Of a stretch of 48,455 bases of DNA, positions 1 through 48,455 are shown piece after piece. The stretch is from contig CALEOR010000139.1 of the NCBI GenBank assembly GCA_937910245.1, positions 1 through 48,455 on the forward strand, read 5' to 3'. This DNA comes from an uncultured Verrucomicrobiales bacterium. GTDB lineage: Bacteria > Verrucomicrobiota > Verrucomicrobiia > Verrucomicrobiales > Akkermansiaceae. The notes beneath the pieces are model-generated. The model was not told the origin of the DNA. It searched no databases and saw nothing but the letters and a program-made list of their open reading frames with translations. Both the position numbers and the translations under genes were made by a program. How positions within the stretch are numbered: the first letter of the stretch is position 1; every line of letters starts with the position of its first letter.

Positions 1-46
1 AGATCAGCCTCGGTCTCGTGGGCTCGGAGATGTGTATAAGAGACAG
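1..46. other. Untrimmed Illumina Nextera adapter (i7 side), not genomic
   Basis: The sequence reads AGAT-CAGCCTCG-GTCTCGTGGGCTCGG-AGATGTGTATAAGAGACAG. This comprises the transposase mosaic end (28-46), the Read-2 adapter (13-27) and an 8-nt index (5-12). The index is the reverse complement of CGAGGCTG, which is N710 from memory. An inverted copy lies at 48408-48455. Confidence 0.95.
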
Positions 47-88
47 AGGTGAGGGGCAGGATGCCTCTCTTTGCAAGGAAGATGGAGC

Positions 89-544
89 TTACTCCTGCGG
101 GATAAATGCCGGCTCCACCCGACCCGCTTTTCCACCTGGCCAATTGGCCCCTTCGGTAATCCAGGTCCGCAGCAGCGCAATCTCCTCTTTCGACAACCTG
201 TGGCTCACCGGGGGCATTGCCTTCTCCGCCTCAGGGTCTTCTTTGATGACGGTTAGGATGCGACTCAAATCCGGTTTACCCGGAACGATCATGCCGCTCT
301 TCAAGGCACTGTCGCGCGTCTCGAACCACGGCCGGTTGGGAAGGACTTCAACGTTATGGCAGATGGTGCACTTGTTCGAGAGGATCGGCTTAATACTTTT
401 GGTGAAGCTCACTGCCTCCTTCTTTGGTGCTGGAGATCCAGCCGGGGCCGGGGCGGGAGTCGCCTCCTCCTCCTTCGGCACGCAACCCGCAAGCATCGCG
501 CTCAACGTTCCGATACCAAAAACAACTCGAATCAATTTCATCAC
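89..544 (-). CDS. Lipoprotein with Planctomycete-type cytochrome c (CxxCH) domain
   Basis: A 151-aa ORF. It has a signal peptide with lipobox LAGC, a Pro/Ala-rich linker, and a CTICH haem motif in a PSCyt-like context (ILSNKCTICHN...MPP). Confidence 0.7.
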   Translation of the reverse strand: MMKLIRVVFGIGTLSAMLAGCVPKEEEATPAPAPAGSPAPKKEAVSFTKSIKPILSNKCTICHNVEVLPNRPWFETRDSALKSGMIVPGKPDLSRILTVIKEDPEAEKAMPPVSHRLSKEEIALLRTWITEGANWPGGKAGRVEPAFIPQE

Positions 545-1025
545 GCCGATCGTGGAGCGTTCCCCGTTGGAGTGCTATCCATTTTTTGCTGTTTGTTGGC
601 TCTTTTTTGCAGCGCCTTGGTATGCTCGGTATATTTATTTCCACGAAGGAGCGGAGGCGCGATGTCTGCCAGGGAGGAATCGACCGCAGACAGCGTGCCG
701 CAGCGGTCGATTGCAGGACAGGGTTTTTGGGAGGGTGTTTGCCCGACAGGACTTGGATTCACGAACAACGAAGAAGGTAAGAGGAAGGCTTTCAACAAAG
801 TCGCCAGAACCCCTTCAACTTGTCTGCCTCATAAGATGCTCTATTACGAAAAATCAGCGCCAACTCGAACCGCCCCACCCCACCGTAAGATTATTGCAGG
901 TAAAAGGATGTGGGAGCTTACGCTTAAAACATGCCTGGCATGTTTTCCTGGCATGTTTTCCCTAGCTTCTAGCCCGCTTCAATGGAGAAGAGACTCAAGC
1001 ATATGATCAAAAAAAAGAGAATCGG

Positions 1026-1604
1026 ATGTCACAATTTGCGTCTCGAGAGTCAATAGCCTGTGTGAACCAACTTTCCATGTCACTTCCCCCAACCAAAGCG
1101 ACGCCGCGCGAGGCCTTCTCTCAGCTGGCGAAGGAGCACCATCAAATGGCGCTTCTTTATGCCCGAACAATCTCGGGCGATGAACACACTGCGCGTGATC
1201 TCACGCAGGAGGCCTTCCTTTCCGGATGGCAAAACTGGGCCCGCTTCGATGTCACCCGTGACTTTGGGAGCTGGATCCGCGGAATCATCCGAAACAAATG
1301 GCGCGAACATTGTCGAAAAAACTCCCGCCTTTCCTCTTGGGACGAAGAAGCGCTTTCACGCCTGGAGGAGACTCTCCAAAAAATGCCCCCCACCGAATTC
1401 TTTGATCAACTCAAGGACTGTCTCGACAAGCTCCCGGAAACTCTCCTCGGCCCGGTGGTGACTCACTACTACCAGGATCTTTCGACTGCTGAAGCGGCAA
1501 AGCAACACCAGACAAGCGAAGCCGCCATCCGCAAGCGCCTGCAACGGGCTCGTGAAGCCCTGAAAGCCTGTCTCACCCATTCAAAAAAAACTCCCAACGC
1601 CTAA
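1026..1604 (+). CDS. ECF (sigma-70 family) RNA polymerase sigma factor
   Basis: A 192-aa ORF with sigma region 2 (DLTQEAFLSGWQNWARFD) and a region 4 HTH (LSTAEAAKQHQTSEAAIRKRLQRAREAL). Its stop lies 5 nt before the next gene. The true start may be an internal Met. Confidence 0.85.
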   Translation: MSQFASRESIACVNQLSMSLPPTKATPREAFSQLAKEHHQMALLYARTISGDEHTARDLTQEAFLSGWQNWARFDVTRDFGSWIRGIIRNKWREHCRKNSRLSSWDEEALSRLEETLQKMPPTEFFDQLKDCLDKLPETLLGPVVTHYYQDLSTAEAAKQHQTSEAAIRKRLQRAREALKACLTHSKKTPNA

Positions 1605-1609
1605 GACCC

Positions 1610-3640
1610 ATGAACGACGATAAATTTATTGATGAAGCTCTCAAGGAGCATGCCCGCCACGAAGGAAATCACGATCAGGATTTTCTCGATCAACTCGAAG
1701 CGAAGCTGGATGAACAACCGCAAGTCAGCGAAGTCAGACGCAAGAGCCGGAAAAGCGGCTCATCAAGCAAGGTCGGATGGATGAGTGCGGCTGCTCTGGT
1801 CATGGTCGGTGTCACGGTCGGTGCGATCTACAAAATAAAGGGAGACGGTTTCCGTCAAGTCTCTGCAGATTCTTCCATACATGCGAGTGGCGATCCCCAA
1901 CCTGAAGCAAATAAAATGCAAGGTCTGGCAGCACCCCCTGTCCAATCACAGCTCGACCGTGTAGCGCAAGGTCTGGCGGCACCCATCGACCAATCACAGA
2001 TCGTAGGGAAGCCTGCCACAGTGTGGTCGGTTCAAACTGCGGGAACGCCCACTGTGGCCTCTATAGGTTCCAAGACTTTCGGTTACGAGAGGCTTGTTGA
2101 TGCTGACTCCATCCGATTGGATTATTTGGCTGAAGGTGGATTTGGCGATGAAAAGGGCCGCCAGCGACAAGAGGCAATCACTGGTAACAAATATGGCCAA
2201 TTGATCGAACAGGGTTTTCGCTCCCCGCTGAAGGCTCCTCTGTCCACTTTTTCGATCGATGTCGATACCGCGTCCTACACGAATATCCGCAAGCATGTGG
2301 AAAGTGGCCGTGCCATTGACCGCAATGCCGTTCGTATCGAGGAAATGATCAATTACTTCGACTACAACTACGCGGGTCCGACAGGGGATCATCCCTTTGC
2401 CGTCCACACCGAAGTGGCGGGCTGTCCCTGGAATGCGAAGCATCGCCTTGTGAAAATAGGACTGAAGGGCAAGGAGGTTAAAGAAGATCGAAAGGCTGCA
2501 AACCTCGTCTTTCTGATCGATGTTTCCGGGTCCATGAATAGCCCCGATAAACTGCCATTGCTGGTGCAATCCTTTGAGCTTCTTTTGAAGGCGCTCAACG
2601 AAAAGGACAGTGTCAGTCTCGTGGTGTATGCCGGACGTCAGGCTGTCTTGCTCCAGCCGACGTCCATCGACGGCGCTGGCCGCGAGGCGGTGAGCGAGGC
2701 CCTGCGCAAACTTTCGGCGGGAGGCTCCACCAATGGCGCGGCCGGAATTACGACGGCTTATGATCTGGCTCGAAGCGGCTTCATACAAGGAGGAGTTAAC
2801 CGCGTCGTGCTGGCAACCGACGGAGATTTCAACGTTGGCACCACCAGCCAATCCGAGCTTCTCAAGCTGGTTAAGAATCAGGCTGAAGGGCAGATCTCAC
2901 TCACCATCCTTGGGTTCGGTCAGGGGAATCTGAACGACAACCTTATGGAGCAATTGACCAACCAGGGTGATGGCAATTACTTCTATCTCGACTCGCTTCG
3001 AGAGGGACAAAAGGTCTTCCAACATGACCTCACCGGCACGATCGAAACTATCGCCAAGGATGTGAAATTTCAGGTGGAGTTCAACCCCGGCAAGGTCGCG
3101 CAATATCGCCTCATTGGTTATGCCAATCGACGTCTCAAGGACGAGGACTTCGCAAACGACAAGGTGGATGCCGGAGATATCGGAGCGGGTCATACCGTGA
3201 CCGCTCTCTACGAAGTGGTTCCGGTTGGTGCCGGGGTTTCACAAATTCCGGGTGATCTGAAGTATCAGAAAACCGAGGAGGTTGAACCTAATCGCAAAAT
3301 CGTCGACTCGCCCGAGCTTCTCAACGTGAAGCTTCGCTACAAGCAGCCGGATGGTGACACCTCGACCGAATTATCAGAGGCTCTCACGGATGAAAATAAG
3401 AGCTTCGATCAGGCGAGCGATGACTTCCGCTTTACCTCATCGGTTGCTCTCTGGGGAATGCTCTTGCGAAGCTCGGAACATCGAGGCGAAGGGGACGTTG
3501 ACCTTGTGAACCAGCTCGCCCTCAGCGGGAAAGGAGATGATCCCAAGGGAGAACGGACTGAGTTCCTTGACTTGGTCCGCAAGTGGTCTTCCCAAAAGCC
3601 CAAACCTCGGTCTGAGGTCGATCGGGATGATTTGCGATAG
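1610..3640 (+). CDS. Membrane-anchored von Willebrand factor A (YfbK-like) protein, putative anti-sigma partner
   Basis: A 676-aa ORF. It has a short N-terminal cytoplasmic segment and one TM helix (WMSAAALVMVGVTVGAIY). A vWA domain follows, with MIDAS motif DVSGS (FLIDVSGSM) and the YfbK-type N- and C-terminal extensions. It is tightly coupled to the ECF sigma gene upstream. Confidence 0.8.
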   Translation: MNDDKFIDEALKEHARHEGNHDQDFLDQLEAKLDEQPQVSEVRRKSRKSGSSSKVGWMSAAALVMVGVTVGAIYKIKGDGFRQVSADSSIHASGDPQPEANKMQGLAAPPVQSQLDRVAQGLAAPIDQSQIVGKPATVWSVQTAGTPTVASIGSKTFGYERLVDADSIRLDYLAEGGFGDEKGRQRQEAITGNKYGQLIEQGFRSPLKAPLSTFSIDVDTASYTNIRKHVESGRAIDRNAVRIEEMINYFDYNYAGPTGDHPFAVHTEVAGCPWNAKHRLVKIGLKGKEVKEDRKAANLVFLIDVSGSMNSPDKLPLLVQSFELLLKALNEKDSVSLVVYAGRQAVLLQPTSIDGAGREAVSEALRKLSAGGSTNGAAGITTAYDLARSGFIQGGVNRVVLATDGDFNVGTTSQSELLKLVKNQAEGQISLTILGFGQGNLNDNLMEQLTNQGDGNYFYLDSLREGQKVFQHDLTGTIETIAKDVKFQVEFNPGKVAQYRLIGYANRRLKDEDFANDKVDAGDIGAGHTVTALYEVVPVGAGVSQIPGDLKYQKTEEVEPNRKIVDSPELLNVKLRYKQPDGDTSTELSEALTDENKSFDQASDDFRFTSSVALWGMLLRSSEHRGEGDVDLVNQLALSGKGDDPKGERTEFLDLVRKWSSQKPKPRSEVDRDDLR

Positions 3641-3932
3641 CAGGTATCGAAGGAAATTCGGGACACTAAAGACAATCGCTGGATTTGAACGACCAGAGTT
3701 GCAGCGGCCCTCGACAAAACAAGGCTCTTCGACAGGAACGCATGACGGAATCTTGGGAGTCGTCATTTGGAACCACCGATTTTTCAACCTTCACCAGGCG
3801 CTCACACCAAGCTCAAAGCTCCCATTTCCAATACATATCGGCTCCAAACCCTTTGCGGACAGAGTTCTTGGGCTGGTCGATTTTTGAGTGGGTCTATTCC
3901 GTCATTCACAGGTGCCGAAGAGTCAAAAAAAC

Positions 3933-4832
3933 CTAGCCACCCATCCCGACGGCGATCTTGAATGGCACCTTCTTCTCGACCATATCCGACCATATCTCAA
4001 ACTCCACGACCAGCTTGCCCTTCACCACTTTCATCAATTCATACTCCCTACCAAAGGTATACTTGTTCCCGAACCCCATCTGGCTCGCATTGCCGACTTC
4101 CGACTTAAGCTGCGCGCCAGATTCATCATAAAACTTCACGCCAGCTACCAGCGTGATCGCCTTGTTGCTGGTTCGAAAATCCAACTCAACGCCTTCCTCT
4201 CCAAAGCTCCGTTTCCCGAAGTCCTTCAATTTCATTTCGATATCGCCGACCTTTACCACCACTCCTTTCTTGAGCTCAAACGGTGCCGACTTAATCGTCT
4301 TCTTCTTACTCGCAAGCTGTAGGACCAGCGTCCCCTCAACCGCTAACTTGCCCGCCTTGGCATCAGGAACTCCGCCCGCGTTTATTTCCACCATCGCGGA
4401 CTTGCCATCCTCGCTGATTCGCGGAAACGCCCCGATACCGTTTCTGTCGATGCCCTTCACCTCTACCATCAGGTTGTTGCCTCCATCGTCCTTGAAAGAA
4501 TCGATCTTAGACGCATCGGAGTCCACTTTGATGATCGACGCACCACCGGATTCGATCAACAGCGCCAGCGAGGTGCCACTGTAGAAGGTATTGAACGGGA
4601 CTAGCTTGGAGTTTTCCTCACCGACAACCTCGTGGATCACCCGAAACCCAATTGTTTTCACCTTTGGTGAAGTCTGGCCAGAAAGACCCGCTGGAAGGCT
4701 GAGAGCGGCGAGAAGGGCCGGTAGTCTGATGATGGCCAAAAAATTACTCTTCCGCCCCGGGGCCCCTCGGTGACTGCCGGACCGGATTGAAGTGGGAGCA
4801 ATGAGAGAGGGGGTAAATATCTTTGTTTCCAT
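3933..4832 (-). CDS. Hypothetical secreted protein
   Basis: A 299-aa ORF with an N-terminal hydrophobic signal-like segment (LPALLAALSLPAGLSGQ). I recognise no motif. It has coding-like composition, and the overlapping plus-strand ORFs look like shadow ORFs. Confidence 0.55.
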   Translation of the reverse strand: METKIFTPSLIAPTSIRSGSHRGAPGRKSNFLAIIRLPALLAALSLPAGLSGQTSPKVKTIGFRVIHEVVGEENSKLVPFNTFYSGTSLALLIESGGASIIKVDSDASKIDSFKDDGGNNLMVEVKGIDRNGIGAFPRISEDGKSAMVEINAGGVPDAKAGKLAVEGTLVLQLASKKKTIKSAPFELKKGVVVKVGDIEMKLKDFGKRSFGEEGVELDFRTSNKAITLVAGVKFYDESGAQLKSEVGNASQMGFGNKYTFGREYELMKVVKGKLVVEFEIWSDMVEKKVPFKIAVGMGG

Positions 4833-4946
4833 GGGCCGACACTAGTGCCGGCTGATATCTACCGAATACTATACTTTAAGGTCCTATTTGTAACGAGACC
4901 TCTTCTGTCTCTCTTCGACAGATGGTGGCTACTGGCATTGTCTTGA

Positions 4947-5921
4947 CTAATCCAGCCTGCGGACTTGAAGGAACACGCGATCAGGCATTTCTCCCTCGAA
5001 TTCAAGGGTATAAGTCCCGCCCTCGGGGCCGGACAGAACACCGTCGTCCACTTCCTGCCAACTCACCAGATCCAGCGATTGCCAAACTCCGAACACTTCA
5101 CCATCCTGTCCATTCCAGGTGATCGTTAACCCGTCATCTTCGAGCGTCACCGTTTCAATGAGGAGTTCTTCTCTCGCGGGAGGCGTAGCCAGCGCTGTAA
5201 TTTCTTCCTCGCTTAACACGCCGGAATAGATCGCGAAGTCATCGATATTCCCTCCAATTCCGGTGTTTCTCGTAGTTCCGGTGAAATTAAACGAACCGAG
5301 GTAGGAATCGGGGTCCATCAAGACCGGGCCATCAATAGCGTCGGCAAATCCATCGACTCCAAACCCATCAATGTGGACCTCGAGTCGCCCTTGCGGATCA
5401 TAAGTCGCAGCCACCGAATGCCATTCGCCATCCTCCAATTCAACCGGAATCCTCACCAGCGCGTTATCGGCCCCGGGAAAATCGATTCGAAACGCCAACT
5501 CTCCCGCTGATCCGATGTAAAGTGATTGCACCCCGTCTCCGCCGTTCCCGGAAAAATCAAAAATACCGCGTGCGTCCGTGGTCATATCGTCTGGCATGCG
5601 TATCCAGAAGAAAAAACTAAACGCCTCATTACCCGGCTGGAACAGCTCGTCTGAAGCAACCAACAGATGGTCATTCCCTCCGCTGATCTCCGAACCAACG
5701 CTCAAGGACTTGCCCTGCTCGCCAACACCCGGCTCTCTTTCAAGTGTCGTGGTATCCGACGGCTCTTCCCCATGTGCCTCTCCTTCCTTATCAAGCCACC
5801 ACTGCTCTCCCTCAAAATCCCAAAAATTTTTCAACTCGGCGGCCACTCCCACTTCGAAAAACCGGACAGCAAGAACCGAAATTAATCCGATCATTTTGAT
5901 ACTCATCCCAAGCACTCTCAT
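4947..5921 (-). CDS. LamG-like (concanavalin A-type lectin/glucanase fold) secreted protein
   Basis: A 324-aa ORF with a signal peptide. The Laminin_G_3-like core is visible (FSFFFWIRMP...GEWHSVAATYDP...IDDFAIYSGVLSEEEI). The C-terminal module ends in VFLQVRRLD. Confidence 0.75.
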   Translation of the reverse strand: MRVLGMSIKMIGLISVLAVRFFEVGVAAELKNFWDFEGEQWWLDKEGEAHGEEPSDTTTLEREPGVGEQGKSLSVGSEISGGNDHLLVASDELFQPGNEAFSFFFWIRMPDDMTTDARGIFDFSGNGGDGVQSLYIGSAGELAFRIDFPGADNALVRIPVELEDGEWHSVAATYDPQGRLEVHIDGFGVDGFADAIDGPVLMDPDSYLGSFNFTGTTRNTGIGGNIDDFAIYSGVLSEEEITALATPPAREELLIETVTLEDDGLTITWNGQDGEVFGVWQSLDLVSWQEVDDGVLSGPEGGTYTLEFEGEMPDRVFLQVRRLD

Positions 5922-6439
5922 CCGTGATTTTGCTCGCGCGCAAGCGTTAAATCAACAAAAACTCCTCATGTCGCAAATGAAATTTTTAACATTCGTGATT
6001 CCCAATCGACTTATTGAAAGAGCCTAACGACCTCAATCGCTTTCTTCCGAAGTCATCAAGGCGCATTAATGGAATACTGTCTGACTCCCTCTGCAGACCT
6101 CAATATTTGTATCAATGCCACCACTGCTGCTGGCGAAGCAGACATCCGGGATTTCGACGAAGTGATTTGGGAGAAATTCCACCTGGAATTGGGGAATTTG
6201 ATGGTTTTTAAGGTCTTCCTCGAACTGTTTTTGTCGCTCGTTCGCAGATCAACCCAAAGAGTTGAAAGTGAGGGCAATTCATCCAGCCAACTGAATTACC
6301 CGGTTCCCGAATGCCGGTTTCTACCGTCAAATCTCTCCAAACACCGGTTTTGAAACGACTTTGCGGTCTTCAGGCGGCGTTGTGGCATCCGGAAGTCGTT
6401 CGCTCTTGATTTTTTCGGATCCCTATCCACCGTCCCCGC

Positions 6440-7822
6440 ATGTCTTACGATCTTGTCGTTATCGGTGGCGGTCCTGGCGGATACGTCGCGGCCATCCGGG
6501 CCGGTCAGCTTGGTAAAAAAGTGGCCTGTGTTGAAATGGAACGCGCTGGCGGAACCTGCCTCAACTGGGGCTGTATTCCGACCAAGGCTCTCCTCAAAAA
6601 CGCCCACCTCTATCACCAACTCAAGCACGATGCCGGCACCTTTGGCCTCAGCTTTGATAACCTGAGCTACGATTGGTCAAAAGTGATCAGCCGTTCCCGC
6701 CAGGTCTCCGGCAAGCTCGCCGGCGGCATCGAGTTCCTCTTTAAGAAGAACAAGGTCGATTACGTGAAGGGTTTCGGCTCCGTTCAGTCTCCCGGTAAGG
6801 TCGAGGTCAAGAAGAGCGACGGCTCCACCGAGATTCTCGATGCCAAGAACATCATCATCGCGACCGGGGCCAAGTCCCGTGAGCTTCCCGGCCTTCCCTA
6901 CAGCGGAACTTCCGTCATTTCCTCCAAAGAGGCCATGGTCCTCGAAAAACAGCCCAAATCGATGATCATCATCGGTGCCGGCGCCATCGGAGTGGAGTTC
7001 GGCTACGTTTACAATGCCTTCGGCACCGAGGTCACCCTCGTGGAAATGATGCCCAATCTCCTCCCCGTTGAGGATGACGACATCAGCGATGCCATCACCA
7101 AAAGCTACCGCAAGGCCGGCATCACCTGCCTTACCGACACCAAGGTCACCTCGACCAAGGACAACGGCACTTCCGTCACCATCACGGTCGAGAATTCCAG
7201 CGGTACCAAGGAACTCACCGCCGACTGCTGCCTCGTCGCCATCGGCGTCTCACCCGTCCTCCCCGGCGGCCAACAGCCCAAGCTCACCGACCGCGGCTGG
7301 GTCGAGATCGACGACCGCTACCAGACTTCCATTCCCGGCGTCTATGCTCTCGGTGACATCTCCGGTCCTCCTTGGCTCGCCCACACCGCCAGCTTCGAAG
7401 CAATGCAATGCGTCGAGGGCATGTTTGTCGAAGGCGCGACTGTCAAACGCGTCGGTGACTTTCCCGGCTGCACCTATTGCTATCCCGAAGTCGCCTCCGT
7501 TGGTAAGACCGAGCGTGCGCTCAAGGAAGAGGGCATTGCATACAAGGTCGGCAAGTTCCCCTACCAGGCACTCGGCAAGGCTCAAGCCAGCGGCGAGACC
7601 GAGGGCTTTGTCAAACTCCTCTTCGGCAAAGAGCACGGAGAAGTTCTCGGGGCCCACATCATCGGCGAGAATGCCACCGACTTGATCTCAGAAATGGGTC
7701 TGGCTCTCTCCCTCGAGGCGACCATTGACGACATTCACGCGACCATCCACGCGCATCCCACCCTCGCTGAAGCAATCCATGAGGCGACTCTTGATGCTGA
7801 TGGCCACGCCATTCACTTCTAA
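6440..7822 (+). CDS. lpdA: Dihydrolipoyl dehydrogenase (E3 component)
   Basis: A 460-aa ORF. It has the FAD-binding motif GGGPGGY, the redox-active disulfide GGTCLNWGCIPTK, and the C-terminal HAHPTLAE interface motif. Confidence 0.95.
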   Translation: MSYDLVVIGGGPGGYVAAIRAGQLGKKVACVEMERAGGTCLNWGCIPTKALLKNAHLYHQLKHDAGTFGLSFDNLSYDWSKVISRSRQVSGKLAGGIEFLFKKNKVDYVKGFGSVQSPGKVEVKKSDGSTEILDAKNIIIATGAKSRELPGLPYSGTSVISSKEAMVLEKQPKSMIIIGAGAIGVEFGYVYNAFGTEVTLVEMMPNLLPVEDDDISDAITKSYRKAGITCLTDTKVTSTKDNGTSVTITVENSSGTKELTADCCLVAIGVSPVLPGGQQPKLTDRGWVEIDDRYQTSIPGVYALGDISGPPWLAHTASFEAMQCVEGMFVEGATVKRVGDFPGCTYCYPEVASVGKTERALKEEGIAYKVGKFPYQALGKAQASGETEGFVKLLFGKEHGEVLGAHIIGENATDLISEMGLALSLEATIDDIHATIHAHPTLAEAIHEATLDADGHAIHF

Positions 7823-7837
7823 AAGACCATCACACGC

Positions 7838-8731
7838 GTGCCCAAGCGTTCCAAAAATTCCAATCATCAGCCATCCCGCCCGTCCTCAAAGACTGCGGGA
7901 TGGTTTTATGAAATCGGGGATGAGAGCCACGGCCCCGTCGATTTTCGAGCCCTTCGTGAACTCGCCCTTGAGCGAAAACTTCTCGCACACCATCTCGTCT
8001 GGAAATCAGGCAGCGAAGATCGACAGGCGGCATCCACCGTCCTGGGGCTCATCCCGAGTCCGAAAAAGGCAACCCCTTCTCCCCCTCGCTCGAGCCTCAG
8101 CGATGCCAATCCATACGCCACTCCCAAGGCCCGCACCATCGCCGATGGCCCACCCGGCGGGCTCTACCTGCCCCACCTTCACCCCACCAATTTTGCCATC
8201 TACCTGGCCACCCTTGCCATCCCCCTCGTCATCCTGATTTTTTCAGAACGGATCGTCAGTGCCAACCACCGGACCCTACTCGCCGCCCTTTCCGGCTTCA
8301 GCATCCTCTGCTGGGTCACGCTCTCCGCGATCTACCTCCATCGGGCCTGGGAAATGATGCGGATGTTTGGAGCCTCCCTCACCGGCGGGAAGGCGGTCCG
8401 CTTCCTCTTCCTCCCATTCTTCAATGCCCTCTGGTGCTTCGTCGCCGTCTTTGGATGGGCCAAACTTTGGAACTCCGCCGTCAGCAGCCACCCCGGGCTC
8501 AAGCCCGCACACAAGGTCCTGCTGCCCTTCTTTTTCCTCTTTCCCATTCTCTTTTTGCTGAGCCAAGCCCTCCTCGTGATGCATTTCCTCATCAAAGAGT
8601 GGCCCACCGATCTCCAGGATCAGAAGCATCTCACCTCCATCGCCATCTGGGCCACCACCCTCCTCGTCACCCTGATCTGCTGGGGACAAATCAGTCAGTC
8701 GATTAACTTTCTGGCACGGAAGAAGTCTTAG
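7838..8731 (+). CDS. GYF_2 (DUF4339-like) domain membrane protein
   Basis: A 297-aa ORF starting at GTG, 15 nt after the lpdA stop. The N-terminus has GWFYEIGDESHGPVDFRALRELA, a GYF-like motif. Several TM helices follow. Confidence 0.65.
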   Translation: MPKRSKNSNHQPSRPSSKTAGWFYEIGDESHGPVDFRALRELALERKLLAHHLVWKSGSEDRQAASTVLGLIPSPKKATPSPPRSSLSDANPYATPKARTIADGPPGGLYLPHLHPTNFAIYLATLAIPLVILIFSERIVSANHRTLLAALSGFSILCWVTLSAIYLHRAWEMMRMFGASLTGGKAVRFLFLPFFNALWCFVAVFGWAKLWNSAVSSHPGLKPAHKVLLPFFFLFPILFLLSQALLVMHFLIKEWPTDLQDQKHLTSIAIWATTLLVTLICWGQISQSINFLARKKS

Positions 8732-9434
8732 CCGGCTTCGATCCCTTGAGCTTCTTCAATTTCTTGGATTTCTTCCGCGGCTTTAAGACACCCTCGCGGG
8801 TCCTGCCCTTCTCATCGGCCTGCCAATAGCGCCGCGTCCTGGCCTCAAAACACGTCAACCACCCGCCCCGGCAAGCCGCCGTATCAAGACACACCGTGTG
8901 TCCTGCATCGCTCGGGATGCCCTTGCGCTGAATGGTATGACCACAGACGACCAGCTTCCCGGAACGATGCTTGCGAGCATCAGGAAAACGTCGCCACGCC
9001 AAATCCACCGGATCTTGCTCCTCGAGCGGCTTCTTGCGCGAAACCCCGCCGTGCACGTAAATCACCTTCTTGGTCTCATGGTAGGGAAGGGCATCATTAA
9101 TAAACTCCCAGTGGCTCTTCGGGATATTGGCATACTTGGCATCATAGGAAGCCAGAGTCTCCAAACCGCCCACATTACACCAGTAGGTCAGATGATCGTT
9201 GGAAAACCCGGCTTCCGCCATGATGATCTCATGATTCCCCTTGAGTAGGATCAACCGGGCCTCCCACGGCCAGTTGATGAGATAATCAATCACCCCCTTG
9301 CTGTCCGGACCACGATCCACGTAGTCGCCCAGCATGATGACCTTGTCATCCGCTGTCGGCGAAACTGTCTCCAACAAGAGTTTCAGAGACTTGAGACATC
9401 CATGGACATCTCCGATGGCAAGTTTTCGGCCCAA
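8703..9434 (-). CDS. PPP-family metallophosphoesterase (Ser/Thr phosphatase / ApaH-like)
   Basis: A 243-aa ORF with the GDVHG, GDYVDRG and GNHE signature motifs and a Lys-rich C-terminal tail. Its 3' end overlaps the convergent gene by 29 nt. Confidence 0.85.
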   Translation of the reverse strand: MGRKLAIGDVHGCLKSLKLLLETVSPTADDKVIMLGDYVDRGPDSKGVIDYLINWPWEARLILLKGNHEIIMAEAGFSNDHLTYWCNVGGLETLASYDAKYANIPKSHWEFINDALPYHETKKVIYVHGGVSRKKPLEEQDPVDLAWRRFPDARKHRSGKLVVCGHTIQRKGIPSDAGHTVCLDTAACRGGWLTCFEARTRRYWQADEKGRTREGVLKPRKKSKKLKKLKGSKPAKTSSVPES

Positions 9435-9478
9435 AATTATTTGAGATCTTTAAAGCAATATTTGAGCGGACTCAATCC

Positions 9479-10585
9479 CTAAAACGACTCCATCGATTCC
9501 CACTCCGTGCGCTTTCCGCCGATTCTCTCAAAGATCAAGCCCATCGCTTTCTTCATCTCAAAATCCTGCGGACGATACTGCTCCACTTCCGATTTACCGT
9601 CCTCGTCATACCTCATCCGCCACTGAAAGATGGGGAGCATTTGCTTCCCCTCAACATCCCGCACCTCGCCCAAGCGCATATCGACCATCACCACCCTGCC
9701 ATCCGGAAGCTCCCGCGCCACCCAGTGCCCCTCCGTGAACCACTTCAAGGCCTCAAACATCTTTTCGCCCTCAAATTTCGCCGCCAGCTCCCGCTGCTTC
9801 GGCACATAATCATACCCCGCCGGACCGTCATCAAAGGGCGACCAATACGTCAGAAAATACCCTGCCTTCGTCTCGATCAGGCCCCGCCAAAGCAGGGCAT
9901 TTGAAACAGTCGGCGCCACCGTCACCAGGGTTCCGCCCGGCACCGCCTCGACCATCTGCGTCTTCATCTGATCCACCGCCCAGAGCTTCATCACCAAGGT
10001 AAAAACAACATACAAACAACTCACCGAGATCGCCGCCGCCGCACACCTTCGCGTGAACTCTGGAAACTCCGGCTCCTCATCCGGATCCTCACCCTCCTTC
10101 CGCCAGGTTCGCCTCGCCCACCCATGCGCCACCACCTTCCACGGCCAGTAGAAAAGACACACTAGCAAGGGCAGCGTGAAAAAGAGATCGATGATGAAGA
10201 CATTGCTCCATGCCACCCGACGATCCGAGAAGGGCTCAAAAACCTGCGTCCCGTAACTCGTAAAAACATCGATCAAAACGTGTGTGCTCCATGCCAGAAA
10301 AACAAACCACCCCGCCCGCCGCGCACTCACCCCTTTTTCCCGATGCACCCACGCCAACGGCTTCGCAAAAACCAAGGCCGCCACAAACATCATGACAATT
10401 GAATGTGAAATTCCACGATGCCAACGCAAGCGCTCCGCTTGATCCATAAACGGCATCAACAGGATATCCAAATCCGGCAAGGTCCCGAAGAAAAGGCCCC
10501 ACGCCATCCCCTTCCAGCCAATTTTTCGGCCGAGCACCAGCTCGCCCACCACGCCTCCAAGGGCGGCTTGTGTGATCGAATCCAC
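9479..10585 (-). CDS. YdjM/DUF457-like membrane-bound metal-dependent hydrolase with C-terminal extension
   Basis: A 368-aa ORF. The N-terminus MDSITQAALGG...GTLPDLD...HRGISHS is typical of the LexA-regulated YdjM family. It has multiple TM helices plus a ~170-aa soluble C-terminal domain. Confidence 0.7.
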   Translation of the reverse strand: MDSITQAALGGVVGELVLGRKIGWKGMAWGLFFGTLPDLDILLMPFMDQAERLRWHRGISHSIVMMFVAALVFAKPLAWVHREKGVSARRAGWFVFLAWSTHVLIDVFTSYGTQVFEPFSDRRVAWSNVFIIDLFFTLPLLVCLFYWPWKVVAHGWARRTWRKEGEDPDEEPEFPEFTRRCAAAAISVSCLYVVFTLVMKLWAVDQMKTQMVEAVPGGTLVTVAPTVSNALLWRGLIETKAGYFLTYWSPFDDGPAGYDYVPKQRELAAKFEGEKMFEALKWFTEGHWVARELPDGRVVMVDMRLGEVRDVEGKQMLPIFQWRMRYDEDGKSEVEQYRPQDFEMKKAMGLIFERIGGKRTEWESMESF

Positions 10586-10604
10586 GCGCAGAAACTACGC
10601 CCGA

Positions 10605-10973
10605 TTACCCTTTCATCAAGAGCATCCTCACTCCCACCAAAATCAGCAGGATCGCAAAACCCTTCTGCAGCTGCGTATTCGACAAACTCCGCATCAAATC
10701 GGCACCAAACCACGACGCCACTGCGGCGCCCACCGCGGTCACCGCCACCACCCGCCAATCGATCAGATCGGAATTCACGGCATTATTGATCGTCCCCGAA
10801 AGCCCCGCAACCACCACCACCGCCAGCGAAGTCGCCACCGCCACCTTCTGGGTCATCCCCAGCGCCACAATAAATGCCGGCACCATAATGATCCCACCAC
10901 CGACTCCGCAAAGGGCCCCCACCAGTCCAGCAGCCGCTCCCACCAAGAGCCCCGTGATCAGTAATTTGGTCAT
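10605..10973 (-). CDS. Half-size (4-TM) TauE/SafE (TSUP) family permease
   Basis: I chose the start at MTKLLITG (ATG at 10973); the 49 codons upstream have no membrane character. The motifs GVGGGIIMVP and KVAVATS are typical of TSUP. The product is ~122 aa, against ~250 aa for canonical members. Confidence 0.7.
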   Translation of the reverse strand: MTKLLITGLLVGAAAGLVGALCGVGGGIIMVPAFIVALGMTQKVAVATSLAVVVVAGLSGTINNAVNSDLIDWRVVAVTAVGAAVASWFGADLMRSLSNTQLQKGFAILLILVGVRMLLMKG

Positions 10974-11176
10974 GCCCAAGATAGAAGGCCCACATGAGCA
11001 TTCCTGAAAGACCAAAAAACCACCTCTAGATCGGGCGTCGCACGTAATCACCCCTGTATGAGAAATAGCTCCAGTTTTTGTCCGTTCGCGAATTCCATCC
11101 CGGGCAAGCCCTTCAACCATCGTGCGCTCCTTCGCTCCGAAGAAGCGATGCCATCGATTTCAAAGGCAGGAGTTTG

Positions 11177-11737
11177 TCACGACCCCAGTAGCTCCGTCCG
11201 CGTGAAAATGCTCACCACCGGCACTCCGTCCGCTTCAATCGCCGGGCGACCTCCTTCTTCCCGATCGACCAGGACCAGGCAAAAGACCACTTCACCACCT
11301 GCCGCGCGGATCGCTTCGATCGCCTTCAGCGTCGACCCACCGGTCGTGATAACATCATCGACCACCACCACCTTGTCGCCTTCTTTGAAATTTCCCTCAA
11401 TCTGCTTTCCGCGTCCGTGGCCCTTCGGCTCCTTGCGCACCGTGAAGACCTGAAGCGCCTTCTCGTGTTCCGCGCTCGCCATTCCCACCACCAGGGAGAT
11501 CGGATCCGCTCCCATCGTCATTCCGCCGATGGCATCAATCTCCAGACCTTCAGCCTCGATCTTCTCCCGCACCAAATTCCAACCGGCTTCGCCAACCCAC
11601 TTCGCGCCCCGACTGTCCATCGCCGTCACCCGGCAATCGACATAGAGATCACTCTTCTTTCCGGAAGCCAGGGTAAAATCCCCTGTGCGAACCGACTTCT
11701 CCAACAACATCTCCTTCAACTGATTCTTCGCGCTCAT
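11177..11737 (-). CDS. pyrE: Orotate phosphoribosyltransferase
   Basis: A 186-aa ORF with FTLASGKKSDLYVDCR and the PRPP-binding motif VVVVDDVITTGGST. Confidence 0.92.
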   Translation of the reverse strand: MSAKNQLKEMLLEKSVRTGDFTLASGKKSDLYVDCRVTAMDSRGAKWVGEAGWNLVREKIEAEGLEIDAIGGMTMGADPISLVVGMASAEHEKALQVFTVRKEPKGHGRGKQIEGNFKEGDKVVVVDDVITTGGSTLKAIEAIRAAGGEVVFCLVLVDREEGGRPAIEADGVPVVSIFTRTELLGS

Positions 11738-11871
11738 CAGGCCGGACTGTGCCGGATTCGCCTTCGAAACTCAATCCCTGCGAAGAGAAATATCAAACGC
11801 ACCAAGACATGATCGATCGTCATCTCTGTATCTGAATTGCCAGAAAACCCATCATATTCTAGGGTGTTTAT

Positions 11872-13188
11872 ATGAGAATTTTCGTGCGTGTCATCGCTTT
11901 CATTTCGCTGATGTCCCCCGTTTTTGGAGAGGAACAGGCACAGGCTCTTCGGAAGAAAAGCGACGCAGGTGATCTGAGTGCCACCGTCGAACTGGCCCAC
12001 CTCTCTCTCCGATCTAAAAGCGGAGTGGAGTACAATCCCGGGTTCATCTTTGCATCCTTTGAGAAAGGAGCCCAGGCAGGGAGTGCACGGGCACACTACG
12101 GCCTGGCGAAATGCTACGTCCAGGGTATTGGCACCAAATCCGATCCGAAGCTCGCTCTAAAACATGCCCAAGCCTCGGCCGACAAAGGGGACGCGCAGGG
12201 AATCCGCTACCTCGGAAACTGTTACCTTTATGGTCGCGGGATGGATGAACCTGATCCAGAAAAAGGCATCTCCCTTCTCAAAAAGTCCATCGCCATGGGA
12301 AACGAAATGGCGGAGTACACCTACGCCTATTACCTCACACGGAATCTCAAGGACCGTGGGTCAAACGAAGAAGGACTCCGGATCGCGCAAAGCCTGGTCG
12401 AGCGAAAGCACCCGGACGGCCTCCATCTCGTTGGAACTCTCTATCACGATGGCGTCGGAGGGCTTCCCAGGGATCGGGAACAAGCCATGAAACACTATCG
12501 CCTCGCTGCCGGGCAGAATCTCGCCGGCGGACTTCATGAGGTGGGCAACATGCTGTTTCAGGACAAGAAGCCTCAAGAGGCGATCGGGTGGCTCGTCAAG
12601 GCCATCAATCGCGGCTCAAGAAACGCCCCATGGCCGCTCTCTCAAATCATGAAGGCGGACCCCGACCTTCAGGAGCATCCCTTGCAATGGGTGGGATTCG
12701 CCGAAACCGGCGCAGATGCCGGCAATAAGTGGGCACAGGAGGCTGTCGCAAATTTCTACTACATGGAAGGGCCGGAGGAGAAGAGAGACTGGATCAAGGC
12801 TTCCAAATACGCCTTGAAGGCAGCCGGGCAAGGACGGTGCCGTTGCTGGGATTGGCTTGCATTCATGAGAATCCACGGGAAACACGGATTAGAGAAGAAT
12901 CCAAAACTCGCGCTCACCTACTGTGAAAACCACTTTGAACATGGATACCATAGCGCCTCAAACGCCGGACATATTCTCCTCAACGAAGACGTCTTCAACA
13001 AGACACGGGCCCATCGAATCAAGGGCTACGCCGCGCTGCTCAGTGCCAATAAAAAAGGCGCGAAATTCGATCAAAAGTATCTCAAGGCTAGAGCCAATGG
13101 TGCGGGTATGAATGCAACAGAAATCAAGGAAGCCACGGCCCTCTCTCAAACCGGTTTCCCAAAACCCGGTGATAAGATGCTGGAGTAG
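11872..13188 (+). CDS. Sel1-like repeat (SLR/TPR-family) secreted protein
   Basis: A 438-aa ORF with a signal peptide. It carries repeated Sel1 units (A..LG.CY..G.G...D...A..W..KAA..G). Confidence 0.8.
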   Translation: MRIFVRVIAFISLMSPVFGEEQAQALRKKSDAGDLSATVELAHLSLRSKSGVEYNPGFIFASFEKGAQAGSARAHYGLAKCYVQGIGTKSDPKLALKHAQASADKGDAQGIRYLGNCYLYGRGMDEPDPEKGISLLKKSIAMGNEMAEYTYAYYLTRNLKDRGSNEEGLRIAQSLVERKHPDGLHLVGTLYHDGVGGLPRDREQAMKHYRLAAGQNLAGGLHEVGNMLFQDKKPQEAIGWLVKAINRGSRNAPWPLSQIMKADPDLQEHPLQWVGFAETGADAGNKWAQEAVANFYYMEGPEEKRDWIKASKYALKAAGQGRCRCWDWLAFMRIHGKHGLEKNPKLALTYCENHFEHGYHSASNAGHILLNEDVFNKTRAHRIKGYAALLSANKKGAKFDQKYLKARANGAGMNATEIKEATALSQTGFPKPGDKMLE

Positions 13189-13199
13189 CACGCAATAAG

Positions 13200-13868
13200 C
13201 TACTCTTTCCCCCGGGCGATCTCTTTTGACTTCCAGAAATCAAAATCAAGACGATGCCCATCGAAATTCTTTGGAATCGGCTTGCCCGTTCCAAGGACGA
13301 GATTTGTTTCAGCTTCCTCGCTCCCATTCTTACTATGACGCGCGTATCGAATGAGTAATTGAGTGTCGCTGGTTTGCTTGTGCAACACCTCCATCAACTT
13401 TGCCGCGCCATCTTCACCATCGCAAAGAACCCCATCCACCGACAAAATAATATCCCCCTTCTTCAACGTGCTCCCGGCCGCAGCCGTCCCTTCCTCCACC
13501 CCGGCGACCAGGGCACGGGTCGCAAGTTTCTTATTCAAGGTCACGATTTTTGATTTTAGGATCAGACCGGTTTGAGGGGCACCAATCCCCTTCTCCAGTC
13601 TTAAGAAGATCTGCTCCAATACTCCAGAGGCCCGCCGGGCAATTTCCGGATCTATGTTCTCTTCCGCCACAAGGAGACAATCGATCACTTCATCTCGGGT
13701 CTCCAAAGTTGCCTCCACCAAATCTTGCGCTGCAGCTTGCCGTATTTCGAAATCCTGGTCACCCAAGGCTTCAATCAAGGGATCTTCGACAGCCGAAACA
13801 ACGGCAAAGCCCAAGAGGACAACCAATCCTCCAACATGACAAAGTTGACTGTAGAAGTGTCCCATCAC
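13200..13868 (-). CDS. PDZ domain-containing protein with N-terminal HEAT-like helices
   Basis: A 222-aa ORF with an N-terminal TM/signal segment. The PDZ-like core is LVAGVEEGTAAAGSTLKKGDIILSVDG. Confidence 0.6.
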   Translation of the reverse strand: MMGHFYSQLCHVGGLVVLLGFAVVSAVEDPLIEALGDQDFEIRQAAAQDLVEATLETRDEVIDCLLVAEENIDPEIARRASGVLEQIFLRLEKGIGAPQTGLILKSKIVTLNKKLATRALVAGVEEGTAAAGSTLKKGDIILSVDGVLCDGEDGAAKLMEVLHKQTSDTQLLIRYARHSKNGSEEAETNLVLGTGKPIPKNFDGHRLDFDFWKSKEIARGKE

Positions 13869-14089
13869 AAGAGCACCCTATCAAAGAATGGGAAAAACTG
13901 CAATACAAGGAGAGAACCGCAGGAAGACTTTCTCAGTCAACCGCCAGGGAAGGAAAAGTTTGATTCCTAACCCATGATTGATACCCGTTTTTACGTAGGC
14001 TCGGCGGTATTCCGGGATTGAAGTCGCTCAAAAATATGAACATCTAGCAGGACCCGAGGGTTCTCCCAAATTCCCTCAAGAAAAAGGAT

Positions 14090-16345
14090 ATGAAAAATCA
14101 CACCTACCTCACTCTCTTATTTTCTCTCTTCTTCATGGGCTCCTCCTCCGCGATCATGGAGCGGGGAGACTATCCCTGGACCACCACGCTTCGCAGCTTC
14201 TACGATCAGGAGATGACCAAGGAATTGGGAGATGTGCGATGGCTCCTGAACCTCGGGCCCACCGGAATCCGTGCCCGCATCTATCCGGACAAGCCGGATG
14301 AACTCGTCGTGAAGTATGTCTTCCAGGATGCCAGGTCACCGGCAAAAGGGCTCATCAATATTGGAGACATCATTATTGGTGCCAATGGTAAGAAATTCAA
14401 AACCTCCCACCGCTTCGGGCGCAATCTCAGCGGCGGTGGCGGCTGGGACGGCCCCATGCTGGAACTCGCCGGGCACCTCGAAGACAGCCAGGGCAAGGAC
14501 GGAAAACTTGAGCTTATCATCCATCCCGGTGGCTCCAAAACGACCCAGGAAACCGTTGCCTTGCAGCTTCGCCCGGTGGGTCGATTCGCACCCACTTTCC
14601 CCTATAATTGCGAACGCTCCAGCATGATGCTCGAAGAGCTCTGCGACTTCATGGTGATGGACTACGAGTCGTCAAACTGGAAGAAAGCCAACGCCTTCTA
14701 CGGTGGTCCTCACGGCCACGCCCACCAACTCCTCGCGCTCATGGGGAGCGGCATTCCAAAGTATGATCGCCTGGTCAAAGAGAACATGTCGAAATACCAC
14801 GGGAAGAGATACGACCCGGCTGGCGGCGGCTTTGCGATGTGGGGCTGGGGATTCGATGCCATCGTGATGGGAGAATATTACCTCCTCACCCAGGACCGTA
14901 AATTGAAGCCCGCCATGGAATCCCTCGCCCTCGCCATGCCCCAGGGCTGCCACAATGGCGATGGCATCTACACCCACCGCTCCCAGATCAATCTCAGGGT
15001 CACCGGTCGGAAACCCTACGCTTCCATTGCCGCGATCTCCGGCCTCCAGATGGTCGGAATGAGCCTCTTCCGTGAGGCTGAACTTCCCTTCGACGAACGA
15101 CTCTACAGCAACATCCATCAACACTATCTCAACAGCACTTCCCCCGAAGCGGTGAACATCGCTTACGCCTTCGGCAATGCCGACCGTCTCAATAACGCCG
15201 ACATCAGCCATCGACACGCCATCATTCAACTCGTCGATCACAAGCAGGGTTTAAGTGGCCGTGGCCCGGGATACATTTGCCCCACCGGAATGGACGGCAT
15301 TGGTGAATATGAAGTGGTCTGGCCCACCAAGGCGGACCCCCGCTGGAAGCCCCTCGATTGGCTTGAAAAGGAAGCTGGCACCAACATCCTCACCGAACAC
15401 AAAGGCGATGGGCTCCGCCGCGTTGACCGCAACAGCCCGCGCTACAAGGTCGCACCCGAGCCCACCAAGGCCTACAAAACTTCCAAAACCGGAACCCACC
15501 TCGCCCCTGTCGGAATGGGTGCGGTTGCCCACCTCATCGGAAGCCAGCCGGAGTCCTGGCAGCATCTCGGAAACCATGCCGCCAACACCTGCGTCATCGG
15601 ACCAGGCAATGGTTTCGATGGCCACGCCGCCTCGAACCTGCACGGCTTCTGGAGCGTCGTGGGAGCCGCCCGCAGCGACCAGCCGAAGAAGCTGAGGGAA
15701 TACTTCGACTACATGAAGACCTTCCTCATCCTATCGGAGACGCACAATGGCGGGCTTATCCTGCAACCCTGGGGACGTGACCGCCCCAACTGTAACTCCG
15801 ACATCTCGTATGGGCCTCGTACTTTACCCACCGCGACCGGAGCCATCCTCCTCGGGCTCGGAAAACAAAAACTTCGCATCACCGGATCAGGACTAGCCTC
15901 AAAAACTGTCGCCACTTCTCCAACCAAAAAGCAAGGCTTCGGCAGAACCGCCCGCATCCTCCCGGAGAAGTATTTTCCCCTTCTCGACAAGGCTCTCTTG
16001 AATGCTCTCGGCGAACTCAGTCTTAATGGCGACCTCAAAGCCCTTCCGATGACGATCACCAAGGTAGAAACAAAGGTCCTTCTCACCAAGGTCGAGAGCG
16101 ACACCACCTTGATCTTCGAATCTACGACGAACAAAAAGCAAACCTCAATCCTCTACAAAGAGCTGGCCCTGGAAGACCAGGCCCTCCTCTCGCGATTAGT
16201 GGCAAGGATCCGCCCGGCAAGCAAAGACGCGCAAGCCTACGCCGGCGTCTTCATGGAACGAACCGGCGACACCAAAACCGCCGATCAATACTTCCAAAAG
16301 TCCGGCACCGAGCTCCGCCAACAGATCGAAGGGCTCTTCGAGTAA
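14090..16345 (+). CDS. Secreted protein with PDZ-like N-domain and alpha/alpha-toroid-like region; paralog of 45641-47077
   Basis: A 751-aa ORF with a signal peptide. The segment WLLNLGPTGIRARIY...GDIIIGANGKKF...FPYNCERS aligns by eye with WLINLGITGARAKIH...GDRILGVNGTPF...FPYNCPKT of the 45641-47077 protein. Confidence 0.7.
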   Translation: MKNHTYLTLLFSLFFMGSSSAIMERGDYPWTTTLRSFYDQEMTKELGDVRWLLNLGPTGIRARIYPDKPDELVVKYVFQDARSPAKGLINIGDIIIGANGKKFKTSHRFGRNLSGGGGWDGPMLELAGHLEDSQGKDGKLELIIHPGGSKTTQETVALQLRPVGRFAPTFPYNCERSSMMLEELCDFMVMDYESSNWKKANAFYGGPHGHAHQLLALMGSGIPKYDRLVKENMSKYHGKRYDPAGGGFAMWGWGFDAIVMGEYYLLTQDRKLKPAMESLALAMPQGCHNGDGIYTHRSQINLRVTGRKPYASIAAISGLQMVGMSLFREAELPFDERLYSNIHQHYLNSTSPEAVNIAYAFGNADRLNNADISHRHAIIQLVDHKQGLSGRGPGYICPTGMDGIGEYEVVWPTKADPRWKPLDWLEKEAGTNILTEHKGDGLRRVDRNSPRYKVAPEPTKAYKTSKTGTHLAPVGMGAVAHLIGSQPESWQHLGNHAANTCVIGPGNGFDGHAASNLHGFWSVVGAARSDQPKKLREYFDYMKTFLILSETHNGGLILQPWGRDRPNCNSDISYGPRTLPTATGAILLGLGKQKLRITGSGLASKTVATSPTKKQGFGRTARILPEKYFPLLDKALLNALGELSLNGDLKALPMTITKVETKVLLTKVESDTTLIFESTTNKKQTSILYKELALEDQALLSRLVARIRPASKDAQAYAGVFMERTGDTKTADQYFQKSGTELRQQIEGLFE

Positions 16346-16517
16346 GCCAACTCCACTCGCAAAGGGCGGCTTGAACATCTTACAATGACCTGACACAAGA
16401 TCCTGTTTGGCAGTCTGTCGGTGTCCTGACAAAAAGGATCCCACCTACCGAAACTCATCCACGGATTGGCGTTTTCTTTGTTCATCGATCGATAATTGAA
16501 CTAGGATCATCACCACG

Positions 16518-17039
16518 ATGACCGATCTCGTCCTCAATGAAGACATTCACCAGCGTGTCATCGTCGAGATGCTGCCGCGGGCCGAGCGCTTCCTCTGGAT
16601 CGTCACCGCCGATCTCAAGGACCTGCATGTCAAAAAAGGCCGCCGCTTTGTCCCCCTTCTCGAGATCCTCTCCGACCTCGTTAGTGAAGGAATCGCGGTT
16701 CGGCTCTTCCACGCCAAGGAACCGGGCCCACGATTTCGGGAAGACTTTGACCGTTACCCCGCCCTCATCGAGAGTGACCTCTTCGAGCGTATTCTCTGCC
16801 CCCGCATTCACACCAAGGCCATCATCGTCGATGGCCGTGAAGCCTTCATCGGGTCCGCCAATCTCACCGGAGCAGGCATTGGAGCCAAAAGTCCGCTGCG
16901 ACGAAACTTCGAAGCCGGATTTGTGACCGACGAATCAAAGCACCTCGAACCTCTCCTCGAATGGGTCGATGCCCTCTACCTCGGCGATTTCTGTCTCAAA
17001 TGCCAGCGTCGCGCGGTCTGCCCCGACCCCATTGCATGA
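16518..17039 (+). CDS. Single-HKD phospholipase D superfamily protein (Nuc-like)
   Basis: A 173-aa ORF with one HxKxxxxD...GSxN motif (IHTKAIIVDGREAFIGSANLT). The C-terminal Cys cluster is CLKCQRRAVCP. Confidence 0.8.
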   Translation: MTDLVLNEDIHQRVIVEMLPRAERFLWIVTADLKDLHVKKGRRFVPLLEILSDLVSEGIAVRLFHAKEPGPRFREDFDRYPALIESDLFERILCPRIHTKAIIVDGREAFIGSANLTGAGIGAKSPLRRNFEAGFVTDESKHLEPLLEWVDALYLGDFCLKCQRRAVCPDPIA

Positions 17040-17080
17040 CATGTTTGAATAATCTGGAGCTGAACTCCGTCCCACCGTTC

Positions 17081-17599
17081 ATGTCTTTGCTCCGCCTTTT
17101 CCTTGCCGCCATCCTGACCACCTTCGCAAGCGCCGAAAAAGTCACCCTAATCACCGGGAACCGTTCTCAAAGCAGTTCCCGGCCTGCCTTGTCTTCAAAA
17201 TCCATCACGCTGGAGGCCGAGGACATCGCCACCGCCCTCTACGTCAGCAACAACGCCTTCATAGACATCACCGTCGGTGGCACCGTGATTCGTCTTGATG
17301 CCAACAGCACCACCCAGATCACTCTGCCTGTCATCGCCGGCCCCGCCATGATTCGCATCGCCAACTTCAACTCCACCAACGCCTCCCTTGCCACTTTCTC
17401 CATCAAGCGGGCCAGTGACCCGGAAACCCGACCTTCCGGGGTCGTCGTCATTCCGGATGATGGGAGCGGTGATCGCGAGGTTCATCTTGAATCCAGCGCC
17501 GACCTGGTGACCTGGATCCCCACTCAGACCGGCCTCTTCAACTCTGCCAATGCCTCCCGCTTCTTCCGGGTCCGGGTCACCAAAAGGCCCACTGACTAG
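17081..17599 (+). CDS. Hypothetical secreted protein
   Basis: I chose the start at MSLLRLFLAAILTTFASAEK, a clear signal peptide. The C-terminal module SSADLVTWIP...RFFRVRV resembles the C-terminus of the LamG protein. Confidence 0.6.
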   Translation: MSLLRLFLAAILTTFASAEKVTLITGNRSQSSSRPALSSKSITLEAEDIATALYVSNNAFIDITVGGTVIRLDANSTTQITLPVIAGPAMIRIANFNSTNASLATFSIKRASDPETRPSGVVVIPDDGSGDREVHLESSADLVTWIPTQTGLFNSANASRFFRVRVTKRPTD

Positions 17600-17702
17600 T
17601 TTTGTAACGAACATCACACTTTTCTTTGTCACATCTTTCGAAAGAGCCCGTTTCTAAAGATAACGAGTCGAGTACGTTGCGCGTGCCTTCTTGCTTAAGC
17701 CT

Positions 17703-17754
17703 ATTCCCCGTTCTAGTCGCTCTGAGTGGAGTGCCCGGAACGGGGAATTTTTTT
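17703..17754 (+). terminator. Rho-independent terminator-like hairpin
   Basis: An 11-bp perfect stem, ATTCCCCGTTC (17703-17713) pairing with GAACGGGGAAT (17738-17748). The loop is 24 nt and a run of 7 T follows. It lies ~100 nt after the stop at 17599. Confidence 0.5.
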
Positions 17755-17883
17755 GAAATGCGGGCCCCGGGGCTTCCCCCTCCGGGAGATCCCAAATCGA
17801 AGGCTCCTTTTGAACCACGGATCTTCACGAATCATGGTTGAGGTGCCTGACTATTGATTGGTTTCGAAATCCCGGTTCTTGAG

Positions 17884-17910
17884 ATTCGTGAGAATTCGTG
17901 CCGATCCGTG
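17884..17910 (+). promoter_or_regulatory. Three direct repeats ATTCGTG/ATTCGTG/ATCCGTG at exact 10-bp phasing
   Basis: The sequence is gagATTCGTGagaATTCGTGccgATCCGTGg, with repeat starts at 17884, 17894 and 17904. This geometry is typical of OmpR/PhoB-type response-regulator sites. Confidence 0.35.
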
Positions 17911-17987
17911 GTTCTGCCTCCCCAGCTGCCCTTGTCGGGTTGGTTTATCGAAATGAATGAGTCGCTCGGAGATTTTTTGAAGTTCCA

Positions 17988-18015
17988 TGATCCTTTTTGC
18001 GAGGTAACGACGCAT
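17988..18015 (+). promoter_or_regulatory. Candidate ECF-type promoter TGATCC-N16-ACGCAT
   Basis: One of seven copies of the bipartite motif, with a T-run directly after the -35-like box. An ATG lies 6 nt downstream (18022, 22-codon ORF), and the ATG of the 121-aa ORF lies 29 nt downstream. Confidence 0.5.
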
Positions 18016-18044
18016 GATTTCATGAACCCCAATTACAATTCGAG

Positions 18045-18410
18045 ATGCATCACAATTCCACCACCCTGTCTGAAACTCCCACGATCATAGCCAACCAGCG
18101 CTGTGGATCGATCAAGGCAAACCTTTCAATAGGTCAAATCTTAAGGCCCTGGATACGGAGCTTCTTTGCCGCGCTTTTGATCGGATTTTTGGGCGGAAAT
18201 TTGGTCTCATGCCAGACCTTGGAGATGTATGAGCCGGACGTAAGAGTCGAGCTCAAGTCTTCGCCGCCCGATTCAAATTCCAATTACAACCCAAATTCGG
18301 CAGGAAGAGGACACCATACCTACGCGCATTTTGTGAACGTTGTTCGGGCACCATTTTTCGTGTTGATGGCAACCGGGGAGGTCTTGGCACTATTCTTTGG
18401 TGGTCCTTAA
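18045..18410 (+). CDS. Hypothetical small lipoprotein
   Basis: A 121-aa ORF with an internal signal-like segment and lipobox (FFAALLIGFLGGNLVSC). It lies directly downstream of a copy of the conserved promoter-like motif. No family was recognised. Confidence 0.4.
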   Translation: MHHNSTTLSETPTIIANQRCGSIKANLSIGQILRPWIRSFFAALLIGFLGGNLVSCQTLEMYEPDVRVELKSSPPDSNSNYNPNSAGRGHHTYAHFVNVVRAPFFVLMATGEVLALFFGGP

Positions 18411-18599
18411 AAAATATTTGCAAGCAGAGGCATGATCCGTGGGTGTTCCCTGATGAATTCGGAAAAATATCTGGAAATGGTCTTTTTGGACTATGAAATC
18501 TCATCTGGAAAACTTGGTTTTCCAATGAACTCCTTTGTGATTTTAGAAGGGTACCAGGCTTGAGATTGACGTTAATAATCTTTCTGATAATTTTTATAT

Positions 18600-19139
18600 A
18601 TGAGCGGAGATTTAGACCCGGCTGCAGCAGCAGAGTTGCTCCCCCTGGTCTATGAGGAGCTGAAACGACTTGCCTCTTATCGAATGGCTCAAGAAGCCCC
18701 GAATCAGACTTTGCAGGCGACGGCCTTGGTCCACGAAGCCTATCTCCGGCTGACTCATACCGGTGAAGATCCACGTTGGCAAAACAAGGCCCACTTCTTC
18801 AGTGCGGCCGCTGAGGCCATGCGGAGAATTCTCATTGACCGGGCTCGCAAGCGAAACCGAATAAAGAATGGCGGAGAACTGAAACGGACTTTTTACGATC
18901 CATCCCAAATCGAAGCTCCGGCTGGCGATGGGGAATTGCTGGCCATCGACGAGGCTTTGGAGCGATTTTCCAAGATTGATCCCGAGGGTGCCGAGTTGGT
19001 CAAACTCCGCTTCTTTGTGGGGCTCACCCTGCAGGAAATTGCGGAGACCACCGGAGTCTCTCTCCGGACCGTCAAGCGCCACTGGGTTTATGCCCGGGCT
19101 TGGCTCAAGAAGGAATTACAGGAATCCGATTCTTCCTAA
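18600..19139 (+). CDS. ECF sigma factor, TIGR02999-like (kinase-associated type)
   Basis: A 179-aa ORF. It contains LLPLVYEELKRLASYRM, TLQATALVHEAYLRL, FFSAAAEAMRRILIDRAR and VKLRFFVGLTLQEIAE...SLRTVKRHW. This is the characteristic sequence of the Planctomycete/Verrucomicrobial ECF family found next to Ser/Thr kinases. Confidence 0.9.
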   Translation: MSGDLDPAAAAELLPLVYEELKRLASYRMAQEAPNQTLQATALVHEAYLRLTHTGEDPRWQNKAHFFSAAAEAMRRILIDRARKRNRIKNGGELKRTFYDPSQIEAPAGDGELLAIDEALERFSKIDPEGAELVKLRFFVGLTLQEIAETTGVSLRTVKRHWVYARAWLKKELQESDSS

Positions 19140-19144
19140 AAAAA

Positions 19145-19172
19145 TGACCCTCTTTCATTGGAAACGACGCAT
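19145..19172 (+). promoter_or_regulatory. Candidate ECF-type promoter TGACCC-N16-ACGCAT
   Basis: The motif starts 6 nt after the sigma stop codon. It lies 201 nt upstream of the kinase ATG at 19374. Confidence 0.45.
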
Positions 19173-19373
19173 TACTTCAACAGACCCTACCATTGTTGAA
19201 AATGCCAAACCATTCCCCCGTCGCCTCCCCTTCTCTCCATTGCGCTAAGCAAGATCGCCACCGGACTGGAAAACAAGGAAGACGCAGCAAAGTATAAGAA
19301 GTTGGCGGAGGATCTATAACACTGACTTTGACTTCTATCTGAAGCAAGTTTCTCAATCCCACTTTCTGCGACG

Positions 19374-22300
19374 ATGTTTAAAAACGACCCCGACCAAAAC
19401 AATGACCCGGGAGCTGATGGCCTGAACGAAAAGGAGCTCTTCTTCTTGGCCCTGGAAATCGAAGACCCTGCCAAGCGAGCCATCTGGCTGAAGGAAGCTT
19501 GTGGCGGGGACGAGGGTCTCTACCAGCGTTTGGAAGGGCTTTTGGCTGCCGAAGCCACCGCAGGAATGGACTTCCTGAAGCCCGATGAAGATCGCCTCGG
19601 TGAAGTGGTCGCTGAGATTGGGCACGAACTCCGCACTGAAGTGGCCAATCCGGAGGCCGACACCCTTGGCGATGATCAGGATCAGGCGGCCACGGACCTG
19701 CCCGGAGTGGACTTCAACGAGAAACCCGGCGATACTATCGGGCGCTACAAGCTCCTGCAGAAAATCGGCGAAGGCGGCGGCGGCGTGGTCTACATGGCGG
19801 ATCAGACCCAACCGGTGAAGCGCCGGGTGGCCTTGAAGGTCATCAAGCTCGGGATGGACACCCGCCAGGTCGTGGCACGCTTCGAGGCCGAACGACAGGC
19901 CCTCGCCATGATGGAACATCCCAATATCGCGAGCATCCTTGATGCGGGAGCGACCGAGGGCGGACGGCCCTACTTCGTGATGGAACTGGTGCGCGGGGTC
20001 CCCATTACGACCTTCTGTGACGAACACAAGCTCGGCACCAGGGAGCGCCTCGAGCTCTTCCTGCAAGTCTGCGCGGCGGTGCAGCATGCCCATCAAAAAG
20101 GCATCATCCACCGCGACCTTAAGCCGGGCAACGTCCTCGTCACGATGATGGAAGACCGGCCCTTGCCAAAAGTGATCGACTTTGGAATCGCCAAAGCCAC
20201 CCACCAGGATCTGACCGAGAAGACCCTCTTCACGCAGCACGGAAACTTCGTTGGCACACCCACCTACATGAGTCCGGAACAGGCTTCGATGACCGGCTTC
20301 GACATCGACACCCGCAGCGACATCTACAGTCTCGGGGTCCTGCTCTATGAACTGCTGGCGGGCGCACCGCCCTTCGATCACAAGTCGCTCCTCTCCGCCG
20401 GCTACAATGAGATGCGGCGCATCATCGCGGAGGATGAACCGCCCAAGCCGAGCACCCGCTGCACCGAGACCCGGATCCAGTCAAAAACCGCGACCGGATC
20501 GAAGCCGATGAAATTCCACCTCAACCCCTCCTCCCTGAAGGGTGAGCTGGACTGGGTTGTGATGAAGGCCATCGAGAAAGACCGCACCCGGCGCTATGAA
20601 ACCCCGAATGCCTTTGCGGCGGATGTCGAGCGCTACCTAAAGGACGAACCGGTCCAGGCCGCCGCACCGAGTTCCGCCTACAAGTTCAGGAAGTTCGCGC
20701 TGCGCAACAAGACCGCCATCGGGGTGGTGGCAGGATTCGTTCTTATGTTGGTGATTGCAGTTGGCGTTAGCAGTTGGCAGGCGGTCCGGGCCATTCACGC
20801 GGGAAAGGAGTCGGAGAAAGCTCGGCGAGAGGCCGAGAGGGCGCGCGAAAGGACCGAGGATGTGTTGACCTATCTGACTGCGGTGCTCAAGAGTCCTGAT
20901 CCGGATTTTGATGGACGAAAAGTGACGGTGGCCGCGTGCCTTGCTGCTGCTGCCGATGAGTTGGAGATCCGCTTCCCGGATCAGCCGGAGCGCCAGGCGT
21001 TACTGCGGTCCGTGGTCGGGTCGACCTACTATTCCCTGGGGCTTTACCCCGAGGCCATCGAGCTTCAAGACGCTGCTTTGAAACATTTTCTGGAATCGCC
21101 TGATTCGGACCGGGTTGAAACGTTCGATGTGATGCACGAGCTGGCCGACTCCTATTATGCGGTTGGTCGTTGGAGTGAATCCTTGAAGCTGCGGGAGAAG
21201 GTCTTCGCCTTCCGTGGCAAGGTCCTTGGGGAAGCCCATCCCGACACGCTGAAGAGCATGTCCGAGCTGGCCGATTCTTATGCCGACATTGGACGAGAAC
21301 CGGAAGCTCTCAGGATGCGTGAGAAAGAACTGCTCCTGAGTCGGCAAACACTGGGTGAAGAGGACCCCCACACCCTTGGGGTCATGAGCCAACTCGCATT
21401 CTCCTACTCTTCCTTGGGTCGAAAGGCGGATTCGCTCGAGTTGCATTCGAAGGTCTTCGAACTGTCTAAGAAGACGTTTGGGGCCGAGCATGCAAGGACC
21501 ATGTCGGCGATGGGCAATCTGGCTTATTCCTATCACGCTGCGGGCCGGAGCGCAGAAGCACTGGAGTTCCGCGAGAAGGTGCTGGCGCATCATCGGGAAA
21601 AGTTCGGAGAGGAGCATCCCAGTACCCTCTTTGCGATGCATAGCCTGGGTTATTCCTACTATGGCGTCGGTCGCCGGAAGGAGGCCCTGGACCTGCGGGA
21701 AGAGGTGCTCCGACTACGTCGGGAGAAGCTTGGTCCCGTGCACGTTCGAACCCTGCGGGCGATGCGCAACTTGTCCCAAAGCTACAACGACATGGGCCGC
21801 CAGAAGGAGGCGCTCAAACTGGCTCACGAGACTCTGGACAAGTTTCGCGTAGCCCTCGGTGAGTCCGAGAAGGACACCCTTTTCGCGACAAGGAACCTGG
21901 TGGAAATCCTCCGAGACTCCGGGCAGCTGGACAAGGCGATTGAGCTCAGCGAGCAAGGCATCGAGTTGCACCGACGGAAGTATGAAGGAGAACATCCGGT
22001 CACTCTCCGGGCAATCGGCCAATTGGCGCTGCTCTACAGCGAAGCCGGTCGCCATGGGGATGCACTTGAAAAGGGAGAAGCAGTTGTGAAAGGCCTCCGT
22101 CGGAGTCTGGGCGATGCACGGCCCGCCACGCTGGAGGGTAGGGCAAGGCTGGCGACGATCCGTCGCAATGCCGGTCAGATCCCCGCCGCGATCGAGGAAG
22201 GAGTGGAGGTCTTGGCTCGGTGCCATTCGATGCTTGGCGCGGAGGCCCCCCGCACCCTCGAGGTGATGCGCAACCTGGCCCTTTCCTACAGCGCGGAGGA

Positions 22301-22622
22301 GCTCCATGAAGAGGCTCTTGAGCTTGGGAGTGAGGTCTTGGAATTGTTTGGTAAGGTCCTTGGGGAGGAACATCCAGATACCCTGGTGGCGATGGAAAAT
22401 CTGGCGGCGATGACTCAGAGCTCAGGGCTCCAAGAGGAGGCTGTGTCGATTCTGATAGAACTCCTGCCGGTAGCGCGCCGCCTACTCGAGCCCTCCCATC
22501 CTCTGCTGCCGGTCCTCATCGAGGATTTAGCCGATGGTTATGAAAAGACCGGGAACGATAAGGCTGCTCAGGAGCTGCGGAGTGAGCTCAAAGAATTGAA
22601 CGGGAAGCCTGCCGATGAATAG
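19374..22622 (+). CDS. Hanks-type Ser/Thr protein kinase, single TM, C-terminal TPR (TPR_12-like) sensor
   Basis: A 1082-aa ORF with kinase motifs GEGGGGVVY, VALK, HRDLKPGN, DFG and SPE. The TM helix is TAIGVVAGFVLMLVIAVGV. About 12 units of 42 aa follow, with EHPDTL...A..Y..GR..EA periodicity. Confidence 0.92.
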   Translation: MFKNDPDQNNDPGADGLNEKELFFLALEIEDPAKRAIWLKEACGGDEGLYQRLEGLLAAEATAGMDFLKPDEDRLGEVVAEIGHELRTEVANPEADTLGDDQDQAATDLPGVDFNEKPGDTIGRYKLLQKIGEGGGGVVYMADQTQPVKRRVALKVIKLGMDTRQVVARFEAERQALAMMEHPNIASILDAGATEGGRPYFVMELVRGVPITTFCDEHKLGTRERLELFLQVCAAVQHAHQKGIIHRDLKPGNVLVTMMEDRPLPKVIDFGIAKATHQDLTEKTLFTQHGNFVGTPTYMSPEQASMTGFDIDTRSDIYSLGVLLYELLAGAPPFDHKSLLSAGYNEMRRIIAEDEPPKPSTRCTETRIQSKTATGSKPMKFHLNPSSLKGELDWVVMKAIEKDRTRRYETPNAFAADVERYLKDEPVQAAAPSSAYKFRKFALRNKTAIGVVAGFVLMLVIAVGVSSWQAVRAIHAGKESEKARREAERARERTEDVLTYLTAVLKSPDPDFDGRKVTVAACLAAAADELEIRFPDQPERQALLRSVVGSTYYSLGLYPEAIELQDAALKHFLESPDSDRVETFDVMHELADSYYAVGRWSESLKLREKVFAFRGKVLGEAHPDTLKSMSELADSYADIGREPEALRMREKELLLSRQTLGEEDPHTLGVMSQLAFSYSSLGRKADSLELHSKVFELSKKTFGAEHARTMSAMGNLAYSYHAAGRSAEALEFREKVLAHHREKFGEEHPSTLFAMHSLGYSYYGVGRRKEALDLREEVLRLRREKLGPVHVRTLRAMRNLSQSYNDMGRQKEALKLAHETLDKFRVALGESEKDTLFATRNLVEILRDSGQLDKAIELSEQGIELHRRKYEGEHPVTLRAIGQLALLYSEAGRHGDALEKGEAVVKGLRRSLGDARPATLEGRARLATIRRNAGQIPAAIEEGVEVLARCHSMLGAEAPRTLEVMRNLALSYSAEELHEEALELGSEVLELFGKVLGEEHPDTLVAMENLAAMTQSSGLQEEAVSILIELLPVARRLLEPSHPLLPVLIEDLADGYEKTGNDKAAQELRSELKELNGKPADE

Positions 22623-22652
22623 CCGTTTCTCATACTCACCGTTAATGTCAAA

Positions 22653-22976
22653 ATGTTAGCCCGCATCATGACCATCGCCGGGCTCTTGGCTCTGGCCAGC
22701 ACCTGTTTACAGGCTGAGTCACTTGACATCGAAAACATAGACGTCGGCGATTCTACGGTCACCTGGAGGTGGATCCCGACCCAAGTCGATACTAATCCGC
22801 CATCTGACACTGGTCTCTACTGAGTCCGGGCATTTGATACGGAAAATCCTGATGATCTCGATCTCATCGCAAACGTTTCCACCGCGGCCGAGATTGTCCG
22901 GCCTCGTATCCCGGCACTGCAAGAGCATTTGGATCTGGATCCGGAGTTCGTCAACCTACTGAGGGATCTACGGTAA
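22653..22976 (+). pseudogene. Small secreted-protein ORF interrupted by an in-frame TGA (22821-22823)
   Basis: The ORF reads MLARIMTIAGLLALASTCLQAES (signal peptide)...DSTVTWRWIP...GLY-TGA-VRAFDTENPD...LRDLR-TAA. The same frame stays open and coding-like for 51 codons past the TGA. Confidence 0.3.
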
Positions 22977-23250
22977 AAGGTGAATGAGCAGGATGAGAAT
23001 TCCAGAGAGCGCTCCAATCACAACAGCACCTTCCAGCGCTTGCCCCACAAAAATGGAAACACCAGGGGCAAGCCCGTGTTTTTAACGGGAGCGGGAAATC
23101 AAACGCCAGAAAACCGGGTCTTTGCGAAAGTGATTCCTCACCGAAGGACTCAGGTCTGGTCTTTGAATCATCCCATCTGTGGACAATCAGCTAATTTTTC
23201 TCCCAACCCCCGCAGTAAAAGCAGGGTCTTAAAAATAAATCACAATCCAG

Positions 23251-23278
23251 TGATCCTTTTTGTTGCGAAAGAACGCAT
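23251..23278 (+). promoter_or_regulatory. Candidate ECF-type promoter TGATCC-N16-ACGCAT
   Basis: A copy of the bipartite motif, lying 47 nt upstream of the ATG at 23326. Confidence 0.45.
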
Positions 23279-23325
23279 CACCTAACGAGCCCCACTCAAG
23301 AGGTCTCCAAAACAAAAAATTAACG

Positions 23326-24300
23326 ATGGAAATTCATTCGCTTCAACCAAACCACCGCCCTCAGGAAAAGACAGATCCGATCCACTCCGGAGGAATCATC
23401 CCCAAGTTCCGGGCGTCCCTTCTGGTTGCCAGCCTCGGCTTCGCCACCCTTCCGGCCGGCGCTGCCACCATGTTTACAGAGTTCTTCTCCTTTGGTGACA
23501 GCCTCACCGATTCGGGGAACGTTGCCCTTGCAGTTGGCCCCCCCTATCCTTCGGGCCGCTACTCGGACGGCCCGACCTGGGCTGAGTATCTCTCAAACGA
23601 CCACCTCGGCCTCGGCCCACATGAACCTTCAGTGGCGGGTGGAAACAATCATGCCTGGGGTGGCGCACGGACCGGCGGTGGTGGACTGACTCCTACCGTT
23701 CTTCAGCAGGTCGGTGGTTATCTCGCCAGTGAAGGCACCTTCCAATCGACCTCTCTTGTGAGCGTCTGGGCGGGAGCGAACGATTTCTTTGATACTGCCA
23801 CCGATCCCGGCGGTCCGGTGAGTCCAAGCGTTTCGGTCGGTAACATCAGCGCGGCCATTGATCTTCTCGCAGGAGCCGGAGTTCGATATATCATCATCCC
23901 CAACTTCCCCGACTTCGGGGCCGCTCCCGGATTGGCAGGTGGCCCCGGATCAGCGGGCGCAAGCGCGTGGGTTCAGGGATACAATTCCCTCCTTTCCAGC
24001 GAGCTGGACGCACAACGGACCGCTCTCGGTATCTCAATTTACGAAGTCGATCTCTACACACTCGGTGCAGACATTGGTGCAAATCCTGGCAAATACGGGT
24101 TCACGAACGGAACTGATGCCGTCGTCCCGGACTTCACTCTTGATCCCACCCTCACGGCCTACTGGGACGGTGTCCATCCCACAACCGCAACGCACGCGAT
24201 CTTTGCCCAGGAAGCTTTCAACAGCATCCCGGAACCAAGCACCGGCGTTCTCGCCATCTTCGCCTTTGGGATCGCCTGCACCCGGAGAACACGCCGTTAA
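23326..24300 (+). CDS. SGNH/GDSL hydrolase (lipase/esterase) with PEP-CTERM sorting tail
   Basis: I chose the start at MEIHSL. The GDSL block I is FSFGDSLTDSGN, and the catalytic DGVHPT lies near the C-terminus. The C-terminal IPEPSTGVLAIFAFGIACTRRTRR is PEP plus TM plus a basic tail. Confidence 0.85.
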   Translation: MEIHSLQPNHRPQEKTDPIHSGGIIPKFRASLLVASLGFATLPAGAATMFTEFFSFGDSLTDSGNVALAVGPPYPSGRYSDGPTWAEYLSNDHLGLGPHEPSVAGGNNHAWGGARTGGGGLTPTVLQQVGGYLASEGTFQSTSLVSVWAGANDFFDTATDPGGPVSPSVSVGNISAAIDLLAGAGVRYIIIPNFPDFGAAPGLAGGPGSAGASAWVQGYNSLLSSELDAQRTALGISIYEVDLYTLGADIGANPGKYGFTNGTDAVVPDFTLDPTLTAYWDGVHPTTATHAIFAQEAFNSIPEPSTGVLAIFAFGIACTRRTRR

Positions 24301-24357
24301 ACTTCAAGCCGTCAAAGCATAGGTTACCCCCCGCAGATGCTTTGTAGCCTGCTGATT

Positions 24358-24391
24358 CGTCCTTCCCGGCATGCCGGGGAGGACGTTTTTT
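24358..24391 (+). terminator. Rho-independent terminator
   Basis: The hairpin CGTCCTTCCCGGCA/TGCCGGGGAGGACG is nearly perfect, with one G-U pair. TTTTTT follows. It lies 58 nt after the stop at 24300. Confidence 0.8.
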
Positions 24392-24575
24392 CAGTTTCCG
24401 ACCCAAGCGAGGAGATCGGCTCCGAACACGGAACTCCCTGAAAGATAAAACGGGACCATCTTTTCGCTAAACCGAATGGTTGGCTTTCATGTTGAATCCA
24501 CCACCGTTTCAAGAAAAATACATTCCCTGATTCCTCTTTTCTTCCTTCAGGCCGGCTTCACCACGCCGATCTCAG

Positions 24576-26081
24576 CTACCCCGGCAACACCACCCGAAAG
24601 ACCGAGCCTTCCCCCACGACGCTTTCGACCTCAACCCGTCCACCATGCGCCTCGATGATTGCCTTGGTGATCGCAAGGCCCAGGCCTGTTCCGTTCTTAC
24701 CATCCCGGGTCCGCGCCTTGTCCGCGCGATAAAACCTCTCAAAGACATGCTCCAGCGCCTCCGCGCTCATTCCCGGTCCGGTATCCCGCACCGCCAACGA
24801 CACCTCGCCATTTTGCTCGCCCAAGACGACCTCAATCCCGCCCTCGTCGTGATTATACTTCACTGCATTGCTCAATAAATTTAGCAAAGCCTGCCTCATC
24901 CGTTGCCGATCAAACTCCATCTTCACCGACTCCAACTCACAACGTATCACGATCTTCCGTTCATCCGCCAAAGGCTCGATCATTCGCACCACTTCTCTCG
25001 TCAGGTCCTCCAAATTCCCCTCCTCCCGCAACAGGAAAAACTCTCCCGAATCGACTTTCGACAAGGCCAGCAAGGCATCGGTCAAAGCCCGCATATGCTG
25101 CGCCGAATCCATGCACGTTTGCAAAGCCTCCTGATACTTCTCCGGCGACCTGTCGCGACTCAAGGCAAATTGACTCTTCGCCAAAATCACCGAAATGGGC
25201 GTCCGCATTTCATGGGAAGCATCGGCCGTAAATCGCACCTGATGCTCGAACGAACTCTCCAACTTCTCAAAGGTCTCATTCAAAATTCCGGACAACTTTC
25301 CCAACTCACTCCCACTCCCCTTCACCTCGATCCTTCCCGACAAATCTCCCCCGGCAATCCGGTGTGCCGTATCGCTAATCACCCCAATCGGCTTCAACGA
25401 GCGGCCAATCAAAAGCCACCCGACCAAAAACCCTCCCCCAACAATGAGCACCCCGGTCACCACCAAACGCAGTGCGAGTGTCGCAAGCGTGTCTTCGATC
25501 GGCTTGATCGCAGCACCGACCAACAAAAAACCACCCCCGGGACTCGCATGAATCACTTCCCGATACCCGTCCACCGTCCGCTTCGAATGACTCTCTCCTC
25601 CCCGCGGTACCTCTTCGGGAATCGGCCTTTGATCCTCCGGCGCATTCCCGGAAGCAAAACGCAACTCCCCATCCCGATCCCACTGGATCACAAAAATATC
25701 ATCCTCCGCCAGTTCCTCCACAACCTCATCCAGGGTTGGCCCCCTTTCCTCTCCCGGGTCGTCCCGACGCCCCTCCCCACGACCTTCCGGCGGCCCATTA
25801 TTAGGTCCCGGTCTTCTCCCGGGGCCCGGTCCGAACTCACCCCCAAACTCATCAAGCGGATCCGGCCTCGGAATCCTGCGATTTCTTGGAGGAGGCTCCC
25901 GCCGTCCCATCCGTGGCAACAAGCGCGTGATGGGGCTGTTTAACTCACGGTCGAGCGCCTGGTACAAAATCTCCCGCTGATTCTGGTAAAAGGCCCCCAA
26001 CAAGGCCGCGATGATCCCCGCGAGCAGGAGCGCGTACCAAAGCTGAATCCGCCAGCGAATCGATTGCGGGAAGAACTTCAT
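24576..26081 (-). CDS. Two-component sensor histidine kinase (HAMP-HisKA-HATPase)
   Basis: A 501-aa ORF with two TM helices. The H-box is FTADASHEMRTPIS, and the N and G boxes are LLSNAVKYN and GTGLGLAI. The periplasmic region is unusually rich in Pro/Gly/Arg/Glu. Confidence 0.9.
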   Translation of the reverse strand: MKFFPQSIRWRIQLWYALLLAGIIAALLGAFYQNQREILYQALDRELNSPITRLLPRMGRREPPPRNRRIPRPDPLDEFGGEFGPGPGRRPGPNNGPPEGRGEGRRDDPGEERGPTLDEVVEELAEDDIFVIQWDRDGELRFASGNAPEDQRPIPEEVPRGGESHSKRTVDGYREVIHASPGGGFLLVGAAIKPIEDTLATLALRLVVTGVLIVGGGFLVGWLLIGRSLKPIGVISDTAHRIAGGDLSGRIEVKGSGSELGKLSGILNETFEKLESSFEHQVRFTADASHEMRTPISVILAKSQFALSRDRSPEKYQEALQTCMDSAQHMRALTDALLALSKVDSGEFFLLREEGNLEDLTREVVRMIEPLADERKIVIRCELESVKMEFDRQRMRQALLNLLSNAVKYNHDEGGIEVVLGEQNGEVSLAVRDTGPGMSAEALEHVFERFYRADKARTRDGKNGTGLGLAITKAIIEAHGGRVEVESVVGEGSVFRVVLPG

Positions 26082-26738
26082 CTAAATTGACTCCACAATA
26101 TACCCCTGCCCACGCCGCGTCTTGATGAAGTCCTTCCCGAACTTCTGCCGCAGTTTGTATACGTAAACATCGAGCATGTTCGACATCGACTCATCGTTCT
26201 CATCGAAAAGATGATCATATAAAAAATCCCGCGTCACCACTTCATCGCGATGCTGGATCATCAACTCCGCCATCGCAAACTCCCGCGCGGTCACTTCCAC
26301 TTCCTTGTCATTCACCTTCAGGGTCTTCGCCGTCGTGTTAATGGTCACCTTTCCCACCGTCACCTCCGGTCGGTGCTCGCCGCCATTGCGTCGGATTACC
26401 GCCCGCACCCGCGCCACCAACTCCGCCAGATCAAAGGGCTTTGCCAAATAATCATCGGCCCCGTGGTTCAACCCCTTCACCTTATCCTGCACCTGATCCA
26501 GCGCCGTCAACATGAGCACCGGCGTCTGGCGCTCCTTCCGCAATTTTTCCAAAACCTCCCAACCATCCATCACCGGCATCATGACATCCAGCACCACGAG
26601 ATCATAATCCCAGTTCAGCGCCTTATAGAGCCCCTCCTCCCCATCCGCCGATTCATCGACCGCAAAGGATTCCTCCCGCAAGGTCTCCGCCACAACTTCC
26701 CGCAAATCATCCTGATCCTCCACAACAAGCACTCTCAT
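26082..26738 (-). CDS. OmpR/PhoB-family response regulator
   Basis: A 218-aa ORF with a receiver domain (VVEDQDD...DLVVLDVMMP) and a winged-helix output (LTAREFAMAELM...RRGQGY). It abuts the kinase gene with no gap. Confidence 0.92.
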   Translation of the reverse strand: MRVLVVEDQDDLREVVAETLREESFAVDESADGEEGLYKALNWDYDLVVLDVMMPVMDGWEVLEKLRKERQTPVLMLTALDQVQDKVKGLNHGADDYLAKPFDLAELVARVRAVIRRNGGEHRPEVTVGKVTINTTAKTLKVNDKEVEVTAREFAMAELMIQHRDEVVTRDFLYDHLFDENDESMSNMLDVYVYKLRQKFGKDFIKTRRGQGYIVESI

Positions 26739-26941
26739 AGTAATCTCAAGCTATTCCCGGCATCCTGAACAGAAGATGAACGAAGACAAGAAATCTACAA
26801 AAGAGCCCCTCCTCCTTCCCTCAATATCATGACCCTCCCCAATTCTCCCTCCCGCCAGACCATCCACATCTTGTATCCCAAAGCAGGGCATATAAATTCA
26901 AAGGAGTAAAAGGAACTTCACAGCAGCTCCGTAGGAAGGAC

Positions 26942-27727
26942 GTGCGTGAATCTTCGAGCAATGATGGGCTTCCCCAAACTCCGGCAAAACAAGGACAATT
27001 CTTCAATAAGAGCCTCATCACCAATCTGATCGCAATTCTCCTGGCAGTCGTCGGCTATTTTTTGGATGAGCCCTTACGTGAACCGATTTTAAACATCGGG
27101 CTTTTTGCATTCTCCGGAGCTCTCACAAATTGGCTCGCGATTCACATGCTCTTTGAAAAAGTTCCGGGCTTCTACGGATCGGGAGTGATCCCCGCGCGTT
27201 TTGAAGATTTTAAGGAAGGGATTCATCAACTCATCATGCGGCAGTTTTTCACCCGGGAGAACCTGGCACGCTTTTTTACGGGGAATGATGGGACCGAAAA
27301 CCCGGGAGTGGATCTGGTGCCCTTGCTTGATTCAGTCGACCTCGATCCCTCCTTCGAGGCCTTGAAGGCGGCGGTGATGGAATCAAAATTCGGGGGCACT
27401 CTCGCCATGTTTGGAGGAGCGGCGGCACTCGATCCCATCAAACCGGACTTTGTTGAAAAGATGAGAACCGCGATGAAAGAGATCGTGTCGTCCGAGGATT
27501 TTCAGGAGAAACTCCAGGCTCTGGTGACGGGAGGTGGCGACGATGGAGATCATTCGGAACTTCTGGACCGGGTGAACGTGATCGTTGAGAAACGCCTCGA
27601 GGAATTGACGCCCCGGATGGTGAAAGAAATTATCCAGCAAATGATCCGCGCGCACTTGGGATGGTTGGTGGTCTGGGGAGGGGTTTGCGGAGGCTTGATC
27701 GGCTTCGTTGCCAGTCTCCTGGGCTAA
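26942..27727 (+). CDS. DUF445-like membrane protein
   Basis: A 261-aa ORF starting at GTG. The motif GALTNWLAIHMLFEKVPG...GVIP is typical of DUF445/YheB-like proteins. It has a C-terminal TM helix. Confidence 0.65.
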   Translation: MRESSSNDGLPQTPAKQGQFFNKSLITNLIAILLAVVGYFLDEPLREPILNIGLFAFSGALTNWLAIHMLFEKVPGFYGSGVIPARFEDFKEGIHQLIMRQFFTRENLARFFTGNDGTENPGVDLVPLLDSVDLDPSFEALKAAVMESKFGGTLAMFGGAAALDPIKPDFVEKMRTAMKEIVSSEDFQEKLQALVTGGGDDGDHSELLDRVNVIVEKRLEELTPRMVKEIIQQMIRAHLGWLVVWGGVCGGLIGFVASLLG

Positions 27728-27759
27728 GACGCCGGCCGCTCTCAAGCGGGTCTCCCCTC

Positions 27760-28224
27760 TCAGTAAATCCACGGCAACAGGCGCTTTACCCGCCGGGCAT
27801 AGCTCTCGTAGTCGGAAAACTTGAGAAGCAGGCGGCGCTCTTCGTGGCGGGCCTTGGCATCAAGAAAACCCAGGGTCACGAAGGCAAGGGTTAGCCCGGG
27901 AAGGCTTCGCCACCACAGGGCCCACGCAAAAAACAGCAGGATCACGCTGGTGTAGATCGGGTGCCGGACAATGCCATAGATGCCACTTTGGACCAACCGG
28001 GCTTCCGGTAAGGGCTCGGGAAAAACCGTCCGGCTGCGGCCGAGGGAGAGCGCTCCGGCGATGCCGAAGATGGCACCGGGCACACCCAGCACCACCGCTG
28101 CGATCTTGCTCCCAAATCCATCCCAGGCGTCCGCCCAAACAGGGGCCACCGCCATTCCAGCAAGCATCAGCGCCGCCTGGACCATGACCCAGCCGCCCCC
28201 TCGTTTCCAAAATCTCCTGTTCAT
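27760..28224 (-). CDS. Isoprenylcysteine carboxyl methyltransferase (ICMT)-family membrane methyltransferase
   Basis: A 154-aa ORF with GIYGIVRHPIYTS and EERRLLLKFSDYESYARRV motifs and multiple TM helices. Confidence 0.8.
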   Translation of the reverse strand: MNRRFWKRGGGWVMVQAALMLAGMAVAPVWADAWDGFGSKIAAVVLGVPGAIFGIAGALSLGRSRTVFPEPLPEARLVQSGIYGIVRHPIYTSVILLFFAWALWWRSLPGLTLAFVTLGFLDAKARHEERRLLLKFSDYESYARRVKRLLPWIY

Positions 28225-28250
28225 GATAGATGGTAATTAACATAATCCAC

Positions 28251-28348
28251 CGAGAAAGCTAAGAGCCAACCGCTGAAAGCCAATCGCCATGGTGCTTAGG
28301 GCCTTTGGCTCCGAACCGATCCCCAGCTGATCGCACTGCCGGGCGTCC
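28251..28348 (+). repeat. Copy A of a conserved ~100-nt intergenic element (candidate structured leader RNA)
   Basis: About 88% identical by eye to 37799-37893. It is non-coding in all frames. It contains the hairpin AGCCAA-UC-GCC...GGC-CU-UUGGCU. It lies ~80-175 nt upstream of the ATG at 28428. Confidence 0.5.
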
Positions 28349-28427
28349 CAATCCTTCATCTTGGGAACTGTTATAAGAATCGTTTGATGATTGCTCTCCC
28401 TACCTCAAATTCGCTATTCCTTCAGTC

Positions 28428-29330
28428 ATGAAAGGACGCTTTATCCACGACGCCGGAGGCGAATCCTTCGAGCTTGAAGAACATAGTGCCATCGGCCGCA
28501 GTCCGGATTCCGTGGTCCCGGTTGCCGATCCACGGGCATCCCGACGTCATGCCGTCATCCGGCGTCAGGATGATGGCTTCTGGTTCTTCGACCTGGGAAG
28601 TAGCAATGGCAGCTACCTCAATGGCAGGCGGGTCACCACCGCACAGCTCTTGAAAAACGGCGATATGGTCATGATCGGCAACCATCAACTCCGCTTCGAA
28701 GGGACTTCTCTACCCGCAACCCAATCGAGCGCAACCCACTCGCAACAGACCATGATCGGGGTGCAGTCAAAGGACGCCCTCATCCTGGTGAGCGACATTC
28801 AGGGCTTCACCGCGCTCTCGGAGCAACTCTCCCCCGACGAACTCGCCCCCATCATGGGCTCGTGGTATGCCGCCATCGGCCTGGTCCTCGAGGAGCACGG
28901 TGCGACTCTCGACAAGTTCATCGGCGACTGCGTCCTCGCCTATTGGCTGAACACCGCCACACCGACCCGCCTCGCCGCCATGCATGCCGCCCGCGCCATG
29001 CAAAGGGTCGCCGACGAAGTTCAGCGAGATCACCGTGAATCCCTCGCCCGGGTTGACCTGAGTTTTAAAACCGGGGCCGCCATCCACCTTGGATCGGTCG
29101 CCTATGGCGCCATCAGTGCAGGTGAATTCACCCTCTTGGGAGACGCCGTCAATATCACCTTCCGCCTGGAATCCCTCACCCGCAATATCAACAAGCCCGT
29201 CCTCGTCAGCGGCGAATTCCTAACGGGATGGGACAGCGGCCAGGCTCTCTGCGACTCCTGTGGCTCGCATCAGGTCAAAGGCCGTGCCGAACCCGTCGAG
29301 GTCTTCTCTCTCGAACGCGCACCCGAGTGA
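28428..29330 (+). CDS. FHA domain-containing class III adenylate/guanylate cyclase
   Basis: A 300-aa ORF. The FHA core is IGRSPDS...ASRRHAVIRR...DLGSSNGSYLNG. The cyclase core is ILVSDIQGFTALSE...KFIGDCVLAYW...GDAVNITFRLES. Confidence 0.9.
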   Translation: MKGRFIHDAGGESFELEEHSAIGRSPDSVVPVADPRASRRHAVIRRQDDGFWFFDLGSSNGSYLNGRRVTTAQLLKNGDMVMIGNHQLRFEGTSLPATQSSATHSQQTMIGVQSKDALILVSDIQGFTALSEQLSPDELAPIMGSWYAAIGLVLEEHGATLDKFIGDCVLAYWLNTATPTRLAAMHAARAMQRVADEVQRDHRESLARVDLSFKTGAAIHLGSVAYGAISAGEFTLLGDAVNITFRLESLTRNINKPVLVSGEFLTGWDSGQALCDSCGSHQVKGRAEPVEVFSLERAPE

Positions 29331-29349
29331 ACCTCTCCCTTTCCCCGAC

Positions 29350-29898
29350 ATGCCCGACTACACCCGATGGCTCAACGCCTCCACCAACTCGGGTGAAGAC
29401 GACCTCTTTGCCGGCCTTTACACCGAACTGAAGAAAATCGCAGGCGGCCGCATGGCTCTGGAACGGCAGGGCGGCACTCTCGATGCCACCGCCCTCGTCC
29501 ACGAAGCCTGGCTCCGCCTCCAGAAGTCCGCCCCGGAGAAATGGCGCGACCGCAAGCAATTCTTCGCCGCCGCTGCCGAGGCCATGCGCCGCATTCTTGT
29601 CGAATCCGCCCGCCGTCGCCTCGCCGCGAAACGCGGTGCCGGGGAGGACGCCGTCCCGCTCGATGGCCTCGATCTCCCGTCGCCCGTCGCCGATGAACGC
29701 CTCCTCGGCATCCACGAAGTCCTCGACCAACTCGCCCTCGAGGACGAACTCAAGGCCCACATCGTCAAACTCCGCTTCTTCGGCGGCATGAATCACGACG
29801 AGATTGCCGCCCTTCTCGAAATCAGCGAAAAAACCGTCCGCCGCCACTGGTCCCTCGCCAAAATCTGGCTCTACCGGGCCATGAAAAAAGAAGACTGA
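29350..29898 (+). CDS. ECF sigma factor, TIGR02999-like (kinase-associated type)
   Basis: I chose the start at MPDYTRWLNAS, parallel to MADVTRWLNAS of the 39981 paralog. It lies 19 nt after the cyclase stop. The same signature blocks as in 18600-19139 are present (LVHEAWLRL, FFAAAAEAMRRILVESAR, VKLRFFGGM...EKTVRRHW). Confidence 0.9.
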   Translation: MPDYTRWLNASTNSGEDDLFAGLYTELKKIAGGRMALERQGGTLDATALVHEAWLRLQKSAPEKWRDRKQFFAAAAEAMRRILVESARRRLAAKRGAGEDAVPLDGLDLPSPVADERLLGIHEVLDQLALEDELKAHIVKLRFFGGMNHDEIAALLEISEKTVRRHWSLAKIWLYRAMKKED

Positions 29899-29905
29899 GA
29901 TTTCC

Positions 29906-29933
29906 TGTCCGTTTTTCCCACCCTTTCACGCGT
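29906..29933 (+). promoter_or_regulatory. Candidate ECF-type promoter TGTCCG-N16-ACGCGT
   Basis: A copy of the bipartite motif in the 46-nt sigma-kinase spacer. The -10-like box ends 11 nt before the kinase ATG at 29945. Confidence 0.5.
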
Positions 29934-29944
29934 GCCCCCTTGTT

Positions 29945-32599
29945 ATGACCACTCCCGCCCAAGACCTCTTCGCCCAGGCCCACGACCTGGATCCCGACGC
30001 TCGTGAGGCCTTCCTTGCCAAAGCCTGTGGCGACGACGCCGAACTCCACCTCGAGGTCCAGCGCCTCCTCGTCGATGCCGAGAAGGCCCAATCCTTCTTT
30101 GCGGACACCGAAGGTGCCACCATCGGCGCCGAGGAATTCGACGAGACCTACACCGAGGCCGAGGGCGACGTCGTCGGCCCCTACACCCTGCGCCAACAAA
30201 TTGGCGAGGGCGGCTTCGGCACCGTCTGGATGGCCGAGCAAAGCGAACCCATCTCGCGCATGGTCGCCCTCAAGGTCATCAAGGCCGGGATGGACACCAA
30301 GCAGGTCCTCGCCCGCTTCGAGGCCGAGCGCCAGGCCGTCGCGATGATGGATCACCCCAATATCGCCAAAGTCCTCGACGCCGGTGCCACTTCCACCGGC
30401 CGACCCTACTTCGCGATGGAGCTCGTCAAGGGCATCCCCATCACCCAGTTCTGCGATCAGCAGAAGTTTGGCCCCAAACGCCGCCTCGAGCTCTTCCGCG
30501 ACGTCTGCGCCGCCGTCCAACACGCCCACCAGAAGGGCATCATCCACCGCGACCTCAAGCCCTCCAACATCATGGTCACCCTCGCCGCCGATGTCCCGGT
30601 GGTGAAGGTCATCGACTTCGGCATCGCCAAGGCCACCCAAAACAAGCTCACCGAAAAGACCCTCTTCACCCGCTTCGAGCAGTTCCTCGGCACCCCGGTC
30701 TACATGAGCCCCGAGCAGGCCGCGATGAGTGCGATCGACATCGACACCCGCTCGGACATCTACAGCCTCGGCGTCCTTCTTTACGAACTCCTCGCCGGTG
30801 CCCCGCCCTTCGATCAAAAGTCGCTCCTCTCCGCCGGTTACGACGAAATGCGCCGCATCATCGTGGAAGACGAACCGCCCAAGCCCAGTACCCGCTGCAC
30901 CGAGACCCAAGCCAATACCACGACCGGAACCGGATCAAAGCCCAGGAAATCTCATCTCAGCCCCAGCGCCCTGAAGGGCGAACTGGACTGGATCGTGATG
31001 AAGGCCATCGAGAAGGACCGCACCCGTCGCTACGAGACCGCCAACGCCTTCGCCTCCGACATCGGGCGCTACCTTTCCGACGAACCGGTGCAAGCCGCCG
31101 CGCCAAGTTCCACCTACAAGTTCAAGAAATTCGCCCGGCGCAACAAGGCCGCCTTTTCGGTGGCCGCCGCGATGCTCGTCTTGCTCCTCGCAGGCATCGC
31201 CACCACCAGCTGGCAGGCGGTGCGGGCCACGCAAGAGGCCGAACGGGCGACCCAGGCCGAGAAAAAAGCCACCGAAGAGAGCGAGGCCAAGACCGCAGCG
31301 CTCGAGGACGCCAAAGCGACCTCGAAGTTCCTGACCGACATGTTCAAGAGCTCCCGGCCCGGCGAGGAGAAGGGCGGGCGCAAGGTCAAGGTCGCAGAAG
31401 TCCTCGATCGGGCCGCGAAGCAACTGGATGACGACACCCAAATGCTCCCGAGAACGCGCGCAGTGCTGCAGGGGGCACTTGGAAAAACCTACAATGCCCT
31501 CGGGCTCTATCCACAGGCCATCCCGCTGCTGGAACAGGTATGGAAGTACTCCCTCGCAGCCCTCAGCCCGGAGCACCCCGACACGCTCGAGGCGATGGGC
31601 AACCTGGCGATTTCCTACCAGCGTGCCGGCCACCGGGTCGAGTCGATCAAAATTTTAGAGAAGGTGTTGCTGCTCCAGCGCAAAGTGCTCGACCCGGAGC
31701 ACCCCGACACGCTCAGATCGATGAACAGTCTGGCGCATTGCTACCACGCCGCCGGCCGCTGGGACGAGGCGCTCAAGATGCAAGAAGAGTTGCTGCCGCT
31801 GTGCCTGCAGGTGAGCGGCCCGAAGCACCCCGACACGCTCGTAGCAATGGCCTCCCTGGTGGAATCCTACTACTATGTAGACCGCCGGGACAAGATGCGC
31901 AAAGTGCTCGAGGAGCTGCTGCCGTTATCCAACGAGGTGTTCAAACCGGAGCACCCCTTCACGCTCCAGGCGAAGCGCGGCCTGGCGATTTTACACTCCG
32001 ATGCCGGCCGACTGGACGAGGCGATCAAGCTGGGCGAGGAGGTGCTGGCACTTTCCCTCAAGGCGGTTGGCCCGAAGCATTTCATCACGCTCCAGGTAAT
32101 GGGCTCCCTGGCGGATTTCTACTCCGATGATGGTCGCCGTGACGAGGCGATTAAGCTGGGCGAGGAAGTGCTGGCGCTTTCCCGCGAGGTGAATGGCCCC
32201 AAGCACCACAACACGCTCTCGATGATGAGCACTCTCTCAATCATTTACAACGATGCCGGGCGAAGCGCAGACGCGATCAAGCTCGGAAAATCGGGTCTCG
32301 ATTTGCATTTGAAAGTCATTGGGGAGAAGCACCCCGACACCCTCAATGCCATGACCAACCTCGCCATCTGTTATCAAGTGGCCGACCGCCTCAAGGAGGC
32401 CATTGCCCTGGAGGAAAAGGCGCTCGGGCTGAAACGTCGGATCCTTCGGTCCGGGCATCGGAAAACGATCGAATCGATGGACAACCTCGCCACCTACTAC
32501 GAGAAGGCGGACCGCAAGGAGGAAGCAAAGCCCCTCCGCGACGAGATCGCCAAGCTCAAAGCGGACGCCGCCAAAGCAACACCCCCGCCCACAGAATGA
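29945..32599 (+). CDS. Hanks-type Ser/Thr protein kinase, single TM, C-terminal TPR sensor
   Basis: An 884-aa ORF with kinase motifs GEGGFGTVW, VALK, HRDLKPSN, DFG and SPE. The TM helix is AAFSVAAAMLVLLLAGIATT. Eight clear 42-aa TPR_12-like units follow (EHPDTL...). Confidence 0.92.
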   Translation: MTTPAQDLFAQAHDLDPDAREAFLAKACGDDAELHLEVQRLLVDAEKAQSFFADTEGATIGAEEFDETYTEAEGDVVGPYTLRQQIGEGGFGTVWMAEQSEPISRMVALKVIKAGMDTKQVLARFEAERQAVAMMDHPNIAKVLDAGATSTGRPYFAMELVKGIPITQFCDQQKFGPKRRLELFRDVCAAVQHAHQKGIIHRDLKPSNIMVTLAADVPVVKVIDFGIAKATQNKLTEKTLFTRFEQFLGTPVYMSPEQAAMSAIDIDTRSDIYSLGVLLYELLAGAPPFDQKSLLSAGYDEMRRIIVEDEPPKPSTRCTETQANTTTGTGSKPRKSHLSPSALKGELDWIVMKAIEKDRTRRYETANAFASDIGRYLSDEPVQAAAPSSTYKFKKFARRNKAAFSVAAAMLVLLLAGIATTSWQAVRATQEAERATQAEKKATEESEAKTAALEDAKATSKFLTDMFKSSRPGEEKGGRKVKVAEVLDRAAKQLDDDTQMLPRTRAVLQGALGKTYNALGLYPQAIPLLEQVWKYSLAALSPEHPDTLEAMGNLAISYQRAGHRVESIKILEKVLLLQRKVLDPEHPDTLRSMNSLAHCYHAAGRWDEALKMQEELLPLCLQVSGPKHPDTLVAMASLVESYYYVDRRDKMRKVLEELLPLSNEVFKPEHPFTLQAKRGLAILHSDAGRLDEAIKLGEEVLALSLKAVGPKHFITLQVMGSLADFYSDDGRRDEAIKLGEEVLALSREVNGPKHHNTLSMMSTLSIIYNDAGRSADAIKLGKSGLDLHLKVIGEKHPDTLNAMTNLAICYQVADRLKEAIALEEKALGLKRRILRSGHRKTIESMDNLATYYEKADRKEEAKPLRDEIAKLKADAAKATPPPTE

Positions 32600-32748
32600 T
32601 CACCCTTGCCCTGAGCATCTTTGCCCGGGCTCAGGACCAGGCCACGACTGTAGCCGGCTTTGCCCATTGACACCCATCCCACCGTGATGATCGAATGGGA
32701 TGATCGGACGAGTGACAAGTTGAAGACCTCTTTCTGACCTCTCTCCTT

Positions 32749-32828
32749 AAAGAAGAACTTCTTTCGCAACAGTCTCCCCTAAAAAAGAAATCTTTACTTC
32801 ATCCCCCTCTAGAGAAAGAATTCTTTCT
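32749..32828. promoter_or_regulatory. Three AAAGAA/TTCTTT palindromes (operator-like array) upstream of fic
   Basis: The palindromes are AAAGAAGaaCTTCTTT (32749-32764), AAAGAaaTCTTT (32784-32795) and AGAAAGAATTCTTTCT (32813-32828). Their centres are 33 and 31 bp apart. The last ends 2 nt before the ATG at 32831. Confidence 0.5.
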
Positions 32829-32830
32829 TA

Positions 32831-34012
32831 ATGAATCAGCTCCGTGTCACAGGCAGCGCCGAAACCACGACTGTGGCAGGAGAAGGAGTGGCTGCATTCG
32901 TGCCGCTTCCCTTGCCGCCGGTGGCTCCCTCGCTGGAGCTCAACGAAGCGATGCGGGAACAGATCCGCGCCGCCGAGGAAGGCCTCCGTCGATTGGAACT
33001 GGCTGGGGAGATGGTGCCTTCGCTTGACTGGTTCATCTACGGCTTCGTGCGCAAGGAGGCCGTCCTCTCCTCCCAGATCGAGGGCACGCAGGCGACTCTG
33101 GTGGATCTCCTGAACTTCGAGGCCAGGGGGAGCCACGAAGCGCCGGAGAACGCCGACATCCGGGAAGTCTGCAACTCCCTGGAAGCACTCGACCATGCCC
33201 GCGACCAGCTCCGCCGCCCGGACGGGTTGCCCCTTTCGATGCGCCTCCTGAACGAAGCTCACGCCCGCCTGATGCAGGGAGCGAGAGGAGCCGACAAACT
33301 TCCCGGCGAGATCCGTCGAAGCCAGAACTGGATCGGTGGCACCCGCCCGGGCAATGCCACCTTCGTGCCGGCCCCGCCTCACCGACTCGACGGCCTCTTG
33401 TCGGATTTTGAAAAATACCTGCATGCGGACGACGACGAACTCCCCCCGCTGGTGAGGGCAGGGCTCCTGCACGTTCAGTTCGAGACCATCCACCCCTACC
33501 TCGATGGCAACGGCCGGATCGGGCGGCTTCTGGTCATGCTCTTACTCGAGGACTGGGGGCTTCTCGCGGCCCCGCTGCTCTACCTGAGCCTGTTCTTCAA
33601 GCGGCACCGCGGCGAATACTACCGGCGGCTCGCCGCTGTTAGGACGGATGGCGACTGGGAGGGCTGGACGTCCTTCTTCCTCGAAGCCGTCGCGACGATC
33701 GCCGGGGAGGCGGTCTCGACGGCCCGCGATCTCTTCGCCCTGGTCAGTCGCGACCGGGCGCGCGTCCTGACCACTCCCGGCAGTACCGTGATCGCCGCCC
33801 GCTTGTTCGAGATGCTGCCGCAGCATCCGGTCATCACGATCGGGTCGGCGGTGACGCTGCTGGAGACCACCCGGCCGACCGCCACCAAGGCAGTGACGGC
33901 CTTGGTCCATGCCGGTGTGCTGGCGGAGACCTCCGGCAAGAAGCGCGACCGCTCGTTCGGCTATGCGGCCTATCTTGATCTGCTGAAAGTGGGGACGGGG
34001 CTCGAGCGGTAA
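32831..34012 (+). CDS. Fic family protein (putative AMPylase) with N-terminal inhibitory motif and C-terminal winged-helix region
   Basis: A 393-aa ORF. The Fic active-site motif is HPYLDGNGRIGR. The N-terminal SSQIEG fits the [ST]xxxE[GN] auto-inhibition motif (class II arrangement). The C-terminal ~90 aa are wHTH-like. Confidence 0.9.
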   Translation: MNQLRVTGSAETTTVAGEGVAAFVPLPLPPVAPSLELNEAMREQIRAAEEGLRRLELAGEMVPSLDWFIYGFVRKEAVLSSQIEGTQATLVDLLNFEARGSHEAPENADIREVCNSLEALDHARDQLRRPDGLPLSMRLLNEAHARLMQGARGADKLPGEIRRSQNWIGGTRPGNATFVPAPPHRLDGLLSDFEKYLHADDDELPPLVRAGLLHVQFETIHPYLDGNGRIGRLLVMLLLEDWGLLAAPLLYLSLFFKRHRGEYYRRLAAVRTDGDWEGWTSFFLEAVATIAGEAVSTARDLFALVSRDRARVLTTPGSTVIAARLFEMLPQHPVITIGSAVTLLETTRPTATKAVTALVHAGVLAETSGKKRDRSFGYAAYLDLLKVGTGLER

Positions 34013-34155
34013 GTAATCGAAACAGGCTCCGCTCAAAAGACAGAGAGAAAGGCCCTCTGCAGAGCGGAAGGCTGGGAACTCCGTCCTCGTCCCACCCCAT
34101 CCCTGAGGGAAACTGACAGCACCGAGTCGTAGGAATTTGCTCCGGTGGGAAAAGG

Positions 34156-34192
34156 AAAAAGCCCCCTGCCGGCAAGGTGCCGTCAGGGGGCT
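34156..34192 (-). terminator. Rho-independent terminator (serves the minus-strand gene; sits between convergent genes)
   Basis: The stem is GCCCCCTG (34161-34168) pairing with CAGGGGGC (34184-34191). On the minus strand it is followed by TTTTTCCTTTTC. It lies 20 nt after the stop at 34212. Confidence 0.7.
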
Positions 34193-34211
34193 TGGGAAAT
34201 CCTCGGGAGGA

Positions 34212-35039
34212 CTACCTCCGGCGCCGTGCCAGGAGCCATCCAAACGCGGAGACCAGCAGGACGCTCGATGACGGTTCGGGAACCGGCGTAAATGACTGAC
34301 CGGCCGTAAGCCCATCAATGTCATTTTTGACAGCCGATAATCCAACCAAATCAAAGAATCCAATGTTCGTTCCAAAAGCGCCGGCTGCGGGCGACTCCGG
34401 GGCTGACCCGAGAAAGCCCATACCGGCCACTAACTCAGTTCCTAAGAGCATTGAATGGTCTAATGACGGCCCCCCACTCGTGGTGGGAAATACGAAGGCC
34501 TGAATCGTTGGATCCGTCGGATAGGGTGCGAATGGGAGACCCAAGTCAAAAGGATCCGACATGGTCTGCGGAGCACCGTCTATTGTGACGTAGAAAAATC
34601 CAAATCCTGAGACCTCCGACAGAACCGCTTGCCCGCCGGAATCAACGACTTCAATTCCGAAAAGGTGAAGGCAACCTGGTAGAATTGGGTCAGGCACAAG
34701 AGGCGTCCCCACAACAGTTTCGGAAGTAAACGAGAAAAACGTGGATCCGTCGGGCTGGTCCGTTCTCACGGCCGAATGCCTCCCACCACCAACGACCATG
34801 GGCGGACCGGTCGTCGGAAACTCCCCCTCAATCTCACCATCAAAAAAGTTCTCCGTGTGAAAAGTGATGCTGGCTCCGTTTGCATCGGACGGATGTGCGA
34901 AGCCCGACCAGGCTACGACACCAATCAAACTCAGTTGCGAGAGGGAGGAACAAGCGAGGAACTCGCGATTAAGGATTTTTTTCATGATACGAATTGGGGG
35001 TTGTTTTGGTTTCTTTTGCCGGGCGCTTTTGCCCGTCAT
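34212..35039 (-). CDS. PEP-CTERM domain secreted protein
   Basis: A 275-aa ORF with C-terminal VPEPSSSVLLVSAFGWLLARRRR. The start at 35039 lies 6 nt downstream of a promoter-like motif, suggesting a leaderless mRNA. The alternative start MKKILNREF at 34985 gives a more canonical signal peptide. Confidence 0.8.
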   Translation of the reverse strand: MTGKSARQKKPKQPPIRIMKKILNREFLACSSLSQLSLIGVVAWSGFAHPSDANGASITFHTENFFDGEIEGEFPTTGPPMVVGGGRHSAVRTDQPDGSTFFSFTSETVVGTPLVPDPILPGCLHLFGIEVVDSGGQAVLSEVSGFGFFYVTIDGAPQTMSDPFDLGLPFAPYPTDPTIQAFVFPTTSGGPSLDHSMLLGTELVAGMGFLGSAPESPAAGAFGTNIGFFDLVGLSAVKNDIDGLTAGQSFTPVPEPSSSVLLVSAFGWLLARRRR

Positions 35040-35045
35040 CCCCCC

Positions 35046-35073
35046 ATGCGTATTCCGGCTAAAAAAACGGACA
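35046..35073 (-). promoter_or_regulatory. Candidate ECF-type promoter TGTCCG-N16-ACGCAT (minus strand)
   Basis: The minus strand reads TGTCCG-TTTTTTTAGCCGGAAT-ACGCAT-GGGGGG-ATG. This is the only minus-strand copy, and it is correctly oriented for the minus-strand gene. Confidence 0.5.
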
Positions 35074-35447
35074 GTTAAGTTTCATTATTTTCGCAAAACA
35101 AAAATTACGCCTGCACACCGCGTCGAAACCCGGGGCGATATTGGGCGGAAAGATGAAGCCAAGAAAGCGCCCCGTGCTTGGGACATCTTCTCCATCAAGG
35201 TCGGGAAATCCCACAAAACATCGACTGAGAAGATATTATGAACTTCATGATCGATTATGAGGATCAATGCCCTCCGGCATAGTGTCCTGTCGTCAATCAA
35301 AACAGAAACCATGAATCCATTCACCAAACCCGCCCACTTCCTCACCATCTCCCTCACGGCCACCACCGCCCACGACAGTCTTGGTGCCTTCCTCCCTGTA
35401 GACGGTGACACCGCCAGCCCTCTGGCGCTTACTCTCCACACAATATA

Positions 35448-36707
35448 GTGATGAACAGCAATTTAACCAAGCGAGGCTTCCTCTCCCTGACCGTCGCACA
35501 ATTTTTTGGGGCGGCGAACGACAACCTTCTGAAGGTCGTACTCAGTTTTGCCGTGGGAACAGGCCTCTGGTATACCTTGCTAGGAGAGGGAGGAGTGGCT
35601 TACATCGGGCTTTGTTTTACGATGCCGTTCATTTTTCTTTCGGGTTACGCAGGACAATTGGCGGATCGAATCAGTAAACAAAAGATCTCCTACTGGGTGA
35701 AAGTCGCAGAGATCGGGATCACTTTGGTGGCGATGCTGGGATTCTGGCAGGGTAATTTATGGATCACCATGGGAGCGATGATTCTCCTGGCGATTCAAAG
35801 TGCTTTTTTTGGACCGGCCAAGTATGGCATGATTCCCGAGTTGGTGGACAAGGGAGATCTCAGCCGCGCCAATGGCGTGATCAATATGTCGACGAACATC
35901 GCCGTGATCGCGGGAACCGTGTTGGCGGGGCATGTGTCTGATGCCTATCAAGGGATCGACACGGATATGCCGCTTTCCTGGCTGCCGGGAGTGGCATTGG
36001 TAGGTGTCGCCATTCTGGGTTGGGTCGCGATTTCATTCATGCCTCGAATGGAGGCGATGGATCCTGATCTGAAGTTCGACTGGAATCCATTCGGGGTTTA
36101 CCTGACGGCCTTGAAAGAAATGAGCCGTAGTCCTTTGCTGACCGTGGCCTGTGCGTGGTCGACCTTCTACATGATCGGGATGCTGGCACTGACGATCTTG
36201 TTGGCGTATCCGAAACTGTTCGTGCTAAGTGACAGCGAAGGAGCTATGCTGCTCGGAGTGCTGGGAGTGTCAATTGGCATGGGGAGTGTGCTGGCGGGGC
36301 TGATTTCCGGACACACCATTAAACCGAAACTGATTCCGGTCGGGGCGATTGGAATGACGATCTTCTTCGCGGCCTTGGGACTGGCTCCCATGAATTACGG
36401 AATCGTGGCAACTTTCATTGCCGGTGTCGGCGTGTTTGCGGGTTTCTACATCGTTCCCTTGCAGGCACTTCTCCAGCATCTCTCACCCGATGACGAACGG
36501 GGCCGGTTTCTGGGAACCGCAAACGCGATGTCCTTTGTCGCGAGTTCGATAGGGCTCTTGATTTATATATTTACAGTCCGGGTGCTTGGGATGGAACCCA
36601 ATCGGGTGTTCTTAATTTGTGCAGGGTTGGCGTTTTTCGGGACGGGTGCCTTGATCTGGCGGATGCGTAAACTGATGGCGAAGGAAGCGAATAAAGAGGC
36701 TGCCTGA
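35448..36707 (+). CDS. MFS transporter (LplT-like lysophospholipid-transporter type)
   Basis: A 419-aa ORF with ~12 TM helices. The N-terminus FLSLTVAQFFGAANDNLLKVVL resembles the MFS module of LplT/Aas-type proteins. Confidence 0.8.
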   Translation: MMNSNLTKRGFLSLTVAQFFGAANDNLLKVVLSFAVGTGLWYTLLGEGGVAYIGLCFTMPFIFLSGYAGQLADRISKQKISYWVKVAEIGITLVAMLGFWQGNLWITMGAMILLAIQSAFFGPAKYGMIPELVDKGDLSRANGVINMSTNIAVIAGTVLAGHVSDAYQGIDTDMPLSWLPGVALVGVAILGWVAISFMPRMEAMDPDLKFDWNPFGVYLTALKEMSRSPLLTVACAWSTFYMIGMLALTILLAYPKLFVLSDSEGAMLLGVLGVSIGMGSVLAGLISGHTIKPKLIPVGAIGMTIFFAALGLAPMNYGIVATFIAGVGVFAGFYIVPLQALLQHLSPDDERGRFLGTANAMSFVASSIGLLIYIFTVRVLGMEPNRVFLICAGLAFFGTGALIWRMRKLMAKEANKEAA

Positions 36708-36747
36708 ACCCCTGAATGAACGAACGATGGCTGATGTGATCCGTTGG
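36473..36747 (+). repeat. Direct repeat copy 1: MFS 3' end plus the first 7 codons of an ECF sigma gene
   Basis: It aligns with 39679-40001 at ~88% identity, apart from a ~48-nt indel after the MFS stop. ATGGCTGATGTGATCCGTTGG (36727-36747) matches the start MADVTRW of the intact sigma gene at 39981. Homology then stops abruptly. Confidence 0.8.
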
Positions 36748-36802
36748 ATACTCTTGCCGGTTTGGTCTGATTCGAAACCCGCCGGCGTTCCGCTACAAAG
36801 AC

Positions 36803-36837
36803 AAAAAAGCGAGCGCTCAATGAAGAGCGACCGCTTT
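36803..36837 (-). terminator. Rho-independent terminator for the thioredoxin-like gene
   Basis: The minus strand reads AAGCGGTCGCTC-ttcatt-GAGCGCTCGCTT-TTTTTG: a 12-position stem (10 Watson-Crick pairs, one G-U pair and one T/C mismatch). It lies 31 nt after the stop at 36868. Confidence 0.75.
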
Positions 36838-36867
36838 GAAATTAGCCAATAACGAATTCCTAATTCC

Positions 36868-37593
36868 CTATTCGTCCTCAGTCTCTTCATCAGAGTCCGG
36901 GGATGCTTCCTTGATCAACTTCTGATCCGCTTCGGAAAGCTTGGCGATGGGATAGGGAATCTTTTTCCCATTCTTGAGCTTGAACATGACGTTCTCGCCC
37001 TCGATCGCGGTCACAGCCGCTACCAGGGGCTTGCCCTCGCTGTTGGTCCAGGTGCGCTGAGCGATGAGCGGCTTGGCAAAGAGACCACCGTCATCATCCT
37101 CATCCACAACTTCGACATCCTTGAGGGCCTTCTTGATCGCCTTGTCAAAATCAGGACTCATGGGATGCCCTTCAAAGACGAGCTCACCGCTCGCATCAAA
37201 CACAACGGAATGGGGAATGCCCTTCATATTGGGCGCACGAGTGGAGCCCTTCATGATGGGGTAATTGATCTTGTGCTCCTTCACGAGCTTTTCAATCGCC
37301 TCCACCGAACTGCTCTGAACCTCGGGAGCGAGAATGCGGAGTCCCTTTTTGCTATACTTTTTGTCCATCTTGACCAGATGGGGCATGGCGCCAATACAGG
37401 GGCCTCACTTGGTTCCCCAGTATTCGAAAACCACAACCTGACCCTTGAGGTCTTTCATGGTTACCTCTTCGCCCACTTGAACGGTGCCAATTTCCCAATC
37501 AGAGAGCTTGGCATCGGCAGCCTGGAGGGGCAGGCCCACCGAGGAAACAGCAAGAATTGCTCCGGCTGCAAAATGTTGTAATTTAATTCTCAT
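36868..37593 (-). CDS. TlpA/ResA-like thioredoxin-fold protein with SHD1-like C-terminal module; candidate selenoprotein (UGPC redox motif)
   Basis: Two adjacent same-frame ORFs (37405-37593 and 36868-37386) are separated only by TGA at 37405-37407. The joined product reads ...VVVFEYWGTK-U-GPCIGAMPHLVKMDKKY..., so the TGA replaces the first Cys of the canonical W-C-G-P-C. It has a signal peptide. The C-terminal WTNSEGKPLVAAV...FKLKNGKKIPYPIAKLSEADQ resembles SHD1. Confidence 0.7.
37365..37381 (-). promoter_or_regulatory. SECIS-like hairpin downstream of the in-frame UGA
   Basis: The mRNA reads CCAUCU-GGUCA-AGAUGG: a 6-bp stem and a 5-nt loop starting GGUC. The stem begins 23 nt after the UGA. 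Confidence 0.45.
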
Positions 37594-37798
37594 AGATTTT
37601 TAATCTCTTCCTATACGAAATTATCCACCTTAATTTATCTATTTTTTATCATTTATTTTTTCGTTCCATTCTAATGAAACCGGCGTCCCGATGATATCCG
37701 GAAGGGTAAAGCTGGGCATCCAGGGCGATCAAGGGAAATAAGAGAACGACAAGGTTTGTGGCGTCGGCTGTTGGCGATTAGCCCGGTCGACCGCACCG

Positions 37799-37893
37799 CG
37801 AGAAAGCTAAGTGCCAACCGCTAAAAGCGAATCGCCATGGTGCGTAGGGCCCTTCGCTCCGCCCCGATCCCTTGATCGCCCTGCCGGGCATCC
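37799..37893 (+). repeat. Copy B of the conserved ~100-nt intergenic element (candidate structured leader RNA)
   Basis: It aligns with 28251-28348. The hairpin here is AGCGAA...UUCGCU, against AGCCAA...UUGGCU in copy A, a compensatory C:G to G:C change. It lies ~90-185 nt upstream of the ATG at 37985. Confidence 0.5.
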
Positions 37894-37984
37894 TGCAAGT
37901 TCCTCCTCTGCAAACTCTCCAGAAAGAGGCACTCTTTCCAAAATCCTGCAAGCCGTCCTCTCAAAACTCATTCGATCATCCGCT

Positions 37985-39532
37985 ATGAAAAAACCCACCG
38001 TCTCCGATCTGTCACCCATCCCGGTAGAGCTCAAAAAAGATGAGACTTACTACTATTGCACCTGCGGAAAGTCTGCCAACCAACCCTTCTGCGACGGCTC
38101 GCACAAGGGCACCGATTTTGTCCCCCAATCATTCCAGGCGACAGAAGACGGCACCGCCTACCTCTGCCGATGCAAACAAACGGGAGGTTCCCCCTTCTGC
38201 GATGGCAGCCACAAACAAGTCCCTGACGAACAAAGAGGAAAAGAATTCGCCCTCGAGAAGTCGGGGGACGCCGACGCCATGCCCGAAGCCACCTCGACCC
38301 CGGAAGAGCCCACCGTCGCTTTCATCCACCAACTCGCCCGGGACGGCCTCTCGAAACTGGGCCACCACGGACCGATGGGCGCCATGGGCGTCCCAAGGAA
38401 AGATCTCCCCGACTGGAACGACATCCAAATCATGGTGGCGCAACTCCACCGCAAACCCCTCTTCGAAGATGTCGCGGTGGGCACCAAAGTCATCATCGGA
38501 CCCGAAGCCAAAAAGCCCCTCGAACTCGAAATCCCCCTCTTCGTCTCCGACATGTCCTTCGGCGCACTTTCCGAAGAAGCCAAAACCGCGATGGCCAAAG
38601 GAGCCGAATTGGCCGGCACCGGAATTTGCTCGGGCGAAGGCGGCATGCTCCCCGACGAACAAGAAGCCAACAGCCGCTACTTCTACGAACTCGCCTCCGC
38701 GAAATTCGGCTACCGGGAAGAGCTTCTCGCGCGCGTCCAGGCCTTCCATTTTAAATGCGGCCAGGGTGCCAAAACCGGCACCGGCGGCCACCTCCCCGGC
38801 AACAAAAATACCGGACGCATCTCGGAAGTACGGGGGATCCCCGAAGGACAACCGGCGGTCTCCCCACCCACCTTCTCTGACCTCAACACGGTAGAAGACT
38901 TCAAAAACTTCGGCGACCGCGTACGCGAAATCAGCGGAGGCATCCCGATCGGCTACAAGCTCAGCGCCCAGCACGTTGAAAAGGACATCGACTTCGCCCT
39001 CGCGGGTGGAGCCGACTACATCATCCTCGACGGTCGTGGCGGTGGCACCGGAGCCGCCCCCCTTTTATTCCGTGATCATATTTCCGTCCCCACCATTCCC
39101 GCCCTCGCCCGCGCCCGGCACCATCTCAACAAGGTGGGCGCCAGCGGACGAGTCAGCCTCATCATCACAGGGGGACTGCGCACTCACAACGACTTCGTCA
39201 AAGCCCTCGCCCTTGGTGCGGATGCCATTGCCCTTGCCAACTCGGCGATGCAAGCCATCGGCTGTGTCGGAGCCCGCATCTGCAACACCAACCTGTGTCC
39301 TGCCGGCATTGCGACCCAGAAACCGGAACTCCGCAAACGTCTCAAAGTGGACCACGCCGCCAAGCGTCTTCAAAACTACCTCGAGGCCACGACCGAGCTG
39401 ATGCAGGTCATGGCCCGCGCCTGCGGCCACAATCACCTCAACCAATTTAATAAGAACGACCTCGCCACCTGGAAAAAAGAAATGGCGGAAATTTCAGGCA
39501 TCGAATTCTCCGGACTGGATCTGGAACGATAA
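37985..39532 (+). CDS. Fusion protein: tandem CDGSH iron-sulfur domains plus glutamate synthase-type FMN domain (GltB domain 2-like)
   Basis: I chose the start at MKKPTVSDL; the longer ORF from 37811 runs through the non-coding repeat. There are two CDGSH motifs (CTCGKSANQPFCDGSH and CRCKQTGGSPFCDGSH). GltS-type FMN-domain blocks follow (GEGGMLPDE, KCGQGAKTGTGGHLPG, IILDGRGGGTGAAP). Confidence 0.85.
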   Translation: MKKPTVSDLSPIPVELKKDETYYYCTCGKSANQPFCDGSHKGTDFVPQSFQATEDGTAYLCRCKQTGGSPFCDGSHKQVPDEQRGKEFALEKSGDADAMPEATSTPEEPTVAFIHQLARDGLSKLGHHGPMGAMGVPRKDLPDWNDIQIMVAQLHRKPLFEDVAVGTKVIIGPEAKKPLELEIPLFVSDMSFGALSEEAKTAMAKGAELAGTGICSGEGGMLPDEQEANSRYFYELASAKFGYREELLARVQAFHFKCGQGAKTGTGGHLPGNKNTGRISEVRGIPEGQPAVSPPTFSDLNTVEDFKNFGDRVREISGGIPIGYKLSAQHVEKDIDFALAGGADYIILDGRGGGTGAAPLLFRDHISVPTIPALARARHHLNKVGASGRVSLIITGGLRTHNDFVKALALGADAIALANSAMQAIGCVGARICNTNLCPAGIATQKPELRKRLKVDHAAKRLQNYLEATTELMQVMARACGHNHLNQFNKNDLATWKKEMAEISGIEFSGLDLER

Positions 39533-39599
39533 AGAAGCGGCCCAAGCTGGAAAGGCAAAACGATCAGCGATGAAAATCTCCGCAAAACAGCAAGGTGGG

Positions 39600-39684
39600 C
39601 TATTTTAGCTGAACGGGTTTGGCGAAAGTGCGCATCGATCTCTCGACGGCGGGAAAGAAGTCCTTGTTCCCCCGCTGCCCAGCA
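39600..39684 (-). pseudogene. Internally deleted remnant of a paralog of the 45641-47077 gene
   Basis: Positions 39600-39622 match the last codons plus stop of 45641-47077 (...AKPVQLK* vs ...AKPVRLK*). Positions 39617-39685 match its internal segment 46427-46495 (KDFFPAVERSMRTFAK vs KDFLPAVEKSMRTFAK). The two pieces are joined at the shared hexamer TTTGGC. Confidence 0.7.
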
Positions 39685-39912
39685 TCTCTCACCCAATGAT
39701 GAACGGGGCCGGTTTCTGAAAACCGCAAACGCAATGTCCTTTGTCGCGAGTTCGATAGGGCTCTTGATTTATTTGTTTGCAGTCGAAGTGCTCGGGATGG
39801 AACCCAATCGTGTTTTCCTGATTTGTGCAGGGTTGGCGTTTTTCGGGACGGGAGCTTTGATCTGGCGGATGCGCAAGCTGATGGCGAAGGAAGCTGGCAA
39901 AGAGGCCGCCTG
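39679..39912 (+). pseudogene. 3' fragment (77 codons) of an MFS gene paralogous to 35448-36707; part of direct repeat copy 2 (39679-40001)
   Basis: It translates to QHLSPNDERGRFLKTANAMSFVASSIGLLIYLFAVEVLGMEPNRVFLICAGLAFFGTGALIWRMRKLMAKEAGKEAA*. The intact gene has QHLSPDDERGRFLGTANAMSF...KEANKEAA*. There is no upstream coding continuation. It is fused to the previous remnant at CCAGCA. Confidence 0.8.
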
Positions 39913-39980
39913 ACCCCCAAATAGAGGGCCCGCATTGCCGATTGACCCGCCCCCCGTTGCAGTGGTGAAATGAACGAACG

Positions 39981-40526
39981 ATGGCTGATGTGACCCGTTG
40001 GCTGAATGCCTCCACCTCCTCCCGCGATGAGGAGATGTTCGCCGGTTTGTATGCCGAGCTCCACAAGATCGCGCGCGGCCGCATGGCGGGAGAGCGACCG
40101 GAACAAACCCTTGATGCGACCGGCCTGGTCCATGAGGCTTGGTTGCGGCTCGAGAAATCCGCACCGGAGGAGTGGCAAAATCGCAAGCACTTCTTCGGGG
40201 CGGCGGCCGAGGCGATGCGGCGCATCCTGGTGGAAGCGGCCCGCCGGCGCATGGCGGCCAAGCGCGGAGAGGGAGAGGGAGCGGTGCCGCTCGACGAAGC
40301 CCTGCCCATCCCCTCGGCGATGCCCGACGAACGGCTTCTCGCCGTCCACGAAGTGCTTGATCAACTCGAGAAGGAACACGAAATGGATGCCCAAATTGTG
40401 AAGCTGAAGTTCTTCGGCGGCCTGAAGCAGGACGAAATCGCGGCCCTCCTGGAAGTGAGCGAAAAGACGGTGCAACGGCATTGGATCATGGCCAAGACCT
40501 GGCTTTATCAAGCCTTGCAAGAATAG
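39981..40526 (+). CDS. ECF sigma factor, TIGR02999-like (kinase-associated type)
   Basis: A 181-aa ORF, ~70% identical by eye to the 29350-29898 product. The same signature blocks are present (LVHEAWLRL, FFGAAAEAMRRILVEAAR, VKLKFFGGL...EKTVQRHW). Confidence 0.9.
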   Translation: MADVTRWLNASTSSRDEEMFAGLYAELHKIARGRMAGERPEQTLDATGLVHEAWLRLEKSAPEEWQNRKHFFGAAAEAMRRILVEAARRRMAAKRGEGEGAVPLDEALPIPSAMPDERLLAVHEVLDQLEKEHEMDAQIVKLKFFGGLKQDEIAALLEVSEKTVQRHWIMAKTWLYQALQE

Positions 40527-40581
40527 ATTGAAGGCCCCGCAGTCTGCTTTGCACCAAGCCAAAAAAAAACTTCAAATCCGA

Positions 40582-40609
40582 TGACCCTTTTTTCCGGGTC
40601 ACAACGCAT
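40582..40609 (+). promoter_or_regulatory. Candidate ECF-type promoter TGACCC-N16-ACGCAT
   Basis: A copy of the bipartite motif. The -10-like box ends 8 nt before the MFS ATG at 40618. It is embedded in an ~85-nt cassette duplicated at 42060-42145. Confidence 0.5.
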
Positions 40610-40617
40610 GTTATTCC

Positions 40618-41943
40618 ATGGAGCCACAATCAGCCACCTTCCCCTCACCCGAAGCCGCCGTCGACCCGATGGACATCGACAGTAGCGGAGACGGTGTAAC
40701 GCCTCGCAACTGGATCTCGCTCATCGCGGTGTTAATCGTGCAGGCGCAGAACGCGTTTAACGACAACTTCGTCAAGTTCGTCCTCCTGGGACTCGCGATC
40801 GCAGCCTTCAAAGGCGGATTCATCGGCGACAATATTGAACACATCCTCGGGGCGATGATTCCCATCCCCTTCATCTTGCTGGCACCGGTCGCCGGCTATC
40901 TCTCCGATCGCTATTCCAAGCGCACCATTATTGTTATTAGCCTGATCGGCCAACTGACCATCTTCGCGCTCATCGCCATCAGCCTGATGTCGCACTTCGT
41001 CTACGGCGCACTGCTCGGCTATTTTCTGCTCGCCGTGCAGTCGACCGTCTTCTCACCGGCCAAGCAGGGCATTCTCAAGGAACTGATCGGCTCCGAGCGC
41101 CTCGGCTTCGCCAATGGCCTGATGCAAATGCTGACGATGGTCGGCATTCTCGGTGGCATGTTCCTCGGTGGCATGTTTTTCACCTCGCTCAATGAGAGCG
41201 GAGGAGACGAGTGGCGCTCCGCCCTGATCCCCACCCTCGTTGCGGGCTTGGCCGCCATCGTCCCACTGGTGCTGGTGCGCTGGATTCAAGCGACCCCTGC
41301 CCACCCAAAGATGCATTTCACCAGAGAAGTATGGGGTCGCCATTTCGTGCATCTCAAGGAACTGTTCAGGAACCGTATTCTGCGGCTGACTTCGCTGGCA
41401 ATTTCGAGCTACTGGTTTCTCGCCAATTTCATCGGCCTCGCGGTGATCGGATTCGGCAAGGAACTCAAACCCGATGGCGCTCCGGGTGCCTCGGCCTTGA
41501 TGATGGCCTTGATCGGCATCGGCTTAATCATTGGCAGCATCGTCGTCTCAACTCTCAGCAGGCACCGCATCCGGCTCGACATCGTGCCACTGGGCGTCGC
41601 CGGAATCACCGCCGGTTTGGTCGCTCTTGGCACTCTGCCTGCCGGCAGCGTCGCGTGGAATTTCAGCCTCGGCTTCATCGGCTTTTCCTCGGGTTTCCTT
41701 CTGGTTCCGCTCAACGCATTTCTCCAGGACCGTGCCTCGGAAGCCACTCGCGGGCGCATTCTCTCCGCCAACAACTTGCTGGCGTCTTTTGTCGGACTCG
41801 TCTCGATCGCCATTGGGCTCTTCATGACCAGCGCCCTTGATTGGGAGGCCTCCACCCAGGTGCTGATCTATGCGGGTTTCGGGTCCATCATTCTCCTCGT
41901 CTTGACCTTGCACTCCATGCCCATCCTGCGCCGGGCCCAATGA
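40618..41943 (+). CDS. MFS transporter (LplT-like), located between sigma and kinase
   Basis: A 441-aa ORF with ~12 TM helices. The N-terminal IVQAQNAFNDNFVKFVLLGLAI parallels VAQFFGAANDNLLKVVLSFAV of the 35448 paralog. Confidence 0.8.
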   Translation: MEPQSATFPSPEAAVDPMDIDSSGDGVTPRNWISLIAVLIVQAQNAFNDNFVKFVLLGLAIAAFKGGFIGDNIEHILGAMIPIPFILLAPVAGYLSDRYSKRTIIVISLIGQLTIFALIAISLMSHFVYGALLGYFLLAVQSTVFSPAKQGILKELIGSERLGFANGLMQMLTMVGILGGMFLGGMFFTSLNESGGDEWRSALIPTLVAGLAAIVPLVLVRWIQATPAHPKMHFTREVWGRHFVHLKELFRNRILRLTSLAISSYWFLANFIGLAVIGFGKELKPDGAPGASALMMALIGIGLIIGSIVVSTLSRHRIRLDIVPLGVAGITAGLVALGTLPAGSVAWNFSLGFIGFSSGFLLVPLNAFLQDRASEATRGRILSANNLLASFVGLVSIAIGLFMTSALDWEASTQVLIYAGFGSIILLVLTLHSMPILRRAQ

Positions 41944-42109
41944 GATCTGCCAGACGCCAGGACACACCACCATTGACGATCTGTCGCTCTCCTCAAAGTC
42001 AACAAGAAGACAGCGCCGCAACATTCGCTGATGGCCAGAACTTGCAGAAGTCGATGTAAGGTCCAGCAGCCTGCTTTGCACCAAGTCATAAAAAATACTT
42101 CAAATCCGA

Positions 42110-42137
42110 TGTCTTTTTTTTCCGGGCCAAGACGCAT
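42110..42137 (+). promoter_or_regulatory. Candidate ECF-type promoter TGTCTT-N16-ACGCAT
   Basis: A copy of the bipartite motif. The -10-like box ends 8 nt before the kinase ATG at 42146. Confidence 0.5.
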
Positions 42138-42145
42138 GTGATACT

Positions 42146-44890
42146 ATGAAACCGCCATCTGCCCGAGATCTCTTCGCCCGCGCTCTTGATTTAAATCCGG
42201 ACGATCGAGATTCTTTTCTGGCCGCAGAGTGTGGGAAAAACGCCGAGCTCCGCCTTGAGGTCCAACGCCTTCTGGTCGATTCCGAGAAGGCTCAGTCCTT
42301 CTTTTCCGACGAAGACGGGGCCACCATCGGAATGGAAGAATTTGACGACACCTTCACCGAAGCAGAGGGCGACGTCGTCGGCCCCTACACCCTGCGCCAA
42401 CAGATCGGCGAGGGCGGCTTCGGCACTGTTTGGATGGCCGAGCAAAGCGTGCCCATCTCTCGCATGGTGGCGCTCAAGGTCATCAAGGCCGGGATGGACA
42501 CCAAGCAGGTCCTCGCCCGCTTCGAGGCCGAGCGCCAGGCCGTCGCGATGATGGATCACCCCAATATCGCCAAAGTCCTCGACGCCGGTGCCACTTCCAC
42601 CGGCCGACCCTACTTCGCGATGGAGCTCGTCAAGGGCATCCCCATCACCCAGTTCTGCGATCAGCAGAAGTTTGGCCCCAAACGCCGCCTCGAGCTCTTC
42701 CGCGACGTCTGCGCCGCCGTCCAACACGCCCACCAGAAGGGCATCATCCACCGCGACCTCAAGCCCTCCAACATCATGGTCACCCTCGCCGCCGATGTCC
42801 CGGTGGTGAAGGTCATCGACTTCGGCATCGCCAAGGCCACCCAAAACAAGCTCACCGAAAAGACCCTCTTCACCCGCTTCGAGCAGTTCCTCGGCACTCC
42901 GGTCTACATGAGCCCCGAGCAGGCTGCGATGAGCGCGATCGACATCGACACCCGCTCAGACATCTACAGCCTCGGCGTGTTACTTTACGAACTGCTGGCA
43001 GGTGCGCCGCCCTTCGATCAGAAGTCACTCCTCTCTGCCGGTTACGATGAGATGCGCCGCATCATCGCAGAGGACGAGCCTCCCAAACCCAGCACCCGCT
43101 GCACCGAGACCCGGATCCAGGCAAGCACCGCGACGGGCACCGGATCGAAGCCGAAGAAATTTCATATCAGCGCCAGCGCCCTAAAGGGCGAACTGGACTG
43201 GATCGTGATGAAGGCCATCGAGAAGGACCGCACCCGGCGCTACGAGACTGCCAACGCCTTCGTGGCCGACATCGAGCGCTACCTCGATGACGAGCCGGTG
43301 GAGGCCGCCGCGCCAAGTACCACCTATAAGTTGAAGAAGTTCGCGCGGCGAAATCGGACTGCAGTTGCTTTTGCCACCACGATCACCGTTCTCTTGATTG
43401 CGGGGATCTTCGGAACCACGTGGTTTGCGCTGTCCTCTCAGGAGGCCCGAATCGATGAGAAACAGGCCAAGGAATACGCACTTAAGAGCGGGGAAGAAAC
43501 CAAAAAGGCCCTCGAGCGAACTAAAGTCGCATTAAATCAATCCCGCTACGAAGAAGCCAAAACCTGGTTGGAAAGAGCGCGACTGGCAATAATGCAGAAG
43601 AACAAATTCGCGGCCGCCATGATGGCCGCGAAAGGCTTGGGATTTCGAGGATTTGGTGCGGAGCGGCAGACCGAGGAGTTCCGGAAAGCCAATCCGGTGC
43701 TCCTGGAGAAAGAGAAGCCGGAATTCGAGGAGCTCATGCAAATCGCGATGGACGGCAACGTTCCGTGCCGTCCAATTTGGCGATCTCCTCTTGGCTCGCA
43801 TAAAGAAAGGGTCTCCACAGTGACCTTCAGCCCGGATGGCGCCACCCTCGCCAGCGGAAGTTGGGATGAGACGATCAAGCTCTGGGACCTCTCGAGCGGA
43901 AAGGAGATCCGAACCTTCGGGCACCAAGACACGGTCATGAGTGTGGCCTTCAGCCCGGATGGCAGCACCCTCGCCAGCGGGAGTGGGGACGGGACGATCA
44001 AGCTCTGGGACCTCTCGAGCGGAAAGGAGATCCACACCTTCGGGCACCAAGACCTGGTCTTGAGTGTGGCCTTCAGCCCGGATGGCAGCACCCTCGCCAG
44101 CGGGAGTGCCGACAAGACGATCAAGCTCTGGGACCTCTCGAGCGGAAAGGAGATCCACACCTTCGGGCATCAAGACAGGGTCATGAGTGTGGCCTTCAGC
44201 CCGGATGGCAGCACCCTCGCCAGCCGGAGTGACGACAAGACGATCAGGCTCTGGGACCTCTCGAGCGGAAAGGGGATCCGCACCTTAAGGCACCAAGACT
44301 TGGTCAGTAGTGTGGCCTTCAGCCCGGATGGCACCACCCTCGTCAGCCGGAGTTACGACAAGACGATTAAGCTTTGGATTGTGGACAACTCACCGCCCGA
44401 TCTGGCAGGCTACCTCGATCCCCGAAATCCCTGGTACCGACTTGAGGGATCAGGGATTTCCTTGAATTCCCAAACCGGCGATCGACTTGTGGATAGGGAA
44501 CCGCAGTTCCTGAATGTTTCTCCCGTCAGCCATGTGGGCATCCTCCACAGCACCCGCTCGCCGGAAAAAAAGAACCGCGCTCTCTTTTGGAATTATCTGC
44601 ACGCCGGGAACTGGAACAGCGCCGGGGTTCTGTATGCGCGCTTGACCGACCCAGCCTCAAAAGAATCAGCCCGGGAGATGACCGTTCTGAGACGCGCGGC
44701 CAAGGCGCAATCCGCCTTCGACGGCGGACTCTACCGTCATGCCAGGTGGCACCTGGAAGAGATCACTCCGCTGTTGAAGCCCGATGAAACCGATCCAGCG
44801 ATGTTGAGAGCGAAGGAGCTGATCGAGCGATTGAAAGACGACTTGGATCAACGCGAGGCCTCCGACGGTCGGAAGGATTCGCCAAAGTAA
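42146..44890 (+). CDS. Hanks-type Ser/Thr protein kinase, single TM, C-terminal WD40 sensor
   Basis: A 914-aa ORF. The catalytic domain is identical in amino acids to that of the 29945 kinase over ~245 residues. The TM helix is VAFATTITVLLIAGIFGTTWF. A coiled region follows, then ~4.8 WD40 repeats (VAFSPDGSTLASGS.D.TIKLWDLSSGKEI.TFGHQD) and a ~165-aa tail. Confidence 0.92.
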   Translation: MKPPSARDLFARALDLNPDDRDSFLAAECGKNAELRLEVQRLLVDSEKAQSFFSDEDGATIGMEEFDDTFTEAEGDVVGPYTLRQQIGEGGFGTVWMAEQSVPISRMVALKVIKAGMDTKQVLARFEAERQAVAMMDHPNIAKVLDAGATSTGRPYFAMELVKGIPITQFCDQQKFGPKRRLELFRDVCAAVQHAHQKGIIHRDLKPSNIMVTLAADVPVVKVIDFGIAKATQNKLTEKTLFTRFEQFLGTPVYMSPEQAAMSAIDIDTRSDIYSLGVLLYELLAGAPPFDQKSLLSAGYDEMRRIIAEDEPPKPSTRCTETRIQASTATGTGSKPKKFHISASALKGELDWIVMKAIEKDRTRRYETANAFVADIERYLDDEPVEAAAPSTTYKLKKFARRNRTAVAFATTITVLLIAGIFGTTWFALSSQEARIDEKQAKEYALKSGEETKKALERTKVALNQSRYEEAKTWLERARLAIMQKNKFAAAMMAAKGLGFRGFGAERQTEEFRKANPVLLEKEKPEFEELMQIAMDGNVPCRPIWRSPLGSHKERVSTVTFSPDGATLASGSWDETIKLWDLSSGKEIRTFGHQDTVMSVAFSPDGSTLASGSGDGTIKLWDLSSGKEIHTFGHQDLVLSVAFSPDGSTLASGSADKTIKLWDLSSGKEIHTFGHQDRVMSVAFSPDGSTLASRSDDKTIRLWDLSSGKGIRTLRHQDLVSSVAFSPDGTTLVSRSYDKTIKLWIVDNSPPDLAGYLDPRNPWYRLEGSGISLNSQTGDRLVDREPQFLNVSPVSHVGILHSTRSPEKKNRALFWNYLHAGNWNSAGVLYARLTDPASKESAREMTVLRRAAKAQSAFDGGLYRHARWHLEEITPLLKPDETDPAMLRAKELIERLKDDLDQREASDGRKDSPK
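43799..44390 (+). repeat. Tandem 123-bp (41-codon) WD40-coding repeats, ~4.8 copies
   Basis: Repeat units start at 43799, 43922, 44045, 44168 and 44291. Units 2 and 3 differ at only ~7 of 123 nt, and the differences cluster in two codon patches. Confidence 0.9.
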
Positions 44891-45194
44891 AGCTCACCAT
44901 CGGTGGCCGGGTGGACATCATGAATGGCGTGAAGTTCATCTTCGACGGGAAGATCCTTGCCCACCAGGGCCGCTACCTCGTACCGCTGACCGACCTGGAT
45001 ATCATTATCGATGCGTCATACGCCCCCAATATATCCGGCATACCAGGGCTTTCGACACCGTCGTCATTGCCCCAGGTCACGGGAGGGACGGGCGTTGAGA
45101 AACAGAAGGCACAAATCAAATCGTCTGGCATTTTACAATTCACGGGTGTTGTAAATTGCGGCTGCCTGCGCGTGTTGCAGCGTTCTCTCTGAAA

Positions 45195-45223
45195 TTGACC
45201 TCATCAAGGTGATCAGGTAGCTT
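45195..45223 (+). promoter_or_regulatory. Sigma-70-like promoter TTGACC-N17-TAGCTT
   Basis: The -10-like box ends 6 nt before the antitoxin ATG at 45230. This is a pattern match only. Confidence 0.3.
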
Positions 45224-45229
45224 ACATCC

Positions 45230-45439
45230 ATGCCCACGTTAATTGAAGTCCAGCGAGATGCTGACCAACTTTCCGATGAGGATCGGATTGGTTTGGCAGC
45301 GCATCTTCTAGCATCCGACCGTTTGGCTCCACTTGGACCTGATGATGAAGAGATAGATCGCCGTGAGCAGGAGATGGACGCAGGTCTTGTTGAGCCAATC
45401 AGCCACGGAGAATTTCTACGACAGGTTGGTCGAGCGTGA
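45230..45439 (+). CDS. Type II antitoxin-like 'addiction module component' (Unstab_antitox/TIGR02574-like)
   Basis: A 69-aa ORF reading LSDEDRIGLAAHLLASD...DEEIDRREQEMDAG...ISHGEFLRQV. It has the typical acidic helical antitoxin pattern and size. Its stop overlaps the next ORF start as GTGA. Confidence 0.6.
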   Translation: MPTLIEVQRDADQLSDEDRIGLAAHLLASDRLAPLGPDDEEIDRREQEMDAGLVEPISHGEFLRQVGRA

Positions 45440-45591
45440 GGTCGGCGGTCTACCACCCGAAGGTTCCCGCTGAAGTGCGTGAGATCGTAGCTCACTACGA
45501 GGGGATTTCTCCAGCATTGGCAGTCGGCGTTCTTAACAAAACACGGAGCGACCCGGCTCCGACCTGCACATTGGCGGAATCACACTCGTAG
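45436..45591 (+). pseudogene. Truncated ParE/RelE-like toxin remnant
   Basis: A GTG start overlaps the antitoxin stop by 4 nt. VRSAVYHPKVPAEVREIVAHYEGISPALA resembles the N-terminus of ParE-type toxins (F.P.A..E...A..YY....P.LA). The ORF ends after 51 codons, against ~90-100 expected, and similarity is lost after ~30 residues. Confidence 0.45.
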
Positions 45592-45640
45592 AGATGGAGT
45601 GAGCGTTTCCAAGAAGCCCATCCGCAAAATACAATTGGAG

Positions 45641-47077
45641 CTACTTCAGTCGAACGGGTTTGGCTCCGGTGATTTGGAGCTTTTTAAACTTGGCGGTGAG
45701 GACGAGGGCATTTGCGGCGGTGGCGTTGATTCGGGGGCCGGCGCTGTAGTCCTGGGGATTATTGTCGCGGTTGGGTTGGTAGTAGAAGTTTCCCTCGGGG
45801 GTGTGGGCCATCGCAAAGTGCCAGCGGTTGTAGTCCATGAGCATGCGGAATTGGGCGGGGTCGGCAAGAGCGCCGAGGCCGGTCCAAGCCAGGCCGAGGA
45901 GCGGGGAACCGTGGGTGTCGGGGAAGGTCTTGGGGTAGTTGCCGATACAGCCAGCGGTGAGGAGCGCAAAATCGCGATACTCCTTTCCGCCGACGGGGCT
46001 GACGTGATGGGCGAGGGCCGTGATGCCGGTGCGACCCATGTCGGCGTATCCGGGGTTTCTGCGACCACCATCCTTATACCAAACGTATCCGATATCGTTG
46101 GTGCCTTTGGCAACAAAGTCGTGGGTGGCCCGAAATTTTTCGGCGGGGACTTCGAGGCCACAGCGCATCATCATGCCAAGAGCCATTTTTGCCTGCATCG
46201 TGATGGCATTGATCGCTCCATAGCCATTGCCGCCGGGCTTGTTGGCGGGGCGATGTCCCCAGCCACCATTGGCCATTTGCGCTTTCAAAAGCCACTTTTT
46301 GATCTGCTCGAGCTCGGGTTTGATCCAGTCCTCGCGAGTGAGGATATAGTATTCGCAGAGGGCGGTGCCGTAGAGGGTGTATTTCCAGCAGTCGAGTCCG
46401 CCATAGTCGATCTTGTCGTTGGTCGCTTTGGCGAAGGTGCGCATCGATTTTTCGACGGCGGGAAGGAAGTCCTTGTTCCCACTGCCCAGCAGGGCGAGAG
46501 CGGCGAAGGTGTCGGCATCGGGACGCCCATTCCAGAGTCCGTTGGGCCTTTGGGTTTTGAGAAGGAAGTCGTAGCATTCCTTGAGGATGAGGTCGGTCTT
46601 GGGGCAGTTGTAGGGGAAGGTCTTGGAGAAGGATCCGTATTTGGTGGAGAGGTCGAGAGAGACCTCCTGCTTCTTTTCGGCGCGAATGATCTGGAGGGTG
46701 ATTTTGCCCTTCGCGGAATCGAGGGCCTGGCCGAGTGCCATCATGGGACCTTCGTATCCGAAGAATTTGGGGCCGTAGCCGAACTTGTGAGGTTCGGAGA
46801 ATGGAGTGCCGTTGACTCCGAGAATGCGGTCGCCCACTTTCAGTTTTCCGTGCGCCGGAGTGTCCGGAAAGAGGTAGGCGATTTCGAATTCCTGCGGTCG
46901 TTCCAGGTGAATTTTGGCACGAGCTCCGGTGATACCGAGATTGATCAGCCAACCGCCGGCCTGGGCATCCGAGGCGGATCGGGTTTGTTTGTCCCAGGTG
47001 GCATTCTTGCGAAGAGCATGGCCGGGAACAACGGTGGCGAAGAGGGCAAAAGTCAGGAGAAGCGAGCAGGATTTCAT
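45641..47077 (-). CDS. Secreted protein with PDZ-like N-domain and alpha/alpha-toroid-like repeats; paralog of 14090-16345
   Basis: A 478-aa ORF with a signal peptide and a PDZ-like segment (KLKVGDRILGVNG). Q..NG.W-type motifs (LKTQRPNGLWNG, LKAQMANGGWGH) are reminiscent of prenyltransferase/terpene-cyclase toroid repeats. The 783-aa plus-strand ORF over it is a shadow ORF. Confidence 0.75.
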   Translation of the reverse strand: MKSCSLLLTFALFATVVPGHALRKNATWDKQTRSASDAQAGGWLINLGITGARAKIHLERPQEFEIAYLFPDTPAHGKLKVGDRILGVNGTPFSEPHKFGYGPKFFGYEGPMMALGQALDSAKGKITLQIIRAEKKQEVSLDLSTKYGSFSKTFPYNCPKTDLILKECYDFLLKTQRPNGLWNGRPDADTFAALALLGSGNKDFLPAVEKSMRTFAKATNDKIDYGGLDCWKYTLYGTALCEYYILTREDWIKPELEQIKKWLLKAQMANGGWGHRPANKPGGNGYGAINAITMQAKMALGMMMRCGLEVPAEKFRATHDFVAKGTNDIGYVWYKDGGRRNPGYADMGRTGITALAHHVSPVGGKEYRDFALLTAGCIGNYPKTFPDTHGSPLLGLAWTGLGALADPAQFRMLMDYNRWHFAMAHTPEGNFYYQPNRDNNPQDYSAGPRINATAANALVLTAKFKKLQITGAKPVRLK

Positions 47078-47137
47078 AGGCGAGTGGCTTGGATACGTGA
47101 GCCGGGGTCACTTCATTACAATCAGCAAGCGGACGCT

Positions 47138-47971
47138 TCAACCACCCGGAAGCGTGACCCGGAAAAGGGCCGCGACCTTGGCGATCCCGGCGTGATGCTT
47201 TTTGGGAGCGACGCTTTGCCACTCCCGAAGGAAGTCAAGGAAATCGATTTCCCGATCGGGAACGGAGTTGAGGTAGGCCACCGATCCCCAAAGTTCGGGA
47301 TCAGCTTCAAAGATGGGCAGCATGGCCTTGGCAACGACACGGTTTTTTGGCCGGTCGGTGCCGGTCTTTTTCAAAGCGTCCCGGTGGGTTTGAAACCACT
47401 TGGAGAGATCTCCGGGGACTTCGGTTTCATCGATCAAATTGTCGGCATACTTGGTGAGTGCAGTCCGATAACTGCTCCAATTGGGATAGGGGGCATCCTT
47501 GGCCCAGGTCTCCCCCATCGTCCGCAGCGAGTAGAGCGAAGCCATCTCGCAAACCGCTTCCTCGAACCAAAGGTTCCAGTTCGGTCCCTCCTTGTAGTTA
47601 CAAAGGATGTGGCAGAACTCGTGGGAAAACTGATAGGCATACTGCGACCAGTAGGGTCCATTCACATTAAGACGAACCCGGTGCTCCCCCTTCGGCCCAC
47701 GCTTATACAGCACGATCGGACCACCTTTTGGCTCCACCGTAATCGTAGAGATCTCGCGATCGGGAAACCGGGCATGCAGCGGCTTGATCGCCGAATCCAG
47801 AATCGCTTTCACATCAGACGTCGACGCCCCCCAATTCTCGCCCTGTGGCTTGATGGTAAGGTGATTCTTTTTGGAGTTCTTCGGCTGCGCGCTGGACCCG
47901 ACAACCCCGAGAGAGAGCATCACGACGACGACAAGCGGAGTAACGATTGAAAGGAATAGGGGCGTTTTCAT
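47138..47971 (-). CDS. Secreted protein with HExxH motif (putative zinc metallopeptidase-like)
   Basis: I chose the start at MKTPLFLSIVTPLVVVVMLSLG (signal/TM). It contains YQFSHEFCHIL (HExxH), with downstream acidic residues (WFEEAVCE). Confidence 0.55.
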   Translation of the reverse strand: MKTPLFLSIVTPLVVVVMLSLGVVGSSAQPKNSKKNHLTIKPQGENWGASTSDVKAILDSAIKPLHARFPDREISTITVEPKGGPIVLYKRGPKGEHRVRLNVNGPYWSQYAYQFSHEFCHILCNYKEGPNWNLWFEEAVCEMASLYSLRTMGETWAKDAPYPNWSSYRTALTKYADNLIDETEVPGDLSKWFQTHRDALKKTGTDRPKNRVVAKAMLPIFEADPELWGSVAYLNSVPDREIDFLDFLREWQSVAPKKHHAGIAKVAALFRVTLPGG

Positions 47972-48176
47972 TTTGCAATCTGGGTTAAGGCTACGGCTTA
48001 GTGCGATGCATGGGAACACTTGAGTTGGGCACCTCACAAATCTCTTTCCTGCGGCTGTCAGCAGATGGTGACCCTCGGATTCCAATTACTCAAACGAGAT
48101 CGCGATCACACCCCGTCGATCTTGACTTGAGAATGGTCGTTGCATTTCAATTTGGAATCCCTGAAAAGTTCATAAG

Positions 48177-48407
48177 ATGAAATTCCCAAACTGTGCTCAA
48201 CGCTTTCGTAGAGTCTTGATGGCCGGGCTCATGGGCTTGGGTGTTCTCCTGTCGGTCTCCCCTGCCAAGGCCACCAACTGGCAGGCCAATATCAAACCGG
48301 GCTCGGACATCGTCATGAACGACCTGCGCTGGCCGGTGTGGGACGCCGGCACCTACTATTGCTTCTGGTACATGAGCTTCTATCCGAAATTCTCGTCACT
48401 TTACGGA
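48177..48407 (+). CDS. 5' partial CDS, secreted hypothetical protein (truncated by contig end/adapter)
   Basis: ATG at 48177. The translation is MKFPNCAQRFRRVLMAGLMGLGVLLSVSPAKA (signal peptide) followed by TNWQANIKPGSDIVMNDLRWPVWDAGTYYCFWYMSFYPKFSSLYG. The frame is open until the adapter begins at 48408. Confidence 0.55.
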
Positions 48408-48455
48408 CTGTCTCTTATACACATCTCCGAGCCCACGAGACCGAGGCTGATCTCG
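48408..48455. other. Untrimmed Illumina Nextera adapter (i7 side), not genomic
   Basis: The sequence is CTGTCTCTTATACACATCT-CCGAGCCCACGAGAC-CGAGGCTG-ATCTCG: mosaic end, Read-2 adapter, index and the start of P7. It is the reverse complement of 1-46 plus 2 nt. Confidence 0.95.

Follow-up and report, generated by a model that had tools for sequence, protein, structure and literature searches.

What reads the short, two-block motif that recurs between genes of a sigma factor and kinase cluster in an uncultured Verrucomicrobiales bacterium? The stretch of DNA that we analyzed, here called the window, is 48,455 nt long (GCA_937910245.1, CALEOR010000139.1:1-48455). A preliminary description had listed seven copies of TG(A/T)(C/T)C-N16-ACGC(A/G)T in it and had proposed them as cognate promoters of three kinase-linked ECF sigma factors. 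Our comparison with related loci suggests that the seven sites are most likely promoters for RNA polymerase carrying the neighboring TIGR02999/ECF43-type sigma factors. If the motif is read by these proteins, the kinase that activates each sigma factor is probably itself turned on by that sigma factor.

The motif and its genomic setting

With the pattern written as TGWYC-N17-ACGCRT (a hexamer, a 16-nt spacer and a second hexamer), six exact matches were found in the window, at 17988, 19145, 23251, 29906 and 40582 on the plus strand and at 35073-35046 on the minus strand. The seventh copy listed earlier, at 42110 (TGTCTT), departs from the stated consensus by a single mismatch, T for C at position 5. 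The chance expectation, previously put below one, came to 0.16, and none of 100 dinucleotide-preserving shuffles reached six matches. A relaxed scan of the window with TGWY-N19-CGCRT returned just the seven sites and no others. A scan of the window with a weight matrix derived from these seven copies yielded no eighth site, the next score being 4.6 against at least 33 for the seven, a gap that is only indicative since the matrix is overfitted to the sites from which it was built. The sites and the genes around them are as follows.

17988-18015, plus strand: motif copy 1, TGATCC-N16-ACGCAT, subfamily A, upstream of a 121-aa open reading frame (ATG 29 nt on) and then sigma 1
18045-18410, plus strand: 121-aa open reading frame, a putative lipoprotein on the basis of an LVSC lipobox-like sequence; no family match
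18600-19139, plus strand: sigma 1, TIGR02999 and Pfam Sigma70_ECF; region 2.2 QATAL, region 4.2 helix LRTVKRHW
19145-19172, plus strand: motif copy 2, TGACCC-N16-ACGCAT, with the sigma 1 stop 5 nt upstream and the kinase 1 ATG 201 nt downstream
19374-22622, plus strand: kinase 1, a Hanks-type Ser/Thr kinase with one transmembrane segment and then TPR repeats
23251-23278, plus strand: motif copy 3, TGATCC-N16-ACGCAT, ending 47 nt before the GDSL lipase ATG (23326)
23326-24300, plus strand: GDSL lipase whose PEP-CTERM tail is weak; 3' of the gene, at 24358-24385, is a strong terminator-like hairpin
29350-29898, plus strand: sigma 2, TIGR02999, start set at M31 of the listed open reading frame; region 2.2 DATAL, helix EKTVRRHW
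29906-29933, plus strand: motif copy 4, TGTCCG-N16-ACGCGT, with the sigma 2 stop 7 nt upstream and the kinase 2 ATG 11 nt downstream
29945-32599, plus strand: kinase 2, a Ser/Thr kinase with one transmembrane segment, TPR repeats and a conserved N-terminal DLF..A from residue 7
34212-35039, minus strand: PEP-CTERM protein (TIGR02595 score 22.5 bits, cutoff 16); its true start is likely 34985, giving the signal-peptide-like N-terminus MKKILNREFLACSS
35046-35073, minus strand: motif copy 5, TGTCCG-N16-ACGCAT, upstream of the PEP-CTERM protein gene, 6 or 60 nt from the ATG
39981-40526, plus strand: sigma 3, TIGR02999; region 2.2 DATGL, helix EKTVQRHW
40582-40609, plus strand: motif copy 6, TGACCC-N16-ACGCAT, with the sigma 3 stop 55 nt upstream and the MFS ATG 8 nt downstream
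40618-41943, plus strand: MFS transporter B, between sigma 3 and kinase 3, with a duplicated promoter segment on both sides
42110-42137, plus strand: motif copy 7, TGTCTT-N16-ACGCAT, within the 42041-42163 duplicate, with the kinase 3 ATG 8 nt downstream
42146-44890, plus strand: kinase 3, a Ser/Thr kinase with one transmembrane segment and then a WD40 propeller

Several features noted in the preliminary description were confirmed. All seven copies lie between genes and are oriented with the next gene, at 6-201 nt from its ATG, in a region of which about 17% is non-coding as counted from the gene listing. The spacer is 16 nt in every copy and begins with a T-run (TCTTT in the copy at 19145), and a copy starts 5, 7 and 55 nt past the stop codons of the three TIGR02999 sigma genes. 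No sigma-70-like promoter or terminator was found to overlap any of the seven sites, and the window contained no Rfam matches.

The three sigma factors score 198.3, 178.8 and 186.2 bits against the TIGR02999 profile (curated cutoff 126.15) and match PF07638 (Sigma70_ECF) with E-values of 5e-55 to 3e-40. Sigma 1 and sigma 2 have the kinase gene at position +1 and sigma 3 has it at +2, the MFS gene being inserted between. In region 2.2 the DAED sequence is replaced by QATA, DATA and DATG, respectively, with the first Asp retained in sigma 2 and sigma 3 and the Thr invariant; this Thr matches the phospho-site of ECF43 sigma factors (PMC13147305, PMC8999054). The window holds a fourth ECF sigma gene, TIGR02989-like and unrelated to sigma 1-3, at 1026-1604. 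A two-component pair is also present inside the cluster, with an OmpR-type response regulator at 26082-26738.

Two blocks with a fixed spacer of 16-17 nt, in an intergenic and co-oriented position near a gene, are expected of an ECF promoter and were seen in all seven copies. The -35 and -10 elements vary among ECF groups, so the presence of TGA(T/C)CC/TGTCCG and ACGC(A/G)T in the window, in place of a -35 with AAC and a CGT-type -10, makes the motif less typical but does not rule out the ECF class. AAC in the -35 together with a CGT-type -10 is the usual ECF signature, and ECF promoters are known to be stimulated by a T-tract adjoining the -35 element (PMC5758882). In the promoter that we propose, TGA(T/C)CC or TGTCC(G) would be the -35 element, the T-tract a feature of the spacer, and (A)CGCAT, 16 nt on, the -10 element. 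Transcription from an ECF promoter would start 6-9 nt past the -10 element and depend on the sigma factor, and we infer such starts and such dependence at all seven sites.

Related loci and the sigma recognition helix

When 6-mers in the 150 nt past the sigma stop were ranked by enrichment across 151 related loci, CGCATT came first (32 loci against 5.6 expected, p ~1e-15). Among 77 loci of Planctomycetota/Verrucomicrobiota, CGCAYTG occurs past the sigma stop in 31, against a background of 0.023 per 150 nt, and TG-N21-CGCA(C/T) is found in 29 (38%) of the sigma-downstream segments as against 2.8% of background segments. Anchoring the relatives' sites on CGCAYT placed a TG(A/G)G block 23 nt upstream, a geometry shared with the window, where the offset from the -35 T to the C of CGCA is likewise 23 nt. 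Four verrucomicrobial loci (L010, L018, L023 and L029) and L128 have TGATC(C/G/T) or TGACCG, a T-run and CGC(A/T)(T/C). A Hanks-type kinase gene comes next after most TG-N21-CGCA(C/T) sites in the 77-locus set, and a kinase open reading frame lies downstream of the motif in 31 of the 35 loci long enough to test.

The preliminary description had advised scanning relatives with the pattern itself. The exact window consensus gave 5 matches in 80 genome loci, about the number expected by chance and with no enrichment, whereas the geometry recurs as described above. Judged from these comparisons, the geometry and the -10 core are conserved across relatives and the -35 elements are clade-specific. 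The nearest relative by sigma factor is 59% identical, with no close relative among those searched, and more distant soil-metagenome loci have overlapping sigma and kinase genes.

In 46 sigma/promoter pairs, the promoter sequence tracks the residues with which the sigma factor would recognize it. The residue preceding the conserved Thr of the region 4.2 helix co-varies with bases 3-4 of the -35 element (mutual information 1.81 bits), and none of 10,000 permutations reached the observed association, although these statistics ignore phylogeny. Helix residue A occurs with AG (14/18), P with AT (6/6), R with GC (8/11) and K with AC or TC (3/3). The helix classes are interspersed among similar sigma factors, nearest neighbors being of different class in 22 of 46 cases; L044 (LPTAERYW, TGATGG) and L025 (LATAERYW, TGAGGG), for example, have sigma factors that are 74% identical and of different class.

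This covariation bears on whether the sites might be real promoters of some other sigma factor, whether a general alternative sigma factor or another ECF protein, for instance the TIGR02989-like one encoded at 1026-1604, with adjacency to TIGR02999 genes reflecting co-regulation. We consider this unlikely. An unrelated ECF sigma gene is indeed available in the window, the link between motif and sigma factor is drawn from comparison, and the helix of sigma 1 is of the R class, yet the adjacent promoters are TGA(T/C)CC, unlike the TGGC typical of R-class relatives. However, the -35 element co-varies with the helix of the adjacent TIGR02999 sigma factor, the motif directly follows a TIGR02999 sigma gene in two phyla, and the window scans returned no copy near the gene at 1026-1604. 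The CGCATT enrichment, the shared geometry, the helix covariation and the downstream kinases instead point to cognate promoters of the TIGR02999 sigma factors, as first proposed.

Duplication has contributed to the number of copies. A 120-nt duplication with 80% identity (40514-40635 and 42041-42163) takes in the end of sigma 3 and contains the sites at 40582 and 42110; the sigma 2-kinase 2 and sigma 3-kinase 3 modules are paralogous, with 70-80% DNA identity; and the sites at 17988, 19145 and 23251 have 44 nt in common at about 70% identity. The seven copies are therefore not seven independent events, and their apparent count is inflated. That their similarity is mostly a functionless relic of segmental duplication of sigma-kinase modules is nevertheless very improbable. 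When the four sigma-to-kinase intergenic regions are aligned, the only invariant parts are TG.C, the T-run and ACGC.T, and the spacer sequence has diverged; the copies at 17988, 23251 and 35073 precede unrelated genes, and the same geometry is found in loci of two phyla whose sigma factors are 50-59% identical. Least probable of all is that the motif is a binding site for a DNA-binding regulator such as the OmpR-type protein of the two-component pair, rather than a promoter core: operators can be bipartite too, but the two blocks form neither a direct nor an inverted repeat, a 16-nt spacer containing a T-tract and a second block of the CGC type are features of ECF promoters, in four to five copies a start codon follows at 6-11 nt and leaves no room for a separate downstream promoter, and motif-bearing related loci, in an unsystematic look, generally lack such a regulator.

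A proposed feedback on the activating kinases

If the sites are promoters of the TIGR02999 sigma factors, the following sequence of events can be proposed. The sigma genes would be transcribed from other promoters, and their products would be inert because region 2.2 carries (Q/D)AT(A/G) in place of the acidic DAED. The membrane-spanning Ser/Thr kinase, with its TPR or WD40 domain facing outward, would then phosphorylate the conserved Thr and thereby enable the sigma factor to bind core polymerase. By analogy with EcfP and EcfK (PMC8999054, PMC13147305), we infer that phosphorylation by the partner kinase activates sigma 1-3. The resulting holoenzyme would fire the seven promoters, yielding more kinase, a positive feedback on the activator, and inducing a few envelope or exported proteins encoded nearby (the putative lipoprotein, the GDSL lipase, the PEP-CTERM protein and the MFS transporter). 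Sigma 1 presumably acts on the sites at 17988, 19145 and 23251, and sigma 2 and sigma 3 on the other four.

The feedback would act on the kinase and not on the sigma factor, since there is no second copy upstream of the sigma genes: none was found in the window upstream of sigma 2 or sigma 3, and in 47 related loci the 450 nt upstream of the sigma gene contained no copy of the same class. An autoregulatory copy upstream of the sigma operon is common among ECF sigma factors, though not universal. Sigma 1 may be reachable from the copy at 17988 through the 121-aa open reading frame.

The ATGs of kinase 2, kinase 3 and MFS transporter B lie 8-11 nt past the -10 element, and the corresponding transcripts are therefore probably leaderless or nearly so. 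Leaderless translation is plausible in this setting, given that a Shine-Dalgarno-like tetramer precedes only 3 of the 27 genes of the window.

Comparison with known systems

Classical autoregulated ECF promoters, such as those of sigma-W, sigma-V, sigma-M and sigma-X of Bacillus subtilis (TGAAAC-N16-CGTA/CGTC), resemble the window motif in having two short blocks, a 16-nt spacer and a T-tract right after the -35 element (PMC5758882). The window motif differs in that its -35 lacks AAC and its -10 has CGC, not CGT. It also lies 3' of the sigma gene and would serve the activator kinase instead of a sigma/anti-sigma operon, and sigma 2, sigma 3 and the 47 related loci lack a copy upstream of the sigma gene.

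The preliminary description knew of no published promoter consensus for this sigma group. A prediction does exist for proteobacterial ECF43, GTC in the -35 and CAG in the -10, made in ECF classification 2.0 (Casas-Pastor et al.) from regions upstream of the sigma gene for 69 proteobacterial proteins (10.1101/2019.12.11.873521 supplement). It is likewise bipartite and concerns the same Pfam sigma type, and the three TGTC copies (TGTCCG and TGTCTT) include GTC. However, most -35 elements in the window are TGA(T/C)CC, the -10 is CGCAT, and CAG occurs in no -10 block. For the planctomycetal kinase-linked groups, the motifs of ECF61, ECF62 and ECF217 are given as "not conserved" and that of ECF59 only as "TC in -35" (10.1101/2019.12.11.873521 supplement). 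The window motif differs from the one listed for proteobacterial ECF43, and for most planctomycetal kinase-linked groups none is listed. ECF62, a planctomycetal group for which a promoter is not reported (10.1101/2019.12.11.873521 supplement), has WD40-fused kinases at the +1 position that resemble kinase 3 in their single transmembrane segment and WD40 repeats, a likeness in kinase architecture.

Close parallels are EcfP/PknT of Vibrio parahaemolyticus and EcfK/PknS of Xanthomonas citri, ECF43 sigma factors that are activated through phosphorylation by a Ser/Thr kinase (PMC8999054, PMC13147305). The window shares with them the Pfam Sigma70_ECF/TIGR02999 sigma type, the adjoining gene for a Hanks-type kinase that has a single transmembrane segment and an outer TPR domain, and the replacement of DAED in region 2.2, where a conserved Thr occupies the phospho-site position. 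In contrast to these proteobacterial systems, the organism of the window belongs to the Planctomycetes-Verrucomicrobia (PVC) group, and its cluster comprises three paralogous modules in 24 kb, one with a WD40-repeat kinase, and a separate predicted promoter between sigma factor and kinase.

Motif copies and gene context in the window

Both strands of the 48,455-base window were scanned with the pattern TGWYC-N17-ACGCRT, which returned six exact matches. Seven copies had been claimed in the preliminary description; six are thus exact, and the remaining copy, 42110, has a single mismatch to the consensus given there. The sigma genes (sigma 1-3) were identified using Pfam and NCBIfam (TIGR02999 cutoff, 126 bits), and K1-K3 are their Hanks-type partner kinases.

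Motif copies, sigma genes and kinase genes in the window
17988, plus strand, exact motif copy (strict pattern)
18600-19139, sigma 1; TIGR02999, 198 bits; PF07638 Sigma70_ECF
19145, plus strand, exact motif copy (strict pattern)
19374-22622, K1, Hanks-type kinase; kinase domain followed by a single hydrophobic segment and TPR repeats
23251, plus strand, exact motif copy (strict pattern)
29350-29898, sigma 2; TIGR02999, 179 bits; PF07638 Sigma70_ECF
29906, plus strand, exact motif copy (strict pattern)
29945-32599, K2, Hanks-type kinase; kinase domain followed by a single hydrophobic segment and TPR repeats
35073-35046, minus strand, exact motif copy (strict pattern)
39981-40526, sigma 3; TIGR02999, 186 bits; PF07638 Sigma70_ECF
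40582, plus strand, exact motif copy (strict pattern)
42110, seventh motif copy, TGTCTT...ACGCAT, one mismatch to the stated consensus
42146-44890, K3, Hanks-type kinase; kinase domain followed by a single hydrophobic segment and WD40 repeats

The strict pattern has a chance mean of 0.16, and six matches were reached in none of 100 dinucleotide-preserving shuffles, which bears out the earlier estimate of below one hit. A looser pattern (TGWY-N19-CGCRT) recovered the same seven sites in the window and no others, and a weight matrix built from the seven copies, which is overfitted, found no further site in the window (runner-up score of 4.6 vs at least 33). As first described, all seven copies have a spacer of 16 nt that opens with a T-run, every copy is intergenic and oriented towards the adjacent downstream gene, and a copy lies behind each sigma gene. 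These three copies start 5, 7 and 55 nt past the stop codons. By our own count, about 17% of the 17.5-44.9 kb region is non-coding. Other copies precede an ORF of 121 aa, which contains the lipobox-like sequence LVSC and has sigma 1 as its next gene, and the genes of a GDSL lipase whose PEP-CTERM tail is weak, a PEP-CTERM protein and an MFS transporter. Scans for sigma-70-like promoters and terminators gave no prediction overlapping any of the seven sites, and Rfam had no match anywhere in the window. A fourth ECF sigma, unrelated to sigma 1-3, was found within 1026-3640 (best match TIGR02989, under its cutoff), followed by a VWA/YfbK-type protein gene; no motif copy occurs near it.

The seven motif copies are not independent of one another. 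The segments 40514-40635 and 42041-42163 are 80% identical, and because the duplicated segment takes in the final codons of sigma 3, the MFS gene lies between two copies of one ancestral sigma 3-to-K3 spacer. The sigma 2-K2 and sigma 3-K3 pairs are paralogous modules with 70-80% DNA identity, and copies 17988, 19145 and 23251 have 44 nt in common at ~70% identity. Two subfamilies can be distinguished. Subfamily A (17988, 19145 and 23251), near sigma 1, reads TGA(T/C)CC ... GAAA(C)GA-ACGCAT. Subfamily B (29906, 35073, 40582 and 42110), in the neighbourhood of sigma 2 and sigma 3, has 5-8 consecutive T, and three of its four copies contain CCGG in the spacer. When the four sigma-to-kinase spacers were aligned, only TG.C, the T-run and ACGC.T were invariant and the remainder had diverged, a pattern that would be expected from selection on a promoter core.

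Further repeats occur in this region. The 3' end of MFS-A, an MFS transporter gene, including its stop codon, is present as a 240-nt copy (89% identity) upstream of sigma 3 (36473-36747 and 39679-40001). Directly after MFS-A, 33 nt from the start region of sigma 3, ATGGCTGATGTGA(T/C)CCGTTGG, are repeated at 97% identity, beyond which similarity stops. These reciprocal partial copies point to an ancestral MFS-sigma unit that was rearranged or deleted. A 73-nt direct repeat (89% identity) has one copy upstream of an FHA-cyclase gene (28251-28323) and the other at the GTG annotated as the start of a glutamate-synthase-like gene (37799-37871), and neither copy has an Rfam match.

Recurrence of the motif in related sigma loci

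Sigma relatives were collected from a genome scan (80 loci, 49-59% sigma identity, nearly all from Planctomycetota or Verrucomicrobiota MAGs) and a metagenome scan (a further 80 loci, 44-58% sigma identity). No close relative was present in the collections scanned, in which the top sigma identity was 59%. Exact-protein look-up gave a sole match, a contig of 2.4 kb that shares 99.9% identity with the window, and returned no record for a 783-aa protein at the window edge. The exact window consensus had five matches in the 80 genome loci, which is about chance; hence the motif is not conserved letter for letter, and a position-anchored analysis was adopted after this result. Conservation in relatives, proposed earlier as a check, failed for the exact pattern and held for the geometry and the -10 core, which recur behind the sigma gene, with -35 elements specific to clades.

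The word CGCAYTG occurs just past the sigma stop codon in 31 of 77 genome loci, vs 0.023 expected per 150 nt. An unbiased 6-mer test of the region after the sigma stop in 151 loci ranked CGCATT first (32 vs 5.6 expected, p~1e-15), with GCATTG, GCACTG and CGCACT the next-ranked words that are not AT-rich. Sites anchored on CGCAYT carry T, G, (A/G) and G at -23 to -20, with an A/T-rich stretch further upstream, and the -23 offset is exactly the distance in the window from the T of TGAYCC to the C of CGCAT. The combined pattern TG-N21-CGCA[CT] was found in 29 of 77 sigma-downstream windows vs 2.8% of 8,274 background windows. The next ORF encodes a kinase (HRDxKPxN) in 31 of the 35 loci that have the motif and enough sequence, usually after a leader of 28-52 nt. 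Many of the more distant metagenome loci have a kinase gene that overlaps or abuts the sigma gene, with no internal promoter.

The sites most like those of the window were found in the verrucomicrobial loci L010, L018, L023 and L029 (TGATC(C/G/T), T-run, CGC(A/T)(T/C)), in the verrucomicrobial L028, which is alike with one base extra, and in L128, which has two copies of TGACCG-TTTTCGG...-CGCAT. The first L128 copy leads into a 48-aa relic of a kinase N-terminus and the second into a full-length kinase (6518-6720 and 9187-9260), a pair that mirrors the promoter duplication of the window. In the Planctomycetota loci L003-L077, conservation extends downstream of the -10-like CGCAYTG, 6-16 nt past CGCAY: position +9 is often T, and positions +13 to +16 hold a (G/A)GAG-like block (e.g. 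CGCACTGTCTTGTGGAG), well ahead of the start codon. This conservation could reflect either a 5'-UTR element or an initial transcribed region.

Helix residue of the sigma factor and the -35 element

The residue preceding the conserved Thr in the region-4.2 helix (xxT[AV]xRxW) co-varies with bases 3-4 of the -35 element, and classes are named after this residue.

Helix residue, -35 bases 3-4 and number of loci
A, AG, 14 of 18
P, AT, 6 of 6
R, GC, 8 of 11
K, AC or TC, 3 of 3
S, GT, 3 of 5

Mutual information was 1.81 bits, a value equalled in none of 10,000 permutations in statistics uncorrected for phylogeny. The classes are interspersed: for 22 of 46 sigmas, the one most similar to it when the helix is left aside falls into a different class. 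Between L025 and L044, which are 74% identical, the helix changes from A to P and the -35 from G to T. Sigma 2 and sigma 3 (EKTV) belong to the K class, as does L128, and sigma 1 (LRTV) fits the correspondence imperfectly. Five K-class soil-metagenome loci have TGACCCC-N16/17-CGC(G/A)T near the sigma gene, just upstream and divergent in four of the five. Matches to a relaxed K-class pattern were not enriched overall in the loci of that class (0.87 vs 0.95 matches per 10 kb); five of its matches are of the TGACCCC type, directly upstream of or after the sigma gene. Counts of -35 variants by class in the flanks of related loci, excluding the sigma-kinase spacer, were noisy, and only TGATC in class P stood out, half of its matches resembling conserved coding sequence. 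In four soil-metagenome loci whose sigma and kinase genes overlap (L105, L107, L123 and L156), TGACCCC/TGTCCCC-N16/17-CGC(G/A)T lies on the strand opposite to the sigma gene, 100-200 nt upstream of it and aimed at a divergent gene, which suggests that in that clade the target promoter lies beside the operon, not inside it.

Proposed circuit and comparison with published ECF promoters

None of the 47 loci with a sigma-to-kinase motif has another copy of the same class in the 450 nt ahead of its sigma gene, and sigma 2 and sigma 3 have no upstream copy in the window; the gene placed behind the promoter is therefore that of the kinase and not that of the sigma. The -10 hexamer ends 11 nt before the ATG of K2 and 8 nt before those of K3 and MFS-B, the MFS transporter gene between sigma 3 and K3. 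The K2 and K3 starts are fixed by a conserved N-terminal (D/E)(L/I)F..A that begins 6-8 residues in, as in relatives. Of 27 window genes, 3 have a Shine-Dalgarno-like tetramer within 20 nt upstream of the start codon, a rarity that makes leaderless translation plausible here. The organism appears largely Shine-Dalgarno-independent, and leaderless transcripts are probable for K2, K3 and MFS-B. Such short leaders are particular to the window, since those of relatives are longer. The 201-nt leader of K1 after the second motif copy contains a 16-codon ORF at 19212-19259 (MPNHSPVASPSLHCAK).

In region 2.2, the DAED of canonical ECFs is replaced by QATA, DATA and DATG in sigma 1-3, and the Thr is invariant. 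In EcfP and EcfK, phosphorylation of this Thr by the partner kinase restores core polymerase binding (PMC8999054, PMC13147305). By analogy, the membrane kinases K1-K3 would activate sigma 1-3, which would then fire the motif promoters, raising kinase levels and driving expression of a few envelope or exported proteins. A constitutive, inert sigma with a sigma-controlled activating kinase predicts switch-like behaviour.

The comparative evidence supports the earlier interpretation of the motif as the cognate promoter, and the seven sites are probably ECF-type promoters, a known kind. The placement is unusual in that the activator kinase would be under feedback. We tentatively propose, at somewhat under an even chance, that the kinase-linked TIGR02999 sigmas of Planctomycetota and Verrucomicrobiota have one promoter design missed by autoregulation-based prediction, in which the sigma is not self-activated, a promoter between sigma and kinase gives feedback on the activator, one region-4.2 residue (A, P, R, K or S) sets -35 bases 3-4, and kinase mRNAs are leaderless in this organism. 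If true, this would be a readable specificity code insulating dozens of paralogous sigma-kinase pairs within one genome. We know of no target genes for the many Ser/Thr-kinase-coupled ECF sigmas of Planctomycetes and Verrucomicrobia. A consensus of fixed geometry, together with the helix/-35 correspondence, would permit regulon prediction per genome; the correspondence would help account for absent cross-talk between paralogous pairs, and the consensus would supply templates for phosphorylation-dependent transcription outside Proteobacteria.

The consensus is apparently new to the literature. A T-tract adjoining the -35 is documented to stimulate ECF promoters (PMC5758882). The main ECF classification has no usable promoter for most planctomycetal and verrucomicrobial kinase-coupled groups (10.1101/2019.12.11.873521). 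Its supplement gives the target promoter as 'GTC in -35 and CAG in -10' for ECF43, a 100% proteobacterial set, 'TC in -35' for ECF59, and 'not conserved' for ECF61, ECF62 (WD40 kinases) and ECF217. The predictions in that re-classification assume autoregulation and use sigma-upstream regions (10.1101/2019.12.11.873521), so a promoter behind the sigma gene would be missed.

Follow-up and report, generated by a model that had tools for sequence, protein, structure and literature searches.

What do three pairs of sigma factor and protein kinase genes, lying within 26 kb of one another, do in an uncultured bacterium of the Verrucomicrobiales, and how did a common kinase core come to carry different sensors? 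In the initial annotation, the window analyzed here, a stretch of DNA of 48,455 nt, was described as encoding three paralogous modules of an ECF sigma factor and a Hanks kinase, embedded in a wider sensor battery. The reading we favor, and hold to be likely though well short of certain, is that these are three ECF43-type modules, in each of which an intrinsically weak ECF sigma is coupled to a single-pass membrane Hanks kinase of the PknS/PknT type, with the kinase most likely activating the sigma by phosphorylation. A module pair of this kind is already known, and the differing sensors are real but ordinary for this bacterial group; the new leads are the association of an N-terminal kinase segment with sigma adjacency and a promoter-like motif.

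The coordinates of the three sigma genes and three kinase genes, all on the forward strand, agree exactly with those originally assigned. Sigma1 (18600..19139, 179 aa), sigma2 (29350..29898, 182 aa, the start being set by alignment with sigma3), and sigma3 (39981..40526, 181 aa) score 198, 178, and 186 bits, respectively, in a search with the TIGR02999 profile, all above the curated cut-off of 126 bits, and PF07638 matches them over nearly the full protein length with E-values from 5e-55 to 3e-40 (4.6e-55 for sigma1). All three have the minimal ECF build of regions sigma2 and sigma4 only. Alignment with a canonical ECF sigma from the same window shows that, in each of them, the acidic DAED (DxxD) motif of region 2.2 is replaced and that its third residue is a threonine, as in the ECF43 consensus QTTA. 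The putative phospho-acceptors are Thr41 of sigma1 (nt 18720-18722, motif QATA), Thr47 of sigma2 (nt 29488-29490, DATA), and Thr47 of sigma3 (nt 40119-40121, DATG). The first Asp of the acidic motif is retained in sigma2 and sigma3, comparable to the single acidic residue in QATE of EcfK, so these two sigmas may be not fully inactive without phosphate. Because the three proteins pass both profiles and keep the ECF43-type threonine, their proposed membership of the kinase-associated ECF family stands; they fit group ECF43, an assignment that here combines TIGR02999/PF07638, the threonine motif, and the kinase neighbor, rather than the group-specific ECF Hub HMMs.

The kinases share one architecture, as had been described, namely, an N-terminal segment, a catalytic domain, one transmembrane (TM) helix, and a repeat domain (TPR, TPR, and WD40, respectively); across the modules, searches with TIGR02999, Pkinase, TPR_12, and WD40 matched all the expected domains. 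Kinase1 (19374..22622, 1082 aa) comprises a helical N-terminal segment (aa 1-122), a Hanks domain (aa 123-443), a TM helix (~aa 448-468), and a predicted periplasmic coiled coil with ~10 TPR_12 units. Kinase2 (29945..32599, 884 aa) consists of a three-helix N-terminal segment (aa 1-77), a kinase domain (aa 78-398), a TM helix (aa 402-424), and a predicted periplasmic coiled coil followed by a TPR_12/TPR_10 array. Kinase3 (42146..44890, 914 aa) has the N-terminal segment (aa 1-78), kinase domain (aa 79-401), TM helix (aa 405-427), and coiled coil, followed by five 41-aa WD40 repeats (~aa 548-750) and a C-terminal tail of ~165 aa; the WD40 blades are encoded by a forward-strand tandem array (43820..44377; family D1 in the repeat search) in which a 123-nt unit is repeated 4.5 times with 91% matches. 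The Pkinase scores are about 150 bits (149-153), the TPR_12/TPR_10 matches reach 277 bits in kinase1 and 214 bits in kinase2, and the WD40 match in kinase3 reaches 199 bits. The G-loop, the lysine of VALK, the alphaC glutamate, HRDLKPxN, DFG, and SPE are all intact in the three proteins. Each has a single hydrophobic helix past a K/R-rich stretch, with the TPR or WD40 domain beyond it; from this single helix and the positive-inside rule, we infer that the repeats are extracytoplasmic, and the ligand-binding role ascribed to them is an assumption. With complete catalytic motifs, a homologous N-terminal extension, and, in the predicted topology, a single TM helix plus repeat domain, the three proteins are, judged by sequence, catalytically intact Hanks kinases of the PknS/PknT type.

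The closest known system is EcfK/PknS of Xanthomonas citri (ECF43; PDB 9EED; PMC13147305), where the sigma likewise adjoins a single-pass Hanks kinase and PknS has been experimentally proven to phosphorylate EcfK. PknS (9eed_A) is the best PDB match of kinase2(1-430) in a phmmer search, and the alignment begins at kinase2 residue 7 and PknS residue 14, so that the N-terminal segment is included. The order of parts is the same, with a helical N-terminal extension of ~80 aa in PknS, homologous by sequence, preceding the kinase domain, TM helix, and periplasmic TPRs, and the threonine of the sigma2.2 motif is common to EcfK and all three window sigmas. The differences are that the proteins show little similarity overall (E 7.6e-50 across the cytoplasmic part), that PknS has three TPRs, where the window kinases have ~7-10 TPR_12/TPR_10 units or a WD40 array, that a cysteine conserved in at least 90% of the N-terminal segments aligned in this work is missing from PknS, and that EcfK controls a T6SS, whereas T6SS genes are absent from this window. 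The T51A variant of EcfK is still functional, and a threonine in the linker matters (PMC13147305).

In the literature (PMC13147305, PMC8999054, and PMC8103513), the defining feature of ECF43 is a Hanks kinase encoded together with the sigma, and the sigma2.2 threonine is phosphorylated in both EcfP and EcfK. The precedent named in the initial annotation, ECF43 sigmas linked to kinases and EcfP phosphorylated by PknT, agrees with PMC8999054 and PMC8103513. According to these two papers, which describe the work of Iyer et al. 2020, EcfP of Vibrio parahaemolyticus is intrinsically inactive because its DAED motif is replaced (STTA), and the neighboring membrane kinase PknT phosphorylates the third-position threonine, enabling RNA polymerase binding, a mechanism like that proposed here. 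The reported output of EcfP, polymyxin resistance, is envelope-related and can be compared with the envelope and lipid genes preceded by the promoter-like motif in this window; unlike EcfP, sigma2 and sigma3 keep an Asp, a comparison made by description rather than by sequence alignment. Among bacteria of the PVC group, single-pass kinases commonly bear periplasmic TPR and WD40 domains (PMC11032199), and the membrane Ser/Thr kinases of Planctomycetota and other PVC bacteria described there show the same layout, with a cytoplasmic Pkinase domain, one TM helix, and C-terminal periplasmic WD40/TPR arrays, as well as lineage-specific duplication and recombination and highly repetitive WD40 units, as seen here. 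That work describes neither a sigma link nor the N-terminal segment, whereas all three kinases here are part of a sigma module. Groups ECF59-62, ECF217, ECF267, and ECF283, as described in PMC7826278, also place an ECF sigma beside a Ser/Thr kinase without an anti-sigma, as here, and are frequent in Planctomycetota; they are described as keeping DAED-like acidic residues or having a Ser acceptor, in contrast to the threonine and the TIGR02999 match of the window sigmas. Other kinase-linked groups are thus known in related phyla (ECF59-62 and ECF217), from which the window sigmas are set apart by description rather than by group HMMs.

By extension from these systems, a periplasmic cue would act on the repeat array, TPR in kinase1 and kinase2 and WD40 in kinase3, the cytoplasmic kinase domain would be activated, and the kinase would phosphorylate its partner sigma at the sigma2.2 threonine (Thr41 in sigma1 and Thr47 in sigma2 and sigma3), possibly with further phosphorylation in the sigma2-sigma4 linker, as in EcfK. 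The added negative charge would then allow the sigma to bind the beta' clamp of RNA polymerase, so that transcription could start. Every step of this scheme is carried over by homology.

The gene order is consistent with such a partnership. The spacer between sigma and kinase is 234 nt in module 1 and 46 nt in module 2, and a Hanks kinase also accompanies sigma3, separated from it by one inserted gene. Where the sequence around a related sigma gene extends for at least 1.5 kb to either side, a kinase ORF lies within 600 nt in 60 of 64 cases (94% of testable loci), and the closest relatives of the kinases themselves also lie directly downstream of a PF07638 sigma; a lack of conserved adjacency in relatives, which the initial annotation had named as grounds for giving up the pairing, was not seen. 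A Pfam search of the ORFs neighboring the modules matched no anti-sigma family, in line with the ECF43 pattern of no co-encoded cognate anti-sigma (no hit being no proof of absence). In module 3, sigma3 and kinase3 are as first given, but they are not contiguous: a gene for an LplT/Aas-N-like MFS transporter (40618..41943, forward strand; MFS_1 101 bits; NF006386 247 bits and NF008397 106 bits, neither of the latter two reaching its cut-off) splits the module, and no counterpart of this insertion occurs in 80 related loci. The forward-strand segment 42041..42163 is an 80% identical duplicate of 40514-40635 (repeat search families D9 and D11, and alignment) in which a remnant of the 3' end of sigma3 is followed by the spacer and six initial codons; because the junction is duplicated, sigma3 and kinase3 appear to have been adjacent formerly.

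The N-terminal segment had been described as a conserved helical region of ~70-100 aa. The motif is real and recurs in related kinases outside the window, but the helical part is only ~55 aa, followed by a disordered linker, within a segment that spans 77-78 aa in kinase2 and kinase3 and 122 aa in kinase1. AF2 predicts three helices (pLDDT 84-90); an HMM built from the three copies matches just the three kinase ORFs in the window, and the segment profile alone ranks PknS top in the PDB (E 1.8e-5, PknS residues 10-56). Of 72 kinases adjacent to a sigma gene, 64 have the segment, as against one of nine non-adjacent ones (Fisher p = 3e-6), the latter being a small control set with five members from one array; it includes a tandem kinase array in which the catalytic domain is nearly identical and the segment motif is missing. 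Because it tracks sigma adjacency, the three-helix segment seems to be the part that goes with the sigma, and it probably docks onto or recognizes it.

The same association would be expected if the segment were a built-in anti-sigma domain, by which the kinase would keep the sigma tethered to the membrane until a signal frees it, with phosphorylation secondary or serving the release. We regard this as unlikely, even though no separate anti-sigma factor was found among the neighbors and the segment is repeated 2-10 times in tandem in some proteins, which would suit a binding module that works independently. Identity with a known anti-sigma domain (ASD/ZAS) was rejected: there is no Pfam match to zf-HC2, RskA, or any other anti-sigma family even at E <= 10, and when the AF2 model was compared with the PDB by Foldseek, no match fell below E 2.4 and none was an anti-sigma factor. 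The segment, moreover, has three helices, as against four in class I anti-sigma domains, and the studied homologues, EcfP and EcfK, are intrinsically inactive and switched on by phosphorylation. The motif R..FL...C..D..LR.EV..LL presumably bears a loose likeness to the helix around HxxxCxxC of zinc anti-sigma domains, which we take as a lead only.

Activation by phosphorylation also has to be weighed against the view that the neighborhood is conserved and yet the kinases act mainly on other substrates, the sigmas being controlled mostly by their own expression. One such substrate could be an FHA protein with a class III cyclase-like domain (28428..29330, forward strand; Pfam FHA 63.8 bits, Guanylate_cyc 39.6 bits), the stop codon of which lies 19 nt 5' of sigma2, so that it is probably in the same operon as sigma2 and kinase2. 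In a related locus (L024), a homologue of this protein follows a TIGR02999 sigma, with no kinase within 8 kb, and related genomes encode many kinases of this type without a nearby sigma; the acidic residue retained in sigma2 and sigma3 would fit as well. Nevertheless, direct phosphorylation of two family members by the neighboring kinase, the threonine kept in all three sigmas, and the high frequency of adjacency make this view quite improbable. Of the wider sensor battery initially proposed, only the FHA-cyclase is physically coupled to a module; nothing ties in the ECF/vWA pair, the sigma of which belongs to a different, TIGR02989-like family, or the putative PPP phosphatase, an ApaH/PrpA-like Metallophos protein that scores below every cut-off.

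The three modules are not an equal trio of paralogues, as had been supposed: sigma1 is 56-59% identical to foreign sigmas and only 41-46% identical to sigma2 and sigma3, whereas the latter two are 70% identical to each other, so that, by these identities, sigma1 is an old paralogue and sigma2 and sigma3 are recent duplicates. Kinases 2 and 3 are 87% identical up to the TM helix, with no similarity beyond it, which upholds the earlier view of the same kinase core with different repeat sensors. Within their catalytic domains, a gene-conversion tract of 425 bp (30269..30693, forward strand) is exactly identical to 42473-42897, against a background identity of ~75%; at third codon positions, the two copies agree to 99% within it, compared with 54-79% to either side. 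The near-identity of the two cores thus reflects, in part, concerted evolution. That this core, and with it part of the shared-core pattern, is an assembly artefact (a collapsed repeat or chimera) is very unlikely, despite the exact repeat in two copies 12.2 kb apart on a probably metagenomic contig, given that identity declines gradually to either side (93% to 83% to 70%), the first differences to return are synonymous, a pattern of gene conversion rather than of a pasted block, each copy is embedded in unique sequence, divergence is ~30% both between sigma2 and sigma3 and between the N-terminal segments, and the architecture is independent of the tract. Given gene conversion in the core and a swap of the sensor at the TM boundary, catalytic core and periplasmic sensor are probably exchangeable parts. 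The mirror-tree signal is weak and confounded by genetic linkage.

The promoter-like motif TGWYC-N18-CGCRT occurs six times in the window, compared with 0.86 expected, each time just upstream of a gene start, although these include paralogous or duplicated sequence and are therefore not six independent events. On the forward strand, TGATCC-N17-CGCAT is found at 17988..18015, 30 nt 5' of 18045-18410, a small membrane ORF ahead of sigma1, and at 23251..23278, at the 5' end of a GDSL (PlaA-like) lipase gene (23260-24300); TGACCC-N17-CGCAT at 19145..19172, between the sigma1 stop and kinase1, and at 40582..40609, ending 9 nt 5' of the MFS ATG; and TGTCCG-N17-CGCGT at 29906..29933, ending 12 nt 5' of the kinase2 ATG. 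The minus-strand copy, TGTCCG-N17-CGCAT (35046..35073), lies upstream of a PEP-CTERM protein gene (34212-35039, minus strand; TIGR02595 22.5 bits, cut-off 16), and a degenerate version, TGTCTT-N17-CGCAT (42109-42136, forward strand), is located in the duplicated spacer 5' of kinase3. In other genomes, a related motif is present in 12 of 56 sigma-to-kinase spacers, as against 0.8% of random pieces, none of the 56 regions upstream of the sigma, and one of 56 on the opposite strand, and TGA is enriched at -23 to -21 relative to CGCA. TGAYCC-N17-CGCAT is probably the sigma-dependent promoter, and, because it precedes kinase genes and not sigma genes, it would provide positive feedback on the kinase. 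In front of kinase2, the MFS gene, and kinase3, only 9-12 nt separate the end of the motif from the start codon, which would imply near-leaderless mRNAs. It is also found 5' of envelope and lipid genes, namely, those for the LplT-like MFS transporter, the GDSL lysophospholipase-like protein, the PEP-CTERM protein, and the small membrane ORF.

The three pairs of ECF sigma factor and Hanks kinase proposed in the initial annotation are present in the window as open reading frames with precisely the predicted boundaries: sigma1 (18600-19139) with kinase1 (19374-22622), sigma2 (29350-29898) with kinase2 (29945-32599), and sigma3 (39981-40526) with kinase3 (42146-44890). In HMM searches, the sigma factors match the NCBIfam model TIGR02999 with 198, 178 and 186 bits, respectively, against a cut-off of 126 bits, and all three match PF07638 nearly end to end, so that their assignment to the kinase-associated family holds. 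A Hanks kinase co-encoded with the sigma factor is the hallmark of the ECF43 group (PMC13147305, PMC8999054, PMC8103513). The EcfP protein of Vibrio parahaemolyticus has STTA in place of the acidic DAED motif of region 2.2, and the kinase PknT phosphorylates the second threonine (PMC8999054, PMC8103513); in EcfK of Xanthomonas citri, the corresponding motif is QATE, and PknS phosphorylates Thr51 along with Thr106 of the linker (PMC13147305). The ECF43 consensus is QTTA, with the threonine conserved in 88% of the members (PMC13147305, PMC8999054, PMC8103513). Alignment with a canonical ECF sigma factor encoded in the same window places a threonine in the third position of this motif in each of the three proteins, namely, QATA in sigma1 (Thr41), DATA in sigma2 (Thr47) and DATG in sigma3 (Thr47). 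The system is thus of an already known kind, an ECF43-type sigma factor with a kinase of the PknS/PknT type, common in the PVC group, and the locus in itself will not surprise a specialist.

The kinases each score about 150 bits with the Pkinase model, which is followed by an array of TPR_12/TPR_10 repeats in kinase1 and kinase2, and by WD40 repeats in kinase3. Because the G-loop, the VALK lysine, the alphaC glutamate and the HRDLKPxN, DFG and SPE motifs are all retained, the three proteins are predicted to be active and, judging from this motif content, should be catalytically competent. A hydropathy scan reveals one genuine membrane helix per kinase (approximately residues 448-468, 402-424 and 405-427 in kinases 1, 2 and 3), in each case between a stretch rich in lysine and arginine on the N-terminal side and a charged, coiled-coil-like region on the other, an arrangement that would leave the repeats outside and the kinase domain in the cytoplasm. 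In the PVC group, kinases with a single membrane pass and periplasmic arrays of WD40 or TPR units, expanded through duplication and recombination, have been described (PMC11032199). The WD40 portion of kinase3 (43820-44377) consists of 4.5 copies of a 123-nt unit with 91% identity; it contains only five clear blades, as against the usual seven, and is followed by about 165 residues that lack a family assignment.

The pairing of sigma factor and kinase extends well beyond this genome. When the sigma alignment was used to scan one genome per species, 594 confirmed relatives emerged, and the best 80 loci, which we examined, come from Verrucomicrobiota, Planctomycetota and Acidobacteriota, with a top identity of 53%. 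For 60 of the 64 sigma genes in these loci that are flanked by at least 1.5 kb of sequence in either direction, a kinase ORF begins or ends no more than 600 nt away, in most cases immediately downstream and in the same orientation. The nearest relatives of kinases 2 and 3 (70-72% identity) likewise directly follow a PF07638 sigma gene, and Pfam assigns nothing to their C-terminal parts. The adjacency is therefore conserved in related genomes, and homology and conserved context support the core of the initial interpretation. Apart from the FHA-cyclase discussed below, which recurs in one locus, no gene of the window is found again beside the sigma genes of the 80 related loci, so there is no conserved wider neighborhood. 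In five verrucomicrobial loci (L006, L015, L019, L059 and L073), the ORF adjacent to the sigma gene is convergent, on the opposite strand, and bears the N-terminal motif of the kinases, with a kinase-domain score of about 95-105 bits compared to about 500; these ORFs may encode divergent kinases or pseudokinase partners. The host belongs to the Verrucomicrobiales; the dihydrolipoyl dehydrogenase of the window (6440-7822) is 88-92% identical to proteins from metagenome-assembled genomes of Akkermansiaceae and Verrucomicrobiaceae.

For the conserved segment ahead of the kinase domain, AlphaFold2 with a 37-sequence alignment predicts three helices (residues 4-13, 17-28 and 32-57; pLDDT 84-90), after which comes a disordered linker. 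A word-indexed protein search with the 77-residue segment recovered only five fragments and was superseded by an exhaustive profile search, which covered 1.84 billion proteins and identified 57,126 cluster representatives at E <= 1e-3. The segment matches no Pfam family, even at E <= 10, and the Foldseek search of the model against the PDB gave no significant match, so that an origin from an anti-sigma domain is not supported. In the fetched loci, the motif is present in 64 of the 72 kinases adjacent to a sigma gene vs one of the nine that are not (Fisher p = 3e-6). One 2.1-Mb contig (ENA ERZ25072999 ctg321827; L081 and L082) carries an array of six or more TPR or WD40 kinases in tandem, with catalytic domains 75-80% identical to that of kinase2 and with neither a nearby sigma gene nor the N-terminal motif. 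Distances between sigma factors correlate with distances between N-terminal segments when the kinase-domain distance is controlled for (partial r = 0.32, permutation p ~0.001), a correlation that linkage alone could yield. We infer that the segment is the sigma-recognition part of the kinase. The array on the 2.1-Mb contig is interspersed with integrase and transposase genes.

The segment can be linked to a characterized protein. PknS comprises an 83-residue N-terminal extension with no ascribed function, a kinase domain, a membrane helix and periplasmic TPRs; the extension is modeled by AlphaFold2 as three to four helices and is invisible in the crystal (PMC13147305). PknS (PDB 9EED) is the top solved-structure match to residues 1-430 of kinase2 (E 7.6e-50), with the alignment beginning inside the N-terminal segment, and ranks first also with the N-terminal profile alone (E 1.8e-5, residues 10-56). 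The two differ in one position: the column of Cys28 of kinase2, in helix 2/3 (FL..ACG.D), is occupied by cysteine in at least 90% of the segments in our alignment but not in PknS. Among the cluster representatives (P0126, P0129 and P0164 were noted), some kinases place 2-10 tandem copies of the three-helix segment ahead of the kinase domain. In P0126, 10 such copies precede Pkinase at 520-783. In P0164, a single ORF contains Sigma70_ECF, the segment and Pkinase, and may be a natural fusion or else an artefact of gene calling.

The initial annotation described the three modules as paralogous, and in this respect it has to be amended. Sigma2 and sigma3 are 70% identical, whereas sigma1 shows 41-46% identity to these two, yet 56-59% to sigma factors from other genomes; the window therefore contains an old paralogue alongside a pair that arose by recent duplication. 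Over residues 1-430, kinases 2 and 3 share 87% identity, but beyond the membrane helix they are unrelated, whereas kinases 1 and 2 align collinearly in their periplasmic parts (38% identity, E 5e-73), which implies that the sensor was exchanged at the membrane-helix boundary within the recent pair. The notion of one shared kinase core partly reflects concerted evolution: nucleotides 30269-30693 and 42473-42897, 12.2 kb apart in the catalytic domains, are identical over the entire 425 bp. Third-codon identity is 99% within this tract compared to 54-79% in the flanks, with gradual decay on both sides, and is accompanied by only about 70-75% nucleotide identity in the N-terminal segments and sigma genes of the two modules. 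The tract looks like the product of a recent gene conversion that spared the N-terminal segment, the sigma genes and the sensors.

Module 3 is not contiguous: sigma3 and kinase3 are separated by a gene for an LplT/Aas-N-like MFS transporter (40618-41943). A stretch of 122 bp encompassing the 3' end of sigma3, the spacer and the first six codons of the following gene (40514-40635) is repeated with 80% identity directly before kinase3 (42041-42163), and the transporter gene begins with a copy of the kinase initiation region (MEPQSA vs MKPPSA). This duplicated junction indicates that the transporter was inserted into a formerly adjacent pair, taking over a copy of the kinase start; none of the 80 related loci has a counterpart of the inserted gene in that position. 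Three further pairs of dispersed repeats with 89-93% identity were detected: the 3' end of another MFS gene (35448-36707) has a copy a short way upstream of sigma3 (36473-36712/39679-39918), a 73-bp element (28251-28323/37799-37871) recurs in two divergent intergenic regions, one upstream of the FHA-cyclase and one upstream of a GltS-like gene, and 54 bp (39618-39671/46427-46480) recur in the ORF at 45599-47950. The region as a whole has been reshaped through segmental duplication.

Each of the three sigma genes is followed by a spacer with the common pattern TG(A/T)YC-N18-CGC(A/G)T, which occurs six times in the window compared to 0.86 expected (none of 100 shuffles reaches six), always immediately upstream of a gene start. 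The six copies precede a small membrane ORF in front of sigma1 (17988-18015), kinase1 (19145-19172), a gene for a GDSL PlaA-like, lysophospholipase-like lipase (23251-23278), kinase2 (29906-29933), a PEP-CTERM protein gene (35046-35073, reverse strand) and the LplT-like transporter gene (40582-40609); a degenerate seventh copy precedes kinase3 (42109-42136). The consensus in the window is TGAYCC-N17-CGCAT, and a related form, TGAGG-N17-CGCAY, is enriched in the sigma-to-kinase spacers of other PVC genomes. The strict motif TGA[GC][GC]-N16-18-CGCA[TC] is found in 12 of 56 such spacers from other genomes, as opposed to 0.8% of random 250-nt pieces, none of the 56 regions upstream of the sigma genes and one of 56 on the opposite strand; an alignment of all CGCA[TC] sites in the spacers brings out TGA at -23 to -21, preceded by a T-rich tract. 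The motif looks like the target promoter of this sigma family, and it is located ahead of the kinase gene, not the sigma gene. Its end lies 9-12 nt from the ATG in modules 2 and 3, which would imply near-leaderless transcripts. Scans of the window for sigma-70 promoters and intrinsic terminators stayed at chance level, the only clear feature being a terminator after the GDSL gene (24358-24385); read-through of the sigma1-kinase1 spacer in frame meets five stop codons. The PEP-CTERM protein (34212-35039, reverse strand; 275 residues) has no Pfam domain and ends in the sorting signal VPEPSSSVLLVSAFGWLLARRRR, which scores above the TIGR02595 cut-off.

A joint reading, which we put forward tentatively and consider less likely than not as a whole, would be that each module combines three separable units: the fast-diverging three-helix domain recognizes the cognate sigma factor and insulates paralogous pairs from each other, while the core is homogenized between paralogues by gene conversion, the periplasmic sensor is exchanged at the membrane-helix boundary, and a sigma-dependent promoter (TGAYCC/TGAGG-N17-CGCAT) before the kinase gene, not the sigma gene, drives lysophospholipid and envelope genes. 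If so, a circuit with its promoter at the kinase gene would amplify the sensor, not the regulator. To our knowledge, activation of a sigma factor by direct phosphorylation is established for two pairs only, EcfP/PknT and EcfK/PknS, both from Proteobacteria, and we know of no studied example from the PVC bacteria, which hold most of the diversity of the family. The locus amounts to a compact natural experiment, in which an old module stands next to a recent duplicate pair with different sigma factors, N-terminal segments and sensors, yet an almost identical catalytic core. It makes testable the specificity of kinases for sigma factors among many paralogues in one genome, the role of the conserved N-terminal extension, and an envelope and lysophospholipid response as the output. 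The main yield of the present analysis lies in three corrections, namely, the split of module 3, the gene-conversion tract, and the division into one old and two recent paralogues, and in two testable leads, namely, a putative role of the N-terminal segment as the portion of the kinase specific to the sigma factor, and the promoter-like motif before kinase and envelope/lipid genes.

The three modules had also been proposed to form a sensor battery with an ECF/vWA pair, a phosphatase and an FHA-cyclase, and a physical link to them is seen for the last of these only. The ECF sigma factor at 1026-1604 belongs to a different family, resembling TIGR02989 below the cut-off, with a vWA/YfbK protein as its partner, and the Metallophos protein at 8703-9434 is ApaH/PrpA-like, falls below every cut-off and is encoded on the opposite strand at a distance of 10 kb; nothing links either of them to the modules. 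The FHA-cyclase (28428-29330), by contrast, can be considered physically coupled to module 2 because its stop codon lies 19 nt before sigma2. A homologue (L024, 8791-9720; E 3e-51) is encoded directly downstream of a TIGR02999 sigma gene in a Verrucomicrobiales metagenome-assembled genome, in a locus with no kinase within 8 kb of the sigma gene, and the FHA-cyclase may be a second, phosphothreonine-reading partner of this sigma family.

What the first reader, a model, noticed from the sequence alone, without database searches (positions are those of the whole stretch)
28428..34012. FHA-adenylate cyclase -> ECF sigma -> STK-TPR gene string followed by an autoinhibited Fic AMPylase
Seen directly. 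The FHA-cyclase stop (29328-29330) lies 19 nt before the sigma ATG (29350). The kinase follows 46 nt after the sigma gene, and fic starts 231 nt after the kinase behind its own palindrome array. Established knowledge: FHA domains bind phospho-threonine, and class III cyclases produce cAMP or cGMP. The inference is that the cyclase could be recruited or regulated by phospho-Thr marks written by the adjacent kinase, on the kinase itself or on the sigma. That would couple a transcriptional output (sigma) to a second-messenger output within one operon. I am not aware of a described ECF/STK module that includes an FHA-cyclase. The neighbouring Fic gene would add a third post-translational chemistry, but its linkage may be coincidental.
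Basis: inference. Interest (0 to 1): 0.7.

Follow-up and report, generated by a model that had tools for sequence, protein, structure and literature searches.

The report
Conserved FHA-cyclase, sigma factor, kinase trio
A cAMP-making enzyme that carries a phospho-threonine reader domain sits directly in front of a kinase-switched sigma factor and its kinase, and this three-gene set recurs across a group of Verrucomicrobia, which suggests (not shown) that one kinase drives both gene expression and cAMP; the neighbouring Fic gene is not part of it.

Summary
In detail: all four genes, the 19/46/231-nt gaps and the palindromes before fic are there.

The cyclase has an intact FHA phospho-threonine pocket and a complete class IIIb adenylyl-cyclase site. 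The sigma is a TIGR02999/PF07638 ECF factor of the kinase-activated kind. It has Thr47 at the sigma-2.2 position phosphorylated in EcfP/EcfK (Thr in 117/120 close homologues, Asp in 3). The kinase is an intact membrane Hanks kinase with an outward-facing TPR sensor.

The order cyclase->sigma->kinase is not unique. It recurs in seven other contigs, including Neoluteolibacter luteus and Haloferula sp. BvORR071, with different flanking genes. All linked cyclases form one clade. Three cyclase-only relatives keep sigma or kinase remnants right after the cyclase stop, so the trio is ancestral there and sigma-kinase was lost repeatedly. One close sigma-kinase pair (L173) lacks the cyclase.

FHA-cyclases also pair with Hanks kinases independently elsewhere in Verrucomicrobia and in Myxococcota.

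Fic is never linked in relatives.

A conserved TGTCCG-N17-CGCGTG motif lies before the kinase gene, so "one operon" is only partly right.

Protein-level coupling is inferred, not shown. I rate it a new variant of a known kind, of moderate interest.

The parts
28428..29330 (+). FHA-adenylyl cyclase gene (300 aa). FHA domain about residues 1-95 (nt 28428-28712), disordered linker residues 98-111, class IIIb cyclase domain residues 112-300 (nt 28761-29327).
   Evidence: Pfam FHA and Guanylate_cyc. AF2 model with pLDDT 86 and two domains. Foldseek TM about 0.8 to CyaB, CyaC and Cya2. Invariant R24, S38, H41, N60, D123, K163, D167, T235, N242 and R246.
28383..28420 (+). Semi-conserved upstream block (TTTGATGATTGCT ... 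GCTAT) before the cyclase start; possible housekeeping-type promoter (tentative).
   Evidence: Alignment of upstream regions from 10 relatives. TTG and CTA columns are conserved in loci both with and without sigma. No sigma-70 consensus hit.
29350..29898 (+). ECF sigma factor (182 aa) of the kinase-associated TIGR02999/PF07638 type (ECF43-like).
   Evidence: The 19-nt gap after the cyclase stop is seen directly. The gap is -25 to 71 nt in orthologous loci.
29488..29490 (+). Codon for Thr47, in the motif D-A-T-A-L-V-H-E of sigma region 2.2; predicted phospho-switch residue.
   Evidence: Thr in 117 of 120 close homologues, Asp in the other 3. Same position as EcfK T51 and the phosphorylated EcfP residue in place of the canonical DxxD (PMC13147305).
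29906..29934 (+). Bipartite motif TGTCCG-N17-CGCGTG, 10 nt before the kinase ATG; promoter-like, or a regulator or translation element.
   Evidence: Both hexamers and the 17-nt spacing are invariant, with a variable spacer, in all 7 trio loci that include the junction, and in L173. Window matches: 2 against 0.01 expected.
29945..32599 (+). Receptor Hanks Ser/Thr kinase (884 aa). N-terminal conserved region residues 1-75, kinase residues 80-366, transmembrane helix residues 402-420 (nt 31148-31204), outward-facing TPR_12/TPR_10 repeats about residues 484-880.
   Evidence: Pfam. VALK at residue 107, HRDLKPSN at 201, DFG at 224, and the hydropathy peak. Alignment with orthologues.
32723..32826 (.). 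Four phased palindromes (AAAGAAnnTCTTT) in the kinase-fic spacer; probably an operator for fic; not part of the trio.
   Evidence: sequence seen directly.
32831..34012 (+). Class II-type Fic protein (393 aa) with an N-terminal inhibitory motif; a neighbour whose linkage is not conserved.
   Evidence: Fic_N plus Fic. SSQIEG and HPYLDGNGRIGR. No fic homologue in any of the related loci searched.
35045..35073 (-). Second copy of the motif (TGTCCG-N17-CGCATG), 5 nt before the ATG of the minus-strand ORF 34212-35039 (PEP-CTERM-type secreted protein); candidate regulon member.

Best explanation
This is a kinase-switched ECF sigma module of the ECF43-like kind that, in one verrucomicrobial clade, has gained a conserved third member encoded directly upstream: a soluble FHA-adenylyl cyclase.

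Proposed working (all steps inferred unless marked):
1. The membrane Hanks kinase senses a cue outside the cytoplasm through its TPR domain and autophosphorylates.
2. It phosphorylates the sigma factor on Thr47 in region 2.2. This supplies the negative charge needed to bind core RNA polymerase. The mechanism is shown for the homologues EcfP and EcfK and is inferred here.
3. The same kinase's phospho-threonine marks are read by the FHA domain of the cyclase. The marks most likely sit on disordered Thr-rich segments of the kinase, or possibly on the sigma N-terminal tail (Thr5) or the cyclase's own linker (Thr108).
4. Docking changes the localisation or dimerisation of the class IIIb cyclase domain, and so changes cAMP output.

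One input would therefore give two outputs: transcription and cAMP.

Transcription (inferred): cyclase and sigma are probably co-transcribed. The kinase gene also has its own conserved promoter-like element, which would allow feedback.

Fic is an unrelated neighbour.
For: Parts are intact.
- FHA pThr pocket.
- Cyclase metal, substrate and transition-state residues, and the cyclase fold.
- Sigma Thr47 is Thr in 117/120 and Asp in 3/120 close homologues, matching the described phospho-switch (PMC13147305; PMC7826278).
- Kinase catalytic motifs and a transmembrane helix.

The trio is conserved.
- Found by searching with the cyclase: L087, L001 and L090.
- Found by looking up sigma homologues: L166, L167 (Neoluteolibacter luteus), L168 (Haloferula sp. 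BvORR071) and L169.
- Flanking genes differ between these loci.
- 24 exact contig-length matches between cyclase and sigma clusters, against 1.6 expected. All 24 are of the sigma-2 type.
- Linked cyclases form one clade.
- Remnants remain right after the cyclase stop in L086 (13 sigma codons), L171 (28 aa of kinase) and L088 (kinase fragment).

FHA-cyclase pairs with these partners independently elsewhere.
- L004: FHA-cyclase followed by a kinase. L033: ECF sigma followed by FHA-cyclase.
- Myxococcota L072 and L076: FHA-GAF-cyclase followed by a kinase.

Precedents.
- DgcB, an FHA-GGDEF cyclase activated by a phosphopeptide (PMC6733907).
- FHA proteins recruited to autophosphorylated kinases (PMC12189002).
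Against: - There is no direct evidence of binding, phosphorylation, co-transcription or cyclase activity.
- The cyclase is often kept after sigma-kinase is lost: L083, L084, L085, L086, L170, L171 and L172. It occurs without them in about 100 more distant relatives. So it works without this kinase.
- One close sigma-kinase pair has no cyclase (L173/L174).
- The genome is dense in paralogous sigma-kinase modules, with three in this window. One of them has a kinase domain 95% identical to this one. Partner specificity is therefore unclear.
- Window versus L166 shows about 70% nt identity over the cyclase but about 90% over sigma-kinase. The units recombine independently.
- The conserved Thr108 in the linker is family-wide, not specific to the trio.
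Confidence: 0.5

Rival explanations
1. Linkage is transcriptional only. The sigma-kinase cassette landed behind a constitutively expressed cyclase gene and uses its promoter. The FHA-cyclase reads pThr marks from other kinases, or from none of these, and has no specific protein-level tie to this sigma or kinase.
For: - The cyclase is retained whenever sigma-kinase is lost.
- The upstream block before the cyclase is conserved in loci with and without sigma.
- The cyclase-sigma gap is too short for a promoter (13-71 nt).
- The sigma-kinase part recombines independently of the cyclase.
- There are many paralogous kinases.
Against: - FHA-cyclase pairs with Hanks kinases in unrelated lineages with other gene orders. 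A promoter-sharing accident would not repeat in this way.
- FHA domains are dedicated pThr readers and are usually encoded near their kinases (my own knowledge; Pallen et al. 2002, listed).
Confidence: 0.28
2. The FHA-cyclase acts on the sigma pathway rather than downstream of it. It would bind phosphorylated sigma or the kinase as a scaffold, or as an anti-sigma-like brake, standing in for the anti-sigma factor these ECF groups lack. cAMP synthesis would be a secondary read-out.
For: - Kinase-associated ECF groups lack anti-sigma factors (PMC7826278).
- Seven of the eight close sigma homologues with readable upstream DNA, plus the window's own sigma, have the cyclase directly upstream.
- The sigma N-terminal tail has a conserved Thr5 followed by R-W-L. 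This fits a pT-x-x-L type FHA ligand (my own knowledge of FHA preferences).
Against: - Thr47 lies in sigma region 2.2, which is helical in known sigma factors, and FHA domains bind extended peptides (my inference).
- The L173 sigma-kinase pair works without a cyclase.
- The catalytic residues of the cyclase are under full conservation, so cAMP synthesis is not vestigial.
Confidence: 0.1
3. The synteny is neutral inheritance in a young clade and the adjacency has no functional meaning.
For: - Linkage is confined to one clade of cyclases at 52% identity or more.
- It is lost often.
Against: - Cyclase identity within linked loci falls to 52%, and the flanking genes are all different. Neighbourhoods are otherwise scrambled.
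- The sigma-kinase spacer (39-46 nt) varies little, although the cyclase-sigma gap ranges from -25 to 71 nt.
- The pairing has arisen independently elsewhere.
Confidence: 0.12

Closest known systems
ECF43 sigma/Hanks kinase pairs: Vibrio parahaemolyticus EcfP-PknT and Xanthomonas citri EcfK-PknS
   Same: - An ECF sigma with no anti-sigma factor and a membrane Hanks kinase encoded next to it.
- A Thr in region 2.2 replacing an acidic residue of the DxxD motif (here D-A-T47-A; EcfK Q-A-T51-E).
- Expected activation by direct phosphorylation (PMC13147305; PMC7826278).
   Different: - Here a conserved FHA-adenylyl cyclase gene precedes the sigma gene. No such partner is described for EcfP or EcfK.
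- The kinase sensor is TPR (LRR in one orthologue; another, L166, is cut off by its contig end).
- Assignment to ECF43 proper, rather than ECF59-62, 217 or 283, was not tested.
Bdellovibrio DgcB (FHA-GGDEF diguanylate cyclase)
   Same: - An N-terminal FHA domain fused to a palm-fold second-messenger cyclase.
[quoted passage not shown]
- Full-length DgcB is a Foldseek hit of the model.
   Different: - The product is c-di-GMP, not cAMP.
- The activating phosphopeptide is DgcB's own N-terminal tail.
- It is not encoded with a sigma factor and kinase.
FHA adaptor proteins recruited to autophosphorylated Hanks kinases (GarA/OdhI with PknG/PknB; FhaA)
   Same: - The FHA domain here aligns best to GarA/OdhI, with an identical SRRHA and GSxNG[ST] signature.
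- The recruitment logic is the one proposed here (PMC12189002).
   Different: - Those FHA proteins regulate metabolic enzymes or cell-wall factors by binding.
- Here the FHA domain is fused to a catalytic cyclase domain.
Class IIIb adenylyl cyclases (P. aeruginosa CyaB, Spirulina CyaC, bPAC/OaPAC; Synechocystis Cya1, which as I recall also has an N-terminal FHA domain)
   Same: - Cyclase fold with a Lys-Thr substrate pair.
- Two metal-binding Asp and the Asn/Arg transition-state residues.
   Different: - The regulatory domains there are BLUF, MASE or none.
- No link to an ECF/kinase module has been described.
- The FHA domain of Cya1 is from my memory and was not confirmed in the papers read.

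Membership tests
Kinase-associated ECF sigma factors (ECF43-like; TIGR02999 / PF07638) | ECF architecture (sigma-2 plus sigma-4 only) and a family model score above the curated cut-off | tested here: met
   PF07638 matches over residues 5-179 at E 2e-40. TIGR02999 scores 178.8 bits against a cut-off of 126.15.
Kinase-associated ECF sigma factors (ECF43-like; TIGR02999 / PF07638) | A Hanks-type kinase gene co-encoded next to sigma, and no anti-sigma factor gene | tested here: met
   The kinase starts 46 nt downstream. The neighbours are the cyclase and the kinase only. The same holds in 7 orthologous loci.
Kinase-associated ECF sigma factors (ECF43-like; TIGR02999 / PF07638) | A Thr in region 2.2 in place of an acidic residue of DxxD (the phospho-switch) | tested here: met
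   D45-A-T47-A48-L-V-H-E. Thr in 117/120 and Asp in 3/120 close homologues. The position corresponds to EcfK T51.
Kinase-associated ECF sigma factors (ECF43-like; TIGR02999 / PF07638) | Direct phosphorylation of sigma by the cognate kinase, and phosphorylation-dependent RNA polymerase binding | not testable with these tools
   Needs a kinase assay and mass spectrometry.
Kinase-associated ECF sigma factors (ECF43-like; TIGR02999 / PF07638) | Placement in ECF43 itself by the ECF classification models (as opposed to ECF59-62, 217, 267 or 283) | not tested
   The ECF Hub models are not available here, and the paper's supplements are not held.
FHA phospho-threonine binding domain | The domain model plus the pThr-contacting residues: Arg after Gly (beta3-4 loop), Ser-x-x-His, and Asn-Gly-Ser/Thr | tested here: met
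   PF00498 at 63.8 bits. G23-R24, S38-R39-R40-H41 and N60-G61-S62 align to GarA. They are invariant in 133 homologues.
FHA phospho-threonine binding domain | Binding of a phospho-threonine peptide | not testable with these tools
   Needs binding assays.
Class III nucleotidyl cyclase, subclass IIIb adenylyl cyclase | Cyclase homology domain fold | tested here: met
   PF00211 at 39.6 bits against a cut-off of 21.9. A profile search against PDB hits bPAC at E 5e-30. Foldseek TM is about 0.8 to CyaB, CyaC and Cya2.
Class III nucleotidyl cyclase, subclass IIIb adenylyl cyclase | Two metal-binding Asp, a substrate Lys plus Thr (IIIb pair), and transition-state Asn and Arg | tested here: met
   D123, D167, K163, T235, N242 and R246 are conserved in all 16 clade members and in nearly all of the 133 homologues. 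The assignment of roles is from my knowledge of class III cyclases.
Class III nucleotidyl cyclase, subclass IIIb adenylyl cyclase | cAMP synthesis by a homodimer | not testable with these tools
   Needs an enzyme assay.
Hanks-type receptor Ser/Thr kinase | Catalytic Lys (VAxK), the HRDxKxxN loop and DFG; a membrane anchor with an outward-facing sensor | tested here: met
   VALK at residue 107, HRDLKPSN at 201, DFG at 224, and a hydrophobic helix at residues 402-420 followed by TPR repeats.
Class II (N-terminally autoinhibited) Fic AMPylase | The Fic motif HxFx(D/E)GNGRxxR and the inhibitory (S/T)xxxE(G/N) motif in an N-terminal helix | tested here: met
   HPYLDGNGRIGR at residues 221-232 (Tyr for Phe). 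SSQIEG at residues 80-85, inside Fic_N.
Class II (N-terminally autoinhibited) Fic AMPylase | Equivalence to SoFic by the NCBIfam equivalog cut-off | tested here: not met
   NF046030 scores 153 bits against a cut-off of 550. It is a family member, not an equivalog.
Proposed cyclase-sigma-kinase(-Fic) module | Fic conserved next to the trio | tested here: not met
   tblastn with Fic finds nothing in any related locus. Genes downstream of the kinase differ in each.
Proposed cyclase-sigma-kinase(-Fic) module | The order cyclase-sigma-kinase conserved in relatives with otherwise different neighbourhoods | tested here: met
   Seen in L087, L001, L090, L166, L167, L168 and L169. Remnants remain in L086, L171 and L088. 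Exception: L173.

The most novel reading that the evidence does not exclude
A three-protein phospho-threonine circuit in which one receptor Hanks kinase both switches on an ECF sigma factor (at Thr47) and, through an FHA reader domain, gates a class IIIb adenylyl cyclase. This would be the first described link between sigma-factor phosphorylation and cAMP signalling. The same STK-to-FHA-cyclase logic appears to recur independently in other Verrucomicrobia and in Myxococcota. A bolder version is that the FHA-cyclase also docks on the phosphorylated sigma tail and takes the place of the missing anti-sigma factor.
Probability: 0.4. Interest if true: 0.72.

Novelty: new variant of a known kind. 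Interest (0 to 1): 0.55.

Why it matters
Kinase-activated ECF sigma factors were demonstrated only recently and in two systems. Nothing is known about accessory partners.

FHA-cyclases are common in genomes, but I know of no identified upstream kinase for one, and none turned up in my literature searches.

A conserved trio gives a concrete, testable pairing in two cultured bacteria, Neoluteolibacter luteus (CP051774.1) and Haloferula sp. BvORR071. If it holds, it would show how a single extracytoplasmic signal is split into a slow transcriptional output and a fast second-messenger output.

The conserved TGTCCG-N17-CGCGTG element also offers a candidate target promoter for this poorly studied sigma group.

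Tried and rejected
- Terminators and sigma-70 promoters in 27700-34400: no promoter hits, and terminator-like hits at the chance level, none between the genes.
- Rfam on the whole window: nothing.
- Thr108 as a trio-specific autoinhibitory phospho-site: it is near-invariant and lies in the disordered linker, but it is equally conserved in unlinked, distant homologues. It is not evidence for this coupling.
- A Thr motif specific to the trio kinases: the activation-loop and juxtamembrane threonines are shared with paralogues.
- Fic as a fourth member: rejected, since it is never linked.
- 'Gene order unique to this contig': rejected.
- An extra copy of the motif upstream of the cyclase or sigma (autoregulation of the whole set): not found.
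- The PEP-CTERM ORF behind the second motif has no homologue in related loci.
- Literature on ECF43 plus FHA, or on FHA-cyclase plus ECF/kinase: nothing relevant. The supplements of the ECF classification paper are not held.
- Contig-length matching is only a proxy for co-residence. It was checked directly for two pairs (L166 and L001).


Full report
**1. Observation**

- FHA-cyclase: 28428-29330.
- Sigma: ATG 29350 to 29898.
- Kinase: 29945-32599.
- Fic: 32831-34012.

The gaps are 19, 46 and 231 nt, read directly.

Pfam and NCBIfam give the following.
- Cyclase: FHA (E 2e-17) plus Guanylate_cyc (E 5e-10).
- Sigma: Sigma70_ECF (E 2e-40) and TIGR02999 (178.8 bits, cut-off 126).
- Kinase: Pkinase plus seven TPR_12 stretches.
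- Fic: Fic_N plus Fic.

Four palindromes of the form AAAGAAnnTCTTT, about 31 nt apart, precede fic.

**2. The parts are intact**

FHA domain. It aligns best to GarA/OdhI, with the same SRRHA and GSxNG[S/T] signatures. G23-R24, S38, R39, H41 and N60 are invariant in alignments of 15 and 55 relatives. They are also invariant in 133 homologues recovered from genomes and metagenomes.

Cyclase domain. It keeps both metal-binding aspartates (D123, D167), the Lys163/Thr235 substrate pair typical of class IIIb adenylyl cyclases, and Asn242/Arg246. The assignment of roles is from my knowledge of class III cyclases. A profile search of PDB sequences hits bPAC, OaPAC and P. aeruginosa CyaB.

Structure. 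An AlphaFold2 model (mean pLDDT 86) shows two folded domains joined by a disordered linker at residues 98-111. Foldseek gives TM of about 0.8 to CyaB, CyaC and Cya2. It also hits full-length DgcB, an FHA-GGDEF enzyme.

Kinase. It has VALK, HRDLKPSN and DFG, and one hydrophobic helix at residues 402-420 before the TPR repeats. The sensor should therefore face outwards.

**3. The sigma is of the kinase-activated kind**

Kinase-associated ECF groups (ECF43, ECF59-62 and others) lack anti-sigma factors. They are thought to be switched on by direct phosphorylation (PMC7826278).

In EcfP and EcfK the phospho-site is a Thr in region 2.2. It replaces an acidic residue of the canonical DxxDxxQE; EcfK reads Q-A-T51-E (PMC13147305).

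The window sigma reads D45-A-T47-A-L-V-H-E. Among the 120 closest homologues, position 47 is Thr in 117 and Asp in the other 3. That is the pattern expected of a phospho-switch.

I did not test which numbered ECF group it belongs to.

**4. The gene order is conserved**

Searching genomes and metagenomes with the cyclase, followed by tblastn with the window's sigma and kinase, found sigma directly downstream of the cyclase in three loci.
- L087: cyclase 75%, sigma 71%, kinase 74% identity.
- L001: cyclase 57%, sigma 80%.
- L090: cyclase 53%, sigma 72%.

Looking up sigma homologues gave the full trio in four of five look-ups.
- L166.
- L167, Neoluteolibacter luteus CP051774.1.
- L168, Haloferula sp. 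BvORR071.
- L169.

Flanking genes differ in every case. The kinase sensor also varies: TPR in most and LRR in L169; L166's kinase runs off the end of its contig.

24 cyclase and sigma protein clusters share exactly the same longest-contig length, against 1.6 expected. All 24 are closer to this sigma than to its paralogue in the window.

In a neighbour-joining tree, all linked cyclases fall in one clade, at 52% identity or more to the window. None of about 100 more distant FHA-cyclases has sigma directly downstream.

**5. Losses leave remnants**

L086 is collinear with window 24582-29385 at 77-86% nt identity. It keeps 13 codons of the sigma 5' end (PDYSQWLNASTAS) right after the cyclase stop, then unrelated DNA.

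L171 has a 28-aa piece of the kinase activation segment 12 nt after the cyclase stop (E 7e-8). L088 has a kinase C-lobe fragment in the same place.

L081/L082 carry a different sigma-kinase pair (44% and 51% identity) 873 nt downstream, behind an opposite-strand gene.

L083, L084, L085, L170 and L172 have the cyclase only.

So the trio is ancestral in the clade. Sigma-kinase has been deleted repeatedly, and the cyclase has stayed.

Conversely, L173/L174 have a sigma 82% identical to this one with a split kinase-WD40 and no cyclase. The cyclase is a frequent accessory, not an obligate part.

**6. Independent pairings elsewhere**

In another verrucomicrobial clade, an FHA-cyclase is followed by a 922-aa Hanks kinase with no sigma (L004). 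In another, a PF07638 sigma directly precedes an FHA-cyclase (L033).

In Myxococcota, FHA-GAF-cyclase genes are immediately followed by Hanks kinase genes: L072 (Hyalangium versicolor) and L076.

This repetition is the best argument that the FHA-cyclase and the kinase work together rather than merely sharing a promoter.

**7. Transcription**

No terminator-like site lies between the genes, and no sigma-70 consensus was found.

The cyclase-sigma gap is -25 to 71 nt across loci and carries no conserved motif. Co-transcription of the two genes is therefore likely.

The sigma-kinase spacer is 39-46 nt. It holds TGTCCG-N17-CGCGTG, with both hexamers and the spacing invariant and a variable T-rich spacer, ending 10-12 nt before the kinase ATG. 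This is so in all seven trio loci that include the junction, and in L173. L087 has a second copy before a second kinase paralogue, with the same geometry.

In the window, a second copy (TGTCCG-N17-CGCATG, 35045-35073, minus strand) sits 5 nt before the ATG of a PEP-CTERM-type ORF. That is two matches against 0.01 expected.

This looks like a promoter, possibly the sigma's own target. A regulator site (CACGCGTG is a palindrome) or a translation element is not excluded. 'One operon' is therefore only partly supported.

**8. Mechanism**

Shown by sequence: intact reader, writer, switch and enzyme, and a conserved linkage.

Inferred: the kinase phosphorylates sigma Thr47, and FHA docking on kinase-written pThr marks controls the cyclase. 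The docking step follows the GarA/FhaA recruitment logic (PMC12189002). The control step follows the DgcB precedent (PMC6733907).

pThr47 itself is an unlikely FHA ligand, because sigma region 2.2 is helical in known sigma factors (my inference). Disordered Thr-rich kinase segments, or the conserved sigma N-terminal tail (Thr5, 98% conserved), are better candidates.

Caveats.
- The window holds three sigma-kinase modules. The kinase domain of the third (42146-44890, with a WD40 sensor) is 94.7% identical in protein to this one. Cross-talk is likely.
- The sigma-kinase part recombines independently of the cyclase.

**9. Fic**

Its motifs fit a class II autoinhibited Fic. It scores far below the SoFic equivalog cut-off. 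It is absent from every related locus. Its adjacency is coincidental.

**10. Novelty and verdict**

The sigma-kinase pair is a new member of a known kind. The FHA-cyclase architecture and the general FHA-kinase logic are known. The conserved three-gene combination was not found in the literature searched.

I rate it a new variant of a known kind, with interest 0.55. I put the probability that the FHA-cyclase is functionally coupled to this kinase at about 0.5.

Noticed in passing
window 29906-29934 (+) and 35045-35073 (-); L087 8472-8500 and 11972-12000; L166 2720-2748; L167 and L168 7556-7584; L169 7560-7588; L001 7274-7302; L173 6493-6521: Bipartite motif TGTCCG-N17-CGC(G/A)TG with invariant hexamers and spacing. 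In relatives it always lies just upstream of kinase genes. In the window it also lies just upstream of a PEP-CTERM ORF (34212-35039, minus strand). It is a candidate promoter for this sigma group.
   Followed up: partly
window 18600-22622 and 39981-44890: Two more sigma/Hanks-kinase modules lie in the same window. The first is sigma 18600-19139 plus STK-TPR 19374-22622. The second is sigma 39981-40526 (70% identical to the finding's sigma), then an inserted MFS gene at 40618-41943, then STK-WD40 at 42146-44890. The kinase domain of that last protein is 94.7% aa / 89.6% nt identical to the finding's kinase (29957-31143 against 42161-43353). This points to recent gene conversion or duplication, with a different sensor domain.
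   Followed up: partly
window 40514-40635 ~ 42041-42163; 36473-36747 ~ 39679-40001; 28251-28348 ~ 37799-37893: Short segmental duplications. The sigma-kinase junction is duplicated on both sides of the inserted MFS gene. The 3' end of the MFS gene 35448-36707, plus about 35 nt, is repeated just before the third sigma. A 98-nt stretch upstream of the cyclase recurs at the start of the glutamate-synthase-like gene (85.7% identity).
   Followed up: no
window 32723-32826: Four palindromes, AAAGAAnnTCTTT, about 31 nt apart (three helical turns), lie between the kinase stop and the fic start. They are probably an operator array. The binding protein is unknown.
   Followed up: partly
window 28428-31250 versus L166 1236-3990: Mosaic identity: about 70% nt over the cyclase but about 90% over sigma and the first half of the kinase. 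The step falls near the cyclase/sigma junction, which suggests cassette-like exchange of the sigma-kinase unit.
   Followed up: partly
window 1-46 and 48408-48453: The first 46 bases are the exact reverse complement of bases 48408-48453. This is possibly an assembly artefact at the contig ends.
   Followed up: no
window 17755-24582 versus L086 3061-3208: Relative to the close relative L086, the window carries about 6.8 kb extra. This includes the first sigma/STK-TPR module and a GDSL lipase gene. It is an insertion here or a deletion there.
   Followed up: no
L085 (CP121322.1) 2445-4496, 9243-9737 and 11651-13699: In a cyclase-only relative, the FHA-cyclase sits among two cNMP-binding-domain genes and a CHASE2-cyclase. 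This is a local cyclic-nucleotide signalling neighbourhood.
   Followed up: no
L167 10637-11884 and L168 10655-11902: In Neoluteolibacter luteus and Haloferula sp. BvORR071, a 415-aa BNR/sortilin-like protein gene starts 7 nt after the kinase stop. It may be a genus-specific fourth member of the cluster.
   Followed up: no
window 28001-34000: The cyclase-sigma-kinase-fic block is richer in G+C (61-63%) than most of the window (flanks 54%; rest 52-59%).
   Followed up: no
window 29945-30170 (kinase residues 1-75): A conserved N-terminal region lies before the kinase domain (consensus around L-F-x-x-A-x-x-L ... C-G-x-D-x-E-L-x-L-x-V-x-R-L-L). It matches no Pfam family and is shared by the kinases of these sigma-kinase modules. 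It may be a sigma-docking region.
   Followed up: no

Follow-up and report, generated by a model that had tools for sequence, protein, structure and literature searches.

An ordinary rearrangement scar with diverged direct repeats and microhomology joints in an ECF-sigma/kinase island of an uncultured Verrucomicrobiales bacterium

The genome of an uncultured, Akkermansiaceae-like member of the Verrucomicrobiales carries a rearrangement scar, in which two diverged copies of an MFS/sigma junction surround about 2.8 kb of ordinary genes. The scar was studied in the window, i.e., the whole stretch of 48,455 nucleotides that was analysed (GCA_937910245.1 CALEOR010000139.1:1-48455). It is genuine, fixed and ordinary, and lies inside a lineage-specific, deletion-prone island of ECF-sigma/Ser-Thr-kinase genes (Table 1). 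It is best explained by reciprocal loss with microhomology joints, after a duplication or the acquisition of a sister allele, an explanation that has about an even chance of being right. The scar clearly illustrates, in a natural setting, the reshuffling of multi-copy ECF-sigma/kinase cassettes in Verrucomicrobia, and reveals no new mobile element or mechanism. The processes that appear to have acted at the locus are duplication or allele capture, reciprocal gene loss, joining at microhomologies, gene conversion between kinase paralogues, and the capture of a promoter and start codon by an inserted transporter gene.

Table 1. Features of the scar and its surroundings, in window coordinates
Feature	Position	Strand	Description
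Variable block	29386..45551	.	16.2 kb; both ECF-sigma/Ser-Thr-kinase cassettes and the scar; missing from the closest genome, L180
MFS-A	35448..36707	+	Intact MFS_1 transporter gene (Pfam MFS_1, E 1e-29); protein identical in L003 and L004
Arm A	36473..36751	+	MFS 3′ end, shortened spacer (47-48 nt deleted), sigma-start stub of 8 codons (36727-36751)
Junction J1	36751..36752	.	Sigma codon 8 meets 3′ flank of Sec-Trx gene; sigma2 homology stops; also in L003
Terminator-like hairpin and T run	36814..36829	-	Downstream of Sec-Trx stop codon
Sec-Trx gene	36868..37593	-	AhpC/TSA-Redoxin-like; in-frame UGA 37405-37407, motif WGTK-U-GPC; putative selenoprotein
98-nt repeated element	37799..37893	+	Second copy 28251-28348; right arm of hairpin with 37716-37740
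CDGSH-GltS	37985..39532	+	CDGSH iron-sulfur domains fused to glutamate-synthase FMN domain; Pfam Glu_synthase 2.5e-95, zf-CDGSH 4.9e-19
Joint J3	39577/39578	.	DUF6288′ piece 1 meets GltS 3′ flank
DUF6288′ piece 1	39578..39623	-	46 nt: 22 nt of native 3′ flank and last 8 codons (from about 45620-45664)
TTTGGC microhomology	39618..39623	.	Bridges 768-nt deletion (45659 to 46432) relative to intact gene
DUF6288′ piece 2	39624..39684	-	Internal fragment, 2-nt frameshifting indel
Junction J2	39679..39684	.	CCAGCA, 6 nt common to both parents; DUF6288′ joined to MFS codon 342
Arm B	39679..40005	+	MFS 3′ fragment (78 codons), ancestral spacer, start of intact sigma2
59-codon ORF in arm B	39734..39913	+	Last two MFS transmembrane helices; called as gene in L004; ω 0.12 versus arm A
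MFS-flank/sigma-upstream segment	39919..39965	+	Holds TTGACC; without counterpart in arm A; ancestral
sigma2	39981..40526	+	Intact ECF sigma factor, PF07638
Second scar, left arm	40431..40635	+	sigma2 3′ end, conserved intergenic region, 6 kinase-derived codons now starting MFS-B; older scar
MFS-B	40618..41943	+	Pfam; sits between sigma2 and its kinase
Second scar, right arm	41975..42163	+	Decayed sigma 3′ remnant (~65%, indels), intergenic region, K2 start; 0/300 shuffles reach score
K2	42146..44890	+	Ser/Thr kinase with WD40 repeats
Intact DUF6288 gene (D)	45641..47077	-	Relative of both remnant pieces

The structure is not a one-off mis-join, since the same order is present in a second assembly and J1 is present in a third. 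The second assembly, L004 (ERZ23500153 scaffold_61), is 100% identical to the window over 29981-42527, every junction included, and its contig ends differ from those of the window; the third, L003 (ERZ21849173), comes from a different strain and sample, is 98.5% identical (1.5% diverged) and spans the left junction, J1, only. The window's two ends are exact inverted repeats of each other over 46 nt, a sign of a possible end artefact.

The two arms are supported as homologous copies of one segment comprising an MFS 3′ end and a sigma start. The earlier note on this DNA had described direct repeats at 36473-36747 and 39679-40001 with about 88% identity, and this is borne out: 36473-36712 matches 39679-39918 at 89.2% identity over 240 nt, ungapped (E 1e-86), and the sigma start (36713-36747 versus 39966-40001), which follows a 47-48-nt stretch unique to copy B, matches at 94%. 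The last 78 codons of MFS-A make up the coding portion of arm A, and the corresponding fragment of arm B has no stop codon and no frameshift over 234 nt. Arm A stops at sigma codon 8 and arm B starts at MFS codon 342, so that both are truncated toward the insert, and each flanking gene is still represented by one intact copy. The sigma stub of L003 runs 4 nt longer (…CCGTTGGCTG/CTCTTGCC), which places J1 at about 36751. The stretch found only in copy B, with its TTGACC, had been taken for an extra of about 48 nt. It is not an addition: its first part, the MFS 3′ flank, is shared with L005, and its second part, the sigma upstream region, is shared with L094; thus, the segment is ancestral and arm A carries a deletion. 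A scan for the σ70 promoter consensus did not call the TTGACC stretch.

Differences between the arms are mostly synonymous. For the MFS portions dN is 0.056, dS 0.348 and ω 0.16, intact genes at this locus having ω values of 0.07-0.18; only 10 of 25 differences are non-synonymous, where ~63% would be expected of a truncated copy evolving neutrally after duplication in place (binomial P = 0.016, a small sample of 78 codons). Between the dead sigma-start stub and its live counterpart, only 2 of 36 positions differ, and a relative-rate test with outgroups assigned 8 changes to the A branch and 12 to the B branch. Synonymous divergence between the arms (0.35) is lower than that to L180 and L094 (0.54-0.71). 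As arm B is also free of frameshifts and stops, the arms probably derive from once-intact MFS-sigma units rather than from a fresh target duplication, although the low ω could instead reflect continued expression of, and selection on, the 59-codon ORF of arm B. Neutral decay at the same locus looks unlike this, the sigma remnant beside MFS-B having only ~65% identity, with indels; the locus thereby gives a dating contrast between remnants that decayed, such as this sigma 3′ end, and remnants that look recently truncated (89%, ω 0.16). That all pairs with ~89.5% identity stem from one event was ruled out, as the kinases K1 and K2 form a gene-conversion mosaic with dS ranging from 0.06 to 0.85.

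At the right-hand end of the insert, parts of a third gene are patched in. The earlier note had recognised an 85-nt remnant (39600-39684) of a paralogue of the intact DUF6288 gene; the remnant is real and paralogue-derived but slightly longer, extending over 39578-39684 to include 3′ flank and the last 8 codons. Its internal deletion at a shared TTTGGC, with 768 nt missing relative to the intact gene, and its fusion to the MFS fragment at a CCAGCA carried by both parents were confirmed, and both 6-nt joints support the proposal of illegitimate, microhomology-mediated joining. J3 and these two joints all fall within 107 nt, and the patches come from a gene ~6 kb away. Piece 2 matches 46427-46491 over 61-65 nt at 89.6-93%; overall, the pieces share 89-92% identity with the resident DUF6288 gene and retain ancestral states that the latter has lost. 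Once the ambiguous microhomology bases are excluded, they are equidistant from the window gene, L180 and L181. Both the remnant, directly upstream of the MFS fragment, and the intact DUF6288 gene, downstream of sigma2 and K2, are on the minus strand.

Between the arms are the Sec-thioredoxin and CDGSH-GltS genes, as the earlier note described. In both L003 and L004, the call for the first of these is split at the same UGA; a SECIS-like hairpin scored no better than shuffled sequence, and Rfam gave no match anywhere in the window. Homologues of CDGSH-GltS occur in many phyla with neighbours that are not conserved, the best relatives being Verrucomicrobiales (80-85% identity), and no Trx, DUF6288, MFS or sigma gene lies close to any of 80 GltS loci. 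GC and codon usage had been proposed as a check on foreign origin: GC3 shows no break at the insert boundaries, Sec-Trx (0.64) being equal to MFS-A (0.64), and GltS (0.71) being near the right-hand genes (0.73-0.77). Strain-to-strain divergence is 0.4% for Sec-Trx and 2.6% for GltS, so the two genes do not behave as one unit. By Pfam, the block has no integrase, transposase or replication gene, and the insert has no mobility or mobilisation genes; no terminal inverted repeats pair its ends, and no further gene remnants were found in its intergenic DNA. It thus differs from a transposon, IS or integron cassette in having no transposase, integrase or terminal repeats, and its duplication of 275-323 nt is not of the short target-site type. 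The suggestion that the two genes are acquired cargo finds no support, in view of the GC3 match with the flanks, the heterogeneous strain divergence, the Verrucomicrobiales relatives and the lack of mobility genes; insertion of foreign cargo is not supported, and the label "horizontally acquired" is unwarranted on present evidence.

The surrounding island is itself plastic. Both sigma1 and sigma2 are PF07638 ECF sigma factors with a Hanks-type kinase, and such gene pairs are known from kinase-associated groups such as ECF43 (PMC7826278). As in that system, the kinase follows the sigma factor in most relatives (L094, L095 and about 55 of 80 loci), with a spacing of about 60-190 nt in most of them; unlike it, the pair in the window has MFS-B between its two genes and an MFS fragment ahead of it, adjacencies found in no examined relative. 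MFS-B does not occur in L094, L095 or about 55 other sigma-kinase pairs. L094 represents the empty site of this second scar, whose topology is the same as that of the first. L180, which has none of the variable block, retains ~16 codons of a sigma1-like start in which ATG has become AGG; this decayed stub implies that L180 lost the DNA of the block. An 18-kb inversion relative to L179 was ruled out, L180 being collinear with the window. An empty MFS-A/sigma site, for which a synteny comparison had been recommended, was not found in public data, and no examined relative has MFS-A beside sigma. Searching reference genomes from MFS-A gave only distant relatives (34-50% identity), and the closest MFS-A proteins (P0002-P0005, 64-83%) have unrelated neighbours. 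A single-protein genome scan from the sigma side gave no match, and the sigma alignment scan gave only relatives of ≤66% identity with canonical sigma-kinase pairs. In JGI metagenomes, the DNA pattern had 0 matches and a protein scan 2 uninformative loci. In the data searched, neither a genome with two intact units nor one with a lone, uninterrupted MFS-A/sigma unit occurs.

Reciprocal loss would account for the scar as follows. A second MFS-to-sigma copy would have originated either through an older duplication of the segment or through acquisition of a sister-lineage allele, and the redundancy of two once-complete, diverged copies would then have been resolved by reciprocal loss. Copy A would have kept MFS and lost sigma past codon 8, plus 47-48 nt of sigma upstream DNA; copy B would have retained sigma and the native DNA upstream of it but not MFS codons 1-341; and a second DUF6288 copy would have been cut down to pieces of 46 nt and 61-65 nt. 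Illegitimate, RecA-independent joining at TTTGGC and CCAGCA would have produced the losses. The anatomy of the scar, the polarity of the 48-nt indel, the signature of selection and the plastic nature of the locus are observed; we infer that both units were once intact, and likewise the order of events and the route by which the Sec-Trx/GltS block reached its place between them. In favour of reciprocal loss count the order and orientation of DUF6288′ and MFS, which are those expected for tandem MFS-sigma-…-DUF6288 units; the ancestral MFS/sigma joint kept in arm B and deleted in arm A; the ω of the arms and the 2/36 stub differences, in contrast to the ~65% decayed remnant; the recurrence of sigma-start stubs from deletions (L180); the lack of mobility genes, inverted repeats or a compositional break; and the presence of the structure in two assemblies and, for J1 only, a second strain. 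Against it count the several separate events needed (duplication or acquisition, J1, J3, the internal deletion and J2), the small selection test (78 codons, relative rates 8 versus 12), the possibility of selection on the arm B ORF, the lack in the data searched of a genome with two intact units or one uninterrupted unit, and the MFS-B scar, which with its identical topology and its empty site in L094 is simpler as a duplicative insertion. Moreover, nothing in the right-hand unit corresponds to Sec-Trx and GltS, and the stretch from sigma codon 8 to the DUF6288′ flank must therefore still have undergone some insertion or replacement. Tandem duplication and deletion at microhomologies, independent of RecA, have been described together with their join points (PMC11111574). 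The scar resembles these in its 6-nt joints and in the DUF6288′/MFS arrangement, which fits a duplicated MFS-sigma-…-DUF6288 unit, and the MFS-B scar resembles them in fusing a promoter and start codon to a gene lacking its own; the first scar differs in that its fragment does not look neutrally decayed since duplication and in the unmatched interior of the left unit.

Of the two alternatives offered by the earlier note, duplication and subsequent decay is a better fit than a Campbell event with foreign DNA. A Campbell-type or homology-facilitated capture of ~11% diverged sister DNA is, nevertheless, an unlikely but appreciable alternative to reciprocal loss. The incoming segment, with Sec-Trx, GltS and the DUF6288 pieces attached beforehand, would have recombined once within the shared MFS-3′/sigma-5′ segment, leaving a chimeric chromosomal/incoming arm on each side. 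A single-crossover product has exactly this topology, as known from suicide-plasmid insertions: direct repeats of a homologous segment, the left arm cut 3′ and the right arm cut 5′, and one intact copy of each flanking gene. Divergence of the arms before entry would explain the low ω, their dS relative to that of L180 and L094 is as for a close sister donor, and strain mosaicism shows that homologous exchange occurs at the locus. However, plasmid and phage functions are absent, the insert is compositionally like its flanks and heterogeneous between strains, its arms are 11% diverged, and no empty site is known; the circle would also need three or four illegitimate joints of its own (J1, J3, TTTGGC, CCAGCA), and the lineage-specific MFS-sigma adjacency would need to be present in the donor as well. 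Homology-facilitated illegitimate recombination, a concept used for natural transformation (PMC6382021), similarly combines one homologous anchor with illegitimate microhomology joints and still works at ~10% divergence, but normally replaces recipient DNA without leaving direct repeats of the anchor.

Duplicative insertion into a single MFS-sigma unit by one-step template switching is doubtful too, with a small but real chance of being correct. Replication would have left the unit at sigma codon 8, copied Sec-Trx-GltS from elsewhere and then two DUF6288 stretches, and re-entered MFS 275-323 nt behind the exit point, thereby duplicating the arm. FoSTeS/MMBIR, a mechanism described mainly in eukaryotes (PMC2583991), shares with the scar clustered breakpoints, short patches templated nearby, microhomology at switches and duplication around an insertion. 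Here these are the three joints within 107 nt, the two tiny same-orientation patches from a gene 6 kb off, the two 6-nt switches and the duplicated re-entry interval, and the MFS-B scar, with its empty site, has a like topology. Such a single recent event predicts a neutral MFS fragment and stub, against which the ω (P = 0.016) and the 2/36 nt argue; the patches and arms differ from their presumed templates, the former at 89-92% identity while keeping ancestral states that the resident DUF6288 gene lost; and a second Sec-Trx/GltS copy is not known.

It is quite improbable that both scars record one recurrent, recombinase-free cassette capture, in which circularised segments could integrate homologously at conserved sigma/kinase junctions and flanking genes could keep their promoter and start codon. 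What is duplicated in both scars comprises the 3′ end of the upstream gene, the control region between the genes and the first 6-8 downstream codons, and the ~16-codon stub of L180 is a third sigma stub. A related possibility, put at the same low level, is that the arm B ORF was retained as a putative small two-helix membrane protein, which would be co-transcribed with the sigma factor. Finally, a chimeric assembly of two co-occurring relatives that share ~89% identity is extremely unlikely, for although the source is a metagenome, the ends of the window look artefactual and the right-hand junctions occur only in assemblies with 100% mutual identity, probably from shared reads, a k-mer mis-join switches inside an identical stretch and would not yield truncated arms with third-gene patches, J1 recurs in the other sample and strain, and two assemblies whose contig ends differ match in every base across all junctions.

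Comparison of the window with itself bears out the claim that two direct repeats flank two genes: positions 36473-36712 and 39679-39918 are 89.2% identical over 240 nt without a gap (E 1e-86), and similarity resumes at 94% between 36713-36747 and 39966-40001, past 47-48 nt unique to the second copy. These repeats (arm A and arm B) each join the 3′ end of an MFS transporter gene to the start of an ECF sigma gene. The sigma stub of a second strain (L003) has the sequence …CCGTTGGCTG/CTCTTGCC, placing the left junction at ~36751. The remnant of a DUF6288 gene is real and slightly longer than first claimed, and its two 6-nt joints hold up against the parent sequences: TTTGGC is present at both edges of a 768-nt deletion, and CCAGCA, common to both parents, is the joint with the MFS fragment. 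The internal piece of the remnant carries a 2-nt frameshift.

Features of the two scars (positions in the window unless a locus is named)
Feature	Position	Strand	Remarks
Arm A	36473-36751		End of intact MFS gene (MFS-A, 35448-36707) and first codons of ECF sigma gene
Sec-Trx, AhpC/TSA-Redoxin-like	36868-37593	minus	In-frame UGA in WGTK-U-GPC
CDGSH-GltS fusion	37985-39532		Between the arms
DUF6288 relic	39578-39684		22 nt native 3′ flank and last 8 codons, then TTTGGC, then 61-65 internal nt
Arm B	39679-40005		78-codon MFS fragment, then intact sigma2 (39981-40526)
Second-copy-only stretch	39919-39965		Contains TTGACC (self-comparison)
Second repeat pair, decayed extension included	40431-40635 / 41975-42163		Flanks MFS-B (40618-41943)
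Sigma-kinase motif	40562-40617, 42090-42145; L094 ~965-1024; L095 ~10765-10823		

The 48 nt had been taken as extra sequence in the second copy, and the opposite holds. Of the sequence absent from arm A, the first part (CCCCCAAATAGAGGGCC) also occurs in the flank 3′ of the closest MFS orthologue (L005), and the second part (…GCATTGCCGATTGACCCG…GCAGTGGTG) also occurs upstream of the closest sigma orthologue (L094). Thus, arm B keeps the ancestral joint between the MFS and sigma genes, and arm A carries a deletion.

Over the 78 codons shared by the arms, arm B has no stops and no indels, and its codons differ from those of arm A synonymously in 12 cases and non-synonymously in 6 (dN 0.056, dS 0.348, ω 0.16); the ω of intact genes here against their own orthologues is 0.07-0.18. 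The non-synonymous share between the arms is 10/25, where ~63% would be expected if arm B had been dead since an in-place duplication (P = 0.016). Just 2 of 36 positions separate the dead sigma stub from the start of the live gene, whereas a true relic, the sigma 3′ remnant adjoining the second transporter gene (MFS-B), contains indels and matches sigma2 at ~65% identity. Taken together, the ω, the non-synonymous share, the sigma stub and the contrast with this relic indicate that most of the divergence between the arms arose while both copies sat in working genes, and that the truncations are comparatively recent. Between the arms, dS is 0.35, roughly half its value against the nearest relatives, L180 and L094 (0.54-0.71), and the branch lengths polarised by an outgroup are 8 for arm A and 12 for arm B. 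Within LSPDDERGRFLGTANA, arm B has N in place of a D and K in place of a G that are otherwise invariant, and both of these radical substitutions fall in 18 codons without an upstream start codon. The pieces of the DUF6288 relic are 89-91% identical to the gene in the window, about equally so to the orthologues in L180 and L181, and keep ancestral states, so the DUF6288 split is also old. Within arm B, an ORF of 59 codons (39734-39913) has an ω of 0.12 against arm A, and the 18 start-less codons 5′ of it have an ω of 0.50, on counts too few for significance.

The closest genome (L180, Akkermansiaceae MAG JBLIDI010000007; DUF6288 87.5% identical in nucleotides) is collinear with the window on both sides and lacks window 29386-45551, i.e., 16.2 kb with both sigma/kinase cassettes and the scar. 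At L180 9526-9690 there is a sigma1-like start stub of ~16 codons, its ATG mutated to AGG, fused to ~150 nt of unmatched sequence and native DUF6288 flank. This stub implies that L180 lost DNA, rather than the window simply having gained it. Losses in L182 and L183 are still larger; thus, deletions leaving sigma-start stubs recur at this locus.

Beside DUF6288, 45230-45600 has a weak antitoxin-like ORF (PF09720, E 5e-4) and then a short ORF; the final 89 nt, up to DUF6288 (45552-45640), are common with L180. At 47122-48263, orf47138 (315 aa, zero Pfam matches) marks a further indel between the window and L180, where ~300 nt occupy this place. A third, longer DUF6288-domain paralogue (751 aa) is at 14090-16345. 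In L179 (5241-7523), DUF6288 is followed directly by DUF445, in a relative orientation opposite to that in the window and L180; this is another local rearrangement.

The scar can be read as two tandem MFS-sigma(-…-DUF6288) units, once intact and diverged, that were pared by reciprocal loss, an explanation given about an even chance. The units would have come from an older segmental duplication or from capture of a sister-lineage allele, and their redundancy would have been resolved by microhomology-mediated deletions, so that one unit kept its MFS gene, the other its sigma and DUF6288 genes, and everything else shrank to small relics. Reciprocal loss is preferred because of the signature of selection, the way in which the relics are ordered and oriented, the deletion-prone locus and the absence of a foreign signal. 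The earlier note's alternative of duplication and decay fits in this refined form; neutral decay of arm B since duplication does not, given the non-synonymous share. Reciprocal loss does, however, need several events, it does not by itself account for Sec-Trx and GltS having come to sit after sigma codon 8 and before the flank of the DUF6288 relic, and the MFS-B scar, with its true empty site, argues that duplicative insertions occur here.

Campbell-type or homology-facilitated capture of sister-lineage DNA would account for the topology and the low ω, but demands an odd, multiply joined circle without mobility functions, and is unlikely. Composition says no to foreign cargo between the arms: the GC3 of Sec-Trx equals that of MFS-A (0.64), and the GC3 of GltS (0.71) resembles sigma2, MFS-B, the kinase gene K2 and DUF6288 (0.73-0.77). 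Compared with L003, the window is 0.2-0.4% diverged from the PEP-CTERM gene via MFS-A and the left junction to Sec-Trx (34212-37593), whereas the intergenic region and GltS are ~2.6% apart and the flanking Fic and GltS genes 2.5-3%. Thus, the two genes have no single common history, and the pattern suggests a recent homologous exchange of 34212-37593 between strains. The closest relatives of GltS are Verrucomicrobiales (80-85%), and in 0 of 80 related loci does GltS lie beside a Trx, DUF6288, MFS or sigma gene. Neither within nor around the block between the arms is there a gene for an integrase, a transposase or replication, and no inverted repeat pairs its ends. With GC3 like that of the flanks, two histories and no mobility genes, the inference of foreign cargo is unsupported as it was stated.

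Sec-Trx is a putative selenoprotein with an AhpC/TSA-Redoxin fold, a U-G-P-C redox motif and an SHD1-like C-terminal region. Its UGA (37405-37407) is retained in L003; a 6-bp hairpin with a GGUCA loop, 23 nt past the UGA, is indistinguishable from shuffled sequence. A 98-nt element occurs in two copies (85.7% identical), upstream of the FHA-cyclase/sigma1 cassette (28251-28348) and upstream of GltS (37799-37893), with zero Rfam matches and no counterpart in any of the relatives' loci fetched. The GltS-side copy supplies the right arm of an extended hairpin (37716-37740 / 37866-37893; fold z = -3.05).

Template switching of the FoSTeS/MMBIR class (PMC2583991), in a single event, would neatly cover the three joints and the two tiny same-orientation patches, whose source gene is 6 kb off, but predicts neutral arms and is improbable. 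Recombinase-free, recurrent capture of cassettes at sigma/kinase junctions, or retention of a micro-protein of 59 aa, is a rather remote prospect; rather than a novel type of element, the scar is a well-resolved case of known processes, from a phylum that has been little studied. An assembly chimera deserves almost no credence, as a k-mer mis-join would not yield truncated arms and patches of a third gene. The arrangement is carried by two further public assemblies: L004 (ERZ23500153 scaffold_61, 57 kb, with other contig ends) spans every junction and shows 100% identity over window 29981-42527, and L003 (ERZ21849173, from a strain 1.5% diverged) includes the left junction, the right-hand junctions being without independent-sample support. 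Window 1-46 is the exact reverse complement of 48408-48453, probably an assembly artefact of the contig ends.

The bacterium is Verrucomicrobiales/Akkermansiaceae-like. A Ser/Thr kinase gene normally lies within ~60-190 nt past the ECF sigma gene, as it does in L094, in L095 and in most of 80 loci (for a review of kinase-associated ECF arrangements, see PMC7826278), and in no relative examined does an MFS gene adjoin the sigma gene. In L094 (sigma 91% identical in amino acids), the site of MFS-B is empty: the sigma gene leads straight into the kinase gene, and the 124-nt L094 segment of sigma end, intergenic region and kinase start (919-1042) matches both 40514-40635 and 42041-42163. MFS-B, between sigma2 and its kinase, uses the kinase start codon and first six codons. 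The MFS-B scar is older than the arm A/B scar and of the same topology: in both, an upstream gene 3′ end, intergenic sequence and 6-8 codons of the downstream gene flank an insert. The MFS-B scar resembles microhomology join points obtained experimentally in bacteria, which place a promoter and start codon ahead of a promoterless gene (PMC11111574). The conserved sigma-kinase intergenic motif, AAAAAAAACTTCAAATCC.ATG.CC.TTTTTTCCGGG.CA..ACGCATG, may serve as promoter or operator of the cassette itself.

K1 (TPR C-terminus) and K2 (WD40 C-terminus) are 89.6% identical, a figure rejected as a clock matching the arms because their kinase domains (29945-31143 and 42146-43353) are a mosaic, with a dS of 0.85, 0.06, 0.21 and 0.55 in successive 100 codons. 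This mosaic indicates gene conversion between the paralogues, together with shuffling of their sensor domains.

Follow-up and report, generated by a model that had tools for sequence, protein, structure and literature searches.

A probable UGA-encoded selenocysteine in a putatively exported ResA/TlpA-like thioredoxin-fold protein of Verrucomicrobiales

Positions 36868-37593 on the minus strand of the DNA studied here very probably form a single gene for an exported selenoprotein, in which a UGA codon specifies selenocysteine (Sec). Judged from sequence comparisons, the in-frame TGA itself is almost certainly a selenocysteine codon. The window, i.e. the whole stretch of 48,455 nucleotides that was analysed (contig CALEOR010000139.1), comes from an uncultured bacterium of the Verrucomicrobiales, in agreement with the PVC-type lineage that an initial annotation had suspected from the letters alone.

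Gene layout and domain organization

The predicted complete selenoprotein gene is one frame of 241 codons running from ATG 37591-37593 to the stop codon TAG 36868-36870, and its sole internal stop is the TGA at 37405-37407, read as Sec at residue 63. The initial annotation had noticed that two minus-strand ORFs (37405-37593 and 36868-37386) lie in the same frame with only this TGA closing the first off from the second, an arrangement confirmed by translation. When the TGA is read through, a product of 241 aa is obtained, ...KGQVVVFEYWGTK-[TGA]-GPCIGAMPHLVKMDKKY..., which starts with MRIKLQHFAAGAILAVSSVGLPLQA and continues as ADAKLSDWEIG...VVVFEYWGTK-U-GPCIGAMPHLVKMDKKY... The tryptic peptide predicted from the sequence to span the Sec site is U-GPCIGAMPHLVK, together with its neighbours. 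In public annotation, the gene is split into two 'hypothetical proteins' of 62 and 172 aa, and the genes of its relatives are split likewise. Convergent and divergent genes on the opposite strand flank the gene, a terminator-like hairpin with a T-run (36804-36829, minus strand) stands 39 nt past the stop codon, and the gene looks monocistronic. No gene neighbourhood is conserved in the family; the flanking genes vary between clades, so that the context offers no clue to a substrate or a functional partner.

The encoded protein begins with a predicted Sec-type signal peptide (residues 1-25, 37519-37593), recognized by inspection from MRIK, a hydrophobic core and the end LQA preceding AD. An equivalent N-terminal hydrophobic leader was seen, also by inspection, in all full-length relatives. 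The following thioredoxin-fold domain of the ResA/TlpA/redoxin type (residues 38-141, 37171-37482) is delimited by Pfam, by PDB sequence matches and by Foldseek on the model of a Cys homologue. In Pfam, it is matched by AhpC-TSA (43.4 bits) and Redoxin (36.2 bits), both over their gathering thresholds. Helix 1 begins with the U-G-P-C redox motif (37396-37407), which an alignment to Cys-type homologues and ResA identifies as the equivalent of CxxC. The cis-Pro loop, G-I-P-H (I126, P127), is invariant and aligns with the LPT loop of ResA. The initial annotation had described the motif as a contiguous W-C-G-P-C with the TGA at the attacking Cys. The position of the TGA holds, as ResA and five Cys-type homologues have the N-terminal Cys of CxxC in the same alignment column, but the contiguity does not, the motif being W-G-T-K-U-G-P-C with the Trp three residues upstream. 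A peroxiredoxin was considered as well and ruled out, for the signature PxxxTxxC(U) is missing: EYWGTK-U-GPC has neither Pro at -7 nor Thr at -3.

The best NCBIfam matches are the ResA subfamily NF002854 (57.4 bits versus a cutoff of 170) and TlpA NF047696 (35.7 versus 230). These scores are far under the equivalog cutoffs, and the protein is therefore a member of the superfamily rather than an orthologue of ResA or TlpA. None of the selenoprotein-specific NCBIfam models fits, with WAxxUGC_long reaching 25.3 versus 300 and redoxin_TUGYCR 14 versus 100. By sequence, the best PDB match is 28db, a Cys-form 'Redoxin domain protein' (E 3e-22), followed by ResA entries. An AlphaFold model was built, with the family alignment, on the Cys homologue P0018 rather than on the window protein. 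In this model (pLDDT 90), a disordered linker separates a thioredoxin fold from a domain made of four beta strands and a C-terminal helix, and a Foldseek search with the model retrieves ResA/TlpA-like reductases (E ~1e-9, target-normalised TM ~0.7).

The C-terminal module (residues 180-230, 36904-37056), which is preceded by an acidic linker and followed by an acidic tail, is SHD1-like according to Pfam and the model. SHD1, a module with an SH3 fold, has been reported in extracellular proteins of bacteria (PMC5906684). With the Pfam SHD1 model (PF03983), the window protein scores 18.0 bits versus a gathering score of 23.7, and P0018 passes the cutoff with 24.1. Twenty-two of 29 family members match SHD1 at E < 0.01 (best E 2.5e-7), in keeping with the SHD1-like module proposed by the initial annotation. 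On the basis of these models, the predicted architecture is a ResA/TlpA-like thioredoxin fold with a C-terminal SHD1.

Conservation of the UGA codon

Homologous DNA was taken from one scan of species-representative genomes and one of metagenomes, and proteins were searched with a query in which U was replaced by C. Of the 48 close relatives obtained in this protein search, about 45 are proteins of 150-180 aa that start at MPHLV, so that their annotation is cut off at one and the same place, and three are full length with Cys at the site (WGTRCPPC, WGVNCGPC and WGVRCPPC). At the DNA level, the identical codon is TGA in 33 family loci, and TAA or TAG in none. The 33 loci represent 21-22 distinct sequences sharing 45-89% amino-acid identity, and they originate from Verrucomicrobiales/Akkermansiaceae MAGs, from a single-cell genome (SAG), and from TARA and other marine assemblies. 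The TGA form is also found in the complete genome CP144259.1 (GCA_054490745.1, Verrucomicrobiaceae bacterium 227), the host of P0019, and in the genomes GCA_048267005.1 and GCA_029213265.1.

The other half of the UGA/Cys pair is provided by five loci (L009, L042, P0018, P0021 and P0028) with Cys, encoded by TGC or TGT, in the UGA column. They include the scanned loci L009 and L042, both with TGC at this codon, and the three full-length Cys proteins, whose DNA was fetched separately. Cys also occupies the site (WGxxCxxC) in about 14 more representatives of clusters at 50% identity. When 1.84 billion cluster representatives were searched exhaustively with a profile, 51 relatives reached E <= 1e-30, including about 25 full-coverage matches truncated at MPHLV and about 17 full-length proteins, 14 of which have C-x-x-C at the site and three of which have lost the motif. 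If truncation at MPHLV is taken as the mark of a Sec-type protein, the Sec form would be the commoner one in the family, with about 25 clusters at 50% identity versus about 14 of the Cys type. The initial annotation had suggested comparing homologues at this codon; it is conserved as TGA or Cys, and the gene is not generally disrupted there.

A lone in-frame stop in one window is what might be expected from an error of sequencing or assembly at 37405-37407, or from a nonsense mutation that has recently made the gene a pseudogene. This explanation is already effectively refuted, and its probability is negligible. Indeed, near-identical strains in two independent assemblies keep the TGA (L104, differing by 3 nt, and L105, differing by 11), which excludes an assembly error, and the TGA is shared by the 33 diverged loci with purifying selection on both of its sides. 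Among the TGA forms, substitutions at codon positions 1, 2 and 3 amount to 26, 19 and 54% upstream of the TGA, and to 31, 19 and 50% downstream. This third-position bias on both flanks indicates that the two pieces are translated in one frame and are under purifying selection.

A reading as two genes would make the TGA the true stop of a 62-aa secreted peptide, followed by a 172-aa ORF starting at ATG 37384-37386. Gene callers annotate the region in this way in every genome, and an ATG stands 18 nt past the TGA in 20 of the 21 distinct sequences. However, neither piece is a complete fold, as strand 1 lies with the signal peptide on the upstream piece and the remaining thioredoxin fold on the downstream one, and Cys-type homologues are single uninterrupted ORFs; the remark of the initial annotation that neither piece makes sense alone is thereby upheld. 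Moreover, the stretch of 18 nt that separates the TGA from the downstream ATG of the annotation is kept as six conserved codons, GPC[IL]xx, the resolving Cys included. In L008/L041, ATT replaces this ATG, so independent initiation there cannot be the rule, and the invariable use of TGA, never TAA or TAG, is a further argument against a plain stop codon. Two adjacent genes are thus extremely unlikely, and a single gene containing a Sec codon is by far the better reading of the region.

The hairpin downstream of the UGA

According to the initial annotation, the mRNA forms a hairpin, CCAUCU-GGUCA-AGAUGG, 23 nt past the UGA, and both this sequence and this spacing prove correct. The candidate SECIS-type element (37381-37365, minus strand), encoded inside P-H-L-V-K-M-D, starts exactly 23 nt past the UGA and consists of a 6-bp stem, CCAUCU/AGAUGG, closed by the 5-nt loop GGUCA, with a folding energy of -8.3 kcal/mol and a spacing of 29 nt between the UGA and the loop. 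In the published model of bacterial SECIS elements (PMC13188914), the loop has 3-9 nt and the stem 4-16 bp, G stands at loop position 1 or 2, the distance between the UGA and the loop is 16-37 nt, and the MFE is <= -7.5 kcal/mol. The hairpin lies within every one of these limits, with GG at the start of its loop and a spacing inside the range that the initial annotation had cited.

The single-sequence fold of the 81-nt region is no better than that of shuffled sequences (z = -0.92), and among the 1641 TGA trinucleotides of the window, 5-6% are followed by a hairpin comparable by the same criteria. Rfam was scanned both at its gathering threshold and with E values up to 10, and yielded noise only (SpR20, mir-202). 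The hairpin does not exceed chance expectation when just this sequence is considered, and its significance comes from comparative data. RNAalifold, applied to a set of 22 distinct sequences of the TGA type, arrives at precisely this helix of 6 bp, and standard pairs are found in 132 of 132 cells (100%), versus 19-42% when the partner columns are slid. Across the TGA-type sequences, the loop is either GGUCA or GGUUC, GGU being conserved.

Two compensatory changes are observed in the stem. In L002/L024/L025, a U-A pair has become C-G through His CAT to CAC combined with Met ATG to Val GTG, an amino-acid replacement that preserves the pairing, and in L038 a C-G pair has become U-A. U-G wobbles arise at synonymous or conservative sites only. 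Covariation is restricted to these two pairs because the hairpin is nearly invariant. Constraint beyond the protein sequence is also visible in codon usage: synonymous codon identity reaches 0.75 in the hairpin codons versus 0.50 at 64 other testable codons (Mann-Whitney p = 0.002), and CTG encodes Leu+10 in all 21 sequences (21/21), whereas four different codons are found for another invariant Leu.

None of the five Cys-type genes examined has the hairpin. In the Cys-type L101, nearly the same peptide, IPHLVKLD, is encoded by the codons CCG CAT CTC GTG AAA CTG GAC, which are unable to pair; the structure is therefore tied to the TGA and not to the protein sequence. The comparison with SECIS models that had been proposed at the outset thus ends in favour of the hairpin, which falls within the published model, co-varies and is present only in TGA forms.

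In the SECIS of E. coli fdhF, the hairpin lies 11 nt from the UGA and its loop begins with GGU(C). The element described here is likewise a short coding-region hairpin past a UGA with a loop starting GGU(C), but it differs by its distance of 23 nt instead of 11, by its 6-bp stem, and by having neither a bulged U nor a conserved lower helix.

Besides Sec insertion, a UGA in this position might be decoded in another way, either through a lineage-wide reassignment to Trp or Gly or through near-cognate read-through stimulated by the hairpin, which would insert Trp or Cys. Reassignment of UGA to Trp does exist in Verrucomicrobiota, yet the verrucomicrobia concerned, the sole verrucomicrobial cases on record, are ciliate endosymbionts with tiny genomes (PMC13462651), whereas the window has a G+C content of 56% and uses TGA as the stop of 8 of its 30 well-supported genes. 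The position is moreover that of the catalytic Cys of CxxC in homologues, which is the well-known pairing of Sec with Cys, and a Trp or Gly in its place would destroy the redox site. A hairpin fitting the SelB-type bSECIS model, with its conserved GGU loop, also speaks against non-Sec decoding, which is very unlikely as a whole. Selenocysteine is accordingly kept as the probable meaning of the UGA.

Proposed function, known relatives and a second family

Sec insertion and export, as well as the redox direction, the substrate and the role of the SHD1 module, are matters that we infer, and the following scheme is a proposal. By analogy with fdhF, SelB-GTP-Sec-tRNA(Sec) on the GGU-containing loop would deliver Sec at UGA-63 instead of termination. 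The product would be exported and its signal peptide cleaved, yielding a putative periplasmic thiol-disulfide oxidoreductase of the ResA/TlpA-like type. Sec would be the attacking residue of U-G-P-C, and its selenolate nucleophile may form a selenenylsulfide with Cys66 or with the substrate. In Sec/Cys pairs, Sec gives higher reactivity and resistance to irreversible oxidation. In the present protein, it may thus bring a faster and more oxidation-resistant thiol/selenenylsulfide exchange with the substrate. Through its SHD1 module and the flexible acidic linker, the enzyme would most likely be docked or tethered to a partner or substrate.

The genes of the Sec-insertion machinery were looked for in the window and in about 435 kb of related loci, neither of which contains selA, selB, selD or tRNA-Sec. 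ARAGORN detected no tRNA-Sec in the 48-kb window, which is devoid of any tRNA, or in 46 loci; Pfam scans of about 35 window ORFs revealed no sel gene; and tblastn with approximate E. coli SelB and SelD queries had no match in the DNA of the window and related loci. No second credible UxxC/CxxU candidate with an in-frame TGA was found in the window or the 435 kb of loci. A recurring candidate, 'GGM-U-YRCG', was rejected as an artefact, either antisense or intergenic, that lies upstream of a DUF3592 gene.

UxxC thioredoxin-fold proteins constitute the largest class of predicted bacterial selenoproteins. In line with what the initial annotation had stated, such proteins have long been known from genomes and marine metagenomes, known examples being the Prx-like thiol:disulfide oxidoreductase, Prx-like 1-3, Trx-like, DsbA-like and UGC-containing TlpA-family proteins (PMC1088965, PMC2398784, PMC13188914). 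The window gene adds one member to these familiar UxxC thiol-oxidoreductase selenoproteins. With the Prx-like/TlpA-like ones (PF00578/PF08534/cd02966; GOS 'Prx-like 1/3'; PMC13188914), its product has in common an AhpC-TSA/Redoxin-type fold, Sec in place of the N-terminal Cys, a downstream bSECIS, many Cys homologues, and an occurrence in marine metagenomes, whereas its C-terminal SHD1 and its Verrucomicrobiales lineage set it apart. In the portion of the GOS material consulted, the domain fused to Prx-like 3 is a Cys-rich 'Unknown_3' and not SHD1 as in the window protein. The motif EYWGTR-U-GPC...MPHLV was not found in the searched parts of the GOS and Sargasso sequence supplements. The Sargasso Sea 'thiol-disulfide isomerase-like' protein (Zhang et al. 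2005, PMC1088965) is likewise a marine, thioredoxin-like UxxC protein of exported type, but it represents a different family, with the motif DW-U-TWC and an unrelated downstream sequence. In the literature searched, no publication dealing with selenoproteins or the Sec trait of free-living Verrucomicrobiota turned up.

Among proteins not specific to selenium, ResA of Bacillus, TlpA of Bradyrhizobium and CcmG-DsbE are the best matches in sequence and structure. All of them resemble the window protein in the export signal, in the place where CxxC stands and in the cis-Pro loop, whereas Sec instead of Cys and an additional SHD1 distinguish the latter. Pfam scans and inspection of neighbourhoods found no cytochrome-maturation or CcdA/DsbD genes near the gene or its relatives. 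The closest solved relative, PDB 28db (161 aa), shares FEYWGxxCPPCIxxMPHL and the GLPH loop, but it has Cys instead of Sec, and its deposited chain is without SHD1.

A second family with an in-frame TGA exists in Verrucomicrobiales. It comprises L052 and 43 relatives, with a signal peptide, the sequence ...VYTDPGTT-U-GPC... and an SHD1 module, and the in-frame TGA is present in L052, L106 and L107. Here too, annotation is truncated at one point and the genes are deposited as pairs of truncated 'hypothetical proteins', and a Cys-form homologue, P0066 (NTTCGLC), is found. The hairpin of this family, which stands 11 nt downstream, has the loop AGUUC without exception, and the changes in its stem keep or improve the pairing. 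Its N-domain has no Pfam match and gives a low-confidence thioredoxin-like model with weak Foldseek matches (E ~1e-3), whereas the SHD1 part is modelled at pLDDT ~97.

The occurrence of similar loops (GGUY and AGUUC) in two unrelated families makes Sec decoding in the order more credible, as it does not rest on one family. Tentatively, and with less than even probability, marine Verrucomicrobiales might possess an unrecognised selenium-dependent extracytoplasmic redox system including at least two exported UxxC thioredoxin-fold families, the ResA-like one and that of L052/P0066. Both families end in SHD1, which suggests docking to a common envelope partner or substrate class.

For annotation, the consequence is that the window gene and dozens of orthologues, those of NCBI genomes included, are deposited as truncated pairs of 'hypothetical proteins'. 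The compact and highly conserved 17-nt SECIS, with its natural compensatory variants, would be useful for tests of SelB specificity, and the recurrent fusion to SHD1 could help to find out what the SHD1 domains of bacteria bind. Current understanding is not overturned; the finding is a modest extension of known selenoproteomes and a solid correction of annotation, by which predicted Sec use would be extended to a PVC lineage that is abundant in the sea, and would concern the cell envelope instead of the cytoplasm.

A second candidate family in Verrucomicrobiales

A second candidate selenoprotein family, which includes the locus L052, is found in Verrucomicrobiales. In this family, the in-frame TGA lies at 2048-2050 in L052, 9950-9952 in L106, and 9884-9886 in L107. 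The encoded proteins start with a signal peptide, followed by a Trx-like domain carrying the redox motif ...VYTDPGTT-U-GPC... and are ended by an SHD1 module at the C-terminus. The N-domain has no match in Pfam. A hairpin is located 11 nt after the UGA and its AGUUC loop is invariant. Among the homologues (n = 43), the majority have a truncated annotation, and the related protein P0066 represents the Cys form of the family (NTTCGLC).

The "WTNxxGK" SHD1-like module is widespread in PVC bacteria, where it is extracytoplasmic (loci L011-L022 and L050-L096, e.g., L017, L019, L020, L057, L061, L064, L066, and L074). Its fusion partners include PSCyt1-type CxxCH domains and, in Pontiella, Trx-like "APEWCGYC" domains. 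A further fusion includes an unknown N-domain of about 215 aa with ...KSTL at its end.

Other genes of the window

The divergent neighbour of the predicted selenoprotein gene of the window (37811-39532, plus strand) encodes two CDGSH iron-sulfur zinc fingers fused to a glutamate-synthase-type FMN domain. The two genes are also adjacent in the near-identical strain L104, though not in more distant clades.

Three large genes of the window (19374-22622, 29945-32599, and 42146-44890, all plus strand) encode Ser/Thr protein kinases that carry TPR or WD40 repeats. Off-frame read-outs recur at 30345 and 42549 ("SPASRPSARPSR/WITPISPKSSTP"), pointing to paralogous N-terminal segments that are nearly identical. 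Close by are the genes for an ECF sigma factor (18600-19139) and for an FHA-cyclase (28428-29330). On the minus strand, a 171-aa ORF (10605-11120) partially matches the TauE/SafE sulfite-exporter profile, aligning only with positions 130-237, i.e., the C-terminal half, and may be a truncated gene or have a miscalled start.

Variants and codon context of the predicted selenoprotein family of the window

The cluster representatives P0129, P0131, and P0139 are full length and keep the fold and the SHD1 module despite the loss of the redox motif, replaced by SxxC or left with zero Cys. They are possibly non-catalytic derivatives of the family. In the TGA-type locus L044, one nucleotide is deleted from a CCCC run on the 5' side of the hairpin (about 2150-2200), which shifts the frame downstream of GPCISAM. 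The locus is a true pseudogene or has been misassembled at this point.

Of 21 distinct sequences, 14 have CGG as the codon preceding the UGA (37408-37410 in the window, and its counterpart in relatives), where synonymous identity is 0.87, and the following codon is mostly GGC. These neighbouring codons may constitute a favoured context for Sec insertion.
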